A DNA stretch of 58,175 nucleotides. It comes from Candidatus Magasanikiibacteriota bacterium (lineage in GTDB: Bacteria > Patescibacteriota > Patescibacteriia > Magasanikbacterales > UBA922). Shown here piece by piece: positions 1-58,175 of this stretch. The translations under genes and the position numbers were made by a program. The DNA lies in contig DOYU01000013.1 in the NCBI GenBank assembly GCA_003518365.1, forward strand, positions 12,974 through 71,148, written 5' to 3'. The notes beneath the pieces are model-generated. The model ran no database searches and had not been told where the DNA came from. It saw only the letters and a program-made list of their open reading frames with translations. Position 1 is the stretch's first letter. Every line of letters begins with the position of its first letter.

Positions 1-2312
1 ACATGTTCTGGTCCGCCGAGATAAAAATCTACTGGCATCCATGTTTTCAGTGCTTCTGGTGATGCGAATGCTTCCTCATTGTGTGGATCAAGATACCGGA
101 AAAAATACCACGATGAACACATGAACGTATCGAGCGTATTTACTTCTCTTTTCCATCCTTCTCCGTACATTTCTTCGATACCAGCCTGGAATGTTTTTGA
201 ATACGTCAGTGGCGACTGTCCGGTTGGTTTGAAATCTACGTCTTCTGGAAGTAATACGGGAAGATCTGAGAATGGAACAGGTTTGACACCAGTCATCAAG
301 GCTTCTTCAAGAAGTGCTGGAATCTCAGCAACCATCAGATGTCGCTCAGACAAATCAACTTCTACATGTCTTGCATGCAAGAGTGATGACAGCGTATCAA
401 TGTGTTCTTTTTTAATAGTGACATGCTTTGCATCTGAAATTATTGAAATTGCGTCAGCGTTTGCTGCAATTTTTTCAAAATCAAATACAAAGGAATCACT
501 TGCCGTAACATCGAGTCGCTCTCCGTCGTTAAACTCTGGACGCAAGACAGAATCTGCGAGAATAAGTTTTGAAATCGGGATTTCAAGCGCTTCGAGAATA
601 CGAAAGGCGACAGGACCACCAAGACTATGCGCAATGATAACCGTGTGTTCATCGAAGGTCACTTGTTTTTTCAAAAATTCTGCTTGTTCTTTTACGTTTG
701 GTTTGTCTGTGTTTGGCAAATCGAGTGCAACGACTGTGTGACCTTTTTCTTCAAGTTGTTTTTTTAACCATGGAAAAAAGTTTGCCTCTGCATTTCCACC
801 ATATCCATGAATAAACACATATTGTTTATTGCTTATTGATAATTGTTCATTGACAACCATCGGCAGTGGCGCACCCCAAAATCGCTGACGTGACACAGAC
901 CAATCTCGAAGTTTATACTGAATTTTTCTTTTTCCGATGTTGTGTTCTTCGAGCCAGTCGATCATTTTTTCTTTTGCATCTTCTGTTGTGAGACCGTTGA
1001 GAAAGTCGGAATTAATGGCATGACCATGTTTCCCTACAAATGTAAATAATGATTGTCCATTCTTTTTAAGAATATCTGTATACTGATATTGTAAACTAGT
1101 TATGAGATCTTCAATATAAGTTTTCCCTTCATTTAATCGAATCACAAATTTCAAAATTACATCATTTTCTTTTAGCATTTCATAGTCTGGTTCAACTACG
1201 TGTCTGATTTTAATCACTGATTCAGTTTTATACTTCGGATTACTATTAACAAAATCGACAAACTCAAAATCACGCTCGTCATGCGCTGGCACAGCCATAA
1301 TAGCTCCCGTTCCATACGTTGCAATGACATAGTCTGCTATCCAAATAGGGATCTCTTCGCCATTGGCTGGATTCACAGCTTTCACACCTTTGAGTTCTAC
1401 TCCTGTCTTTTCCTTTTGTGTCTGGCGTTCTAGCTCTGTTTTCTTTGATGTTTCTGTAATGTAGGATTCTACATCGTTCCAATTTTTTATACTTCCTTTC
1501 AATTCCTGCACATACTGACCTTCTGGTGCAAGTACCATGTACGTCGCACCAAACAATGTATCAGGACGAGTAGTGAAAACAGTTATTGTTAATTTTGAAT
1601 TTGAAATTTTGAATTCTATTTCCGCCCCTTCCGACTTCCCTATCCAATCACGCTGTCTTTTCTTCGTCTCCTCTGGCCAGTCGATACGATCCAGCCCTTC
1701 GAGAAGTTTTTCTGCGTAGTCGGTAATTTTCAAATACCACTGTTCCATGTCTTTTTGAACAACAACAGTATCACAGCGTTCACAGTGTCCATCTACGACT
1801 TGCGCGTTTGCTAATACGGTCTTGCAACTGTCGCACCAGTTCACGGCTTGTGTTTTTCGATACGCAAGTCCTCGCTCATACATGAGGAGAAAAAACCACT
1901 GGGTAAATTTGTAATACTCAGGATCACTCGAACGAACAAATCGATCCCAGTCGACAGAGACACCAAGTTTTTTTACTTGTTCCACAAAATTCGCACCGGT
2001 TTCATCTATCGTTTGCTTTGGATGCACATTTGTTTTGATAGCATAATTTTCTGCAGGAAGCCCAAACGAATCTAGTCCAAACACTTGCAACACATTCTTT
2101 CCTTTCATGCGTTGATACCGTGCATAAATATCACACGCGGTATACACTTCTGCGTGTCCAACATGAAGCCCACTGCCAGATGGATATGGCAACTGTGGGA
2201 GGACATAAAACTTATTTTCTTGTGCCGAATCTTTTGGCGTCGAGAATGTTTTATTCTCTTCCCAATAAGATTGCCATTTAGCCTCTATTGATTTTGGATC
2301 GTATTTCTGCAT
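1..2312 (-). CDS. leuS: leucine--tRNA ligase, C-terminus beyond window edge; contains an inserted alpha/beta serine-hydrolase domain
   Basis: Absent from the ORF track because it has no stop in the window. Manual translation from the ATG at 2312..2310 gives MQKYDPKSIEAKWQSYWEENKTF..LPYPSGSGLHVGH. It also shows a CxxC..CxxC zinc knuckle, TTRPDTLFGATYMVLAPE and MAVPAHDERDFEF (CP1 editing), LRDWSVSRQRFWGAP, LPVLLPEDV and DTFMCSSWYFFRYLDPHN. The frame was hand-checked stop-free over 1-1260. Confidence 0.9.
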   Translation of the reverse strand, partial: MQKYDPKSIEAKWQSYWEENKTFSTPKDSAQENKFYVLPQLPYPSGSGLHVGHAEVYTACDIYARYQRMKGKNVLQVFGLDSFGLPAENYAIKTNVHPKQTIDETGANFVEQVKKLGVSVDWDRFVRSSDPEYYKFTQWFFLLMYERGLAYRKTQAVNWCDSCKTVLANAQVVDGHCERCDTVVVQKDMEQWYLKITDYAEKLLEGLDRIDWPEETKKRQRDWIGKSEGAEIEFKISNSKLTITVFTTRPDTLFGATYMVLAPEGQYVQELKGSIKNWNDVESYITETSKKTELERQTQKEKTGVELKGVKAVNPANGEEIPIWIADYVIATYGTGAIMAVPAHDERDFEFVDFVNSNPKYKTESVIKIRHVVEPDYEMLKENDVILKFVIRLNEGKTYIEDLITSLQYQYTDILKKNGQSLFTFVGKHGHAINSDFLNGLTTEDAKEKMIDWLEEHNIGKRKIQYKLRDWSVSRQRFWGAPLPMVVNEQLSISNKQYVFIHGYGGNAEANFFPWLKKQLEEKGHTVVALDLPNTDKPNVKEQAEFLKKQVTFDEHTVIIAHSLGGPVAFRILEALEIPISKLILADSVLRPEFNDGERLDVTASDSFVFDFEKIAANADAISIISDAKHVTIKKEHIDTLSSLLHARHVEVDLSERHLMVAEIPALLEEALMTGVKPVPFSDLPVLLPEDVDFKPTGQSPLTYSKTFQAGIEEMYGEGWKREVNTLDTFMCSSWYFFRYLDPHNEEAFASPEALKTWMPVDFYLGGPEH

Positions 2313-2325
2313 ATTTTTATAATTA

Positions 2326-2409
2326 CTAGCCTGCCCGGCGCAATTGAGACGAAGTCGAAATGGAGACGGGCCACTTTTGCTCAATAGATTTTGGGTCGTA
2401 TTTTTGCAT
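2326..2409 (-). pseudogene. diverged 5' stub of a leuS gene (27 codons then stop)
   Basis: Translates to MQKYDPKSIEQKW..., against MQKYDPKSIEAKW at the start of the real leuS about 100 nt downstream. About 31 of the first 39 nt are identical, and the differences are mostly at third codon positions. Confidence 0.5.
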
Positions 2410-2420
2410 AGACATAAATT

Positions 2421-3215
2421 TTACTCACGAAATAACGCTAACACCTGTTCAGGCAACTCAGGTGTAGCTGAAATAATAATATCTTGCCTTCCTCTCTGCC
2501 ACGGATTTCCATCACTATCTGTAACCACTGCACCAGCTTTTTCACAAATATGTTTCTGAGGGACTTTATCCCAGTCAAGACCAGCGTTACTGGCCATAAA
2601 ATCAAACATCCCAGTAGCAACACTCATATAATCAGCAGGGCTAAAATAAGAAAATTCTCTTTTTCCAAATTTTTCAATATATGTTAATTTTGCTTTCAAA
2701 AATTGTTCATACTTTATACCATATGGACCAAATGGTGCTACGGCTTGTATAGAAGCAACTGAATGCTTTATTTCTTTTGTATCTACAACATGTATTTTTT
2801 TATTATTCAGATAGGCACCACTGTCATCTGCAAAATATAGTTGATTTGATACAGGGAAAAAGACACCACTATAGACTATTTCTCCGTTCCTTAATACACA
2901 TAACACAACTGCCCAAAGTGGATTGCCATGCACAAAGTTATAGGTACCATCAATCGGGTCAATGATCCATTCATATTCAAAATGTTCTTTTTCAATTTTT
3001 CCTTCTTCACTTGTTATCTGGTGATCTGGATATCTCAACGCAATCTGTTTTGTAATGAATTCATGCACAGCAACATCTGCAGCAGACAATAAATCAAAGG
3101 GATCAGTCTTTTCTTTTACAACAAAATCATCCTCAACATACTGTAAAGGAATTTTTCCTGCCTCTCGCAATATTTGCATGAAAAAATCTTTCATACTAGG
3201 CATTATACGTTTCAA
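2421..3215 (-). CDS. inositol monophosphatase family protein (paralogue 1)
   Basis: 264-aa ORF with the motifs WIIDPIDGTYNFVHG, SNAGLDWD and GRQDIII. Confidence 0.85.
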   Translation of the reverse strand: MKRIMPSMKDFFMQILREAGKIPLQYVEDDFVVKEKTDPFDLLSAADVAVHEFITKQIALRYPDHQITSEEGKIEKEHFEYEWIIDPIDGTYNFVHGNPLWAVVLCVLRNGEIVYSGVFFPVSNQLYFADDSGAYLNNKKIHVVDTKEIKHSVASIQAVAPFGPYGIKYEQFLKAKLTYIEKFGKREFSYFSPADYMSVATGMFDFMASNAGLDWDKVPQKHICEKAGAVVTDSDGNPWQRGRQDIIISATPELPEQVLALFRE

Positions 3216-3999
3216 ACAACGCCATCACTTTTGGATGCAGATCTGGATTTGCAATAATAATATCTTGTCGCCCTCTTGTCCATGGTTCACCATAACTATT
3301 TGTCACGATAGCACCCGCCTCCTCGGCAATAAGTGCAGGGGCGAGATAGTCCCAATCAAGTCCTGCATTCGCTGCAAAAAAATCGGCTCCACCACTCGCG
3401 AGATGACACGTGATAAGCATGGTGGCATGGTTACAAACCCACGCATCAGTCTTCGTCGTAAGATTTACAGCAAATACTCGATATCGTTCGATATAATCTC
3501 CATACACGCCAGCATTATTTGCTCGTGCCATGATCCCAAAGGCATGATCGAGGGACTGGGTATTATTCACGGAAATTTTGTTGCCATTGAGAAATGCACC
3601 TTTGCCTTTTTCTGCAAAAAATAAATCTCCACTTAATGCATTGTATACAGCCCCAAGCCATGTTTCTCCGTTTCTCACAACGGCGATGATCGTACACCAG
3701 AATGGAATACCATTGGCAAAGTTTCTCGTGCCATCTATCGGATCGATTACCCATTCATATTCACCACCAACATTAATTTTTTCACCCACCTCTTCTGAAA
3801 AAATAGTATGATCTGGATATGCTTTTTTTATTTTTTCTACAATAAACTCACTCACAGCAACATCCGCTTCTGTCACAAGATCACCGACAGATGATTTCGT
3901 CTTAATACTCTTTACGCCATTGTCAAAATACCCTTTTGCAATAGCCCCAGCTTCTTGTATTGTTTGTTTCAAAAATTCTTGCATAGTTTTTCTAAACAT
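3196..3999 (-). CDS. inositol monophosphatase family protein (paralogue 2)
   Basis: 267-aa ORF with the motifs WVIDPIDGTRNFANG, ANAGLDWD and GRQDIII. It overlaps paralogue 1 by 20 nt. Confidence 0.85.
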   Translation of the reverse strand: MFRKTMQEFLKQTIQEAGAIAKGYFDNGVKSIKTKSSVGDLVTEADVAVSEFIVEKIKKAYPDHTIFSEEVGEKINVGGEYEWVIDPIDGTRNFANGIPFWCTIIAVVRNGETWLGAVYNALSGDLFFAEKGKGAFLNGNKISVNNTQSLDHAFGIMARANNAGVYGDYIERYRVFAVNLTTKTDAWVCNHATMLITCHLASGGADFFAANAGLDWDYLAPALIAEEAGAIVTNSYGEPWTRGRQDIIIANPDLHPKVMALFETYNA

Positions 4000-4044
4000 G
4001 TGTATTCATACTACAAAAAATGGCTAGAAAAAGCAAGAAAATAT

Positions 4045-4071
4045 AAAAAAAACGACACGAAGGTCGTTTTT
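4045..4071 (-). terminator. Rho-independent terminator after the gdhA operon
   Basis: The stem is acgac/gtcgt, flanked by an A-run and a T-run (aaaaaaaacgacacgaaggtcgttttt). A T-tract follows on the minus strand. Confidence 0.6.
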
Positions 4072-4081
4072 AAATTTATGT

Positions 4082-4155
4082 GGAGTGACGAACGCAAGTT
4101 CGTTTTCTTAGAAAGAAGGAAGTGGTAATCCAGACAAACTTGCGTTCGTCACTCC
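4082..4155. repeat. perfect 19-bp inverted repeat with 36-nt spacer
   Basis: ggagtgacgaacgcaagtt (4082-4100) is the exact reverse complement of aacttgcgttcgtcactcc (4137-4155). The right arm covers the stop codon of ORF 4149..4499. Confidence 0.7.
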
Positions 4156-4499
4156 GTTCCTTCTTCGAAATTTTTGCCATCCTCCCACGACTCTTGCAAT
4201 CGACGTTCTAATTTTAATTTTTCAAACTCTTCTTCTGTGACGTCAACTGTTTCCGTCACAATTTTTCCTGTTTTATCGTACATCAAAGGTTCTTTTGGAA
4301 TGATAAATCTTCTCCTTTTTTCCCCACTACCCTCAATTTTTTCAACAACTACACCAGGCGTATCACCGTAATGAGCTTGCCCTTCTTTTGGAGGAAATTT
4401 CTCTGGAATGTTAGATGCCGGTGTTGCCGGTTCAACACGTGGCTTTGGCTCTGGAGGAGGAATGCTTCCGTCTCCTGCTCCATCTATTCTACTGCTCAT
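4149..4499 (-). CDS. hypothetical Pro/Glu-rich protein, translationally coupled to gdhA
   Basis: 116-aa ORF whose ATG overlaps the gdhA stop (ctATGAgc). No recognisable motif. Confidence 0.5.
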   Translation of the reverse strand: MSSRIDGAGDGSIPPPEPKPRVEPATPASNIPEKFPPKEGQAHYGDTPGVVVEKIEGSGEKRRRFIIPKEPLMYDKTGKIVTETVDVTEEEFEKLKLERRLQESWEDGKNFEEGTE

Positions 4500-5755
4500 A
4501 GTGTTTCTGTTAACTTCACACTCACACGATCAACAGCTTTTATAAACGCAGCGGTACGCATGTCTGTCTTATATTGTTCCTTCGTACTCCATACTTCGTG
4601 GAATGCATCAACCATGATCTTTTCGAGTTTTGTGAGCACGTCTGCTTCTGTCCAATGCTCCCCTTTTACATTTTGTTCCCATTCAAAATAACTCACGGTC
4701 ACGCCACCAGCATTGGCAAGCACGTCTGGCACCACCACGACTCCCATTTTTTTCAACATTTCGTCTGCATCAGGAGTAGTCGGACCATTTGCAAGCTCGA
4801 CAATCGCTTTTGCTTTGATATTGCCAGCATTCTCCGGCGTAATCACATTTTCAAGTGCGGCTGGTACAAGAATATCCACATCCATCGTGAGTATATCATC
4901 GTTTGAAATTTCTGTTGTCCCTTCAAAACCAACAACGCTACCGGTACGCGCTTTGTACTCAGTGAGTGCGTCAATATTTAATTTGTTAGTTGTTACTTGT
5001 TTATTGTTAATTGCAATGCCGCCTTTTGAATCACTCACGGCAACAATACGATACCCCATTTCCGACAAAAGCCGTGCCATATGAGACCCTGCATTCCCAA
5101 ATCCTTGAATCGCAATCGTTGTTTCTTCTGGGATCATGTTCATGTTCTTTGCAAGCTCACGCGTACAGTACGCACCACCTTGCGCCGTGGAAAATCCTCG
5201 TCCTTCTGAACCACCTTGATCAATAGATTTTCCTGTAATAACTCCTGGATCTTGTTTGCCAATAATTTTTTCAAATTCATCTCGCATCCATCCCATGATT
5301 TGTGGTGTCGTGTAGACATCCGGTGCAGGAACATCCTTATCAGAACCGAGCACCATCCACAATTTTTGTATATATCCACGAGAAAGTCGTTCAAGTTCTC
5401 CTTCTGACAATTCTTTTGGATTGACAATCACGCCACCTTTTGCACCACCCATTGGGATATTCACCGTAGCACATTTGATCATCATCCAAAATGACAATGC
5501 TTTTACTTCGTCTACTGTGACATTCCAATGATATCGAATACCACCTTTGTACACACCGAGCGAATTATTGTACTGACTTCGGTAGCCGGTAAAAATCTTC
5601 ACCGTGCCGTCGTCCATCACCACAGGAATCGCAACTTCAATAAGTCGATCCGGTTGCTTCAACATAGTATGAATGCGTTCATCGAGGCTGATATAGCCAG
5701 CAGCTTTATCGAGCTGTTCCATGGCATTGAAAAATGGATTTGATACTTCTGACAT
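4496..5755 (-). CDS. gdhA: NAD(P)-dependent glutamate dehydrogenase
   Basis: 419 aa with KGGIRYH..IPMGGAKGG and a GFGNAG Rossmann motif. Confidence 0.92.
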   Translation of the reverse strand: MSEVSNPFFNAMEQLDKAAGYISLDERIHTMLKQPDRLIEVAIPVVMDDGTVKIFTGYRSQYNNSLGVYKGGIRYHWNVTVDEVKALSFWMMIKCATVNIPMGGAKGGVIVNPKELSEGELERLSRGYIQKLWMVLGSDKDVPAPDVYTTPQIMGWMRDEFEKIIGKQDPGVITGKSIDQGGSEGRGFSTAQGGAYCTRELAKNMNMIPEETTIAIQGFGNAGSHMARLLSEMGYRIVAVSDSKGGIAINNKQVTTNKLNIDALTEYKARTGSVVGFEGTTEISNDDILTMDVDILVPAALENVITPENAGNIKAKAIVELANGPTTPDADEMLKKMGVVVVPDVLANAGGVTVSYFEWEQNVKGEHWTEADVLTKLEKIMVDAFHEVWSTKEQYKTDMRTAAFIKAVDRVSVKLTETL

Positions 5756-5774
5756 ATATAAGAAAAATTAACGT

Positions 5775-5813
5775 CAAATAAAAAGAGGAGCAACATCTAG
5801 AATACTCCTCTTT
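5775..5813 (-). terminator. Rho-independent terminator
   Basis: The 9-bp stem aaagaggag/ctcctcttt (5782-5790 and 5805-5813) is followed by a T-run on the minus strand. Confidence 0.55.
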
Positions 5814-5835
5814 CAGAGAACTATGCAACTGGGGA

Positions 5836-6048
5836 TTATTCTTTCTTTTTTCCTTCTTTAATCATTTGCCAAAATGCGATACTCGCCAATATCCAAAGAA
5901 GGTAAGAGATGATGGCATACTCAGGATACAATCGGTAGGTTACTGCCCCAATCACCATACACAGAAAGGCAAGCAGTGTCATGGGTGAGATCTTTTTATT
6001 GAAGGTAATATGTGAGTTTGGGGATGGTTGTATAGGTTTGAGATCCAT
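5836..6048 (-). CDS. small membrane protein (two hydrophobic segments)
   Basis: 70-aa ORF that follows the DUF4349 gene by 18 nt. Confidence 0.5.
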   Translation of the reverse strand: MDLKPIQPSPNSHITFNKKISPMTLLAFLCMVIGAVTYRLYPEYAIISYLLWILASIAFWQMIKEGKKKE

Positions 6049-6066
6049 AAAATAAAATAGGGAGAA

Positions 6067-7032
6067 TTATACATTTCTTTTTTTATACATATGACGAACG
6101 ATCATATATACCAATCCTATACCAAACCAAACCGGGATATAGATTATTATCCAAATAAACACATCAACGACACGAATACCAAACTGTTGTAATCCACGCA
6201 ACGCTTCTTTTACCGTACCAAGCGGTTTCCATGTATCACCTTTATCAAGAATGGGAAGCTGTTCTGGATTGGTAGAAAGATATACAGTCAATGAAGAAAA
6301 ATCAGCACTTTCTTTGAGGTATTTCATGCGTCCCTCGAGGCTATCAATATTTGATCGCACATTGGTGAGTTCACGTTGTACCGCCAAAATATCTTCAATT
6401 TTTACAGCCTGCTTCATGATTGACAAAAATTGTTCTTCTGCTGCTTTGAGATTGCCGAGTTTTGCTTCAAGATCTATATATTCTTCTGTGACATCTCGAC
6501 CATCGGTGCGTTCACTCTGCACTTCTCCAAGCAACCTGACACTCCCAAGATTTGCATCAAAAAGGGCTGAAGGAATACGAATTGTTATTGATCCTGAAGG
6601 TTCATTATACGAGGTGTCTATTTCACTCGACACCACAAATCCACCTTTTTCTATAGCAAATTGTTTTATCTGCCCTACTGCGATTTCTACATCATCTACC
6701 AGAAGAGACATTGATCCATTTTTGATAATGAGTCGATCTTCTTGAGAAAGAGCACCTGTACCGACAGGTCCTTCTGATGGAGTTGCGACACTTGGCGTCA
6801 CAGCGACTTCATTGAATGCTGCTTTTCGGGAAGCATCCATGTCTATTTCTTCAGACATGTCATAATAGACATCTTCCACCATCATTCCTCGTTGTGATGA
6901 CGTGCTCCCAGCATACTCAAAGTCGAGGTTATATCGATAATGATACAACACGCTAAGACCCACTAACAAAGAAATACCCAAAAAAAAGAATGTCTTTTTT
7001 TTACGTGTGCATTGCATACCAAACATATACAA
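6067..7032 (-). CDS. DUF4349 domain-containing membrane protein
   Basis: 321 aa with an N-terminal TM, a central coiled coil (EEYIDLEAKLGNLKAAEEQF..VQRELTNVRSNIDSLEGRMKYL) and a C-terminal TM. This is the typical DUF4349 layout. Confidence 0.75.
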   Translation of the reverse strand: MYMFGMQCTRKKKTFFFLGISLLVGLSVLYHYRYNLDFEYAGSTSSQRGMMVEDVYYDMSEEIDMDASRKAAFNEVAVTPSVATPSEGPVGTGALSQEDRLIIKNGSMSLLVDDVEIAVGQIKQFAIEKGGFVVSSEIDTSYNEPSGSITIRIPSALFDANLGSVRLLGEVQSERTDGRDVTEEYIDLEAKLGNLKAAEEQFLSIMKQAVKIEDILAVQRELTNVRSNIDSLEGRMKYLKESADFSSLTVYLSTNPEQLPILDKGDTWKPLGTVKEALRGLQQFGIRVVDVFIWIIIYIPVWFGIGLVYMIVRHMYKKRNV

Positions 7033-7083
7033 GAGTATTAAAAATAATCTGCATATAGTATACGCTTGTAGATTAAAATATAC

Positions 7084-7112
7084 AAAAAAATCGGCACTAT
7101 ACCGATTTTTTT
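7084..7112 (-). terminator. bidirectional Rho-independent terminator after trxA
   Basis: Hairpin aaaaaaatcgg-cactata-ccgattttttt. Confidence 0.6.
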
Positions 7113-7130
7113 GTATTACAATGTATTGTA

Positions 7131-7457
7131 TTATCCAAGATGTTTTTCAATGACTGCTTTGAGTCGATCTTTTGGAACACCCCCCACAACGGTGTCTACC
7201 ACTTCCCCGCCTTTGAAGACAAGAAACGTAGGAATACTCATAACGCGATATTTTCCAGCAATCACTTGATTTTCGTCAACATTGAGTTTTCCTACTTTTA
7301 CTTGGTCTTCACCAAATTCTCCTGAAAGTTCTTCGACAACAGGTCCCATTTGTTGACATGGACCACACCAAGGTGCCCAAAAATCAACGAATACAGGAAC
7401 ATTTGACTTGAGCACGTCTGCATCAAAAGTGTCATCAGTAAATGTATGTTGTGCCAT
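7131..7457 (-). CDS. trxA: thioredoxin
   Basis: 108 aa with the WAPWCGPCQ active site. Confidence 0.93.
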   Translation of the reverse strand: MAQHTFTDDTFDADVLKSNVPVFVDFWAPWCGPCQQMGPVVEELSGEFGEDQVKVGKLNVDENQVIAGKYRVMSIPTFLVFKGGEVVDTVVGGVPKDRLKAVIEKHLG

Positions 7458-7557
7458 AAAAAAAGAGTAAAAATGAGTTAGGAGTTACAGCATAGCATGC
7501 GCGTCAAGGCTTGGAAAGAGTGGATAAATCACTTAGACACTGGCAGCTTGAAACTGG

Positions 7558-7920
7558 TCACTTGGATTTATTTGCACGGATCAATCCATTTACTAGTTTG
7601 GCAACTATTTGAGATTGAGCGAAAAGTTCTCTTGTTTTTTCTATATCTATATACCCCAAATCCTTAGCTAACATGAGAAAGTTTTGAACTTCTGCTATTG
7701 AACCACGCGCTTGGTAATAAAATTTTGTTTTGTCCTTAAAATGATATCGTTCAAATCCTTCTGCAATATTTGCTGTGATAGAGGATGAAGCTCGCCGTAA
7801 TTGAGAAGTAATGCCAAAACGCTCATCATCAGGAAATAATTTTGTAACCTGATATATTTCTAAAACAAAATCATGCCCATACTTCCATGCATCCAGATCC
7901 CAAAAATTTTTTACCTGCAT
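7558..7920 (-). CDS. four-helix-bundle protein (23S rRNA intervening-sequence protein family)
   Basis: 120 aa with FWDLDAWKYGHDFVLEIY..SQLRRASSSITANIAEGFER, characteristic of the family. Confidence 0.8.
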   Translation of the reverse strand: MQVKNFWDLDAWKYGHDFVLEIYQVTKLFPDDERFGITSQLRRASSSITANIAEGFERYHFKDKTKFYYQARGSIAEVQNFLMLAKDLGYIDIEKTRELFAQSQIVAKLVNGLIRANKSK

Positions 7921-7976
7921 ATCCTCCTTGCTTAAGATATAACAAGTTCCAAGTTCCTAGCTACCAGTGCCAATTG

Positions 7977-10013
7977 CTACTTTTCACTATCAAGCTCCAG
8001 CTTGCGTTCTTTCGTCTCTATCTCATACGCCTCGAGAATATCACCTTTTTCTATTTTCACTTTTCCTTCGTAGCGCACCCCACACTCTGTACCTTGTGGG
8101 ACTTCTTTGACGGCAGTATGGCCACTTTGCAATTCGATGAGAACCCCTTTTCCAATGTCTTCTCCATCTCGTTTGACACGTACTTTTGCATCTTTTTTGA
8201 GCTTGCCATCTTCAACACGTCCACCCACCGTCATAGCTTTTTTATCTGTTCGAAATACTGCCAACACTTTCAGTCTCCCAAGTTCATGGACAATACTTTC
8301 ACTTTCGAGCAGTAATTCCAATTCGTCGTGGATCCAATCGATAAGATCATAAATCAGAGAATATTGCTTGAAAGGAATATTCTTTTCTCGCATACTTTCT
8401 TCTGCAGTGGTCGTTGGCTTAACGTTAAATCCAATCACAGTCGCACCGGATGCTTCTGCTGTAGCAACATCATTTTCTGCAATATTGCCAAGCCCTTTTC
8501 CGACAATACGAACCGCGACTTCATCATGCTTGAATCTATCAAATGATCCAATGATCGCTTCCAGACTGCCAAGCACGTCTGCTTTTATGACAAGATTAAG
8601 TGTTCGTTTTTTTCCATCATCATCTTCAGTATCAGTCCAGAGCACCGTACTTCGCTCCGCACCTGTTTGCTGGGTTTTCTTTTCTTTGACATCAATATGC
8701 GTGGCGCCTTCAGCGCGCGTCAAATCCAAAATATCTCCAATCGTCGGCGCAACTTTAAATCCAATAATTTGTACTGGCACGGATGGTCCTGACGTCTCAA
8801 TTTCTTCGCCAATATCATTTCTCATCGCGCGGACTCGTCCATAAATTTCTCCACCAATTACCAGGTTTTCACCTTTTCGCAATGTCCCTGATTGCACGAG
8901 AATCGTCGCAACAGGTCCCATACCTTTGTCGACATGCGACTCGATAATGGTCCCAACTGCTGGCATGTGTGGATCAGCTTTGATGATGTCTTCATTCATG
9001 TCAGCGACAAGTAAGAGCGTGTCGAGCAATTTGTCGATATGCAAATTATTTTTTGCAGAAATTTGTACCATTGGGACATCGCCTCCCCATTCTTCAGGCT
9101 GAACACCCTTGCCAGACAGTTCGGTCATGGTCCGTGTTGGATCTGCACCTTCTTTATCCATTTTATTAATCGCTACAATGTATGGAATTTTTGCAGCTTT
9201 CAAAATTTGAATAACTTCTTCTGTTTGTGGCTTCACGCCGTCGTCTGCTGCGACAACGAGAATCGCAAGATCAGCGACCTTTGCGCCACGACTTCGCATC
9301 ACGGTAAAGGCTTCATGCCCTGGGGTGTCGATAAACGTGATAGCTCGTTCTTCTTCTGTTTTTGGATCTTTCCAAATTGTCTGATACGCACCAATATGCT
9401 GTGTGATACCACCAGCTTCTCCACTTGCAATATGTGCTTTTCGGATTGTATCAAGGAGTGTTGTCTTTCCATGATCAACATGTCCCATGACTACGACCAC
9501 AGGCGCACGACGTTCCATCTGAGATGCAGATTGCAATGCTTCTTCGAGCACTTGTGCTTGTGCTTCATGTTTTTCCTCATGAGCTTTCTCATGGGTATCT
9601 TCTTTTTGTGTAAAAAATCCAAGCTCTTCTGCCATGATGGTAGCCGTTTCGTAGTCGATATCCTGATTTTGATTTGCAAGAATTCCATTCTTCATCAATT
9701 CTTTGATGACTTCTGTCACAGACAAATTCAGCCGCGTAGCAAAATCCTTTACCATCAGTCTTTCTGGGAGCGTAACCGTCTGTCCTAATTCCTTTCGCAT
9801 TTCTCGCTCTTTCTTTTTCTTTTCTTCAAGTTCCAGTTGTTTCTTTTTATCAAGATCACGTTTGATAAATTTCCATTTTTTCATGACAAGATCCGCAGTA
9901 CGATCATCAATCTTAATAGCCTTCTGTCCAATATCAAAACCATATCCAGGAAGAATATCAAGGAGTTCTTTTGTATTTGTTCGAAGCCGTCGGGCAAGTT
10001 CGGTAACATTCAT
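7977..10013 (-). CDS. infB: translation initiation factor IF-2
   Basis: 678 aa with [22 protein letters not shown] and NKMD GTPase motifs and C-terminal IF-2 domains. Confidence 0.95.
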
Positions 10014-10034
10014 AGTGAGGTATACGGATATCCA

Positions 10035-10079
10035 GATAATCCAGATCTACGGATGATCTATCTGTAGATCTGGATTATC
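10035..10079 (-). promoter_or_regulatory. 16-bp perfect hairpin in the infB leader
   Basis: gataatccagatctac (10035-10050) and gtagatctggattatc (10064-10079) flank a 13-nt loop, 22 nt upstream of the infB ATG. Confidence 0.45.
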
Positions 10080-10110
10080 CGAATATCTGAATGCGTGTAA
10101 CAATGTGAGC

Positions 10111-10139
10111 AGTATAACCAACTAGTATAGAAAAGTCAA
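10111..10139 (-). promoter_or_regulatory. sigma70-like promoter for infB
   Basis: The minus strand reads TTGACT-17 nt-TATACT. Confidence 0.5.
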
Positions 10140-10289
10140 TATCTTAGCGAAAAAAAATTTCTCAACCTTGACAAATGCTATTTTGAAGACTATCCTTCCG
10201 AGCCGTACATAGGGAGGACTCTGTACAAAAGTGCAGTATTTCTTTCTACAAAGTAATACTGCCGTTCATTACAATACAGGCAAAAACTT

Positions 10290-10356
10290 TTTTGAAAAAA
10301 CTTTCGGGTAGCAAGAAATATGTGTAAATATAGATATCTTTCTTGCTACTCGAAAG
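10290..10356 (-). terminator. orphan minus-strand terminator at the left edge of the GC-rich island
   Basis: Arms ctttcgggtagcaagaaa (10301-10318) and tttcttgctactcgaaag (10339-10356) have one non-Watson-Crick position. On the minus strand a T6 run follows. Confidence 0.45.
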
Positions 10357-10372
10357 CCGGGTGGCTCTTCTG

Positions 10373-10388
10373 GACCACACGTGTGGTC
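10373..10388. promoter_or_regulatory. perfect 16-bp palindrome (candidate operator)
   Basis: gaccacacgtgtggtc lies 15 nt upstream of the GGAGG Shine-Dalgarno of the island membrane-protein gene. Confidence 0.35.
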
Positions 10389-10411
10389 TTCCCTGAGAAT
10401 CTGGAGGAATC

Positions 10412-11812
10412 GTGATACATCTCCTCTTGGCGGCATTCGTTCTTGCTGTCATCATCTGGACATCTTTGAGGGTGGAATCTTTGGGCATCAAGGTGCTCAT
10501 CTTCTTCGCCCTTGGCGCGGGGACAGCGGCAACGCTACTGGCCACCGCGGGAGAACTCGGACACGAGGTTCTGCACCATACATTCCTGGTGGACTACCCG
10601 CAGTTCATCGTGATCCCGCTCGCGACGGTCGCCATTGCAAGCCTCGGCCTCTTCGCCGTCAAGGTCCGTGATGGAGCAAAGCTCGGCTGGTTCCTGTGGC
10701 TCATTGCTCCCATCATCGGGAACTTCGGGACCACCTGGGCAATGGTACCAGTAGGACTCTCGCTCATCCCCACGCTCAAGCAGATGTACCCGAAAACGTG
10801 GAAGGAAATTGCCATTGCGACATGTGTATTTAGCATGAATATGCTCGCGCTCGGGACCTTGGCCGCGGATCCACCGCAAGCCCTGTGGGCAGTGAAGGTC
10901 TCAGCGTCCGGAGCACCGCTGGGCTTCTTCTTCCCCTTCAGCCAATTCTGGGTCTACATCCTTGTTACTTGGGGACTTTACTTCATCGTCCTCAAGCGAC
11001 TTGGAGTCTCCTTCGGGAGCATCAGTGAACTCGGCGGCATCAGCCCGAAAAGTTGGACGAAGTTCGCAACAGGAGTCGTTCTCGCGGTCTGTGTCGGCTT
11101 TGCAATCACAGCGCTTAGCGGGTACAACATCTCCTACTTCCTCGGTGGACTTCTGGTTCTCGCAATCCTCACAGCGTTCGTGCTGAGACGTCGCTCCTTC
11201 TCACATGAAGAGCGTCACAACACAATGCATTGGCTGACCGAGACGGCTACGATCTTCGTGGCCTTCTTCAGCGTTGTGGCGTTCGCCCATGCCGGACTCC
11301 AGGAAGTCCCCGTGTCGAATCAAGCAATGATAGGACCAATCATAGGTATGACCCTCGGCGCCGACAACGCAGCAGCGTTTGCGGCTGCCTACCCTCAATT
11401 CGAGGCACTTCCCGCCCAATACATGACGTGGTACAACCTCTTCAACTCTGTAGTATATGGCGGTGTGAGTCCCCTGGGAAATGGTCCTCAGATCACTCTC
11501 TTCTTGATCATCTTGGTGGCTCTGCGCGAGTTCAAGTCCGGAGAGGTCTTCAAGGTCTGGTTCAAGGAGGCGCTCGTCTTCGCACCGTACTTGCTTATCT
11601 GGACGCTCGTCAGCACTATCGTCATCGAACAGGGCATGGAATTCAGTATCCCTATCCAGATCCTGACCGGCATTGGATCCCTCGTCGCCGCAAACGAATT
11701 TATGGATCTACAAACGAAGTTTAGGAAGCACGTCGACGTAGGAACGACATGGGATGGACGACGACCACAACTGCGAGTGGTGCATAAGGATGAAGATGCA
11801 GACGTAGCCTAA
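10412..11812 (+). CDS. polytopic integral membrane protein, transporter-like; family not identifiable by eye
   Basis: 466-aa ORF with a GTG start 4 nt after GGAGG. It has many hydrophobic segments and clearly higher G+C than its flanks. Confidence 0.7.
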   Translation: MIHLLLAAFVLAVIIWTSLRVESLGIKVLIFFALGAGTAATLLATAGELGHEVLHHTFLVDYPQFIVIPLATVAIASLGLFAVKVRDGAKLGWFLWLIAPIIGNFGTTWAMVPVGLSLIPTLKQMYPKTWKEIAIATCVFSMNMLALGTLAADPPQALWAVKVSASGAPLGFFFPFSQFWVYILVTWGLYFIVLKRLGVSFGSISELGGISPKSWTKFATGVVLAVCVGFAITALSGYNISYFLGGLLVLAILTAFVLRRRSFSHEERHNTMHWLTETATIFVAFFSVVAFAHAGLQEVPVSNQAMIGPIIGMTLGADNAAAFAAAYPQFEALPAQYMTWYNLFNSVVYGGVSPLGNGPQITLFLIILVALREFKSGEVFKVWFKEALVFAPYLLIWTLVSTIVIEQGMEFSIPIQILTGIGSLVAANEFMDLQTKFRKHVDVGTTWDGRRPQLRVVHKDEDADVA

Positions 11813-11925
11813 CATACCAACTGACTCGGAGGGGCAGTCATGGCGTACACTTCAAAAAAGCTCTGCCTGTTCCTCCTTTTGTTCTTGAACATTCGAGGAT
11901 GAAAGGAGGAATGCACAATATTAAA

Positions 11926-11960
11926 AAAATAGAAAAAGATCTGGTATCTTTTTCTATTTT
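11926..11960 (+). terminator. Rho-independent terminator (15-bp stem)
   Basis: Hairpin aaaatagaaaaagat-ctggt-atctttttctatttt. Confidence 0.6.
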
Positions 11961-12000
11961 CTGTATACTATTGTCACCACCCATCGTGATAGGAGGACGC

Positions 12001-12237
12001 ATGGACAAAACTACGCCCTCCCCTCTATGGGAAGGCAAAACACAACAAGACACGCAAGTGTTCTTTCAGCCCAATGGGCATGGCATCATCGAACTGATAA
12101 ACTGGCGTTTCGGTGCGAACGAGCATGGCAATCTATGCGTGTTCCACGACACCAAGCCAGACCCCTCTATAGGACTCTGGAAATTCCACAATGTGGATGA
12201 TGATCGTCTTCGATTCTATCCACGTGAACGGAGGTAA
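12001..12237 (+). CDS. small hypothetical protein (78 aa) in the GC-rich island
   Basis: The ATG at 12001 is preceded by AGGAGG. The ORF track offers a longer 11899 start, which would run through the terminator hairpin. Confidence 0.45.
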   Translation: MDKTTPSPLWEGKTQQDTQVFFQPNGHGIIELINWRFGANEHGNLCVFHDTKPDPSIGLWKFHNVDDDRLRFYPRERR

Positions 12238-12300
12238 GAGCCCTGTATAGCCCAACGGCCGTCTATGCGTACTACAACGCTGGACGGCCCCTCTCTCAAC

Positions 12301-12335
12301 AAAAAACGATCCCGTTTCTATCGGGATCGTTTTTT
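12301..12335. terminator. bidirectional terminator (end of ppa, right edge of the island)
   Basis: Hairpin aaaaaacgatcccg-tttctat-cgggatcgtttttt. Confidence 0.65.
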
Positions 12336-12351
12336 GTACTTACAAGAGTAG

Positions 12352-12882
12352 TTACTTCCCAAATTTTTCTTTATACATCTCACTTGAGCGAGTCACTGCT
12401 GCGGCAGCCTGATCCAATCCTTCAAATCCATTGATCAAGACTTCTTTATTCTGCAACGTTTTATAGTTTTCGTAAAAGTGCTTCATGGTCTTAAGCGTAT
12501 GCTTGTTCACATCATCGATTGTCCTGACTTCTGCCCATCGTGGATCGTCTACCGGAACGGCAATAATTTTGTCATCACTTTCACCACTATCAATCATCTT
12601 CATGAGTCCGACTGGTCGGACACGCACGAGAATTCCTGGATGTAGAGGTTCAGTCGTCATCACAATCACGTCGAGCGCATCACCATCATCCCACAGTGTT
12701 TGTGGCGCAAAGCCATAATCAAATGGGAATGGCTGCGCAGTGTGTGACACACGATCAAGGGCGATGAGCCCTGTTTCTTTATCGATCTCGTACTTATTGA
12801 GTGACCCTCGTGGAATCTCAATAATCACATTCATTTCTTCTGGAATTTTTTCTCCAAGTGGAACGTCATGCCAAAGGTTCAT
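12352..12882 (-). CDS. ppa: inorganic pyrophosphatase (family I)
   Basis: 176 aa with YEIDKETG, DGDALDVIV and DDKIIAVP. Confidence 0.92.
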   Translation of the reverse strand: MNLWHDVPLGEKIPEEMNVIIEIPRGSLNKYEIDKETGLIALDRVSHTAQPFPFDYGFAPQTLWDDGDALDVIVMTTEPLHPGILVRVRPVGLMKMIDSGESDDKIIAVPVDDPRWAEVRTIDDVNKHTLKTMKHFYENYKTLQNKEVLINGFEGLDQAAAAVTRSSEMYKEKFGK

Positions 12883-12892
12883 AATGTCGTTG

Positions 12893-12921
12893 ATTAGTTA
12901 ATTAGGGAATTAGATTATTAG
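12893..12921 (-). repeat. four ATTAG (CTAAT on the coding strand) pentamers at an exact 8-nt period in the ppa leader
   Basis: attag occurs at 12893, 12901, 12909 and 12917. Confidence 0.6.
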
Positions 12922-12938
12922 TGTCTATTCTAAACGTA

Positions 12939-12967
12939 AGAATATAAAATAAAAGTAATTTTGGCAA
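12939..12967 (-). promoter_or_regulatory. sigma70-like promoter for ppa
   Basis: The minus strand reads TTGCCA-17 nt-TATTCT. Confidence 0.45.
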
Positions 12968-13012
12968 GCCCTGGGCTATGAAGAGCGAATGTACCCGTTC
13001 TGCCTATTCTGC

Positions 13013-13936
13013 TTATTGCTTACTCTGCTTACGAGCTAATACAACATATCCCTGCGACTCAACAAATCGCCCAAGTGTTACCAACTCTAGAAGTGAATAC
13101 AATTCTGCCGCTGCTGTAGAAAATGGATGCGTTTTTTTCTTTAAGAAATACAGCCACTTGTTCAGCGTGCGAAGGATGAAAAACTTTTTTGATGATTGCA
13201 ATGCCACATACATTTCATCAGGATGAACAAAAAATGTTGCCCAAACAGCACTCAACAATGTATACATCACAAATCCTGCGTTATCAATTTTTTCTTTCAA
13301 TTCATCTTTGCTATAGAGTGATATATGAAATTCGGCATGCGGATCGGTATTCATTCCCCTTTTCATAAGATAATTTCGAATCCAGGCATGCTTCCCAAGT
13401 TTTGATTCTGAAAACATGGCAAGCAGACCACCAGAAACAAGCACGCGATTCAACTCATGCAGCCACGCATCCACATCCGGCACATGCCCGAGCACGTCAG
13501 ACGTGTACACTGCATCAAATGTATTGTCAACAAATGGGAGCACTGTTTCATAGTCAACAATATCGGCATGCACACCATACTTTTTTAAATTCTCTCGTGC
13601 GAGATCATTTTGCAATCTCATGACGTCAGCGCCAACGACTTCCACATGCCGACCAAACAATTTTTTCAAATCTATAACCGCAGCCCCTGTCCCGGAACCG
13701 ACATCAAGGATGCGATACGGATCACGAAGATCGCCGATATTTTTTTTCTGTATATCTTTTGCAATCGCTCGATACAAAACAAACTTTTTTGGATAAAAAA
13801 TAAGCTTCAACCTATCTTTCCATGAAACAAATTCACCTGTGAACACAGGCGGTGCATCCCAAATTTCCGTACCATCATCTGTTTTCACTCCCCAACCGGT
13901 TGTTTTGTCATGAGTCTGATTATTCATAGTAAACAT
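13013..13936 (-). CDS. class I SAM-dependent methyltransferase
   Basis: 307 aa with ILDVGSGTGAAVIDL (motif I). Confidence 0.8.
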   Translation of the reverse strand: MFTMNNQTHDKTTGWGVKTDDGTEIWDAPPVFTGEFVSWKDRLKLIFYPKKFVLYRAIAKDIQKKNIGDLRDPYRILDVGSGTGAAVIDLKKLFGRHVEVVGADVMRLQNDLARENLKKYGVHADIVDYETVLPFVDNTFDAVYTSDVLGHVPDVDAWLHELNRVLVSGGLLAMFSESKLGKHAWIRNYLMKRGMNTDPHAEFHISLYSKDELKEKIDNAGFVMYTLLSAVWATFFVHPDEMYVALQSSKKFFILRTLNKWLYFLKKKTHPFSTAAAELYSLLELVTLGRFVESQGYVVLARKQSKQ

Positions 13937-14050
13937 TCGAATTACGAATTCTTACGAATGTGCGAAATCATATAAGTAGGATTTGCAAAAGAATTTATGA
14001 TACTATAATATCACGTATTCGAAAATTCGTAAGTATTCGTAATTCGAATG
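13934..14050. repeat. 26-bp inverted repeat (25/26 match) bracketing a divergent intergenic region
   Basis: cattcgaattacgaattcttacgaat (13934-13959) pairs with attcgtaagtattcgtaattcgaatg (14025-14050). Each arm ends in the start codon of the flanking gene. The octamer TTACGAAT occurs twice per arm. Confidence 0.7.
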
Positions 14051-14818
14051 TATATGACAGGCTTCCTCCTCATAGACAAACCAGTTGATTGGACCAGCCA
14101 TGACGTTGTCGCGCGTGTTCGAGGCATTGTCCGAAACGCTACAAAAATTGAAGAACGAAAAACAAAAGTGGGCTTGCCCGCCGCAGCTCAAGCAAAGCGA
14201 AGAGCGAAGGTGGGACATGCAGGGACTCTCGATCCCTTTGCCACAGGTCTTCTTATTGTAGGAATTGGTAAGGAAGCGACGACACAACTAGATACGTTCA
14301 AAGGAATGAAAAAAGAATATATTGCGAAGATACGATTGGGTGCAACGTCAGATACGTTTGATCGAACGGGCGTCATCAGTGAACAGAGATCAATGATCAG
14401 TGACCAAACAACTGAAATCAATGTGAATGCTGCATTAGAAAGTTTTATTGGCAAACAACAACAGTTGCCTCCGATGTACAGTGCAAAAAAAGTTGGTGGG
14501 AAGAAACTGTATGAGCTGGCTAGAGAAGGAATTGAGATAGAAAGGCAGCCGTGTGAGATTGAGATTTATGAGATAGCGTTGCTAGATACGAAAGCTCTCA
14601 CCTCCCCTTCCTTCACCATCCGCATAGCCTGCTCCACCGGCACATATATCAGGACGCTTGCACATGACATTGGACAGAAACTCGGCACAGAAGCATATTG
14701 TGAGGAACTCAGAAGAACAAAAATTGGTGAGTATTGTGTGGAGGATGCGGTGGGCATTGAAAATCTAACTGTGGATAATATACACACATTCATACGCAAT
14801 ATCCCAAAAATCTTGTAA
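14048..14818 (+). CDS. truB: tRNA pseudouridine(55) synthase
   Basis: 256 aa with GHAGTLDPFATGLLIVGIG. Confidence 0.9.
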   Translation: MYMTGFLLIDKPVDWTSHDVVARVRGIVRNATKIEERKTKVGLPAAAQAKRRAKVGHAGTLDPFATGLLIVGIGKEATTQLDTFKGMKKEYIAKIRLGATSDTFDRTGVISEQRSMISDQTTEINVNAALESFIGKQQQLPPMYSAKKVGGKKLYELAREGIEIERQPCEIEIYEIALLDTKALTSPSFTIRIACSTGTYIRTLAHDIGQKLGTEAYCEELRRTKIGEYCVEDAVGIENLTVDNIHTFIRNIPKIL

Positions 14819-14837
14819 AAAACAATCACGCAAGAAG

Positions 14838-14878
14838 ACAATTTCAACATCTTCAACAATTCGAACAATTTCAACATC
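14838..14878 (+). repeat. 14-nt direct repeat abutting the rny -35 box
   Basis: acaatttcaacatc occurs at 14838-14851 and 14865-14878, a 27-nt offset. Confidence 0.55.
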
Positions 14879-14880
14879 CA

Positions 14881-14909
14881 TTGACAAAATCAAATCTTCT
14901 TGGTATAGT
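14881..14909 (+). promoter_or_regulatory. sigma70-like promoter for rny
   Basis: TTGACA-17 nt-TATAGT. Confidence 0.5.
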
Positions 14910-15099
14910 GTCTGTACAAATTTATTCAGTACTGCCATGTATACGAAAGAGTGAAATGTGGCTGAATATAGCGAAAAAATGAAATTTCTTGCTTCACACA
15001 TCAGTGACAAAAAAATCCTCCATGCCAGCTGTTAGCGTGCATGGTTTTTTCACTATCTTCCACAATTTCTTTATATTTTTCGAAATCATGGCCTGACAC

Positions 15100-16635
15100 A
15101 TGTTTTTTATGATATCTACCATGAGCCTGGTCCTCGCCTTCGTTGGCGGACTTGCAGGTCTCGGTATTGGGTATGTTCTGCGAATAAAGATTGCAAAAGG
15201 CAATGCCACAAATGTGGAAGCAATCGCAGAAAAAAAACTCACCGAGGCAAAGACACAAGAACAGCAGATCATTCTTGAAGCAAAAGAAAAAGCTATCAAG
15301 GTCATCGATGAAGCAAAAAAAGAAGAAGAAGAACGACGCCAAGAATTGCGTAAAATGCAACAACGCCTTGAAAGTCGTGAAGAAACGTTTGATAAAAAAC
15401 TCCTTGAAATTGAGGACAAAAAGACCGAACTGCAAGAGAAAGTAGAAAAAGTGAAAACAATAGAAGCTGAAGTACTCGCAAAAAAAGAAGAAGTCGTAGA
15501 AAAACTCGCTACGGTTGCGACATACACAAAAGATCAGGCAAAAGAAGAACTTCTTACAAAAATTGAAGAAACTGCTCAAGACGACCTCCTCAACAGAGTT
15601 CGCAAAATGGAGAATGTGGGAGCAGAAGAACTCGAAGCAAAAGCACAGGACATCATGGTATGCTGCATGCAGCGTACCGCATCAAGCCATGCATCAGAAA
15701 CAACAGCATCAGCTGTCAATCTGCCAAGCGATGAAATGAAGGGACGCATTATCGGAAAAGAAGGACGAAATATCAAAACCATTGAACGCATGACTGGATG
15801 TGAAATCATTATTGATGAAACACCGGAAATGCTTGTTATTTCTAGCTTCTCCCCTATCCGTCGCCGGGTGTGTCAACTTGCAATTGAAAAGCTGATCAAG
15901 GACGGTCGTATCCAACCGGCAAAAATTGAAGAATACATCGAGGAAGCAAAGCGAGATCTTGCAATTGATCTCAAAAAATCCGGAGAAGCAGCGCTCCAAG
16001 AAATGGGTGTGATAGCTTCTGATCCAAAGCTGGCTTCGATTGTGGGTCGCTTGAAATACCGAACAAGTTATGGACAAAATGTCCTCAATCATTCACTCGA
16101 AGTTGGTCATATCGCGGGTCTTATTGCAGCAGAAGTAGGCATGGATCCTTCGCATGCACGCAAAGCAGGATTTTTTCATGATATTGGAAAAGCAATTGAC
16201 CATGATACGGAAGGCGCTCACACAGACATCGGACGACAAATCATGGAAAAATTCAATATGCATGCTGACTTTGCCGAAGTATGCAATACACACCATGATA
16301 CCAATCCCCCACTTCTCTTGACCAAACTGGTCATGGCAGCTGATGCCATTTCTGCATCACGTACCGGTGCTCGACGCGATACATACGAACAATATGTTTC
16401 TCGACTCAAAGAACTCGAGGAAACAGCTATGAGTTTCCCTGGCATCGAAAAAGTCTATGCTATCCAGGCAGGACGTGAAGTCCGTGTCTTTGTTACACCG
16501 GAAGAAATTGATGATTACGCAGCATACAATCTTGCAAAAGATATTGCTCGAAAAATCGAAAGTGAATTACAATACCCAGGTGAAATCAAAGTAAATGTCA
16601 TCCGTGAAACACGTGTGATTGAGTACGCGCGGTAA
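15100..16635 (+). CDS. rny: ribonuclease Y
   Basis: 511 aa with an N-terminal TM, a K/E-rich coiled coil, a KH motif (GRIIGKEGRNIK) and an HD domain (HDIGKA). Confidence 0.92.
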   Translation: MFFMISTMSLVLAFVGGLAGLGIGYVLRIKIAKGNATNVEAIAEKKLTEAKTQEQQIILEAKEKAIKVIDEAKKEEEERRQELRKMQQRLESREETFDKKLLEIEDKKTELQEKVEKVKTIEAEVLAKKEEVVEKLATVATYTKDQAKEELLTKIEETAQDDLLNRVRKMENVGAEELEAKAQDIMVCCMQRTASSHASETTASAVNLPSDEMKGRIIGKEGRNIKTIERMTGCEIIIDETPEMLVISSFSPIRRRVCQLAIEKLIKDGRIQPAKIEEYIEEAKRDLAIDLKKSGEAALQEMGVIASDPKLASIVGRLKYRTSYGQNVLNHSLEVGHIAGLIAAEVGMDPSHARKAGFFHDIGKAIDHDTEGAHTDIGRQIMEKFNMHADFAEVCNTHHDTNPPLLLTKLVMAADAISASRTGARRDTYEQYVSRLKELEETAMSFPGIEKVYAIQAGREVRVFVTPEEIDDYAAYNLAKDIARKIESELQYPGEIKVNVIRETRVIEYAR

Positions 16636-16683
16636 TAAAGTTGGTAAGGTTTTTCATGTTGTTGAGGTTTCTGAAGTCTCTGT

Positions 16684-16717
16684 AAAAAAAGCTTTCATAT
16701 ACTATGAAAGCTTTTTT
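16684..16717. terminator. bidirectional terminator after rny
   Basis: Hairpin aaaaaagctttcata-tac-tatgaaagctttttt. Confidence 0.65.
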
Positions 16718-16743
16718 ATTTGCCATGTTCCTTCAAAGCAATA

Positions 16744-16786
16744 AACCTTAAAAACCTTAGCAACCTTACAAACATAAAAAACCTCA
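16744..16786 (+). repeat. phased AACCTTA heptamers upstream of the hup promoter
   Basis: aacctta occurs at 16744, 16753 and 16762, and aacctca at 16780, giving offsets of 9, 9 and 18 nt. Confidence 0.55.
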
Positions 16787-16797
16787 AATCCGCTCTG

Positions 16798-16825
16798 TTG
16801 ACATAAATAATCTTTGTTGTATACT
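16798..16825 (+). promoter_or_regulatory. sigma70-like promoter for hup
   Basis: TTGACA-16 nt-TATACT. Confidence 0.5.
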
Positions 16826-16855
16826 ATGAGTATAGTTTGAAGTAACTTTACTTGT

Positions 16856-17176
16856 ATGAACAAAATAAACAAAGCAGCGCTGGCAGAGCGCATCGCAGAA
16901 AAAGTAGGCGTTTCAAAAAGAGAAGCAGAAGATATGCTCGCAGCGTTTGTCGATACTGTCATGACAACACTACAGCAAGATGGTTCTGTGACTATCGCAG
17001 GCTTCGGTGCATTTAGCGCAAAGACACGTGCAGGACGCACAGGTGTCAATCCCCAAAATCCTAGTGAAAAAATACAAATTCCCCCTGTCACTGTCCCAAA
17101 ATTCAAGGCAGGAAAAGCACTGAAAGATTGTTTGAAAAAGAAAAAACATACTGACAACGTGCCAAGCTCCATGTAG
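16856..17176 (+). CDS. hup: HU family DNA-binding protein
   Basis: 106 aa with GFGAFSAKTRAGRTGVNPQNPSEKIQIP..PKFKAGKALKD. Confidence 0.88.
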   Translation: MNKINKAALAERIAEKVGVSKREAEDMLAAFVDTVMTTLQQDGSVTIAGFGAFSAKTRAGRTGVNPQNPSEKIQIPPVTVPKFKAGKALKDCLKKKKHTDNVPSSM

Positions 17177-17194
17177 TCAATAGTCGTATTGAAG

Positions 17195-17223
17195 ATCCTG
17201 CTTCTTCTCGAGCAGGGTTTTTT
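17195..17223 (+). terminator. Rho-independent terminator after hup
   Basis: Stem cctgct/agcagg followed by T6. Confidence 0.55.
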
Positions 17224-17255
17224 ATCCAAATTCATGGGTATATAAGGAAGTAGGG

Positions 17256-17284
17256 TTGACGAAAGTCATTTTTTTCACTATACT
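17256..17284 (+). promoter_or_regulatory. sigma70-like promoter for the tRNA pair
   Basis: TTGACG-17 nt-TATACT. Confidence 0.45.
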
Positions 17285-17307
17285 CTTGCTCATTGATAAA
17301 AGAGCAA

Positions 17308-17379
17308 GGCGCCATCGTCTAACGGCTAGGACGCCAGGTTCTCATCCTGGTAATCGGGGTTCGATTCCCCGTGGCGCTA
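17308..17379 (+). tRNA. tRNA-Glu (anticodon CUC)
   Basis: 72-nt cloverleaf folded by hand. Acceptor GGCGCCA/TGGCGCT (G1-U72 wobble), anticodon stem CCAGG/CCTGG with loop TTCTCAT, T-arm CGGGG-TTCGATT-CCCCG. No CCA is encoded. Confidence 0.85.
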
Positions 17380-17397
17380 CACAATCTAACATAAAAA

Positions 17398-17471
17398 GTC
17401 AGAGTAGCTCAGTCGGTTAGAGCGTAGGACTCATAACCCTAAGGTCGGCGGTTCGATTCCGCCCTCTGACA
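17398..17471 (+). tRNA. tRNA with CAU anticodon (elongator Met, or Ile2 if lysidine-modified)
   Basis: 74-nt cloverleaf. Acceptor GTCAGAG/CTCTGAC (the G1-C72 pair argues against an initiator), anticodon loop CTCATAA, T-arm GGCGG-TTCGATT-CCGCC. Confidence 0.85.
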
Positions 17472-17527
17472 CATATAGAACAATAAACAAAAAGCAATAA
17501 ACAGAGTATTTGTTTATTGTTAGTTGT

Positions 17528-19318
17528 TTATCTACCCGGAGGAATGTGATAGTAATCCACGAGAAAGGCGCCGACATCAGCAAATACAGGAATAGTGGTA
17601 CTATCGGCATACGCTCGTTTTGGTTTTTCAAACTTGACGAGCATGACAAACTTCGGATCGTCAACAGGACCAAATCCAACAAAAGAATGATTGGTATCAA
17701 CGCTGTATCCACCGGGTCCTGCGATTTGTGCTGTTCCTGTCTTTCCTGCGATATAATACCCCGGAATAGCAGCCGCATGCGCTTGTCCGCTATCAATCAC
17801 ACGTACGAGCATAGCAGAGAGGAGTGATGCAGCATGGCTACTGACAATGTTTCTCAATACTTCTGGGACGGTGCGATCTATTGTTCCGTCAGCATACCGT
17901 ACTTCCTGGACGATGTAAGGTCTCATCACCTTTCCCCCGTTTGCAATTGCTGCAAATGCGCTTGCCATCTGGAGTGGTGTGGCAGTGATCCCCTGTCCAA
18001 ATGATGCAGTTGCCGTATAGCAATCCACATCATCTTTTTTATTGACATACAGTGCGTTGATCGTTCCCGTGGTTTCACTATCAAGTTGGATGCCACTTTT
18101 CACGCCAAAACCAAATGATTCAAGATATGAAATAAACGGATACTTCCCCAGCTGCTGTACAACATGCACCATACCCGTGTTGATAGAATTTTCTAGTACT
18201 CCTGTCATTGTTTGATCTTTGTAGGATTTATTTTCTGCATTTTTAATAGGTTTGGCACAATGTGCATCTACAGATCCGCCATCATAAAAATAGGTATCAG
18301 GCTGTACCTTTTCTTCATTGAGTGCGGCAACCATCGTGATCGGTTTGAAAATAGAACCAGGTTCGTAGGGAGTAAAAATGGTAGTGTTATTATACACACG
18401 GACATCATCTACTTTATTGTACGCATTGGGATCAAAATCCGGCAACGAACACATCACCCGAACGGCGCCTGTTTTTGGATCCAAAATAAGGAGTGAGCCA
18501 CTGGTAGCCCCATACTCCTCCATCGCCACTCGCATGCGCTCGCACGCCTTATACTGCAGTGTTCTATCCAGGGTGAGCAAGATATCGGCTCCATCTTTTG
18601 CCGGCTGAAAGGATTTGCCTGCAAACGCAATCACGCCGCCTTTCAGACTTTTACTGGCTTCAAGAAATCCACCTGTACCAGCAAGTTCTTCCTGCCAATA
18701 TCCTTCGATGCCATATCGACCTATGTCACTTCCATCATCCATCTTTCCCACAAATCCAATTGTTTGCGCTGCCAGAGATCCTTCTGGATAATAGCGAACT
18801 GCCTGACGAACAAATCCCAGACCAGGCAGATCCTGAGCTCTGAGACTTTCTGCAAGTGTTTCTTCAACGCCCTGTTCAATCGGCTCGTACGGATCGTCTT
18901 TTCCATTGATTCTATAAAATACGTCTAATTTTTTTTCATCATCATATGAAAATGCGGCTGCCAATGCATCTGCGACATGCGTAGCGTCATCTTCAGTCTC
19001 AAGTTCACGTGTATCGACAAATACCGTAAACACATCCTTGTTGATAGCAAGAGGAAATTCCTCACCTGTACGAGAGTCCTGAATATACACACTGCCTCGA
19101 TCTGGAAAGAGCTGTTCATAAAGTGTATGTGAGCCTGCTGCCAATGCGGTATAAAATCCATGTTGCAAGATCATGAGAAAAAAAAGACGCACAACAAGAA
19201 TACAGGTAATACCGACGACAGAAAGCGCGGCAATCTTAAGCCGCGCTGTTTCTGCGGCTGCTTCATCATAATGAGACGCCACAGCACTATTTCTACTTCG
19301 AATTCTCATTCGTGACAT
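17528..19318 (-). CDS. penicillin-binding protein 2 / FtsI-type peptidoglycan D,D-transpeptidase
   Basis: 596 aa with an N-terminal TM and the motifs SIFK (SxxK), SIN (SxN) and KTGT. Confidence 0.9.
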   Translation of the reverse strand: MSRMRIRSRNSAVASHYDEAAAETARLKIAALSVVGITCILVVRLFFLMILQHGFYTALAAGSHTLYEQLFPDRGSVYIQDSRTGEEFPLAINKDVFTVFVDTRELETEDDATHVADALAAAFSYDDEKKLDVFYRINGKDDPYEPIEQGVEETLAESLRAQDLPGLGFVRQAVRYYPEGSLAAQTIGFVGKMDDGSDIGRYGIEGYWQEELAGTGGFLEASKSLKGGVIAFAGKSFQPAKDGADILLTLDRTLQYKACERMRVAMEEYGATSGSLLILDPKTGAVRVMCSLPDFDPNAYNKVDDVRVYNNTTIFTPYEPGSIFKPITMVAALNEEKVQPDTYFYDGGSVDAHCAKPIKNAENKSYKDQTMTGVLENSINTGMVHVVQQLGKYPFISYLESFGFGVKSGIQLDSETTGTINALYVNKKDDVDCYTATASFGQGITATPLQMASAFAAIANGGKVMRPYIVQEVRYADGTIDRTVPEVLRNIVSSHAASLLSAMLVRVIDSGQAHAAAIPGYYIAGKTGTAQIAGPGGYSVDTNHSFVGFGPVDDPKFVMLVKFEKPKRAYADSTTIPVFADVGAFLVDYYHIPPGR

Positions 19319-19342
19319 ATGAGCGTGTATCTCAGTCAGGAC

Positions 19343-20377
19343 CTAAACCAGGCGTTGTTTTTCCATTCTCTTTTTCGCTGTTTCCTTGTCTATCAATTCT
19401 TCTTTTTCGAGTGCTTCGATAGATCGCTGCATGGATATCATGCCCTCTTTTGCATTTGTCTGAAGAACACTTGGAATTTGCGCAATATTATTTTCTCGAA
19501 TCAAGTTAGCAACCGCGGGTGTATTGATAAGAATTTCTCGCGCCGCAACACGTTTTCCATCTACGGTTGGGATGAGTTGTTGAGAAATAACCACGCGCAG
19601 TACGGCGGCAAGCTGAATCAATACTTGTTTTTGTTTTGGTCCATCAAATACATCAACAATACGTTCGATTGCTTCCGCAGCTGAAGAAGTATGCAATGTA
19701 GAAAAAACAAGATGGCCTGTTTCAGCAGCTGTCAGGACAGTGGCAATGGTTTCAGGATCACGCATTTCGCCGACAACCACGACATCGGGATCTTGACGTA
19801 ACACATGTTTGAGTGCACTAGCAAAGGAGGGAGTATCTATCCCTATTTCTCGTTGCTCAATCAAACTTTCTTTATCATCAAATACAAACTCAATAGGATC
19901 TTCAATCGTCATGATATGCGCTTTTCTATGCGTATTGATTTCTTCAATCATTGCGGCGATTGTTGTGGATTTTCCATGTCCTGTCGGACCAACCACGAGT
20001 ACAAGCCCATCCAAAAACCCAGACACGTTATTGAGTACCGGTTCAAATCGGAGTGTTTCTGGCGTAGGGATGTCTTTTGGGATGAGACGTGCTGCAATAC
20101 CTTCTTTTCCATCTTGTCTGTGTATATTCACACGAAAACGAACGTCCCCATGTGTATAACTAACATCCACGTCTTTCTTTTCTTCAAAATCTTTTTTTTG
20201 TGATGCCGAAAGGATTTCATTCACGAGAGATGTCAGGGTGGCTTCTGTGAGTGGCTTATCCGCCAATTCGGTAAGGATACCTTCGACCCGGATCATAGGC
20301 AATTCCCCTGCCACAAGATGAATATCTGAAGCACCAGCTTCTACGGCTTTATCAAAATATGTTCCAAGAGATGCCAT
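19343..20377 (-). CDS. pilT: type IV pilus retraction ATPase PilT
   Basis: 344 aa with GASDIHLVAG, GPTGHGKSTT and HLVFSTLHTSSA. Confidence 0.9.
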   Translation of the reverse strand: MASLGTYFDKAVEAGASDIHLVAGELPMIRVEGILTELADKPLTEATLTSLVNEILSASQKKDFEEKKDVDVSYTHGDVRFRVNIHRQDGKEGIAARLIPKDIPTPETLRFEPVLNNVSGFLDGLVLVVGPTGHGKSTTIAAMIEEINTHRKAHIMTIEDPIEFVFDDKESLIEQREIGIDTPSFASALKHVLRQDPDVVVVGEMRDPETIATVLTAAETGHLVFSTLHTSSAAEAIERIVDVFDGPKQKQVLIQLAAVLRVVISQQLIPTVDGKRVAAREILINTPAVANLIRENNIAQIPSVLQTNAKEGMISMQRSIEALEKEELIDKETAKKRMEKQRLV

Positions 20378-20380
20378 ACA

Positions 20381-20698
20381 CTATTTTTTCACTTCTTTTT
20401 TAAATGTCGCCCACTGACTACTGAGCAAACGAACAAGAATATTTTTGACACGTACTGCCATGCCATTGTCTACTGCATATTTGTCAACTGTTTTTTTCAC
20501 AAGCGCCACATAGGTATTTTTGTTCATTTTTTCTATGGCACCACTTTCTTCTACTTCTTTTTTTATCTTTTCATATATATCAGCAGCTTGATCAACAAGC
20601 TGAGTGCGATATTGTTTTCCCTTTGTGGTTGTATTGAGCCAGACAATGGCTGCACCGAGAACCCCACCGAGAACGACGCCCTTGTTAAACTTGCCCAT
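20381..20698 (-). CDS. YtxH-like small protein
   Basis: 105 aa with the N-terminal helix GVVLGGVLGAAIVWL followed by a charged helical region. Confidence 0.55.
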   Translation of the reverse strand: MGKFNKGVVLGGVLGAAIVWLNTTTKGKQYRTQLVDQAADIYEKIKKEVEESGAIEKMNKNTYVALVKKTVDKYAVDNGMAVRVKNILVRLLSSQWATFKKEVKK

Positions 20699-20738
20699 AT
20701 GTTTTGAAGTTATATAAGTACTGATAGTATAGCAACAT

Positions 20739-21917
20739 TTACCTGTTCTTCACAAGTTCGGCATACCACGCTTCGAGCTGATCTATAATGCGAGGCCACG
20801 CATAGACGTCGAGAGCCACTTGACGAGCTATGTGAGAAAAATCTTCCTTGTTTTGAGGATCAAAAATATACCCGGCGATAACTTCTGCCAAGGCGAAATC
20901 ATCTCCTGGAGGAAACACCATGCCAGCATCTTCCGCAACACTCCGTACACCAGCAAGGTCACTCGCAACCACAGGCACTCCACTCGCCAAGGCTTCGAGA
21001 AGTACCATGCCAAAGGCTTCACCACGTGTCGTAGAAGGTAAGACAAACAGGTCTGCCGCATTGTACACAATTGGCAACAACGCATCTTCGACATACCCAA
21101 GAAACTTGACACTTTCCTGAAGGCCATATCCTTTTGCCTGAGCTTCATATCGAGCTCTCAGGTCTCCATCTCCCACAAAGAAGGCTTGTACGCTATAATC
21201 GTTCTTTTTAAGCCTCAGAAGTGCCTTAAGGAGAACATCCACGCCTTTAAAATAATGTGCTTGGTCCATTCCACCAACAAAGAGAAGCGTAGGGAGAGAA
21301 GGATCAAATCCTGCGTCTTGAAATAAATCCATCGGCTTTTCTCTTGGCTGAAATCTATCGACATCTACCCCAAAAGGAAGCTCACGCCACTTTTCTCGAG
21401 ATGTCTGAAAAAGGGGTAAGGCATCACTTGCTTTAAGATAGTCAAAGGAACTGCCAATGAGCAGATCTGCACTCCCAAGAATTCGTGGCATCCAAAAAGC
21501 ATTGTAATATTTGAAAAATAATCCTTTCCACCCCGGTGCACGTGAATCCATGTGATATGTAATTACAAGAGGCTTCTCTGGATTCCGGAGTTTCCATTTT
21601 CGGACAAGATTTGCTGTTCCAAAAAATGGATAATGCAAATGAACAAGATCAAATCTATCAAGCTCTTTTGTTATTTCAGGAATATGTGCAGCATTTCCAT
21701 ACTGCACACGAGGGGTAATGCGACGTGCATAATCAACCTGCTCTTTTACAGGTTCCTCAAAATTTTCTGGTGAGGTACCTGGTTGTGTTTGATAGAGAGG
21801 CGTCAGTACTTCGACCTCATGTCCACGTTTTCCAAGTTCTTGTACTGTTTGTAACACAACATTGCCCATGCCACCATAGTACGGAGGATACGAACAGACA
21901 ATGTGTGCTATTTTCAT
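20739..21917 (-). CDS. glycosyltransferase family 4
   Basis: 392 aa starting MKIAHIVCSYPPYYGGMG, with EAFGMVLLEALASGVPVV (E-x7-E region). Confidence 0.85.
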   Translation of the reverse strand: MKIAHIVCSYPPYYGGMGNVVLQTVQELGKRGHEVEVLTPLYQTQPGTSPENFEEPVKEQVDYARRITPRVQYGNAAHIPEITKELDRFDLVHLHYPFFGTANLVRKWKLRNPEKPLVITYHMDSRAPGWKGLFFKYYNAFWMPRILGSADLLIGSSFDYLKASDALPLFQTSREKWRELPFGVDVDRFQPREKPMDLFQDAGFDPSLPTLLFVGGMDQAHYFKGVDVLLKALLRLKKNDYSVQAFFVGDGDLRARYEAQAKGYGLQESVKFLGYVEDALLPIVYNAADLFVLPSTTRGEAFGMVLLEALASGVPVVASDLAGVRSVAEDAGMVFPPGDDFALAEVIAGYIFDPQNKEDFSHIARQVALDVYAWPRIIDQLEAWYAELVKNR

Positions 21918-21949
21918 AGGAAGTTATATGCAATAAGCAGGCTCGCTGT

Positions 21950-22288
21950 TTATTGTTTATTGCTTATTGTTTGTTTCAAGGCATCCTTTCGGACAATGGT
22001 CGTTATATCACGTTCTATTTCATGAAGTTTTACATGCAGACGGAAGAGGACAAAAAAAATAAGCGCAAAGGAAACATAGGTAACCAAATCCGTTCCACGA
22101 CCAATACCTAGATGATTTGCAAACACCGTCACACTCTGTGGGAGGAAGACAACCACGTCAGCAAGTATCCAAAATACCATCCAGAATGCTGTCCCAATGC
22201 TTGACATGGCACTATCCTTTTTTCGTTGTATCACAGCGCCGATAGCAAACAATGAAAACAAGAGAAAAAGAAATTGAAAGATAATCAT
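21950..22288 (-). CDS. DUF2304-like small membrane protein
   Basis: 112 aa with three to four TM segments, directly downstream of the GT2 gene as is typical for DUF2304. Confidence 0.6.
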   Translation of the reverse strand: MIIFQFLFLLFSLFAIGAVIQRKKDSAMSSIGTAFWMVFWILADVVVFLPQSVTVFANHLGIGRGTDLVTYVSFALIFFVLFRLHVKLHEIERDITTIVRKDALKQTISNKQ

Positions 22289-22315
22289 ACAAAAAAAATT
22301 CTAATTACTAATACG

Positions 22316-22975
22316 TTATTTACTAAACTTTCCAAGCAATAAATCTCTCACAACACGAATTCCCCCGCCAATCCCCTGTCCATATTCATGATACATGACA
22401 GATACAGGAACTTCCATATAGCGAAGCCCATGTTTTTTTACCAGTGCTGGGATTTCACTTGCATGCGCCATTCCCGAATGCGTCAATGACAGGGTATGTA
22501 ATGCATTTTTATTGAACAATCGGAAGCCATTGTGTGCATCAGAGAGCTTCAAACCTCCAAACATTCGATCAACCAACTTTCCGATCGGTCGCAAAAGATA
22601 TTTCTTCGTCCACGGCACGTTTGAACGGGAATCTTTATATCGCGACCCAAAAATAATATCTACCTGTGCATGTTTCAAGAGAGAAAGTGCAGGGAGAATA
22701 TCATCAACAGAAAATTGTCCGTCCGCATCAAAATGAAGGATATACTCCGCACCAACACGTCTTGCATAGACGTGTCCTGTTTCGAGAGCAGCCCCCTGTC
22801 CCCTATTGAGTCTATGTGTAAGTACGGTAGCTCCTGCCTGCCAAGCAATCTCCGCCGTATCATCAGTCGAGCCATCATCTACCACGAGCACGGTATCGAC
22901 ATGCAAAAGAAGACTCCGGACAACGGAGCCTACTCGCTTGGATTCATTGTATGCTGGAACAATGGCCAAAAACAT
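22316..22975 (-). CDS. glycosyltransferase family 2 (polyprenyl-phosphate sugar synthase-like)
   Basis: 219 aa with AIVPAYNE..VVDDGSTDDT..DADG. Confidence 0.8.
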   Translation of the reverse strand: MFLAIVPAYNESKRVGSVVRSLLLHVDTVLVVDDGSTDDTAEIAWQAGATVLTHRLNRGQGAALETGHVYARRVGAEYILHFDADGQFSVDDILPALSLLKHAQVDIIFGSRYKDSRSNVPWTKKYLLRPIGKLVDRMFGGLKLSDAHNGFRLFNKNALHTLSLTHSGMAHASEIPALVKKHGLRYMEVPVSVMYHEYGQGIGGGIRVVRDLLLGKFSK

Positions 22976-22987
22976 AATGCCAGTACC

Positions 22988-24028
22988 TTACATCCGCTGG
23001 TCAGACAAATCAAGCATTTCCTTGTTTGCGATAGTATAATCTATTGTTTTTCGAAGGCCTTCCTCAAGACGAACAAGCGGAATCCAACCCAACTCTTCTT
23101 TTGCGCGAGTCAAATCTGGCATGCCTTTTTTTGTCAGAAATTCTAGTGGGGCTTCAAACTTTATCCGAGATGTGGATCCGGTCATATCAATAATCTTTTG
23201 CGCGACATCGACCATTCGTATCGGCTCATCAATTCCCAAATTGACAATGGAAATATCAGGCTCAGCATGCATCAGTCGCACGAGACCATCGACCATGTCA
23301 GAAATATAGCATAAGGACTGCACAAATGTTTCATCACCATAAATAATCAAATCGTGCCCCGCAAGCGCATCGAGAATAAAATCTGGGACAAGAAGTCCGT
23401 CTCGCAATTTCATGCGTGGTCCATAGGTGGTAAACACACGGGCTATTTTTGTATCAATACCATGCACTTGTCGATATGTTTCTACACAGGTCTCTGCAAA
23501 TCGTTTTCCTTCATCATAGCATGCACGTGGAGATAAATGATCAACAATTCCCTCCTCATCTTCCTGCAACATGTCGCGATCATCAGGATCACCATACACC
23601 ACAGAACTAGAAGTAAACAAATACTTTGCTCGGTATTTCACTGCCAAGTCAAGCGTGGAAAGGATCGCTCGAGAATTGGCATGGAGAGAATGTAATTTTA
23701 AATTTTGAAAATTTTTAGGACTTGTGGGACATGCCAAATGATACACTTCCTGGATACCCTGATATTTGATAGAAAATTTATCAAGTTCTGGAAATTCACT
23801 CAGGTCAAGATGATGCGTCGCATCGTACTTGATGAATTCAAAGTCAGGATACTGTAATAAATGATCAATGTTTTGAATACTCGAATTGGAAAGATCATCC
23901 ACACAAATTACTTTTGCTTCTTTGAGCAATCGTTCACACAGATGTGCGCCAAGAAACCCAGCTCCACCGGTCACAAGGACATTTTTTTTTTCGAAAATAG
24001 GAGTTTGATCAATCATACTGTGTATCAA
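22988..24028 (-). CDS. SDR-family NAD-dependent sugar-nucleotide decarboxylase/epimerase, UXS-like
   Basis: 346 aa with [23 protein letters not shown] and YDEGKRFAE. Confidence 0.8.
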   Translation of the reverse strand: MIHSMIDQTPIFEKKNVLVTGGAGFLGAHLCERLLKEAKVICVDDLSNSSIQNIDHLLQYPDFEFIKYDATHHLDLSEFPELDKFSIKYQGIQEVYHLACPTSPKNFQNLKLHSLHANSRAILSTLDLAVKYRAKYLFTSSSVVYGDPDDRDMLQEDEEGIVDHLSPRACYDEGKRFAETCVETYRQVHGIDTKIARVFTTYGPRMKLRDGLLVPDFILDALAGHDLIIYGDETFVQSLCYISDMVDGLVRLMHAEPDISIVNLGIDEPIRMVDVAQKIIDMTGSTSRIKFEAPLEFLTKKGMPDLTRAKEELGWIPLVRLEEGLRKTIDYTIANKEMLDLSDQRM

Positions 24029-24036
24029 CTATAGTA

Positions 24037-26025
24037 TTAATAATTAATCGCAGTAATATCAGAAAGTGAATATGTTTGAAATATATTCCATTCTGCAATT
24101 TTTTTTGATTTATTTGTCCATACACGTACAACTTCCGTATTGTTGTATGGAATGGTTACCACATCATCTTTTCCATCGGAATCATGGTCCGTAACGAGCA
24201 AAGAAAACCCACTCTGATATGCAGAGTACACTGAAAAAGTTCTTTTATAGGTCCCGTCCGCATCATAATAGCTCACATAGGGACGCTCACCGACAGCTCC
24301 ACCTAAGACAACTTCATCCTGCAGATCCCCATCAATATCTCCAACCGCAATATTTCCAAGCAGTGATAATGAATGTACTTGAAAAGAACTATGCGCCTCT
24401 TCCAAAGATTCCGTAAATATTTGTACAGTTAGAACATCCTCTTGCTTAGATACTGTATACAAATCCCCTTTTGCAGATACTGCCATTGAAACGCCACCAT
24501 GTGGCACGTGTAACGCGTACGTTGCTGTCAACACGCCTTTTTGGCTATATACCCAAAATACTGTTGTTGCCGCATATGTTGGAGACAATATGATGTCATC
24601 TTGTTTCATTGCAATTTCCAAAGGTCCTGATGCAGGCACGACAAAACCTCCAATTTCATTCCAATCTCCTGATATGTCGTATATGGTTACTCGTCTTGTA
24701 CTACGGGTATCTTTTTTCGTAGTTACCAAAACCGTCGTATTCTCTTTTCGTTTCACAACAAAATCATCGATACCTTTGAGTGCCTCATGGTTTTCTATGG
24801 ACAAGACATCTCCCGTCATGTTTTGGCTCATTCCCAGCGACGGTGATACAAACCACAGGGACTCCTCAGATGGACGCTGCGTTATTTGTGCATAGGCATA
24901 CGCCACAGCTTTATCTACTTGAAGTAATCCAGCACCAAATAAATTTTCATATTCCCGTTCGTCCTGTCCAGAGGTATGATGCACTGTAGAAAGCAACGCA
25001 TCATAAATCTGACGAGCTCCCCAAAATGGTTGGATACTCTTTATCAACGCAGCAGCACCACTCACTAAAGGAGTAGAAAATGAGGTCCCTGCCCATCCAG
25101 GGAGGTACTGATCTGACAATCCATGTGTGGGAGAAAATCGTACCGTGCTTGTGATATCCTCACCAGGAGCCGTGATATCCACACATGTCAACCCACTATT
25201 TGAAAACATACTCAATCGATGTTCCCTAGTGATAGAACTTACACCCAGTATGTGCACTTCATCACTCAGTGCGTCAGCGCATATCGGATCCAATGGATAT
25301 ATATTCAGATCCTGTCTCGTATTGCCTGCAGCAGCGACTACCACAACATCATGATCGTATGCATATTCAATGGCATCATGAATATCCTGATCCGTCGTTC
25401 CCACCATGCTCATGTTGATCACATCGGCACCATTGTCAACGGCATAATAGATTGCTTCATCGAGCATAGTCAATGTCCCTCTCCCCGTTTCATCCACCAC
25501 ACGCAAATTCATCAGTCGAACATGTGGAGCCACCCCACTGATCCCTTTTCCATTTCCTCCTACAGCACCAATAAGGCCTGCAACGGCAGTGCCATGATGT
25601 ACGATGCCTTCTTCTTTTTCTACAGGATTCAACGCTGACACACGAGGTCTCGGATCATTCGTCCCTATCAGTTCGCTATCATCGAGAGCACCATCTTTAT
25701 TGATATCTTCTGGAATAAAACTCCAGCCCCACACATCATCAATATATCCATTATGATCATCATCAATATTGTTTGAAGGAATTTCATCTTCATTTTTCCA
25801 GACATTGTCGCGCAAATCAGGATGAAAGGTATCAAATCCATTGTCAATAACAGCCACGACAACATCCTTCGACCCCTGTGTATAATCCCAGGCTGCATAG
25901 ACACCAATATCCTGAAACGCCCATTGTTCGTACAATGGATCAGAAAGATTTGCCGCATTTGCCGGTCCAGCGATGACAACACACGCGAATATGGTAACGA
26001 TAGTAGGAAAATACTTACAATGCAT
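24037..26025 (-). CDS. secreted S8 (subtilisin-like) serine peptidase with a C-terminal FG-GAP/VCBS-like region
   Basis: 662 aa with a signal peptide, the triad contexts VAVIDNGFD, HGTAVAG and GTSFSTPLVSGAAAL, and C-terminal VGDIDGDLQDEVV and DHDSDGKDDVV. Confidence 0.88.
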   Translation of the reverse strand: MHCKYFPTIVTIFACVVIAGPANAANLSDPLYEQWAFQDIGVYAAWDYTQGSKDVVVAVIDNGFDTFHPDLRDNVWKNEDEIPSNNIDDDHNGYIDDVWGWSFIPEDINKDGALDDSELIGTNDPRPRVSALNPVEKEEGIVHHGTAVAGLIGAVGGNGKGISGVAPHVRLMNLRVVDETGRGTLTMLDEAIYYAVDNGADVINMSMVGTTDQDIHDAIEYAYDHDVVVVAAAGNTRQDLNIYPLDPICADALSDEVHILGVSSITREHRLSMFSNSGLTCVDITAPGEDITSTVRFSPTHGLSDQYLPGWAGTSFSTPLVSGAAALIKSIQPFWGARQIYDALLSTVHHTSGQDEREYENLFGAGLLQVDKAVAYAYAQITQRPSEESLWFVSPSLGMSQNMTGDVLSIENHEALKGIDDFVVKRKENTTVLVTTKKDTRSTRRVTIYDISGDWNEIGGFVVPASGPLEIAMKQDDIILSPTYAATTVFWVYSQKGVLTATYALHVPHGGVSMAVSAKGDLYTVSKQEDVLTVQIFTESLEEAHSSFQVHSLSLLGNIAVGDIDGDLQDEVVLGGAVGERPYVSYYDADGTYKRTFSVYSAYQSGFSLLVTDHDSDGKDDVVTIPYNNTEVVRVWTNKSKKIAEWNIFQTYSLSDITAINY

Positions 26026-27547
26026 ATAAATTATGTTGTCTCGTTATGAGTGTCGGCGCGAATAATAAATTTGAATTCTCTTGAACATGCCATCCAGAGC
26101 GGATAATCAATGACAGATACGGCGAGGATCTGATCACAAATTTCTCATCAAACATATTCGTTTGAAAAACCTTTGCAGCAGTATTATTTGCCAAAAAATA
26201 AATTTTTCCATCCACATAGCTGAGATAATACTTTCCATTTTCTCTATTTTTGATAATTTGTCCCCCTGGATAATTATACACATCTTTAGCAACATCAGTT
26301 TGATGTCCAGTGCTGATATAGTCATCAAGAATTTGTTTGAGATCACCAACACCATTATCGTCTGTATCACTATCAAGAGGACTCGTAAACCACACTCCAA
26401 CCTCTTCAAAGTCACTCAACCCATCACCATCTGTATCGGGTAAAGAATCCTTGGTTCCATACAATACTTCTGTTTCTTTATCAAGTCCGTCGCCATCCAT
26501 ATCAATAACGCCATGTTCAGAATCATGAATGCCTCTATCATAGGTGGTATACACCCCACTTTCCAAATCACTGAGTGTAATAAGACGCTTTTTCCAATCT
26601 TTTCCATACAACAAATAGGCTTCAACTTCTGATCGTAATGGAAACAATCTACATCCAGACTCAGCAGCATACAATTGAGGAAAATTCTGAAATTGAATCA
26701 GCCACGTGCCTCCCCGCATACAGACAGGCTTCCCTACTTGGTATTGTTGTAATGAAACGGCACTCACCGTATGGATATCAACATCTCGAAAATCAGCAAA
26801 CCAGGAATGAAATACTGATGCATGCAAATACGGATGAATTTTGCCATCAAGGCCAAGATAATAGATCGCCGATGTTGACGAACGAAGTAATGTTCCCCCA
26901 GGCAATTTTCCTGGAAGTTCATTATAAAGAATAGAATCATTCACTGTTTTGTAATTGCCATTAGCATCCATGAATTGCACATATACGGTCTTTCTCCCAG
27001 ATCCTCCTCCGAGCGTCCACTGAATGGTATCAGTCAGTTGAAATGTCTCAAACACACCAAAATTACTATCATTACTCACAAATATTTGTTCGACTCCTGG
27101 AGAATACTCAATATGCAATGTGACGATTCGTGACGTAGTGGTGGTAGCATCCATGTTGATATCCACACTCGCCCCGATATTACTCTGAACGTTTAACACA
27201 ATAGCATCTGTGTATGATTGAGTTACAGAACCATCTTTGAGACGGAACCTTACATACACCACTTTATTTCCTCTTCCTAACGTAAGTACCCAACCTTTTA
27301 CCTTTCTGTATGCGACCCACAGAGCATCGTCAAATTCAGAATCATTGGAAATTTGCATTTCCTTTGTGCCAGCTGGGGCGTCAATAGTCAACACAACTTC
27401 TCTTTGTGGTGTCGAAGGGGCCGCACTATTTATCTCCACAGACGGTGATACCGCAAATACCGTATGAACAAAAAAAACCATACTGAATATGCATAGAAAT
27501 GCAACCATGACAGAGACAATACCTTGCTTTTTTTGCTGTATATACAT
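26015..27547 (-). CDS. secreted repeat protein with thrombospondin type-3-like Ca-binding repeats
   Basis: The ORF track gives 26015..27595. The start at M17 (27547) is preferred because it leaves a divergent promoter region. Two tandem ~95-aa modules are present (SNDSEF..KVVYVRF and SNDSNF..KTVYVQF), plus DMDGDGLD, DTDGDGLSDFEE and DSDTDDNGVGD. Confidence 0.7.
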   Translation of the reverse strand: MYIQQKKQGIVSVMVAFLCIFSMVFFVHTVFAVSPSVEINSAAPSTPQREVVLTIDAPAGTKEMQISNDSEFDDALWVAYRKVKGWVLTLGRGNKVVYVRFRLKDGSVTQSYTDAIVLNVQSNIGASVDINMDATTTTSRIVTLHIEYSPGVEQIFVSNDSNFGVFETFQLTDTIQWTLGGGSGRKTVYVQFMDANGNYKTVNDSILYNELPGKLPGGTLLRSSTSAIYYLGLDGKIHPYLHASVFHSWFADFRDVDIHTVSAVSLQQYQVGKPVCMRGGTWLIQFQNFPQLYAAESGCRLFPLRSEVEAYLLYGKDWKKRLITLSDLESGVYTTYDRGIHDSEHGVIDMDGDGLDKETEVLYGTKDSLPDTDGDGLSDFEEVGVWFTSPLDSDTDDNGVGDLKQILDDYISTGHQTDVAKDVYNYPGGQIIKNRENGKYYLSYVDGKIYFLANNTAAKVFQTNMFDEKFVIRSSPYLSLIIRSGWHVQENSNLLFAPTLITRQHNLYAL

Positions 27548-27609
27548 ATACTGAGCTTTAGACAATAGTATACTATATCTCCTATCTACAAGCAATTAAG
27601 ACCATACGT

Positions 27610-29001
27610 ATGCATGCAATTTATCGTACCAAACAACTCATATTGCTCTTAGGCGACATGCTTTTTTTGTTTATTGGTATCATGGGTGCCTTCTATATCA
27701 GACGCAAAGGAACCCCCACATTAGATGAAATATCAACAGGTCTTTTTTGGTTTAGTATTCTTATCGTCCTATGGATGGTCGTGCACTATATCAATGGCAT
27801 GTACAATATCGCCAAACATCGAAGAAAAACCGATGTCTACGTCACCATCATTCAATCTGCTGTCATCAATACACTTGTAGGTGTTCTCTTTTTTTATACA
27901 ATTCCCCCTGATTTTTTTAACCCAAAAACAATTTTACTCTTGAGCATACTGCTCGGATATTCACTCTTATTCTTCTGGCATCTTTTATTCTCAAATCTTT
28001 TTGCAAACAAACGATTTAACGCACGATTGCTCTTCATCGGGGATACTCCAGAGATGCATGAACTCGCAGAGCATATGTATGCACATCCAGAACGGGGCTA
28101 TTCTCTGGTCGCCTGGATATCTCCTCATAAACAGCTACAGAAAGAAGCATTTCCTCACACAACCTTTTATGAATCATCAAAGGCGATACGTCCTTCAGTA
28201 TCTGTACATGAAATAGACACCGTCGTGATTGCACCACAAGTAAAGGGAGACGACATCATATTGCGAGAATTGTACGAGCTCCTTTTTTGGCGGACTCGCA
28301 TTATCAGTATGACATCGTTGTATGAAATATTAACAGGCAGAATTCCTCCTCATACATTTTCTGAAAGCTGGTTTTTGGATCATCTCCAGCATGCATCTCA
28401 GCCAATATATGAGCACCTTCGTCGCATCATCGACATTATCATTGGCATCTGTCTTTTGCTTCTTTGTATAGCCCTATACCCCGTCCTTGCACTGCTTATC
28501 AGAATTGGCTCTCCAGGACCGATCATTTTTCATCAGGAACGTGTCGGGACAGGTGGATGCACTTTTCTCTTGTACAAATTTCGATCCATGTATGCACTTG
28601 CAGCAGATGGAAGTGCTGAAACAAAAGGAGTTGAATTCGCGCAAAAAAATGACAAACGTGTGACTGCTATAGGAAAATTTTTACGGAAGTCACGACTCGA
28701 TGAACTTCCACAAGCAATAAATTTGCTAAAAGGTGACATTAGTCTTATCGGACCACGACCAGAACGCCCTGAAATTGTAAGACAACTCGAGGACGTCATG
28801 CCATACTATCCAGTGCGCCATATTATCAAACCAGGCATAACAGGATGGGCCCAAATAAATCAACATTATACTGATACGATCGAACAATCACTCCAAAAAC
28901 TTCAATATGATCTGTACTATATAAAAAATAGATCGCTGCTCCTCGATCTATCGATTCTCCTGAAGACAGTGAATGTTGTGCTGCGAGGGATGGGACAGTA
29001 A
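27610..29001 (+). CDS. polyprenyl-phosphate glycosyl-1-phosphate (priming) transferase, WbaP/WsaP-type
   Basis: 463 aa with N-terminal TM segments and the C-terminal sugar-transferase domain PGPIIFHQERVG..YKFRSM..DELPQ..GDISLIGPRPERP. Confidence 0.88.
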   Translation: MHAIYRTKQLILLLGDMLFLFIGIMGAFYIRRKGTPTLDEISTGLFWFSILIVLWMVVHYINGMYNIAKHRRKTDVYVTIIQSAVINTLVGVLFFYTIPPDFFNPKTILLLSILLGYSLLFFWHLLFSNLFANKRFNARLLFIGDTPEMHELAEHMYAHPERGYSLVAWISPHKQLQKEAFPHTTFYESSKAIRPSVSVHEIDTVVIAPQVKGDDIILRELYELLFWRTRIISMTSLYEILTGRIPPHTFSESWFLDHLQHASQPIYEHLRRIIDIIIGICLLLLCIALYPVLALLIRIGSPGPIIFHQERVGTGGCTFLLYKFRSMYALAADGSAETKGVEFAQKNDKRVTAIGKFLRKSRLDELPQAINLLKGDISLIGPRPERPEIVRQLEDVMPYYPVRHIIKPGITGWAQINQHYTDTIEQSLQKLQYDLYYIKNRSLLLDLSILLKTVNVVLRGMGQ

Positions 29002-29019
29002 CACTGATACAACATACAT

Positions 29020-29061
29020 GGAAAAGAAAATACAAGGCTCTACCCTTGTATTTTCTTTTCC
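29020..29061. terminator. bidirectional terminator between convergent genes (18-bp stem)
   Basis: ggaaaagaaaatacaagg / ccttgtattttcttttcc. Confidence 0.65.
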
Positions 29062-29068
29062 AGACGAT

Positions 29069-29977
29069 CTAAAGTGTTTTAAGTTCTGCGATTCCCCGCT
29101 CTAGTTCAATAGTAGGCTCCCATCCAAGGAGTTCTTTTGCTTTTGCGATGTTTGCTTGCGTAAATCTCACATCTCCGGGGCGTGTATCAATATTCACAAA
29201 ATCACCGCCAATCAATGCTACAATATCATTGACTGAATGTGGGTTGTCATTCCCAATGTTGATTGTTTCTCCTTTTCCGACAGTGTCAGCAGTCATCGCA
29301 AGAATATTCGCACGAACAACATCGTCGACATGTGTATAATCACGATAATATTCACCATCACCGCACACAGTCATTGCTTCACCTTTTTTTACCTGCTCTA
29401 AAAACTTTGCGATCACAAGAGCATAGGCACCATGTGGATCAGCGTATGGACCATACACATTGAAATAAATCAAAGAAACCGTTTCTAGCTGGTATAATGA
29501 TGAAAAAATACGCGCATAGTGTTCTCCGATGAGTTTATGAAGCGCATATGGTGCAAGAGGCATTTTGACAGCACCGTCTTCTTTTACAGGATACATCTCT
29601 TTTGGCAAATCACCATAGGTGGAGGAGGAGGATGAAAACACAACCCGTTTGACACCAGCATCTCGTGCAGCAAGGAAGACGTTGAGTGTGCCGTTGACAT
29701 TCACGTCATGTGTTTCTTGTGGATGCTCTACAGAATATGTGACACGAGGGAGTGCTGCCATGTGAAATACGCCATCGACACCTTTCATAACGCGCAAAAG
29801 CATATCCATATCACGGATATCCCCTTCCACATACTCAGCTCCATCTTGGAGCCGTTCTTCTTTCTTTCCGCCGGCATAGTTATCAATGACACGAACGCTA
29901 TGACCGTCTGCGAGAAGTTGTTTTGTGAGATTCGTACCGATGAAGCCTGCGCCTCCTGTGATGAGATAGGTAGCCAT
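29069..29977 (-). CDS. NAD-dependent sugar-nucleotide 4-epimerase (TviC/WbpP-like)
   Basis: 302 aa with ITGGAGFIGTNL, SSSSTYG and YALHK (YxxxK). Confidence 0.8.
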   Translation of the reverse strand: MATYLITGGAGFIGTNLTKQLLADGHSVRVIDNYAGGKKEERLQDGAEYVEGDIRDMDMLLRVMKGVDGVFHMAALPRVTYSVEHPQETHDVNVNGTLNVFLAARDAGVKRVVFSSSSSTYGDLPKEMYPVKEDGAVKMPLAPYALHKLIGEHYARIFSSLYQLETVSLIYFNVYGPYADPHGAYALVIAKFLEQVKKGEAMTVCGDGEYYRDYTHVDDVVRANILAMTADTVGKGETINIGNDNPHSVNDIVALIGGDFVNIDTRPGDVRFTQANIAKAKELLGWEPTIELERGIAELKTL

Positions 29978-29983
29978 AATGTA

Positions 29984-31264
29984 CTATAATGTCCAGTAAG
30001 TTAATCCTTGTGTTTCAACTTTTTCCTTATCAAATACATGCTTTATGTCAGCAAAGAGAGCATGTTCATGTGTCATATTGACGAATTCCTGCATATCCAT
30101 ATTCATATACGCATCATGAGGAACTGCTACTATCACTGTATCAACTTTTGAAATTTCATTCAAATGAGAAAGAGAAATACCATATTCATGTTCCACGTCA
30201 ACGGTGTTTGCGAGAGGATCATGTAAAAATACATGGATACCAAAATCTTGTAATTCTTTATACAATGCGATATTTTTTGAATTTCTAATATCTGGAATAT
30301 TCTCTTTAAAGGTAGCCCCAAGAATTAATATCGACGCACTACTCACATCTTTTCCTTGTTGCACCATTTTTTTTATGATTTCATGAGCAACAAATTTATG
30401 CATACTATCATTTTGTCCTCTGCCGGCCAGAATTACTTCAGGTCGGTGTCCCACCTCAGTTGCTTTGTACGTGAGGTAATATGGATCGACACCAATACAG
30501 TGACCGCCGACGAGTCCAGGTTTGAATGGCAAAAAATTCCACTTTGTGCCGGCGGCACTCAAGACATCATATATACTTATACCCATTTTCGAAAAAAGAA
30601 TGGCAAGCTCATTCATGAGGGCTATATTTAAATCTCTCTGTGTATTTTCAATTACTTTCGCAGCCTCTGCTACTTGTATAGATGCAGCTATAAACGTCTG
30701 TGTGATAGCTCCATAGATACTGGCTATCAATTCTACCGTGTGTGCATCAGTACCAGATACAACTTTTGTGATTTTATCAATCGTATGTTCTTTATCTCCT
30801 GGATTTACCCTCTCTGGTGAATATCCTACAAAAAAATCTTCCCCATACACATATCCTGATGTAGATGCCAATAAAGGAACACAAATTTCCTCTGTCACTC
30901 CAGGATAGACAGTAGATTCATACACGACCACACTCCCTTTTTGAAGATATGTTCCTACGAGAGACGAAGCTTTTTTTACAATCGTTAAATCCGGAATATT
31001 ATTCCCATCGACAGGAGTCGGTACAGCCACGATGATAAAGGATGCATCTTTTATACGTGCAGGATCTGAGGTATATTCAATAGAAGCTTGCGCTAACTGA
31101 ATATCATCAACTTCCTTTGTCACATCTGTCCCAGATACCAATTGCTCAACACGATGTTCATTGATATCAAATCCAATAACCTGAAATTTCTTTGACAATA
31201 GCACGGCAAGAGGAAGCCCCACATAGCCAAGACCCACAACACAGATCTTTCTCTGTCCATTCAT
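29984..31264 (-). CDS. nucleotide-sugar 6-dehydrogenase (UDP-N-acetylhexosamine dehydrogenase, TviB/WbpO/WecC-like)
   Basis: The ORF track start is 31303. M14 (31264) gives MNGQRKICVVGLGYVGLPLA. The catalytic region reads GGHCIGVDPYYL. Confidence 0.8.
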   Translation of the reverse strand: MNGQRKICVVGLGYVGLPLAVLLSKKFQVIGFDINEHRVEQLVSGTDVTKEVDDIQLAQASIEYTSDPARIKDASFIIVAVPTPVDGNNIPDLTIVKKASSLVGTYLQKGSVVVYESTVYPGVTEEICVPLLASTSGYVYGEDFFVGYSPERVNPGDKEHTIDKITKVVSGTDAHTVELIASIYGAITQTFIAASIQVAEAAKVIENTQRDLNIALMNELAILFSKMGISIYDVLSAAGTKWNFLPFKPGLVGGHCIGVDPYYLTYKATEVGHRPEVILAGRGQNDSMHKFVAHEIIKKMVQQGKDVSSASILILGATFKENIPDIRNSKNIALYKELQDFGIHVFLHDPLANTVDVEHEYGISLSHLNEISKVDTVIVAVPHDAYMNMDMQEFVNMTHEHALFADIKHVFDKEKVETQGLTYWTL

Positions 31265-31314
31265 GAATTCTTCCTGTGTAGATGTACGCATACGTATGTT
31301 CAAAACAACTCGAT

Positions 31315-32694
31315 TTAAGACAAAAACGGACTTCCTACAGCAATAATACCAAAACCAGCTTCTTGCAAATCATGATATCGATGCTGGAGCATTCGTCGAC
31401 CATCCATCACCAACGGCTTTTTCTTTAATTCTCCGATCATCACATCTGCCAGTCCTCGAAATTGCGGCCAATCAGTCGCAAGAATCACGACATCAGCATC
31501 TTTGATAGCATCGAATTCATGTGAAGTATATCGTATCGTCGCTGATGCGGGAAACAATTCTTGGAACATCGGCAATGCAGAAGGATCATAGATTGCAATT
31601 TCCTCCACATTACGTTCTTGGCAAAAATGTGCGATGTCAATACTTGGCGTATTGCGTATATCGTTTGTATCACGCTTAAATGCTGTGCCAAGAAGTGCAA
31701 CCTTCTTCCCTTGCCATACAAAACCTGCTTCTCTTTCTGCTCGTGCCAAAAAAGTTTCAAGTTGCCTTCTATTTGCCGTATATGTTTCATTCACCAAGGT
31801 TGCTTCTTTTCCATTTGTCTGGAGCTGGTATGAAAGCGAACGAGCGTCTTTGATAAGGCAACTCCCTCCTGCGTATAAACTATCATAAAACCCCCATCCA
31901 CCAATTCGGGCATCGGACGCCACGATCTTACGAATGGATTCAAACTGGATATCAGAAAACGTTTCTGCCGTGCGACCAATAACATCAAAACACACGGCCA
32001 ATTTTGCAAACAGATAATAATTTGCAAGCAATTTTCCAGCAGCAGCTTCTTTTGGATTGACTTCTAAATATTTTACATCAGGAGCGTCATAAAATCGTTG
32101 ATACACATTCCGCATCACAGCAAAATCTTCTGGAGTCCAGGCGCCGACAACAATGCGATCAGGCTTCATAGCACCCTGAATAGCTTTTCCCTCTACAAGA
32201 AATTCTGGATTGGACACAACTCCATAGGCTTTTACGCCATGTCCATCCATTATATGTGCTGTCTGATCTACCATATCAATGGGAACCGTACTTTTGTTCA
32301 CGATAACGATACGTTTTTCTTGCGTTCCATTGTTTCTTTTGGTCAGAGCAACCGCCAATTCATTGGCAGCAGCTTTATAAAAAGACAAATCACTCTCACC
32401 ACTTTCCCCTACTTCTGGTGTAGGCAGACACATGAATACTGCGTCGCACGTATCAAGAAAATGTTCTACCTCAGTATATTGCGTCGTAAATGAGATGCGA
32501 TCAGCATGGCGTACGAGCATATCACCAAGTCCCTTCTCATAAAGGCATGACTCTATGGTGTCTCGGTCTCCACTCCCAAGTTTTTCTATTTTTTTTGCAT
32601 CAATATCATAGACAAGGACGTTATGTCCACTGTCTGCTGAAATAGCAGCTGAGCACGTCCCTACGAAACCAGCGCCGATGTAGAGGATATTCAT
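31315..32694 (-). CDS. ugd: UDP-glucose 6-dehydrogenase
   Basis: 459 aa with MNILYIGAGFVGTCSA and YAGGSCLIKD. Confidence 0.85.
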   Translation of the reverse strand: MNILYIGAGFVGTCSAAISADSGHNVLVYDIDAKKIEKLGSGDRDTIESCLYEKGLGDMLVRHADRISFTTQYTEVEHFLDTCDAVFMCLPTPEVGESGESDLSFYKAAANELAVALTKRNNGTQEKRIVIVNKSTVPIDMVDQTAHIMDGHGVKAYGVVSNPEFLVEGKAIQGAMKPDRIVVGAWTPEDFAVMRNVYQRFYDAPDVKYLEVNPKEAAAGKLLANYYLFAKLAVCFDVIGRTAETFSDIQFESIRKIVASDARIGGWGFYDSLYAGGSCLIKDARSLSYQLQTNGKEATLVNETYTANRRQLETFLARAEREAGFVWQGKKVALLGTAFKRDTNDIRNTPSIDIAHFCQERNVEEIAIYDPSALPMFQELFPASATIRYTSHEFDAIKDADVVILATDWPQFRGLADVMIGELKKKPLVMDGRRMLQHRYHDLQEAGFGIIAVGSPFLS

Positions 32695-32777
32695 AGATCT
32701 ACTTTTTTAATAGTCATCTTATACTAGCAAAGAAATAAAAGAATTTCAAGTATGTTGCCGGTGTCCGATCAAAGCAC

Positions 32778-33605
32778 TCAAGCTTCTTTTTTCTTTTCAA
32801 GACGGAAAACCAAAAGAACAATATGTCCACAACAAAAGCGCAATACCAATTCAAGCCCCTTCCTACACACCTTTGCGATAATATGCTTTGAACCATAGAG
32901 CAGTTGCAATGGACCTCGCAGAAAAGCGACTTCGTCTTTTAGGCCTTTCACAGCATCAAACGGGTATGCTTTCTCGAGTACAAATCCTTTTGCGCAGAGA
33001 TCATCAATAACCTGTTGTTTTGGTAAGGCAAATTGATAAAAATCATCAGGTTCTTCTGAAAAATGTCGATATTCATACTTTTTCAGGCGAGCTTTCATCT
33101 TACGCAACGGAGACATGTATGGAAATGTTACAAACAAATATCCTCCATCTTGTATAACTCGCGCCATCTCGTTTACAATGGGTGTATAGCCATAAAAAAA
33201 ATGTTCAATAACACCAAAAGACCAATACCCTTTGAACGCATTATCTTCAAAAGGTAAGGAACGGACGTCTCCTACTACCAATGGCAAATCGGGATACCAT
33301 TTTTTTACTTCTGCAATAGTTTGCTCAGCATAATCCACGCCAACGGGGTCATACCCCCAGCGACGAAGGGCATATACATATTGACCTCTTCCACATCCAC
33401 CTTCTAAGATCTTATCACTCTTTTCCAGATATGCATCTGTAAATTTTTTTACGTAACTAAAATCATGTACTGACGTCACCACTTCTTTTATACCAATCTC
33501 ATTCCAATGCGCATCCCAATACTCCTCTGTGGCATGATGTCCTAAAAACACGACAGACTTTTTTGTTGGATCGTAAAATAATGTACTCATATAGTATATA
33601 CACAC
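32778..33605 (-). CDS. class I SAM-dependent methyltransferase
   Basis: 275 aa with ILEGGCGRGQYVYAL and a typical post-I acidic residue. Confidence 0.75.
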   Translation of the reverse strand: MCIYYMSTLFYDPTKKSVVFLGHHATEEYWDAHWNEIGIKEVVTSVHDFSYVKKFTDAYLEKSDKILEGGCGRGQYVYALRRWGYDPVGVDYAEQTIAEVKKWYPDLPLVVGDVRSLPFEDNAFKGYWSFGVIEHFFYGYTPIVNEMARVIQDGGYLFVTFPYMSPLRKMKARLKKYEYRHFSEEPDDFYQFALPKQQVIDDLCAKGFVLEKAYPFDAVKGLKDEVAFLRGPLQLLYGSKHIIAKVCRKGLELVLRFCCGHIVLLVFRLEKKKEA

Positions 33606-33609
33606 TCAT

Positions 33610-33733
33610 CACTTCCAAGTTTTTCTATTTTTGTTTTATCAAAATTGTACACAATTGTTTTGTGTCCGTTATCTAAAAAAATAACTGCCGCGCACGTCCC
33701 CACGATCCAAGCACCAGTATACGGAATATTCAT
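33610..33733 (-). pseudogene. diverged 5' stub of ugd (about 41 codons) with a copy of the ugd upstream region
   Basis: Translates to MNIPYTGAWIVGTCAAVIFLDNGHKTIVYNFDKTKIEKLGS, against the Ugd N-terminus MNILYIGAGFVGTCSAAISADSGHNVLVYDIDAKKIEKLGS. The ~60 nt upstream (33734-33790) also resemble 32695-32752. Confidence 0.6.
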
Positions 33734-33785
33734 AGATATACTCTTTTTAAGAGTCCTACTAGACTAGCAAAAAGACGAAAGAAGT

Positions 33786-34601
33786 TCAAGGAAGCTTTTC
33801 CCCTTGTATAATTACTACATAAAGAGGAGAGCATACTGGTAATACTCTGTCTAGCTTGCTGCAATATTTAATACATGTTGCATAAAAATGAGAATCTCTC
33901 AATGTGTCTTTTCTAAAGAAAAAAACAGGAATCGTAATCAAAAAAAGATGAGCTAAGAAAGAAAAAACTCCACCTAATCTATATACGGTGTATGGTTGCC
34001 CTGAAAATAACCCTTTTATACGTTTAGGGGTATATTGTCTAAATCCATGCCACAGATATAAAAACAGTGACCAAAATGATGGGACGATATGAATTTGAAC
34101 TGTATGAGTATCCCTTATCCATCCACGACACTTTTCTACTGTCAACGTATCATCATCAATATGCTCTAATGATGTATTAGAACAGATGACATCAAAGGTA
34201 TCTGTGGTTTCCCATTTTTCTATAGGAGACTCTACAAATGACGTTTGGAAAGCACCATGTGAGGTGATATCAAATTTTGGATGTTTTTCAATATCCACAC
34301 CGGTATAGGTTCCTGTATATCCGAGTACTTCAAAGACATCGCGAAGATATCCTGATCCACATCCAATATCCAACATATGAATTTCCTTTTGGTGCACAAA
34401 TGTGGGTATCTGAGATAAAAGAAATTCATCAAGATATAATCGACCAGGAGATCGACCAGACACATCAGATATATGTTTTGGTGCCCAATACGTTGATGTT
34501 ACAGAGGTCCACATACCGCCTATTCCCCTCATAAGATTATAGAACAAATACCAGATACCTTTAGGGACGCTAAGTCCATTGTCTGCTGAAAATTCTTTCA
34601 T
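33786..34601 (-). CDS. class I SAM-dependent methyltransferase with a hydrophobic C-terminus
   Basis: 271 aa with MLDIGCGSGYLRDV. Confidence 0.75.
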   Translation of the reverse strand: MKEFSADNGLSVPKGIWYLFYNLMRGIGGMWTSVTSTYWAPKHISDVSGRSPGRLYLDEFLLSQIPTFVHQKEIHMLDIGCGSGYLRDVFEVLGYTGTYTGVDIEKHPKFDITSHGAFQTSFVESPIEKWETTDTFDVICSNTSLEHIDDDTLTVEKCRGWIRDTHTVQIHIVPSFWSLFLYLWHGFRQYTPKRIKGLFSGQPYTVYRLGGVFSFLAHLFLITIPVFFFRKDTLRDSHFYATCIKYCSKLDRVLPVCSPLYVVIIQGEKLP

Positions 34602-34621
34602 AGATTCTGATGCCGTTATAT

Positions 34622-35422
34622 CTAGCTATTTTTTGATTGCTTTGTCAATTTTTTAATGATAATTTCCTGATTCATCGTAATATTTTTTTTAAATCGTAAA
34701 TAATCCCATAGTTTGGCAAATCTACCAATCGCAGAGGTATGTGGGCGGTACAATCGATACCACACAATATCACTTTTTTTTATCAATAACTGATCAATAT
34801 CTTTTTCAGTAACAAAGTTTATAGTTTCAAAAAAAGGAGTCCACTTTCCAATGAATTTCATATAGAGTGTTCTCATTCTTTTTGGGAAAAAAGTAGGAAA
34901 AGGTATTTTATAATGCCGTTCATAGAGAAAGGCATAGTTTGGCGTATTTATATATATCTTTCCCCCTGGTTTTGTCACACGGATTATTTGTTCCAGACAC
35001 TGGTTAATATCATCGACATGCTCAATGACCGTAAAGCAATGAACAATGTCAAACATGTTGTCCTCAAAGGAAAGTGTTTCACACGGTTCTTGTTTAAATT
35101 TTTCCCTTGGAATATTTGCCTGATCACATTGTAGATGTATAATGGTCATCTCTTCTTCACAGGGTTCTATGCCATACACGTCTACACCAAATTCTTTTTC
35201 AAGTACTATAGCAAGTCCCCCAGTCCCAGCCCCAATGATACAATGGCGTTGATTTTGAAATGACACATCAAGCAACGCTTCCATTTCTTTCATTCGTGTT
35301 GATTCTAACTGATCTTCCTTCAATCTTTGCGCTGTTCTTTCTTGCCAGTCGGGAAGTTTGCAACTATCCCGATAATATTTCGTATAGTATGTCTTGATTT
35401 TGTCCTCTAGTATCTTATCCAT
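34622..35422 (-). CDS. class I SAM-dependent methyltransferase
   Basis: 266 aa with CIIGAGTGGLAIVLE and DIVHCFTVIEHV. Confidence 0.75.
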   Translation of the reverse strand: MDKILEDKIKTYYTKYYRDSCKLPDWQERTAQRLKEDQLESTRMKEMEALLDVSFQNQRHCIIGAGTGGLAIVLEKEFGVDVYGIEPCEEEMTIIHLQCDQANIPREKFKQEPCETLSFEDNMFDIVHCFTVIEHVDDINQCLEQIIRVTKPGGKIYINTPNYAFLYERHYKIPFPTFFPKRMRTLYMKFIGKWTPFFETINFVTEKDIDQLLIKKSDIVWYRLYRPHTSAIGRFAKLWDYLRFKKNITMNQEIIIKKLTKQSKNS

Positions 35423-36161
35423 AAAAATTTACAATTTGTTTGTTAAGCCATGTAAGACCATAGCGTTTTAATTCCATGTCATGAAAATAAAACATATTTT
35501 CTCCATCATGAATAAACTGTATATCCGTTAATTTTTCATTAGAATCTTGCATATATTGATTACAAATCACTTTCTTGAGATTGGTACCCTGCATAGCATA
35601 ATATGTTTTGATACTCCATATATTTCCGGGTGGAACTAAAATTTCTACCGGTCTGGCAAAAAATTCTTCCAAGATTTTTTGTGATTTTTGAATATGTTCA
35701 GTATGATATGATTGATCAAATTTTGGATAAAACTCTCTGTGAAATTCTCGATTTGAGTGCCAAAAAGAAGGAAGGTGTTTCCCTATTACGCAATGCGTTA
35801 ACCCATGATTCGCAATGAATATATCTCCTTTGTCAGCAGCGTCTTTCAAAATAGCCGCCTCCTCAGGAAATTTATCTGGAAATGGGGTAAGTGTCCCATC
35901 TTGCTCCACCCAGGTTGCCGTAATGGCAACAATGGGAACAATACGATGATGTTTTAACATTTGCAATATTGCTTGCCACTCATCAGAGGTGAGTTCATTA
36001 TATCTCGCCCATTTGCGGAAAGGCCACATTCGTTTAAAAAACCACACATTTGCAAAGGGGAAATAAAAATATGGAATTCCTCGAAAACGAAAGGTTTTTT
36101 TTCCATGCTGATTGTACCACTTACTTGATGCACCAATGTCATCAATACGGAAGGCAATCAT
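35415..36161 (-). CDS. NodB/CE4-like polysaccharide deacetylase family protein (putative)
   Basis: The ORF track start is 36224. The internal ATG at 36161 abuts the upstream stop. Motifs are FRIDDIG and NHGLTH. Confidence 0.55.
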   Translation of the reverse strand: MIAFRIDDIGASSKWYNQHGKKTFRFRGIPYFYFPFANVWFFKRMWPFRKWARYNELTSDEWQAILQMLKHHRIVPIVAITATWVEQDGTLTPFPDKFPEEAAILKDAADKGDIFIANHGLTHCVIGKHLPSFWHSNREFHREFYPKFDQSYHTEHIQKSQKILEEFFARPVEILVPPGNIWSIKTYYAMQGTNLKKVICNQYMQDSNEKLTDIQFIHDGENMFYFHDMELKRYGLTWLNKQIVNFYG

Positions 36162-36162
36162 A

Positions 36163-36795
36163 TTATTTTTTAACCACAATAAATTGTCCTGAATAAAATT
36201 CGTCCACCTGTTTATGCAATCCAAATAGCTTCACACTCCCAACATACAACAGTACACATGGAAACAACACCACGTACTTTCCAAATCCCAAATAACGTCC
36301 CCAGGAACGCAAAAACGCCAGTCTACACGCATCCCATATCACGGTCCACTTATTTCCCATAGGAGTAAAAGAAACCTCTGAAAAATACTTTGATATCATT
36401 TTTTTTGCAAATTGATCTGTGAAACGTATATTGTCTTTATGATCAGGATACATGAATGGTATACTGATAATCGCATACGATTCCGGTTTCAGAAGACGAG
36501 ATATCTCCATAAAAGCAGCTTCATAATTGGTAAGATATTCGACTACTTCTGTACACACAATACCGTCATAGGTAGCATCGGGGATGTCGAGCCCACGCTC
36601 GATATCGCCAAACACAATATTATTTTCTGCATCAGGATGTATATCTACAGCATCGACAGCTGCATGAAAATATGCGTCGTATCTCCTGCGCTCTGAGCCG
36701 ACATCCAAGATCTTCCCAGAAAACATGTCCGCATGTTTTTTTAGTAGATCTTCTAGGATATTCCTGTGCCATGTTTGTGTGAGAAAACGCAACAT
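36163..36795 (-). CDS. class I SAM-dependent methyltransferase
   Basis: 210 aa with ILDVGSERRRY and GIVCTEVVEY. Confidence 0.7.
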   Translation of the reverse strand: MLRFLTQTWHRNILEDLLKKHADMFSGKILDVGSERRRYDAYFHAAVDAVDIHPDAENNIVFGDIERGLDIPDATYDGIVCTEVVEYLTNYEAAFMEISRLLKPESYAIISIPFMYPDHKDNIRFTDQFAKKMISKYFSEVSFTPMGNKWTVIWDACRLAFLRSWGRYLGFGKYVVLFPCVLLYVGSVKLFGLHKQVDEFYSGQFIVVKK

Positions 36796-36806
36796 ATCAA
36801 TATTCG

Positions 36807-37811
36807 CTAGTAGACAATCTTGTCAACAAGTTTAATAAAAGCAAAAATACATGTTGCTTTTAGCTTCAACCATAACAATACAATACGTTTTGTCAAGACA
36901 TTCCGTTTCAAAATACAGTGTTCAAAAAAAATGATATAGGCAGAGGCCGCATCTGGATGCCACCCGGCAAGTCGTTCAGATATAGCATCATATGATGCTA
37001 TACAGGTGTCTATCGCTTGTAAAATATCTTCTTTTTTTTGATATAAAACACCACGATCACCAATAATTTCTTTGTTAGCTCCACTATCCAAAGCCACAAC
37101 AGGCAATCCCAGGCTCATTGCTTCCACAATCGCATTAGAACAAGCTTCATGTGCTGCCGCACTCACATATATCTGTGAGGCATCCATAATTTCTGCCAAG
37201 GCATCACTTTCTTTTGGTGACACATGAACAATATGTTCAAACGTATATGTTGTATTGCCAATAAATGTAAATTGAAATTTCTTTCCAATCTGTTGATCCA
37301 GATACGCAACATGTTCTCCACCCTTCAGTTTGTTTGCTGACCAACTTGAAGAAACAATATGAATCTTTTCCTTCTGCTGTCTAGATATATTTCTTTTTTT
37401 ATATTGAAATATACTTCTGTCAGCGCTATTATGAATTACGGTTGCATGAATTGATTCGTGAATTCCCAAAGCTGTAAACTTTTCTTTTGACCACGCAGAC
37501 TGAAAAATAATTCCATCAGCGCATGCGTTTACTACTGACACAACCAATCTATCCATACTTTTCCAGTGCCACCCACGATGGAGATAAAATAAAGGTCCGA
37601 GACGAAATATATATTTCTTTTCAGGATATTTCTTTTTCAGATGAAGGCTCTCTTGGAGGCGTTGATAGCTATCGATCAAAATAATATCTGCGTCGTGAGG
37701 AGTGAGTGCCAATACAGCACGTTGCTCAAATTTTTTTTTGAGCAAACGAAAAAATTGATTGGCTCCACCCCACGCCCCTTCTTTAATGTCCTTTAGGATA
37801 AAAATTTTCAT
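36807..37811 (-). CDS. glycosyltransferase family 4
   Basis: 334 aa with EACSNAIVEAMSLGLPVVA. Confidence 0.75.
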   Translation of the reverse strand: MKIFILKDIKEGAWGGANQFFRLLKKKFEQRAVLALTPHDADIILIDSYQRLQESLHLKKKYPEKKYIFRLGPLFYLHRGWHWKSMDRLVVSVVNACADGIIFQSAWSKEKFTALGIHESIHATVIHNSADRSIFQYKKRNISRQQKEKIHIVSSSWSANKLKGGEHVAYLDQQIGKKFQFTFIGNTTYTFEHIVHVSPKESDALAEIMDASQIYVSAAAHEACSNAIVEAMSLGLPVVALDSGANKEIIGDRGVLYQKKEDILQAIDTCIASYDAISERLAGWHPDAASAYIIFFEHCILKRNVLTKRIVLLWLKLKATCIFAFIKLVDKIVY

Positions 37812-38710
37812 GCGTTCTTTTTTCTCACCACGGTGCGCATCATTGTCTTAGTATATGACAATTCTCCTTCTATTACGTCATAATGATGCTTTATATAATC
37901 TAGCACTGATGTCCTTTGATCTACCGCTTCTTGTGTATCTAATTTTGTACCATCAGAAAGAAAGAAATCAAATACAAAATAACCACCTGGTTTCAGATGT
38001 GTGGTCAGATGATCAACAATTTCTTTTGGATTCTGCACATGCTCCAATACCGTCATACAAAAAATAATATTGTAATCATCATGTGGCAATGGCGGTAGTA
38101 TTGCAGGATCAATATCAATGCACGTGACACCAAATTGTTTCAATCGGAATTTTGCATAGTGATAGGTGAATTGCTGGATGTCAGCAATAGTAAAATCAAA
38201 ATGATCTAGTCCATCGTTGATAAGCCCAGTCACAATCGGTGCAATACCAGCTCCATATTCTAATACTTTATCACCTCGAGAAAAATATTTTCGTAAAGGA
38301 TAGTAATGCCAGGGATTTAATCCATATTTATAGACCGCACCAAAAATACTATATACATTGCGTGGCTCTTGCCATGCATATAAAAAATTGTCACGATGCG
38401 CGCCCGTTTCCACTTCTACATCCTGATACCGTTGGCGATATACTCCTCTCAAAAAGTGAAAGTCATGAAATCTCAAAGGTCGTCCACTGAGCACTTTATT
38501 CCAATATTCTTCAAATTCATCAAACCACCCACGGATGAGACCAGCATCAACAAAACGTGTATACCACCCAAGTACATAGAGTCCTTTATCAACATATCTT
38601 CGAAACCAACCTCGTTGACGCTTTACAGTTCCAATAGTTGCGTTTGGTGCATTGATTTCCTTATGTTTTGCAACAATATCCAATTGGATATCATCAAATA
38701 TATTTGCCAT
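37808..38710 (-). CDS. class I SAM-dependent methyltransferase
   Basis: 300 aa with VLEYGAGIAPIV and IIFCMTVLEHV. It overlaps the downstream gene by 4 nt. Confidence 0.75.
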   Translation of the reverse strand: MANIFDDIQLDIVAKHKEINAPNATIGTVKRQRGWFRRYVDKGLYVLGWYTRFVDAGLIRGWFDEFEEYWNKVLSGRPLRFHDFHFLRGVYRQRYQDVEVETGAHRDNFLYAWQEPRNVYSIFGAVYKYGLNPWHYYPLRKYFSRGDKVLEYGAGIAPIVTGLINDGLDHFDFTIADIQQFTYHYAKFRLKQFGVTCIDIDPAILPPLPHDDYNIIFCMTVLEHVQNPKEIVDHLTTHLKPGGYFVFDFFLSDGTKLDTQEAVDQRTSVLDYIKHHYDVIEGELSYTKTMMRTVVRKKNA

Positions 38711-38721
38711 ATAGGGATATA

Positions 38722-40545
38722 CTATGAATTAATATTTTGTAAATGCCAATACAATCCTTTTTTTTCTATCAGTTCAGCATGTGTCCCTTCCTCTTGGACA
38801 CGCCCCTCTGATAACACTATTATCTTGTCAGCATGTTCTATCGTGGATAGTCTGTGCGCGATGGCAATAACCGTAGTACCTTTCAATTGGGTAAAGATAA
38901 TACGCTGAATATCTTGCTCTATAGCCACATCAAGGGAACTGGTGGCTTCATCTAAAAGCAATATGTCAGGCTTTCTAATGAGTGCCCGCGCCAAAGACAA
39001 CCGTTGTCTTTGCCCTCCAGAAAGAGTCTGCCCCCTATCCCCTAATATCGTCTCATACCCATTTGGGAGTGCCATAATGACATCATGAATGTTTGCCATA
39101 GTTGCGGCTTCCTTGATGTCTGCATCGGTTGCGTCTTGTCTTCCATATCGAATATTATTTGCTACTGTGTCATGCAAAATAAGAACATCTTGTGATACAT
39201 ATCCAATATGTGTTCTCCAGGCATGCAAATCTAATGACTGCATATCAGTGCCGTCAATGTGTATACTCCCTGACGTGGGGATATACATGCCTGCTATCAA
39301 ATTTGCTAAGGTACTTTTTCCAGCACCGGTTGGTCCAACAAATGCAACAAACGTCCCTTTCTGAATACTAAAATGCACATTGCTCAAGACAGGTTCTTCT
39401 TTTCGATAAGAAAAAGAGACATCTTGAAAAGTAATATCTTTTGAAAATGTTTTTATAATACCTTCTCCTTGTTGTCTTTTTTTTGATCTGGCTGTCGCTA
39501 AGATCATTTCATATTCACGAAATGGTTCTATATACGCGAATACTCCTGAGAGAAGCCGCACAAAATTATTTACTTCAGTATATAACCGTGAGAAGACATA
39601 TATGTATGTCACGACAATGACCAGTGATCCAGATGACACTCCTATACCAGTCTGACTGAGAACGATACCCAGAGACACTAAGATAAGCACCACAATGATT
39701 TCTGAAAATGGCGCCAAGATATTGGAGAATTGAGACCCTCGATATCCATTCATAGCGAGGTCGTGACTTGTCTGCGCAAATCGCTCTTTTTCAATTTTTT
39801 CTGTCCCAAAGATTTTAATCAACGCAATGTTCTGAAACATGTCATTCATACGAAAATGCATATCTGAGACATTTTTGGCCACTCGAAACCCTACTCTGCG
39901 AATTTGAATCAATACAATCCTTGCTAATGGCAAGACTATAAGTCCTGCGAACAAAATCATACCCGTTGTTTTCCAGGAAAGCACGAGAAGCAATACAAAA
40001 AATAAACACAATCGAGTAATGACAATAAAAAAACTCAAGAAAGAAAAAATAAACTGGGCTACATTTTCTGCATAGACCGCGATTCCTCCTACCAGATGTC
40101 CAGCTTTTATTTCATGAAAAAAAGAAAGATCAGCATCGACAATAGCACTAAAGAGATCATTTTGAAGATCTCGTTTGATAAAGTTTGATGTTTTATTTAC
40201 AAAAATGACGTTAAGATACGCAAATACATCTTTCATGATAACCATGAAGAGAAGAAAAACGAGTATCCATGGTATCCACGTAGCACTCTCTGATACATTG
40301 AGTCCATCGATCAAACCACCGACAAAAGGAATTGGCATGTTTTCAGAAGTGGTCTCACCAGCACCAACAAGTCCCTGCAATAGCGGGACGATCGTTCCTA
40401 TACCAAAGCCTTCAAAGAAGGAGCTTAAAAAAGCAGTGAGTATGACAAATACACCCATCTTTTTATATCGGAGAAGATAATACCATGCTTTCTTAAAATA
40501 AATACGTTTTTTTGTTCGCATAAAATCACCTATACGTGGACACAT
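38722..40545 (-). CDS. fused TMD-NBD ABC exporter (MsbA/PglK-type)
   Basis: 607 aa with six N-terminal TM segments, GPTGAGKSTL, LSGGQRQRLSLARAL and LLLDEATSSLD. Confidence 0.88.
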   Translation of the reverse strand: MCPRIGDFMRTKKRIYFKKAWYYLLRYKKMGVFVILTAFLSSFFEGFGIGTIVPLLQGLVGAGETTSENMPIPFVGGLIDGLNVSESATWIPWILVFLLFMVIMKDVFAYLNVIFVNKTSNFIKRDLQNDLFSAIVDADLSFFHEIKAGHLVGGIAVYAENVAQFIFSFLSFFIVITRLCLFFVLLLVLSWKTTGMILFAGLIVLPLARIVLIQIRRVGFRVAKNVSDMHFRMNDMFQNIALIKIFGTEKIEKERFAQTSHDLAMNGYRGSQFSNILAPFSEIIVVLILVSLGIVLSQTGIGVSSGSLVIVVTYIYVFSRLYTEVNNFVRLLSGVFAYIEPFREYEMILATARSKKRQQGEGIIKTFSKDITFQDVSFSYRKEEPVLSNVHFSIQKGTFVAFVGPTGAGKSTLANLIAGMYIPTSGSIHIDGTDMQSLDLHAWRTHIGYVSQDVLILHDTVANNIRYGRQDATDADIKEAATMANIHDVIMALPNGYETILGDRGQTLSGGQRQRLSLARALIRKPDILLLDEATSSLDVAIEQDIQRIIFTQLKGTTVIAIAHRLSTIEHADKIIVLSEGRVQEEGTHAELIEKKGLYWHLQNINS

Positions 40546-40556
40546 TTCCTTATACT

Positions 40557-41507
40557 TTACTCTTGTAGTCCCCCATTTTTAAAATATGCTATCGTCCTTT
40601 CCAAACCGACAGAAAGTGAAATCTTGGGCTGCCAATCAAGTGTCTTAATAGCCAAAGAAATATCAGGTCTTCGTCTTGTAGGATCATCAGTAGGCAATGC
40701 TTCAAATTTTAATGAAGCATTAGCATTTGTCATAATAATTATTTTTTCAGCAAGTTCTCGTATAGTACATTCTGCAGGATTACCCAGGTTGATTGGACCA
40801 GTTACCTCTGCGGGTGTGTTCATAAGGCGCACCAGTGCATCAATCAAGTCAGACACATAACAAAAACTTCTCGTCTGCGATCCATTACCATATACAGTAA
40901 TATCCTGGTCAGCTAAGGCTTGCATGATAAAATTACTCATCACTCGCCCGTCATCAGGTTGCATTCTTGTCCCATACGTGTTAAAAATTCTTGCTACCTT
41001 TATCTGGAGACCATGCTGCCTATGATAGTCGAAAAATAATGTTTCTGCACATCTTTTTCCCTCATCATAACACGCACGTGGACCTATCGTGCTCACATTT
41101 CCACGGTATGCTTCTACTTGTGGATGGATTTCTGGATCACCATAAATCTCTGATGTTGAGGCTTGCAGAATTTTTGCACCATGTTTTTTTGCCAAACCAA
41201 GCATATTAATTACTCCAATAGTATTTGCTTTAACCGTACGGATTGGATTGTATTGATAATGAACAGGCGATGCAGGACATGCCAGATTGTATATTTCTTC
41301 TATATGTTCATCGATAAACAAAGGATCAATAATATCGTGTTCAATAAACGTGAATCGTGGGTGTTCTAGAAGATCCTCAATATTTTTTTTTGATCCAGTA
41401 AACAAATTATCGACACATATAACAGTATCACCTTCAGCAATGAGGCGATCGCAAAGATGTGAACCAAGAAAGCCGGCACCTCCTGTAACGAGAATTTTTT
41501 TATTCAT
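40557..41507 (-). CDS. UDP-glucuronate decarboxylase (UDP-xylose synthase)
   Basis: 316 aa with [41 protein letters not shown] and YDEGKRCAE. Confidence 0.85.
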
Positions 41508-41515
41508 AGGTATAA

Positions 41516-42850
41516 CTATATATGAAAGCTTTCTATGGTGCTATTCTGTTTTCCCCAAGTATCCCCAGTAGTCCATTGACTGGTGCGTGTTTTTAAAAAC
41601 GACCAATTTTGCAAGCCGCTTCTCTCTGCTTTTTCGAGATATTTGATTCTTTGTTCATCTCCGTGCAAGACACTATATTGTCTAGCTTCTTCAGATGTTC
41701 GAGGATTTATCTCATTTCCACCTGCATTGCGAATACGGTGTAGAAATTCATCGTCATCACCACCATATCCTTGTATATCTTCATTATGACCCTTTACATC
41801 CATATACAACTTTAGTGGAATAAACATATTACCATAATTTACTTCCGTACTTACTCTACAATCAATTTTAGCTCTCAAAGAAACAACATCTTTCTCCAGA
41901 TCGCCTATTTTACCGCACCAATAAGCTAAATAGTCTTCACGTAACATAGTATCAATATCAGAAAAAGCAAGTATATTACTTTCTCTTTGAATCGCGCGAG
42001 CACCCAGATTTTTCGCCTTGCAAGAATTAAACTTTTTATTCTCGGTAAGGTGTACGATAGTTATTTGTTTTAAGTCAGAGCTAAAAAAAGGACGATTTTT
42101 TTCAATATACTTCCTTACGCTATCTTGAAAACCATCCTCAGAATAATAATCGACAAGCACTAATTCATATTCTACGCCGCGCTGCGCGACTAACGAAGGC
42201 ATACTTAGTGCCCAGTGAGCCAATCGGTTTTTTATCGTCACTACTAGCGAAACCGTGTATGGCGTTTTCCGCTCGTATAATGGAATATCATCATAAGTAA
42301 ATACAACATCTCCCATACCTTTTACAATGGGGGCGTCTGTTATTACATCTTCTCTAAACATGAGGTCAAATGGCAATCCCTTCATTAAGAGATCACGGGG
42401 AAAACAGTATCCCGATAATAAGGGACGAGCTGAAAATATTGAAGAGGGTGTCAAATTTTTGTATGGGAGAGAAAGAGGTACATTATGGTTATAGGTGTTT
42501 GTAATATATTCTTGAAGACGTGCTTCATAGCCCGCAATAATCGTATCTCTTGTGCTGTGAAAAACTACAAAATCACAAGAGGTATATGTCAAGGCTTTCG
42601 CAACTATTTCTTGAGGCTTTATTCTCTCTGTTTCAACAATCACATGTATATTATTTACTGGATTCATATCATTACTATCTTGCCAATCTATCCCGTTACA
42701 TAGAATAATTACCTCGATAGGTATATGTAAAATGTGTTTCGACAGGGAACTCAAAAAACGATTGAGAAACTCTTGTTCTCCATCATATTGGACCAAAAAA
42801 CTTACTATCGGTCTTTTCTTCATCATATGATTCAGTATTTTTAAATACAC
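41516..42850 (-). CDS. two-domain GT-A-fold glycosyltransferase (C-terminal half GT2/GT7-like)
   Basis: 444 aa with [39 protein letters not shown]. Confidence 0.6.
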
Positions 42851-42942
42851 ATATCCCCATTCAGCACCATTTGTGTTGCCTATTCTTTTGCGAAATTACC
42901 AATATATCCCTGCTATAGCACACATACGCAAAAAGTATTATC

Positions 42943-43533
42943 TTACACAAGTCCTTTTTCCTTCATGCGTTGCTCTACAATATCGACATCTTCTTTTGTA
43001 TGCACATCATACTCATCTGTTATGTATACCCCACAATTCGTACTGAGTTCTCTCTGGAATACACAATCACGGGTCATCACCCGAAATGCTGCATTTTGAT
43101 TGAGATTTTTATCAACAGAAAAAATTTCTTGTTTTCCATCATCAACCAGTTTTTTTATCGCATTTTCCAGATGCCGTGTCTCTACTTCAGGAGAATTTGC
43201 CTGAAGAATCACGACAATATCAGGATTTTGATTATCACCTTGTGCTTCAATCCATTCGACGGCATGGCGAATAGGAACCATTTTGAACACATGGTCCTCA
43301 GCTAATGCAGGAGGACGAACAATTGAAGATGCGCCAAATGTCTCAGACACGGTCAGTATCTCAGGATCTTCACTCGTCACATACGTACGGTCAATCAGGG
43401 AAGAATTTTTTGTGGCATCAATAGCCCATCCAACCATAGGTTTTCCATGTACAGGATAAATATTTTTTCGCTTTAATCTTTTTGATCCGCCTCGAGCCGG
43501 AATGATTACAACAATATGTTTTTCATGATACAT
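42943..43533 (-). CDS. acylneuraminate/nonulosonate cytidylyltransferase family protein
   Basis: The ORF track start is 43599. M23 (43533) gives MYHEKHIVVIIPARGGSKRLKRKN. Confidence 0.75.
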   Translation of the reverse strand: MYHEKHIVVIIPARGGSKRLKRKNIYPVHGKPMVGWAIDATKNSSLIDRTYVTSEDPEILTVSETFGASSIVRPPALAEDHVFKMVPIRHAVEWIEAQGDNQNPDIVVILQANSPEVETRHLENAIKKLVDDGKQEIFSVDKNLNQNAAFRVMTRDCVFQRELSTNCGVYITDEYDVHTKEDVDIVEQRMKEKGLV

Positions 43534-43546
43534 AGAATTCTTTGCA

Positions 43547-44218
43547 CTAATTTTTTTCTTCTCCTGTAGTATCGTACAATTTTCCAATCTTATCTTCAAA
43601 TTCTTTTACTGCTCCAACATTAGTTGTTTTATTATGACCATGTATGCGATATCTATAAAGTGGTATTTTCAAATGATCTACCTGATATCGATTTCCTAGG
43701 CGTGCACGAAGCTCTTTTTCTTCACAATGTCTAAAATCACTGTTGTACAAGCCAGCTTCAGCAAGAAAATCTTTTCTGTACATAATGCCACAGGAGATGT
43801 TCTCTTCATTTGCATCATGCCTACTGATCACTTCTTCGTCATTATTCACTTTGACATAGTCACAAGCCACTCCCAAGAGACCATTGTTAGCTTCGAGATA
43901 GGCAGACAAAAACAAAAGAAAATTTTTGTTGACATAGTCATCTGCATCCACACGGACAATAAACTGTCCAAACGCTTCTCGAATAGCAACATTACTACTT
44001 TCAGCAACACCCACATTCTTTGTATTTCTGATGTATCGAATATTTGAATACTTTTCTACATATCGTTCCATGATGTCCTCTGTATTGTCTTCAGAGGCAT
44101 CATCGACAACAATAATTTCATATGCTGTCGTTGGCAAACTCTGTTCTAAAAGGCTTCGCAAACATCTTTCGAGAAAAAGACCATAATTGTACGCTGTAAC
44201 AATAACACTTACTTTCAT
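43547..44218 (-). CDS. glycosyltransferase family 2
   Basis: 223 aa with VSVIVTAYNYGLFL..VVDDASEDNT..VDADD. Confidence 0.82.
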   Translation of the reverse strand: MKVSVIVTAYNYGLFLERCLRSLLEQSLPTTAYEIIVVDDASEDNTEDIMERYVEKYSNIRYIRNTKNVGVAESSNVAIREAFGQFIVRVDADDYVNKNFLLFLSAYLEANNGLLGVACDYVKVNNDEEVISRHDANEENISCGIMYRKDFLAEAGLYNSDFRHCEEKELRARLGNRYQVDHLKIPLYRYRIHGHNKTTNVGAVKEFEDKIGKLYDTTGEEKN

Positions 44219-44219
44219 A

Positions 44220-44987
44220 TTATTCTGTCCATCCTACTAACGGGTCATGACTACTAAATTGGAATACCTTTTTATGCTCCAATAAATCATATCCCCGCGC
44301 TAATTCCTGGAGCATCCTCAAATCATCGACATCCATCGAGCAGGCATGTGCGCCTTCTTTGGTCTTTTGCCAACTTTTTGCAACAGTAAAATGTTTTTCT
44401 ACTATTGTTGCGCCACGGGAGAGTGCATATGACGCAGCGGTTATCCCAATCGTATGATCGCTATATCCATCAAACCATGAAGATCTGAAATCAGGAATAT
44501 GCATATCTTCCAGACGGGCTGGATACAGCGGCTCGGTATACAAATATTTTACATTGGTCTGAGCATACGGCTTCCCTTTCTGAGCTTGTTCATTGTTTAA
44601 AGAAACAAGCACAGGCTTCCCAGTCGCTATTGCGCTCTCCATGATTTCAGGCTTTTCTCGAGAAAGCCAATTTGCAACTTTGAGAATAGGCAAATTCAAA
44701 TCCACACACCATTGCATCCGTTCTTCATCAAAAAAGGAAGCAAAAAAATCAATGTGAAGCATGTCTGCATACGCTTTTAGTCTCTTTACTTCCTCATACG
44801 AAAGGCTCAAATGATCTCCAGGCTTATCACCATTCATGCTTTTTGGATCAAAATCCCCACTATAGAGCTGAATTTTGACGGCGTTTGCACCTCCAAATTT
44901 TGATTGCAATATCATTTGCTCAGCAACGTCGAGGCTTCCTCCATATTGTCCATGCAATTCTGAAATAATATATGCCATATTCGACAC
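44220..44987 (-). CDS. NeuB-family (nonulosonate synthase-like) TIM-barrel protein lacking a SAF domain
   Basis: 255 aa with the N-terminus YIISELHGQYGGSLDVAEQMILQSKFGGANAVKIQLY. Its length is too short for the usual C-terminal SAF domain. Confidence 0.6.
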   Translation of the reverse strand: MSNMAYIISELHGQYGGSLDVAEQMILQSKFGGANAVKIQLYSGDFDPKSMNGDKPGDHLSLSYEEVKRLKAYADMLHIDFFASFFDEERMQWCVDLNLPILKVANWLSREKPEIMESAIATGKPVLVSLNNEQAQKGKPYAQTNVKYLYTEPLYPARLEDMHIPDFRSSWFDGYSDHTIGITAASYALSRGATIVEKHFTVAKSWQKTKEGAHACSMDVDDLRMLQELARGYDLLEHKKVFQFSSHDPLVGWTE

Positions 44988-45048
44988 TATTAAGTATTAA
45001 AACTTCTCAAAGTATAGGGAAAAAAGTGAGTTTTGTCAATTCGTCGCA

Positions 45049-45831
45049 CTACTCCTTTTTTACAATGATATAGTGCTGACCACCAAACACATCGATATGG
45101 GGTAATTTCCTCGATACGCCCACTTCCAATACAGAAAAACCATGTTCAATCAATTTTTTCTTCGCATACGACAAGGATACTTTTAAATTGGTACAATTTA
45201 CCTGTGCGACTATTTCTTTATATCCCTTTCTACCCAATAATTTTTCTAACACAATATCAATGGAATAAAACATTTTCAATCTTTTATTTGTAGAGCACTG
45301 ATACAATCTCCCAAAAAACAAAATTGCTATACCACCTCTTTTTAACACTCTATATGTTTCGGCAATATATGCATTGAAAATTTCTATTTTTTCTACGTGC
45401 TGCAGCACAATAAAGGAATATACTACATCGATTTCTTCGTTTTCCAGAGGGAGTGTCGACCCATCACTTTGTATAAATGTAGCATTATGTACTCCCCTCT
45501 TTAAAAATTCAGCTTCAACTATCGAACTGTTTTTATGGATATCTATTCCTATACTTTCACTAAAGCAGGACGATGCGGCAAGAAGTAATCTTCCCCCACC
45601 ATACCCTATTTCCAAAATTTTCTTTTTATGCAAATCATCTATATATTTGAGTAATGGCATTAATATATAAATACTAAATTCGTATCTCCCTTTCAGAAAA
45701 TTTTTCTCAATATCCCCACCTGATTCGTCAAACCAATTGAAAAATTGATTTGTATCATTTTGTGAGACAATATCAATTTCTTCAATAAATCCCTTAATAT
45801 GTTCTCTTCGTTTCTTACTTCCTACTCCCAT
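45049..45831 (-). CDS. class I SAM-dependent methyltransferase
   Basis: The ORF track start is 45870; M14 (45831) is preferred. Motifs are ILEIGYGGGRLLL and VVYSFIVLQHV. Confidence 0.72.
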   Translation of the reverse strand: MGVGSKKRREHIKGFIEEIDIVSQNDTNQFFNWFDESGGDIEKNFLKGRYEFSIYILMPLLKYIDDLHKKKILEIGYGGGRLLLAASSCFSESIGIDIHKNSSIVEAEFLKRGVHNATFIQSDGSTLPLENEEIDVVYSFIVLQHVEKIEIFNAYIAETYRVLKRGGIAILFFGRLYQCSTNKRLKMFYSIDIVLEKLLGRKGYKEIVAQVNCTNLKVSLSYAKKKLIEHGFSVLEVGVSRKLPHIDVFGGQHYIIVKKE

Positions 45832-45844
45832 ATGTATACTACAG

Positions 45845-46909
45845 TTATGAATACAAATCTTTATCAACAAAATTTATTACTTTCTCTGAAGCTCCCCCAG
45901 GGATAGAAAATACTTCACGTTGAATATGCTCGTAATCAATGTCTTTTTTTGCGAAATGATGGACAAATTTAGGCAGTTTTTTCCAGAGACCAAATTTTTG
46001 AGCATCCAAAAAAGGAATATCTAAACAAAAATCAGAGTTCCACATCGGCACAAATTGCTTAAAATTACCAGTCTCAGCCTCTCGCTTTCTATATGGCTTT
46101 ATACTAAAATTCACGATCGGACGCTTACACATTAAAATTTCTTCTATTGCGGTCGTATCAAACCCCACAACACCGCTACTTGCCACAATGAGCTCATGAG
46201 TAATAAATGGATAATATGAAATGTCATTTAAAAAATACTTTCCAAAAAAGTAAAAAATGGGGCGATGACATTTCGGTTTTTTTCCTTTCAAAACAACCGC
46301 GTACCCTACTTTTTTTATTCGCCTCACAATACGGAACACCATAGCAATGCTTAATAATGGATTATTAGGCACGAGGACAAGAATAAATTTACTTGGGAGA
46401 GTATATTTTTTTTGTATTTTTTTTGCATTTAATGTAGAGATAATGTCGTATTTTGGCAATCCCAATGCAACATAATCTTTCTCATTCCACCCTAGATATA
46501 TGCCATATTGTTGATGTGCTACAATTGATGTATCTATCACACCTGCCTGTCTTGCCCGAGGATGAAAATTATCAACACTATGCACAATGCTATAAATCTT
46601 GTACGTACGTTTTTTAAAAAGTTCTGGAGACTCCACAAACGGGTAGGCTTCTTCTGTAAAAACAGCACTGACGGCGTGTTGAGTTAAAAGTGTTGCGAGT
46701 TCCTCATTTCCATCGTACCAAAAAAGTTCATGAAAAGGTAATAGGCGAAGATGCTCTTGATGCAAAAAAGGATTATACTCTGGCTTAAAATGAATATTTT
46801 TATTTACAAAAAGAAGAATCTTGCAATGTCCTTTTTTCTTATATTCTTCAATAAGAGGACCGAGATCTGTAATATGATGATTTGTATGTATAATAAATCC
46901 TATATGCAT
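45845..46909 (-). CDS. hypothetical protein, possibly a GT-B-fold glycosyl- or glycerophospho-transferase
   Basis: 354-aa ORF in operon context. No diagnostic motif was recognised. Confidence 0.5.
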   Translation of the reverse strand: MHIGFIIHTNHHITDLGPLIEEYKKKGHCKILLFVNKNIHFKPEYNPFLHQEHLRLLPFHELFWYDGNEELATLLTQHAVSAVFTEEAYPFVESPELFKKRTYKIYSIVHSVDNFHPRARQAGVIDTSIVAHQQYGIYLGWNEKDYVALGLPKYDIISTLNAKKIQKKYTLPSKFILVLVPNNPLLSIAMVFRIVRRIKKVGYAVVLKGKKPKCHRPIFYFFGKYFLNDISYYPFITHELIVASSGVVGFDTTAIEEILMCKRPIVNFSIKPYRKREAETGNFKQFVPMWNSDFCLDIPFLDAQKFGLWKKLPKFVHHFAKKDIDYEHIQREVFSIPGGASEKVINFVDKDLYS

Positions 46910-46951
46910 ATCAAGCGTATCTACGAATTGAATATATCAGGCGGACTTCCA

Positions 46952-48031
46952 TCATATAGTAAAACCCAACGGGGCATATAATTCGTCGATATACTTTTTT
47001 ACTATCTTCTCGTGTGAAAATTCTTGTACATCAATATATGCTTGCTGGATTATCCTATCGGATAATTGTTTATCACACAAAAGACGATGAGAACTTTCTA
47101 CTAGATCAGAAACGTCTTCTATTTCAGTAAGCATACCATTTTTTTCATCGATGATAACATCGGATGCCATACCAACGCTTGTTGAAACGACAGGTGTTCT
47201 CGTAGCAAAGGATTCCAAAAGAGCTTTTGGTCCACCTTCAACTCGGGATGTTACGATATATAAATCCAAAGCATTGTAATAGTCCACCAGGTCAGCAGCA
47301 TCTTTTACAATATGGTGAGTATATGAGATCGAAGCACCATCAAGTCGTTGTTTTACATACCCCCGTGCTGGCCCAGTAAGAAGCACGTGCAAATTGTCGT
47401 TCTTCTCTGACAGCCGTATAAGTGTATCACACAAAATATCGGGACCCTTTTCAAACTTTGGATCATTCCCATCCGCCCATCCCATACCATCTTTTTGAAA
47501 TGAACCAATTATTTTTTTATGTGCGGGGAGACCCAATTCTTTTCGGATCTGTGTTCGTTTCTGGATTTCATAAGGTCGCCACACATCGAAATTAATACTT
47601 TGTGGAATAATTCGTAATTTTTTTTTATCCAAACCATATTCAAGAAGCGTATTCGCAGTTTTTGAACATGTTGTATGCACAATATCTATATATTTATTGA
47701 TCTCAGGGATTGCCCGAAGTCGTGGATCATTATCTATGACGTGATACCACGTTAACACATATATATTAGAATGATGTCCCAACTTTAAGCGCCCATCTAT
47801 GTCAACTAAGGCGCTTACACTCCCATAATGGATGATTTTTTTTCTTAAAAAGAGTGGGCTATACGTTATCATCGCACTGCTTTTATATACTGCATTGAGT
47901 CCTTGGACAATTTCTTGTGCGATATCTTTAATTACCCAGTCTGCTGTTTCTGAAATATATGCAAGTTTTCCACGAAAAAAAATATTCTTTACTGCAGAAT
48001 AGATTTTTTTTTTAACAGCAGCTACTCGCAT
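46952..48031 (-). CDS. glycosyltransferase family 4
   Basis: The ORF track start is 48070; M14 (48031) is preferred. Motif: EGGPKALLESFATRTPVVST. Confidence 0.78.
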   Translation of the reverse strand: MRVAAVKKKIYSAVKNIFFRGKLAYISETADWVIKDIAQEIVQGLNAVYKSSAMITYSPLFLRKKIIHYGSVSALVDIDGRLKLGHHSNIYVLTWYHVIDNDPRLRAIPEINKYIDIVHTTCSKTANTLLEYGLDKKKLRIIPQSINFDVWRPYEIQKRTQIRKELGLPAHKKIIGSFQKDGMGWADGNDPKFEKGPDILCDTLIRLSEKNDNLHVLLTGPARGYVKQRLDGASISYTHHIVKDAADLVDYYNALDLYIVTSRVEGGPKALLESFATRTPVVSTSVGMASDVIIDEKNGMLTEIEDVSDLVESSHRLLCDKQLSDRIIQQAYIDVQEFSHEKIVKKYIDELYAPLGFTI

Positions 48032-48042
48032 ATAACAAAATA

Positions 48043-48708
48043 TTAGGACTTCTTCGCCACTCCCCAACATTCACCAAACTGCACAGAATATTTTTGCAAT
48101 GTCCAGCCCGCCTCTTCTAGTTCTGTTTTTAATATATCGATAGTATATTCGAGATAATGCGTCAAGTCGAGACGATATTCAAATCCATGTTGTTTTTTAA
48201 ACAACACCAACCAATCTCTATCAATCATCGGCACACGAATGAGTATGGTGTCCGACAAATGATGCAACCCCTTCAAAAAGTCAATTCGTTTTTCAATGTG
48301 TTCTAATACATTGGACAAAATAATCGCATCAAATGTAGTGTTAAACCTGTATGTGAGAGCATCACCAAAAATATATTCAATATTCTTTTTGGTATATTTT
48401 TTTTGAGCCTGCGCTATGTTTTTTTCATTCATGTCTATACCTACTACAGTCCCAGCGACATCAGCCACATGGTACGCATTTACCCCATTGCCGCATCCAA
48501 TATCTATGACAGAATCCCCAGGCTTTATATGAGACCGAAAAAAATGATAATAGCCGATGATTTCATGTTTTGGATGAATCCCGTTGTTCCCTAAAATAGC
48601 GAGCTTACTCAAGACTTTATAACAAACATTGTCAATCTTTACAAAGAATGAAACAAACCAACGGTTTATCATCGGCAAAGACAGTATGCTATACAGAAAT
48701 TTCCTCAT
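48043..48708 (-). CDS. class I SAM-dependent methyltransferase
   Basis: 221 aa with VIDIGCGNGVNAY and AIILSNVLEHI. Confidence 0.75.
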   Translation of the reverse strand: MRKFLYSILSLPMINRWFVSFFVKIDNVCYKVLSKLAILGNNGIHPKHEIIGYYHFFRSHIKPGDSVIDIGCGNGVNAYHVADVAGTVVGIDMNEKNIAQAQKKYTKKNIEYIFGDALTYRFNTTFDAIILSNVLEHIEKRIDFLKGLHHLSDTILIRVPMIDRDWLVLFKKQHGFEYRLDLTHYLEYTIDILKTELEEAGWTLQKYSVQFGECWGVAKKS

Positions 48709-50626
48709 ACATGTGTGTTTCTAAATCAATAACATGATCTAATGAATAGTGTGCGTGAAGCCATATCGCGGCTTGTCTACCCAATCTTGGAAGTAATTCA
48801 GGAGTATTCACGATGGTGTGAAGCACACGTGACAGGTCTTCGACCGTAGGGGCCGCTAATAGCCCATTTTCTCCATCAATAATCACATTGCTGATTCCCT
48901 CTACGTCTGTTCCTACGACAGGGCATCCTGTTGCCATTGCCTCTAGCAACACTTTTGGATTTCCTTCATACAAACTTGGCAATACAAAGATATCACATGC
49001 ATGGAGGTATGATGGCAATTCATCATGCGGCTTATTGCCCAAAAAATCTACATCCAGATGCAATTCTTTTGACAGAGCCACTAATTCGTCTTTCATCTCT
49101 CCCTGCCCGATCATAGTGAGATGCACTTTTGGGAGAGTGGACAGTGAGCGAAAAAACACTGGCAAATTTTTTTGCTCTGTGAATCTTCCTATGAACAGTA
49201 CTTCCAAATTCCTTTCTTGTCTATACGTGTGTTCTTTGTGGCTTGGTGTAAATACACTGGTGTCTACAAAATTTGGGATAATACGTATGTTGTGTCTATA
49301 TTTTTCAGGATACCATGCTTTTTCGTTTTCTGTCGCTACCACGAGTGTTGCGCCAGCACGGATGGCAAATCTCTCGAGCACTTTTCCAAATGCATACCGT
49401 ACCCATTGTTTTTTCCGTTTCGCAAAATAACTATACGTATAACCGGTACGAATGATAAGCGGTTTTTTCACGAGCCACTGGGCTACGATCGCTGCCCAAC
49501 TTCCCATCATCTGATTTGTTTTCAATATGTTCATTTGCTTAAGCGTCTTTCTATGTATAAACGGTACCAACCAAGAATAGAGCATATTAGGCATATGCGC
49601 AGGCTTTGGATGGACAATGATATTGTCTTTTGCTAGTTCGGCAACAAAACGGGTATCTTCCTGACTATATGTAAATAAATGGACAGTTCCATATTCCTTG
49701 GCAATTCGTTTGTAGAGGGCTATTTCTCTATGATACATACCAATCTTCTCCCATACTGACAAAGAAATGCCATAAGTGAAGAATAATGCCACTTTTGGTG
49801 TTGTATTTTTTGGTAGTAAAGAAGACATATTAGTTGTTTTTTTTCGTAACAGGGTACGTTGGACAGAACGCGGTAATAGTACCCAGCCAAGTCTCATGCC
49901 AATATACCAAATTCCTATGAAAAAGGGATAGCCGTATCTGGTAATCGCATACCAACGTGCCCGTATGCCATCCCATTGTTGTCGTGTACTTTTTGCAGAA
50001 ATACTATTGTCATGATCACGCCAAGACAACAAGGGCGCAGAAATATTTGCCAGTGCATATGTCTTACTCAATCGAAATAGCAATTCATAATCCTGACTCT
50101 TTTTAAAAGAAAGATCATACCATCCAAGCTCTTTCAGACAAGATACTCGAATCATCAGACTACTATGCACAAATACATTGTTGAAAAGCAGCTGCGTTCG
50201 TATGTCTGCATCTTCTGTCGGGACATCCTTTTTACCTATGATCTTCCCATTGCTATCGATGATATGCGCAGCACTCCCGACAGCAGCAATATCCTTGTGT
50301 GCTTCGAGAAATGCATATTGCACAGAAAATCGTTCTGGTGTGGCAATATCATCGGCATCCATACGAGCGATATATGCCCCTTGCGCTTCTTCACACGCTC
50401 TGTTGAGTGATGCCGTGAGCCCCAGATTCGTCTGATTCGTGAGTACACGAATACGAGGATCATTGGCCGCTATCTGTGCAAGAACATCAGCAGACGCATC
50501 TTTTGAAGCATCATTGACAATGAGAAATTCAAAATCATCAAAGGTCTGCGCCAAGATGCTCTTCACAGCCGCTTCGAGATACAAGGCTCCATTGTAGACG
50601 CTCATGATGACAGTAATGGCTGGCAT
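48689..50626 (-). CDS. bifunctional glycosyltransferase (N-terminal GT2 fused to C-terminal GT4)
   Basis: The ORF track start is 50824. M67 (50626) gives MPAITVIMSVYNGALYLE..IVNDASKD..MDADD. The C-terminal half has YEGNPKVLLEAMATGCPVVGT. Confidence 0.8.
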   Translation of the reverse strand: MPAITVIMSVYNGALYLEAAVKSILAQTFDDFEFLIVNDASKDASADVLAQIAANDPRIRVLTNQTNLGLTASLNRACEEAQGAYIARMDADDIATPERFSVQYAFLEAHKDIAAVGSAAHIIDSNGKIIGKKDVPTEDADIRTQLLFNNVFVHSSLMIRVSCLKELGWYDLSFKKSQDYELLFRLSKTYALANISAPLLSWRDHDNSISAKSTRQQWDGIRARWYAITRYGYPFFIGIWYIGMRLGWVLLPRSVQRTLLRKKTTNMSSLLPKNTTPKVALFFTYGISLSVWEKIGMYHREIALYKRIAKEYGTVHLFTYSQEDTRFVAELAKDNIIVHPKPAHMPNMLYSWLVPFIHRKTLKQMNILKTNQMMGSWAAIVAQWLVKKPLIIRTGYTYSYFAKRKKQWVRYAFGKVLERFAIRAGATLVVATENEKAWYPEKYRHNIRIIPNFVDTSVFTPSHKEHTYRQERNLEVLFIGRFTEQKNLPVFFRSLSTLPKVHLTMIGQGEMKDELVALSKELHLDVDFLGNKPHDELPSYLHACDIFVLPSLYEGNPKVLLEAMATGCPVVGTDVEGISNVIIDGENGLLAAPTVEDLSRVLHTIVNTPELLPRLGRQAAIWLHAHYSLDHVIDLETHMYEEISV

Positions 50627-50695
50627 AAATTTGCTTATTTTAGCAGAAATAGTATAATGGACCTCTACATATGTGTCAAGAAAAATTTTCTTCAT

Positions 50696-51862
50696 ATGAC
50701 CATACTTCTCGCTATCACCCAGACACATTGGGGAGGGGCGCAACAATACGTGTATGATATTGCGTTGGGCTATATGACGGCAGGGCATACCGTTGTCGTA
50801 GCAGCAGGCGAAGATGCACAACACAGTACCCTATTTCAAAAATTGAATGCAAAAGGCATTGAAACACATGCGCTTCGCTCTCTGCGCAGATCCTTCCATC
50901 CAGTCCATGATATACTCGCAATAGTTGAATTTTCCCGTCTGTTGCAAAGCATACAGCCAAATCTGGTACATCTCAACAGCTCAAAAATGAGTATTATTGG
51001 GACACTGGGGTTGCGGCATAGTCGATTGACAGCAAAACTTATCTATACAGCACATGGATGGGTTTTCCATGAAGACCATCATCCTGCACGAACATATGTG
51101 TACACATGGCTCGAAAAATATACCGCACCTGACAAAGATGCGATCATCACGGTGTCGCAAAAAGATGCTGATACCGCATATACAGTTCTGGGCTATCCAA
51201 AGGAAAAAACTCATTGCATTCATTTAGGCATATCAACACATACACCGATGCCTGCATCTGAGGCAAAAAAGAAACTCTCTACACAATATGGTGTCCCGAA
51301 CACTCAAGGTCAGATACTTTTTGGGACAATTGCAAATTTTTATCACACAAAAGGAATTGATATCTACCTCCATGCTCTCGCATTGCTAGCAAAAGAACAA
51401 GGACTCCCTCCATGGCATGCGATCATTATAGGAGATGGAGAACAAAAAAAAATTCTCCAATCTCTCATTGAAACATATCACTTGCAACAGCAAGTGACCC
51501 TTCCTGGCTTTATTGCCGAGGCATCGTCATATGTCCCTGCCTTCGATTGGTATGTACTCCCCTCTCGAAAAGAAGGATTCCCCTATGTTCTCCTAGAAGC
51601 GGCAACAGCAAATATCCCAATTATTGCGACCAATGTAGGCGGCGTCTCTGAATTTGTAGAAGATACAAAAACAGGTTTTCTGGTTACACCAAAAAATCCA
51701 CAGGATCTGAGGAGAGCTTTGCACGATGCCTTACAGACACCTGCCACAACCAAAGAAAGTATGCAAAAAAATCTTGCAGGAGCGCTGAAACAATATCAGT
51801 TCAAATCCATGATTACTCAGACTCTGGCACTGGTTCAAGCAATATTTCAGGAAGCTCCATAA
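50696..51862 (+). CDS. glycosyltransferase family 4
   Basis: The ORF track start is 50657. M14 (50696) gives MTILLAITQTHWGGAQQYV. Motif: KEGFPYVLLEAATANIPIIAT. Confidence 0.82.
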   Translation: MTILLAITQTHWGGAQQYVYDIALGYMTAGHTVVVAAGEDAQHSTLFQKLNAKGIETHALRSLRRSFHPVHDILAIVEFSRLLQSIQPNLVHLNSSKMSIIGTLGLRHSRLTAKLIYTAHGWVFHEDHHPARTYVYTWLEKYTAPDKDAIITVSQKDADTAYTVLGYPKEKTHCIHLGISTHTPMPASEAKKKLSTQYGVPNTQGQILFGTIANFYHTKGIDIYLHALALLAKEQGLPPWHAIIIGDGEQKKILQSLIETYHLQQQVTLPGFIAEASSYVPAFDWYVLPSRKEGFPYVLLEAATANIPIIATNVGGVSEFVEDTKTGFLVTPKNPQDLRRALHDALQTPATTKESMQKNLAGALKQYQFKSMITQTLALVQAIFQEAP

Positions 51863-53891
51863 TGGCATCACGAATAATCGCTCCTTCTGAGTGAAAGGTG
51901 ACTCCCAGTTCTTCTGCTTCTCGAATGACTTTTTTTGCTTCCCCTATTTGCCCCAATTGTTTCAAATATGCTGCTTTTCGCCACCATCCTTCTTGGACGA
52001 GTGGTTCAGCCGCTATGGTCTCATCGATGAGTGCAAAGGCTTCCTCGGTTTTGCCGAGCTGCATTTTTATCACAGACAAGAAATACTTCACTTGTTGTCT
52101 TTGTGGAGAATACTCCATAGCCTGGGTTATGATTTGTTCAGCATGGAGCACGTAATCCAGCTTTGAGGTGAGATACGTTGCGTATTGATCTAGCTGTGCA
52201 AGTGACAGATAATATCGTATATCCAGGGGATGGAGTTGTATATTTTTTTCAAGAGCGTCTATCGCTACTTGGACAAGCTTTTCTACTTGTTCATCAGTAT
52301 TCTGTTTTCTGAGACTTTCAGCTTGCCCTCCTACCGTACGAGCAAAGTCAGCTCGGATATCATCTATATGTGGAGAAGGGTATGAGGCTATCTGATCATA
52401 CGACGAAAGAATAGTATCGATATTTCCACTTTGAAACGACCGTATTGTCGCAACCGTAGCCATATTTGCCCGTGCAGGATTTATATTTGTCGTATAGATG
52501 AGTAGTACCACACACAGCATCACAAGTCCGGAAAGAGGTCCTATAGTTACTTTTTGAGACACTGCTTTCTTTTTTTCCTCTCCGGCACTGGCCGTGGCTT
52601 GCTTTTCTGAAGTAATCAGTACGTGTACATATCCCAACATGAAGAAGAAAAAGAGCGATGACGTAAGATCTTCAAATACGAAAAAATTGTGAACAAAATG
52701 AGCCGCAAAGAAACAAGCAAATACTATATATTCCAATTTCAGAAAATCACTTTCTTCTCTCTTGGCGCGCAGAAGCAATATAATAGCAGGCAGAGCAAAG
52801 AGCAATACATAACTCACTGCCCCCAAAATGCCTTGGACAGCGAGGGTATTTAAGAACGCATTATGCGCACTATCAAACCATGTTTCTCCCACTCCATGTG
52901 TTAAAAATTTTGGGCGATAATATTTGTTAAATGCAAAAAAATAGCCGGCAGGACCCCAACCAAAGACTGGCTTTTCTTCCCATGCTTCCACTGCAATACC
53001 CCATGCCATTACACGTGTTTCTGCAGAATCCGCACTCAGAGATGTATTTAATAAGCGTCCAACACCAGGAATAGCCTTCACAAAGGACGTTTCTCTGACG
53101 AAAAAGAGCGCCCCGGCAAGAATCAGTAAACTCACAAAACCAACAGCAAGATATCTTCGCACGGAAGCCTGTCTGGAAAAAATCATCACCAAAAACAAAC
53201 AAAGAACCACAGCACCAATCAGTGCCAGCAATGTCCCTCGTGTCCCGCTCAACAATACGGCAAGCGCGGAAATAATAACACCAGCCCCATATATCCATCT
53301 ATGCAATCGTTCTTTTCCTTTCAGGAATAGTACGGTTGACAAAAAGAACAAAAATAAAGCATACCCACCATAGTAAATAGGATTCCCTAATGTTGAAGAC
53401 ACACGGTCGCTTCCTCTATTCAATAAAAACTCAGGGTTTACCACTTGCCAAAATCCAATAAGCAATACTCCCATTCCCATCCCAAAAAACCATGGAAAAA
53501 GGGATTGCCACGCTTCTCTTGTACGAAAGACTGAAGATAAAATAAGAAAGTAAAGAACATAGTGGATGATGGTAAAGGTTCCCAGCATACGCTCATGCCC
53601 ATCCCAAAAACTACGATACCAATCAACACCCACAAAGGTTGATATTACCCAGCTTGCTAAAAAGAAAAGAACACTCAAGGAGACCACGCTCAATCGAGGT
53701 TTATAGGTTTGCCAATCATTCTTCAATAATAATATATATACTCCAAGCATGAGCAGGACAATGCTTCGGAAAACAACAGCCTTCAATACAATAAATGGAA
53801 AAATAAACTGTTGCGCGAGCACCAACAAAGGGATACAAAAAGACGCTATCGTCAACCATGTCATCACCTTTGTGTACGTAGAAATTCTCAT
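51813..53891 (-). CDS. O-antigen ligase/Wzy_C-family polytopic membrane protein with a C-terminal TPR domain (candidate O-oligosaccharyltransferase)
   Basis: 692 aa. The first ~450 aa are multi-TM with a large loop, as in the Wzy_C family. The last ~200 aa form TPR-like helical repeats (YYLSLAQLDQY.., EEAFALIDETIAAEP, WRKAAYLKQLGQIGEAKKVI). Confidence 0.75.
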   Translation of the reverse strand: MRISTYTKVMTWLTIASFCIPLLVLAQQFIFPFIVLKAVVFRSIVLLMLGVYILLLKNDWQTYKPRLSVVSLSVLFFLASWVISTFVGVDWYRSFWDGHERMLGTFTIIHYVLYFLILSSVFRTREAWQSLFPWFFGMGMGVLLIGFWQVVNPEFLLNRGSDRVSSTLGNPIYYGGYALFLFFLSTVLFLKGKERLHRWIYGAGVIISALAVLLSGTRGTLLALIGAVVLCLFLVMIFSRQASVRRYLAVGFVSLLILAGALFFVRETSFVKAIPGVGRLLNTSLSADSAETRVMAWGIAVEAWEEKPVFGWGPAGYFFAFNKYYRPKFLTHGVGETWFDSAHNAFLNTLAVQGILGAVSYVLLFALPAIILLLRAKREESDFLKLEYIVFACFFAAHFVHNFFVFEDLTSSLFFFFMLGYVHVLITSEKQATASAGEEKKKAVSQKVTIGPLSGLVMLCVVLLIYTTNINPARANMATVATIRSFQSGNIDTILSSYDQIASYPSPHIDDIRADFARTVGGQAESLRKQNTDEQVEKLVQVAIDALEKNIQLHPLDIRYYLSLAQLDQYATYLTSKLDYVLHAEQIITQAMEYSPQRQQVKYFLSVIKMQLGKTEEAFALIDETIAAEPLVQEGWWRKAAYLKQLGQIGEAKKVIREAEELGVTFHSEGAIIRDAIMELPEILLEPVPESE

Positions 53892-53975
53892 ACAAGGATA
53901 GGATATTTCATGAATAAGAAGAAATACAAGATCGTACTCATCATATCAAAAGTGATGCCTCGTGACAAGCATAGA

Positions 53976-54003
53976 AAAAGACCTGCCGAAAGGCAGGTCT
54001 TTT
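53976..54003. terminator. bidirectional terminator after the surface-protein gene
   Basis: Hairpin aaaagacctgcc-gaaa-ggcaggtctttt. Confidence 0.65.
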
Positions 54004-54059
54004 CTATGTCGAATCCTCTAGGAGGACGCTACATGTATGTAGACGAGAGGTACTTCCTA

Positions 54060-57000
54060 TTAGAAGGAAAGTGCACTTCCGTTTACATCGTAACTATCTG
54101 AAGCAGTGTATGCTGTACTATTTTCACTACCATTTACTGGTGTGTAGAAGTAAGTCATTACACCATCAGCCCAGTAGTCTTCGTAGTCATCATCTGCAGA
54201 TTCGTATCCAGTAGCTCCATCAAGTTTTGCACTGAGGAGTGCATTGTTTCCAGAGCTGAGACCTGTACGGATATTTGAAGTATTCGCAGTAACAGTAAAG
54301 GTCTTTGTTTCACCAGCTGAGAGAACGAAGTTAGCAAGTCGGCTCGATGTATCATTTACAGGACCGAAAGCAATCGTCAAACTTGGTGTAGTTGTACTGA
54401 GAACATCTGCCATGTATGGACTAGCGATAGTACTTGTATTTGCAAGGAGGGTAGAACCATCATACAACTTGAAGTCGTAGACATATCCTTCTCCAGCAAG
54501 TCCTGATACAGAAAGGTAGACAGATGTCGTACTAATTCTCATATCACGTGCACCTGGGTTGGTAACCGTGTATTTGAAAACAGTTGTTTCTGTATCTGGC
54601 GTAGCACTTCCACTTGGTGCACCACTTGCGAGTGCAATAACAGGAGCAGTGTTGTGGAAGAGCATCTGGTTTGATGCAGCTTCGTTCAACAGACCTGCGG
54701 CAACCACCGTACTTGTACCAATCTTCGTTGCAGCAAGGAGACCTTGACCACCGTATGCTTCAAGGTAAGTATTACCATCACTGTAGAGTGCAGCTCGAGC
54801 AACATTTGCAGGAACCATTGTTCCAGAATTATTTACCATTGCGTAGAGTGACAATTTTTCAGTTGCACCAGAAGCAATCGTAGTACTAAATCCTGTGAAT
54901 GTGACAAGAGCATCAGTACCATTGTCTACAACAGGTGCAGTCGCAAGGACAGCTCCCGCTGCATTACGGAGTTCGAAATCTCCGTAGTTTGAAGATGATG
55001 CTTTGCTAGCGTTGTCATGATTTCGCAATGAGAAGGTAAGCTTCGTCAAATTGATGTCACTGTTTTGTGCTTCAAACTTATACTTCGCAACAAGTTGTTT
55101 TGTTGCAGATGGTGTCAAAATCTTACTTTCAACAGAACTGTCGTTCGTGACAATAAGTTTTTCTGAACCGTATGTAATAGCTTGAAGATCTGTAGCAACG
55201 ACACTTCCAGCAGCATTTTGACCGGTGGTAACACCAGTCGCGGTAATGCTCTCTACTGAAGGAGTAAATGCAGTACCGTCAGCAGCATCTGACTGTACGT
55301 CAGCCTTTACGTCAATAGTAACGACTTCATTAACAGCAAGTGCCTTGCTGATAGAGAATGTTGTACTTGCACTTGGACTTACTGTTTCAGTACCAAGTTG
55401 TGTACTTCCAATCCACAATCCTACATTTTCTACGTCTCGTGCACCCGTACTTAGTGGAAGACTCAGAACAATAGATGATACATTCACTCCTTCACTGCTG
55501 CCAGCTTGGAGTTTGAATGAACCAATAACTACGTCCTGTGCACCAATTGCAACAGTCTTATTTCCTACAGAAGTATTCTTCGCAAGAGTCAGACTTGCTG
55601 GGTTTACAGTGACGGTATTTGCAGGGTATGCAGTAGTACTATTTGGTTTTGTTTGGTAATCCAAACTTGAAAGTCTCTTCAAGTAGAATTTACCAACCTT
55701 TACCATGTAGGTATCAACAGCAGTTGCTCCATCAGCGACGTTCGCAGTGACGCGAATAGTCTTTGATTCACCAGACTTGATTGTCAAGTATGTAGACAGA
55801 TCAAGTTGTGTACCACTTGCAAATGATGAATCTGCAGTAGAAGTTGTGTTTACAACATTTGTGTATGCAGTAGAAAGATATGTCTTTCCTGTTGCAACGT
55901 CAACAACTTTTACATTTCCAGTAAGGTCTGGATCACCAGCTCCATCGTATGCTTCGATTTCGAGAGCCATTTTTCTGATTTCAACAGCTTCACCAACAGC
56001 TTTCAAGGTGTATTCAGCAAGAACAGTGTCAGATCCACCAGCAGCAATGCTTGCGCTAGGTGATGCTGATGACTTTTGTACTGAGAGAGTACCTTGTTTC
56101 ATCTTGAACCAACCTGTAGCTGATGCGTATCCACCACTAGCAAAACTAGTAGGTGCAACGAAATATCCACTGCTTGATCCCTTTGCCTTTACATCATAGT
56201 CATTTTGGATGTAGAGAGCAAAGTAATCGTTTGATCCGTCAACAACGTCTACTTTTACGGTAAAGTTGTCAGAATCACCTTTATCAAGAGTGTAGTTCAT
56301 TGGGACAGTGACATATCGATCACCAGAAGCCCATTCTTTTGTACCGAGTACTTGTCCTGTTGGACCATAGATAGTCCAGTTCTTCAATGAAGTATCTTCA
56401 TTGATCGAACCTTGAACAAAGAACGTAACACTCTGTACATTCAATGCTTCGTTTCCACTTTCAGCAAGTGTAAATTTGAAGACTTCTTTTTGTGTGTCTC
56501 CAATTTCGAGCTGTCCTTCATTTGCTGAACTTGCAGCAGCTGTTTCATTATCATATCCAGAAACAGCAGTTGTTGTTACTGTGTAACTAGCAAGTGTACC
56601 TGGAGTTACTGTAGCTTGACTTCCTACAACAGGAAGACCGCTTACACTGACATTACCAGTTGTGTCAACAGCTGTTGCACGGAAGGTAAATGATGCAGCA
56701 GAAGCACCAGCAGCAACGTTTACTTGCAAAGATGCAGTAACACTGCTATTTGCAGGGACAACGATAGGATTTGAACCAAATCCGATTTCAGCCATGCCAT
56801 CATCATCGAGAGAAGAAACAACCGCACCATGGCGATCACTTCCTACCCAGACGCTAACACCACTAAAACCAGTGTTTGCAACAAGACCTGACTTTTGAAC
56901 AGTCAAACCTGTAACTGAAACAGGCTCATTTCCAGCAGTAAGACGCACGTGGAGGACATCATTAAAGATACTTCCTTGTGCAGCTACTGTGGAAGGAGAT

Positions 57001-57782
57001 GTAGCAGCGAGGCTTGCTTGGAGAGATCCTGTGACAACAGGTGTACCAGGAGTTCCACTTCCACCACCCTGTGAAGGGTCAGCGATAATGGATGCAGCTG
57101 TTACAGGAGTAGCGCTTGCTTCTACTGCGTCAAAAAGTGCAGTAGACACAGTGCGTACGTCTCCAGCGAGGAATGAAGAAAGACTTCCTTCTACTGAATG
57201 GCGCATACCATCTTTCACGTACCAGACTCCTGATCCGTTATTCTTGATAAGCATACCATTGTGAACGCCACTTACTTCAGCACCAGTCGTATAGTTTGGC
57301 CAGTGGAAGTCGTGAACGTCACGAACAAGTGTTCCCCAGTTATCACCATAAAGTGATTTTGCTTCGTCTTCACTTCCGATCAGATGACGCATGTTGCCAG
57401 GTCCGACAGCATACACTTCTGGAGAGATAACAACCTTCACAAGGCGTGAGCCTGGTCGGTAGTCAACACCAGATGGGTTTACTGCGTTTGGGTATGCGCT
57501 TACACATGTAGAATCAATTTCCACAACTCCTGAAAAATCACTGTACCATGTGTGGTACAAATCAGATGTTGGGAAGTACATGCGCTTCATGTCTGAATCG
57601 AGGAGATAAACAGCGCTGTTGCCTTTTACTTTGAAAAGGTCACCAGCTTCGAGCGTAGGACATTCTGCAGCATTTGCAGCAAGAGGTGCAGCAAGTGCAG
57701 AAAGACCGATACTCCATGCTATCGTCATTACAACGACAGACCATGTAAATGCTTTTTTTGTAATGTTAATTACATCAGTCAT
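54060..57782 (-). CDS. large secreted cell-surface (S-layer-like) protein with repeated Ig-like modules
   Basis: 1240 aa with a signal peptide (..LAANA|AE) and a ~160-aa N-terminal domain shared with ORF 26015..27547. After that come at least 8 Ser/Thr/Ala/Val/Gly-rich modules ending in patterns such as GESKTIRVTANV and GETKTFTVTANT. Confidence 0.85.
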   Translation of the reverse strand: MTDVINITKKAFTWSVVVMTIAWSIGLSALAAPLAANAAECPTLEAGDLFKVKGNSAVYLLDSDMKRMYFPTSDLYHTWYSDFSGVVEIDSTCVSAYPNAVNPSGVDYRPGSRLVKVVISPEVYAVGPGNMRHLIGSEDEAKSLYGDNWGTLVRDVHDFHWPNYTTGAEVSGVHNGMLIKNNGSGVWYVKDGMRHSVEGSLSSFLAGDVRTVSTALFDAVEASATPVTAASIIADPSQGGGSGTPGTPVVTGSLQASLAATSPSTVAAQGSIFNDVLHVRLTAGNEPVSVTGLTVQKSGLVANTGFSGVSVWVGSDRHGAVVSSLDDDGMAEIGFGSNPIVVPANSSVTASLQVNVAAGASAASFTFRATAVDTTGNVSVSGLPVVGSQATVTPGTLASYTVTTTAVSGYDNETAAASSANEGQLEIGDTQKEVFKFTLAESGNEALNVQSVTFFVQGSINEDTSLKNWTIYGPTGQVLGTKEWASGDRYVTVPMNYTLDKGDSDNFTVKVDVVDGSNDYFALYIQNDYDVKAKGSSSGYFVAPTSFASGGYASATGWFKMKQGTLSVQKSSASPSASIAAGGSDTVLAEYTLKAVGEAVEIRKMALEIEAYDGAGDPDLTGNVKVVDVATGKTYLSTAYTNVVNTTSTADSSFASGTQLDLSTYLTIKSGESKTIRVTANVADGATAVDTYMVKVGKFYLKRLSSLDYQTKPNSTTAYPANTVTVNPASLTLAKNTSVGNKTVAIGAQDVVIGSFKLQAGSSEGVNVSSIVLSLPLSTGARDVENVGLWIGSTQLGTETVSPSASTTFSISKALAVNEVVTIDVKADVQSDAADGTAFTPSVESITATGVTTGQNAAGSVVATDLQAITYGSEKLIVTNDSSVESKILTPSATKQLVAKYKFEAQNSDINLTKLTFSLRNHDNASKASSSNYGDFELRNAAGAVLATAPVVDNGTDALVTFTGFSTTIASGATEKLSLYAMVNNSGTMVPANVARAALYSDGNTYLEAYGGQGLLAATKIGTSTVVAAGLLNEAASNQMLFHNTAPVIALASGAPSGSATPDTETTVFKYTVTNPGARDMRISTTSVYLSVSGLAGEGYVYDFKLYDGSTLLANTSTIASPYMADVLSTTTPSLTIAFGPVNDTSSRLANFVLSAGETKTFTVTANTSNIRTGLSSGNNALLSAKLDGATGYESADDDYEDYWADGVMTYFYTPVNGSENSTAYTASDSYDVNGSALSF

Positions 57783-57811
57783 AATAATAATTATAAGTAT
57801 TACTCCACCAC

Positions 57812-58033
57812 ATATTGCGCCCGCCGATTCGGCGGGTCAACCGTGATGAAGTGTATGTACCCAGAGTACATACCATGATACGCCTGGGAAGACTCGACCT
57901 TTGTATTATGGGTCCTCACAGCTTGTAAGCTGTGAAGGATTTGCCTACTGTATGGCAGCCTCCCCCGACCAGAGGTCGAAGGAAAAGCCATACAGTAAGA
58001 CGCCATCTATTTGAATTAACGTCCGCGCAATAT
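57812..58033 (-). promoter_or_regulatory. closed multi-hairpin structured element in the 5' region of the surface-protein gene (leader or independent ncRNA)
   Basis: The closing helix is atattgcgc (57812-57820) with gcgcaatat (58025-58033). Internal hairpins lie at 57820-57836, 57853-57873 and 57913-57939. An 11-bp stem (57946-57956 with 57987-57997) encloses a small hairpin at 57966-57978. Confidence 0.4.
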
Positions 58034-58089
58034 ATGCACGCCTCTGTTGCTATGGACGTACCACATCAACAGAAACCTATCTATACTGT

Positions 58090-58175
58090 TTACGTTCCAC
58101 TTACAGGTGCTGTACCAGTAGCAGAAGGAGGTAATGAAATGGTAGTCGTTGTATTTCCAATGGCAGGATTTGCAA
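58090..58175 (-). CDS. possible 3' end of another Thr/Ser/Ala-rich surface protein (only 28 codons in the window)
   Basis: The minus strand reads ..ANPAIGNTTTTISLPPSATGTAPVSGT*, with composition like the 1240-aa protein. This is too short to be sure. Confidence 0.3.
   Translation of the reverse strand, partial: ANPAIGNTTTTISLPPSATGTAPVSGT

Follow-up and report, generated by a model that had tools for sequence, protein, structure and literature searches.

The genes at positions 27610-57782 of the window, i.e. of the whole 58-kb stretch of DNA (58,175 nucleotides) analyzed here, plausibly encode an en-bloc protein O-glycosylation system of the S-layer/PglL type in a monoderm CPR bacterium, a reading to which we give about an even chance of being correct. 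The fold of the putative transferase, a conserved Arg/Arg/His set, an external TPR domain, conserved linkage to a surface-protein gene, and precedents in other bacteria all fit the O-glycosylation logic that an earlier note on this DNA had put forward. Its assignment of a protein acceptor did not stand equally firm, as sequence alone cannot tell a protein O-oligosaccharyltransferase from a ligase with a wall or lipid acceptor, and the PglL_A motif was absent. The analysis itself shows family and fold assignments, the topology of the enzyme, conserved synteny, and variable glycan genes; the acceptor, the composition of the glycan, the S-layer status of the 1240-aa surface protein, and the role of the exporter as a flippase are inferences from the genes described below.

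Source genome

Matches to CPR/Magasanikbacteria genomes from Rifle groundwater identified the source genome as Candidatus Magasanikbacteria (CPR/Patescibacteria) from that site. CPR/Patescibacteria make up a large fraction of bacterial diversity and live attached to other cells. CPR are classed alongside monoderm and atypical monoderm lineages. To our knowledge they lack LPS, and no gene for a lipid A-core acceptor pathway was found in the 58-kb window. Cryo-EM of ultra-small groundwater cells reportedly revealed surface layers. A literature search found no paper naming a CPR surface-layer protein or protein-glycosylation enzyme, and nothing specific turned up on teichoic acid, O-antigen ligase, or the glycosylation of S-layers in CPR/Patescibacteria.

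Genes for glycan assembly and export

Component calls in the window were made by Pfam and NCBIfam scans, which located every component listed earlier in its place. A WbaP/WcaJ-class polyprenyl-phosphate hexose-1-phosphate transferase, the expected WbaP/WsaP-type priming enzyme, is encoded on the plus strand at 27610-29001 (Bac_transf, 204 bits; TIGR03025, 368 bits, above the cut-off of 295.55). The glycan-assembly genes that follow lie on the minus strand unless stated otherwise. Those in 29069-32694 would, by family-level assignment, jointly provide uronic acids: an SDR 4-epimerase closest to TviC (29069-29977), a UDP-GlcNAc 6-dehydrogenase closest to TviB (29984-31303; 462 bits, below the cut-off of 592), and a UDP-glucose 6-dehydrogenase-like protein resembling Ugd, AglM, and TuaD (31315-32694). 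Sugar-nucleotide enzymes were thus present as described, and the assignment to UDP-Xyl held at the family level only; the SDR sugar-nucleotide dehydratase/decarboxylase at 40557-41507 was ambiguous between UXS/ArnA-like and RmlB-like. UDP-hexose supply genes were not identified, which leaves the description of the locus as self-contained unproven.

Profile scans recovered all seven SAM methyltransferases, five of them at 32778-33605, 33786-34601, 34622-35422, 36163-36795, and 37808-38710 and the others at 45049-45870 and 48043-48708. The reported NodB-like deacetylase (35415-36224) was found as a weak match to Polysacc_deac_1 (26.5 bits). Eight to nine glycosyltransferases had been counted; within 27610-57782 the scans gave six proteins with seven GT domains. 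These are GT4 enzymes at 36807-37811 and 46952-48070, a GT2/GT7-like (GT-A) enzyme at 41516-42850, a GT2 enzyme at 43547-44218, a GT2-GT4 fusion at 48689-50626, and a GT4 enzyme encoded on the plus strand at 50657-51862, convergent with the Wzy_C-TPR gene and part of a semi-conserved core according to synteny. The fusion is the first gene of the long glycan operon, and its start was revised from 50824: translation most likely begins at 50626 (645 aa), behind a promoter-like TTGACA-17-TATACT. Two extra glycosyltransferases (20739-21917 and 22316-22975) lie outside these limits, in a group of GT4, DUF2304, GT2, and SDR genes on the minus strand (20739-24028) that may be part of the same envelope-glycan region. 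A 354-aa soluble protein (45845-46909), possibly an unclassified transferase, recurs in related glycan loci, where the copies of L012 and L025 are 55-57% identical to it, and had no match in Pfam (E <= 5), NCBIfam, or the PDB.

The proposed NeuB-like/cytidylyltransferase pair was also present, as a short NeuB-family protein of 255 aa (44220-44987; 86 bits, PseI cut-off 340, and below the PseI and NeuB equivalog cut-offs) and a CTP_transf_3 cytidylyltransferase (42943-43599; PseF/KdsB-like, below cut-offs). The sialic acid-like assignment holds only at the family level. A type IV ABC exporter with fused TMD and NBD (38722-40545; ABC_membrane plus ABC_tran) is a candidate flippase for lipid-linked glycans. 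It has the architecture of PglK, as noted before, but failed the PglK equivalog (243 bits, cut-off 1000) and scored higher with HepA (426 bits, cut-off 725) and MsbA (362 bits); its PDB matches were ABCB1, MsbA, and Sav1866. That the exporter and the nonulosonate-like enzymes stayed below every equivalog cut-off counts against the O-glycosylation reading. Wzx, Wzz, and LCP genes were not found in the window, which gave no Polysacc_synt or Wzz match; we counted this in favor of O-glycosylation.

A membrane enzyme with a predicted WaaL-like fold

The candidate O-oligosaccharyltransferase or ligase is encoded on the minus strand at 51813-53891. As described earlier, it is a Wzy_C protein with a TPR tail: the Wzy_C profile (PF04932) matched residues 204-361 with 71.5 bits (gathering cut-off 31.7), and the TPR region spans residues ~491-678. 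A sequence search of the PDB gave matches to TPR proteins only, so a fold search was required to arrive at WaaL. The structure prediction called for in the earlier note was obtained with AF2 (pLDDT 87.7, pTM 0.88), and the top PDB match in Foldseek was WaaL (7TPG_B; E 5.4e-6, TMt 0.68, 444 columns). The model comprises 12 WaaL-like TM helices, of which TM9 and TM10 are joined by a large external loop, a K-rich cytoplasmic loop, TM13, and the TPR domain. Because the TPR domain follows TM13 and the loop ahead of TM13 (residues 439-451) is Lys-rich, the domain is predicted to lie outside the cell, on the same side as the catalytic loop.

Residues R218, R293, and H343 were invariant across 42 homologues. 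By position and numbering, not by residue-level structural alignment, they match R215/R288/H338 of E. coli WaaL and R224/R298/H349 of PglL, which are functionally important (PMC3643930). PglL_A (PF15864), the motif that discriminates PglL from WaaL and is defined on Proteobacteria only, was not detected in the protein at E <= 0.001 or at E <= 5. Its absence counts against a PglL-type O-glycosylation reading. Two further observations count against a protein acceptor: WaaL, the only solved relative, has a carbohydrate acceptor, and polysaccharide export scaffolds also contain TPR domains. A promoter-like site, TTGTCA-17-TGnTATGAT, precedes the gene on the minus strand (53940-53968) as a consensus match.

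The family is present in more than 587 species-representative genomes, and the enzyme is near-universal in the lineage. Such a distribution would be expected for a core envelope function, and together with the conserved R/R/H set and a nearest solved structure, WaaL, that has a lipid-bound sugar as acceptor, it is consistent with a WaaL-like ligase that transfers the flipped glycan to a membrane glycolipid, so that an LPS-less cell would make a lipoglycan. We consider this improbable, since it explains neither the TPR domain outside the cell nor the small ORFs for TPR partners nor the conserved position of the gene next to one for a secreted protein, and no gene for the synthesis of a glycolipid anchor was identified in the window. 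WaaL itself shares with the enzyme the 12-TM core and the catalytic-loop residues; different here are the addition of TM13 and an external TPR domain of ~200 aa, the location outside an LPS locus, and a host in which a lipid A-core acceptor is not expected.

The adjoining surface protein

The neighboring gene (54060-57782, minus strand) encodes the 1240-aa secreted protein, a candidate S-layer-like glycoprotein and acceptor. Its description as Ser/Thr-rich and secreted was confirmed: Ser plus Thr amount to 23% against about 11% in neighboring proteins, and the N terminus is signal peptide-like. The protein is acidic (pI 4.58) and contains 2 Cys. It had no match in a Pfam scan. In the AF2 model (pLDDT 84.6) the signal peptide is followed by a conserved alpha/beta module (residues 41-235), a disordered S/T/G/P linker (~238-251) that most homologues share, and ~8-9 Ig-like beta-sandwich domains. 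In Foldseek the model matched only multi-Ig proteins of a generic kind; S-layer structures were not among them. Homologues in Magasanikbacteria are 1210-1290 aa long. In composition and architecture the protein is S-layer-like, which makes it a putative S-layer protein.

The Bacteroidetes-type sequon D(S/T)(A/I/L/V/M/T) was considered as a signal and rejected; it is not enriched, with 3 sites against ~7 expected by chance from a rough composition estimate. A pilin as local target was likewise dismissed, as class III signal peptides are absent from all ORFs of the window; a PilT-like ATPase is encoded at 19343-20377, more than 30 kb away from the Wzy_C-TPR gene.

The surface-protein gene has its own 5' leader with a conserved stem-loop, ACUGUAUGGC...GCCAUACAGU (57944-57998, minus strand), which a comparison of homologous upstream regions revealed in 28 of 43 cases with compensatory changes at 7 pairs. 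An intrinsic terminator-like hairpin followed by a T-run lies directly past the stop codon (53975-54010, minus strand; -32.7 kcal/mol, z = -6.5). We counted the combination of own leader and strong terminator, like the acidic, Cys-poor, Ser/Thr-rich composition and the linker, in favor of O-glycosylation. An ECF-type promoter upstream of the gene could not be convincingly defined in an 8-locus alignment.

The N-terminal module was found in 3549 representative clusters. Secreted proteins with the module number in the thousands and measure 195-2248 aa, and in almost all of them it stands directly behind the signal peptide; a second copy in the window occurs in a 526-aa protein (26015-27595). Because the module is both widespread and anchor-like, the gene linkage could reflect an anchor polymer and its anchored protein rather than an enzyme and its substrate. 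The cluster would then make an anionic, uronic acid-rich secondary cell-wall glycopolymer of teichuronic acid-like type, which the Wzy_C-TPR protein polymerizes or attaches to the wall, a role suggested for TuaE and for WpaA/WpaB of B. anthracis, and which a non-glycosylated surface protein binds through its module in the manner of SLH or CWB2 on SCWPs. Two uronic acid-forming dehydrogenases in the locus, weak matches of several glycosyltransferases to TuaC, TuaG, and TuaD models, and a weak choline-binding-repeat-like signal in the module point this way, and in Bacillus S-layer genes adjoin SCWP genes. Even so, we regard this explanation as unlikely. The window is devoid of LCP, Wzx, and Wzz genes, a polymerase is unnecessary in an ABC-type export route, and we know of no Wzy_C enzyme that ligates to peptidoglycan. 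A conserved binding module would moreover require a conserved ligand, with which a variable glycan fits awkwardly, and a conserved enzyme amid variable glycan genes is unlike Wzy polymerases. A related possibility, also rather unlikely in our estimate, is that CPR, being devoid of LPS, use the enzyme across the lineage as an envelope ligase that attaches species-variable glycans to peptidoglycan or a membrane glycolipid in place of LCP enzymes, the N-terminal module of this and of thousands of other CPR surface proteins serving as matching glycan-binding anchor.

Conservation of the gene pair

The two genes are co-oriented, separated by 168 nt, and outside an LPS locus. Among 63 informative species-level loci, 43 carried a surface-protein homologue just upstream of the Wzy_C-TPR gene on the same strand. 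An ECF sigma gene was also present in 35 of 39 loci with the upstream homologue, and the GT4 homologue occupied the same convergent position in 22 of 73. The upstream surface-protein gene was missing in 20 of the 63 loci, which counts against O-glycosylation; in several further loci a different large secreted protein was encoded directly upstream. The enzyme was 40-54% identical across loci whose downstream glycosyltransferase, sugar-nucleotide, and methyltransferase genes vary by species. Conservation of the enzyme amid variable glycan genes is what a transferase of relaxed specificity, not a polymerase of repeat units, would show.

The same data bear on whether the locus produces a free capsule or exopolysaccharide, with the Wzy_C protein as a Wzy-type polymerase and its proximity to the surface-protein gene as mere clustering of envelope genes. 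The nearest curated family of the exporter, the heterocyst-polysaccharide exporter HepA, a weak match to the repeat-unit polymerase model TIGR04370 (22.7 bits, cut-off 40), and a Wzx-like gene in one relative locus (L008) would agree with it. Same-strand synteny far above chance and conservation of the enzyme across variable glycan genes argue in the opposite direction, and neither Wzz/PCP nor an outer export component is encoded in the window, so that we judge this explanation very improbable. The repeat-unit polymerases Wzy, TuaE, and WpaA/B differ in the same respects, i.e. the enzyme here lacks Wzx/Wzz partners in the window and retains its identity despite different glycosyltransferase sets.

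Comparison with known glycosylation systems

The earlier statement that the locus matches no described system was too strong: the slg/WsfB pattern already combines a Wzy_C plus TPR protein with a neighboring S-layer gene and glycan locus. The slg loci of Paenibacillus alvei and Geobacillus stearothermophilus share with it a WbaP-class priming enzyme (WsfP/WsaP), glycosyltransferases, and cytoplasmic assembly with methylation (PMC2943079). In WsfB and PglL the TPR is C-terminal, whereas WsaB has a separate small TPR protein, WsaA, encoded adjacent (PMC2943079); likeness of our enzyme to WsfB/WsaB is by description, not by sequence. Small TPR ORFs also flank a second Wzy_C paralogue in loci L008-L010. 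ABC export (in Geobacillus) and a monoderm envelope are further common features, and the slg target is an S-layer protein, here a candidate only. Different from slg loci are the fused TMD-NBD exporter in place of Wzm/Wzt, a target with a CPR-specific N-terminal module and no SLH domain, the sugars (uronic acids, seven methyltransferases, and the NeuB-like/cytidylyltransferase pair), and the uncultivated CPR lineage.

Tandem Wzy_C paralogues downstream of the target gene recall the TfpO plus PglL arrangement of Acinetobacter. With PglL/TfpO/PilO of Proteobacteria the locus has in common a Wzy_C protein with R/R/H, a transferase gene adjoining and co-oriented with that of its presumed target, relaxed donor specificity (here implied), and acceptor sites in flexible low-complexity regions, for which the linker is the candidate here (PMC3643930). 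In 21 of 31 cases pglL genes adjoin the target gene (PMC3643930). The proteobacterial systems differ in possessing PglL_A and in their target, which here is a multi-Ig protein in a window without a pilin gene; the CPR host is also taken to have no periplasm or outer membrane. Campylobacter PglK and Anabaena HepA are likewise single-polypeptide TMD-NBD type IV exporters within glycan-assembly loci; the exporter here shares only the architecture with PglK and scores below the cut-offs of both.

Proposed mechanism and implications

If the locus directs protein O-glycosylation, the WbaP-class transferase would prime polyprenyl phosphate, and the six glycosyltransferases, perhaps together with the 354-aa protein, would assemble an oligosaccharide at the cytoplasmic face. 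The glycan is predicted to be rich in uronic acids (GlcA and HexNAcA), heavily O-methylated, and possibly furnished with a CMP-activated acidic sugar. Once flipped in lipid-linked form by the fused ABC exporter, it would be moved outside the membrane by the Wzy_C-TPR enzyme onto Ser/Thr of secreted proteins, which the external TPR domain may hold. The lead acceptor candidate would be the abundant-looking 1240-aa protein encoded directly upstream, with the S/T/G/P-rich linker behind its N-terminal module most likely glycosylated first.

The locus offers a conserved candidate pair, target and transferase, together with a glycan island that is hypervariable; surface variation of this type would be expected to influence how cells attach to hosts and evade phages. 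The pair is testable in E. coli without cultivating Magasanikbacteria, and glycoengineering could profit from an O-transferase of relaxed specificity that comes from a new lineage. Should the reading as ligase plus anchor module be true instead, the locus would represent a new anchoring system for S-layer or surface proteins and a WaaL-type ligase in a monoderm.

Gene Content of the Locus

ORF listing combined with Pfam and NCBIfam scans of the window bore out the gene list of the candidate surface-protein O-glycosylation locus (27610-57782), with the genes lying where the earlier note had placed them. Coding sequence is nearly continuous on the minus strand from 53891 down to 29069, the sole interruption being a convergent GT4 gene on the plus strand (50657-51862). 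The run ends at a convergent cap, the gene of a WbaP-class priming transferase (27610-29001, plus strand). Seven proteins matched Methyltransf_11/23/25, and a NodB-like deacetylase was matched weakly. One of two UDP-sugar 6-dehydrogenases is nearest to TviB (462 bits) and the other is Ugd-like; the epimerase is TviC-like. Some functional assignments of the earlier note proved too specific. An SDR is present as the proposed UDP-Xyl enzyme, but its profiles fit UDP-xylose synthase or 4,6-dehydratase alike. The NeuB-like/cytidylyltransferase pair was recovered as a NeuB-family protein of only 255 aa and a CTP_transf_3 protein, although neither came close to its equivalog cut-offs. The ABC exporter is also there as a TMD-NBD fusion, but among its nearest curated relatives PglK, whose architecture had been invoked, came third after HepA and MsbA. 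Six GT proteins with seven GT domains lie inside the locus, and the eight to nine claimed are attained only with two GTs outside it (20739-21917 and 22316-22975). For the GT2-GT4 fusion the probable start is 50626, directly following a site that matches the sigma-70 consensus at 11/12 positions. A 354-aa soluble protein (45845-46909, minus strand), encoded between a methyltransferase and a GT4 and two genes from the NeuB-like gene, had no detectable family in Pfam or NCBIfam. Copies with 55-57% identity recur in L012 and L025, two loci retrieved with the Wzy_C-TPR family, making it a candidate uncatalogued transferase.

Just beyond the locus, the minus-strand stretch 20739-27595 encodes a GT4, a DUF2304 small membrane protein, a 219-aa GT2, an SDR, an S8 subtilase with an FG-GAP repeat, and a 526-aa secreted protein. 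The latter has a marginal, sub-threshold TSP3 repeat match (Pfam E 0.014, 15.7 bits). The DUF2304 protein and the 219-aa GT2 may be a polyprenyl-phosphate sugar synthase pair. Because GT4, DUF2304/GT2, SDR, and secreted-protein genes occupy this stretch, the envelope-glycan region may begin near 20739. The remaining window genes are housekeeping (LeuRS, IF-2, TruB, RNase Y, PBP2, a PilT-like ATPase, and two tRNAs). A member of the 23S rRNA-intervening-sequence-protein family (four-helix bundle; also bAvd-like) is encoded at 7558-7920 on the minus strand, flanked by the genes for IF-2 and thioredoxin. A 466-aa ORF (10412-11812, plus strand) with about 12 hydrophobic segments matched nothing in Pfam or NCBIfam; the GC content of the surrounding patch is 50% (window mean, ~41%).

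Fold and Topology of the Wzy_C-TPR Protein

The Wzy_C-TPR protein (51813-53891, minus strand) was modeled with AlphaFold2 from 42 homologues, and the model was confident (pLDDT 87.7, pTM 0.88). Its top match among solved structures was the WaaL ligase 7TPG (E 5e-6; TM 0.68 across the whole of WaaL); all remaining matches were TPR proteins, e.g. OGT. [quoted passage not shown] PglL_A, the PglL-specific Pfam motif, was absent in the Pfam scan. In the model, helix 12 is followed by a Lys-rich loop (residues 439-451), helix 13, and the TPR domain. All predicted cytoplasmic loops are Lys/Arg-rich, which by the positive-inside rule and the model would place the TPR domain outside the membrane, on the same side as the catalytic loop. 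The TPR domain has invariant polar residues of its own (His508, Asp510, Asp511, Asp515, His554, Asp557, Arg559, Arg598-Gln600, and Arg638), suggesting a ligand conserved across species.

The Surface Protein and Its Gene

Encoded just upstream of the enzyme, the 1240-aa surface protein (54060-57782, minus strand) begins with a signal-peptide-like sequence ending ANA-AE. The mature protein has a pI of 4.58, two cysteines, and 23% Ser+Thr. Its AlphaFold2 model (pLDDT 84.6) consists of an N-terminal α/β module, a disordered linker (GGGSGTPGTPVV), and about eight to nine β-sandwich domains; solved-structure matches were generic multi-Ig only. Among the homologues, which are 1210-1290 aa long, conservation is high in the first 240 residues and drops off rapidly beyond; their linkers are low-complexity and mostly S/T/G/P-rich.

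The N-terminal module (residues 41-235; 57078-57662, minus strand) is an uncatalogued domain with only a weak choline-binding-repeat-like match in Pfam. At E ≤ 1e-3, searches with it reached 3549 representative clusters, and at 1e-10 still 2426, in proteins of 195-2248 aa that nearly always carry it straight after the signal peptide. The 526-aa secreted protein (26015-27595) contains a second copy with 30% identity. Its behavior is that of a general module for surface anchoring or targeting. If so, the cluster might instead produce a wall-bound anionic polymer to which the module binds; we regard this main alternative to protein glycosylation as unlikely.

The surface-protein gene resembles an independent unit with strong expression. 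A leader of ~300 nt containing a conserved stem-loop precedes it; behind it come a strong hairpin terminator (-32.7 kcal/mol, z = -6.5) and, next, a site resembling a promoter that would serve the enzyme gene. The stem-loop (57944-57998, minus strand; homologous sites in the retrieved loci L011-L088) has outer arms ACUGUAUGGC/GCCAUACAGU and an inner hairpin that is variable but always self-complementary. It was present in 28 of 43 homologous upstream regions, 43-253 nt ahead of the ORF start (mostly 127-253 nt). RNAalifold gave 15 pairs, seven with compensatory changes, and Rfam gave no match. The element may be a 5' stabilizing hairpin or a regulator site.

Conservation of the Module

Confirmed loci of the Wzy_C-TPR family number at least 587 among species-representative genomes, and synteny was analyzed by profile searches over the best 80 of these. 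A surface-protein homologue lies upstream on the same strand in 43 of the 63 loci having ≥5 kb of upstream sequence. Genes for an ECF sigma factor and a DUF5667 membrane protein adjoin the surface-protein gene upstream, with a divergent HTH_17 gene alongside; this order, ECF sigma then DUF5667, was found in 35/39 of the loci with the homologue upstream. In our locus the region runs past the window end (3139-5799 of its longer version, L001), and only its last 27 codons fall within the window (58090-58175). The sigma factor and the DUF5667 protein may together be regulators dedicated to the surface protein. The convergent GT4 is kept in 22/73 loci.

Nine of the best 80 loci contain a second Wzy_C paralogue between the surface-protein and main enzyme genes. 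In L008 (7093-9974), L009 (7134-10004), and L010 (7123-9996), a paralogue of 722-746 aa, longer than the main enzyme, is accompanied by a TPR-only protein of 204-230 aa, recalling WsaB and WsaA. The arrangement also recalls the tandem O-transferases of Acinetobacter. In some loci where the surface-protein family is missing, the gene immediately upstream of the enzyme encodes another kind of large secreted protein, either phospholipase-C-like or an S/T-rich repeat protein. The phospholipase-C-like ORFs (1124-1296 aa; L037, L050, L064, L066, and L083) end ~100-500 nt ahead of the enzyme gene, and we take their N-terminal motifs, HP.I...ED.PTRWLNHFYDP, to be zinc phospholipase C-like. The enzyme itself is 40-54% identical between species, whereas the downstream GT, SDR, and methyltransferase content varies.

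Acceptor and Biological Meaning

The Wzy_C-TPR protein recurs without a single residue change on Rifle groundwater contigs (up to ~300 kb) and in two CPR assemblies at NCBI, and its homologues are annotated as Candidatus Magasanikbacteria, Parcubacteria, or Patescibacteria. CPR bacteria have been placed among monoderm and atypical monoderm lineages. They are not known to make LPS. The Pfam and NCBIfam scans detected neither lipid A genes nor an LCP, Wzx, or Wzz gene within the 58-kb window. For all its likeness to WaaL, a role of the enzyme as a lipoglycan ligase appears improbable, more so than the wall-polymer alternative, and release of the product as free polysaccharide still more so.

Sequence and fold fit a protein or a carbohydrate acceptor alike. 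We would nevertheless give about an even chance to en-bloc transfer onto protein, for several reasons: a conserved enzyme adjoins variable glycan genes, Wzx and Wzz are absent from the window, the exporter is of the ABC type, the putative protein-binding domain is predicted to be external, and adjacency to a secreted Ser/Thr-rich protein is conserved. The enzyme would then be a transferase of relaxed specificity acting on secreted proteins, with the neighboring 1240-aa protein as its prime target. A C-terminal TPR domain occurs in WsfB and PglL, and WsaB has an adjacently encoded TPR protein, WsaA (PMC2943079); pglL genes lie beside their own target in 21 of 31 cases (PMC3643930). The Wzy_C enzyme with TPR and the adjacency of the target gene, here a presumed one, are signatures common to this locus and the S-layer glycan (slg) and PglL systems. 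Known counterparts exist for all the parts, and as a whole the locus follows the logic of these systems. Nothing comparable was described for the CPR lineage in the literature searched. What the locus adds is a module conserved across the lineage, consisting of ECF sigma factor, DUF5667 protein, surface protein, and Wzy_C-TPR enzyme, and with it a candidate pair of CPR surface-layer glycoprotein and transferase that is open to testing.
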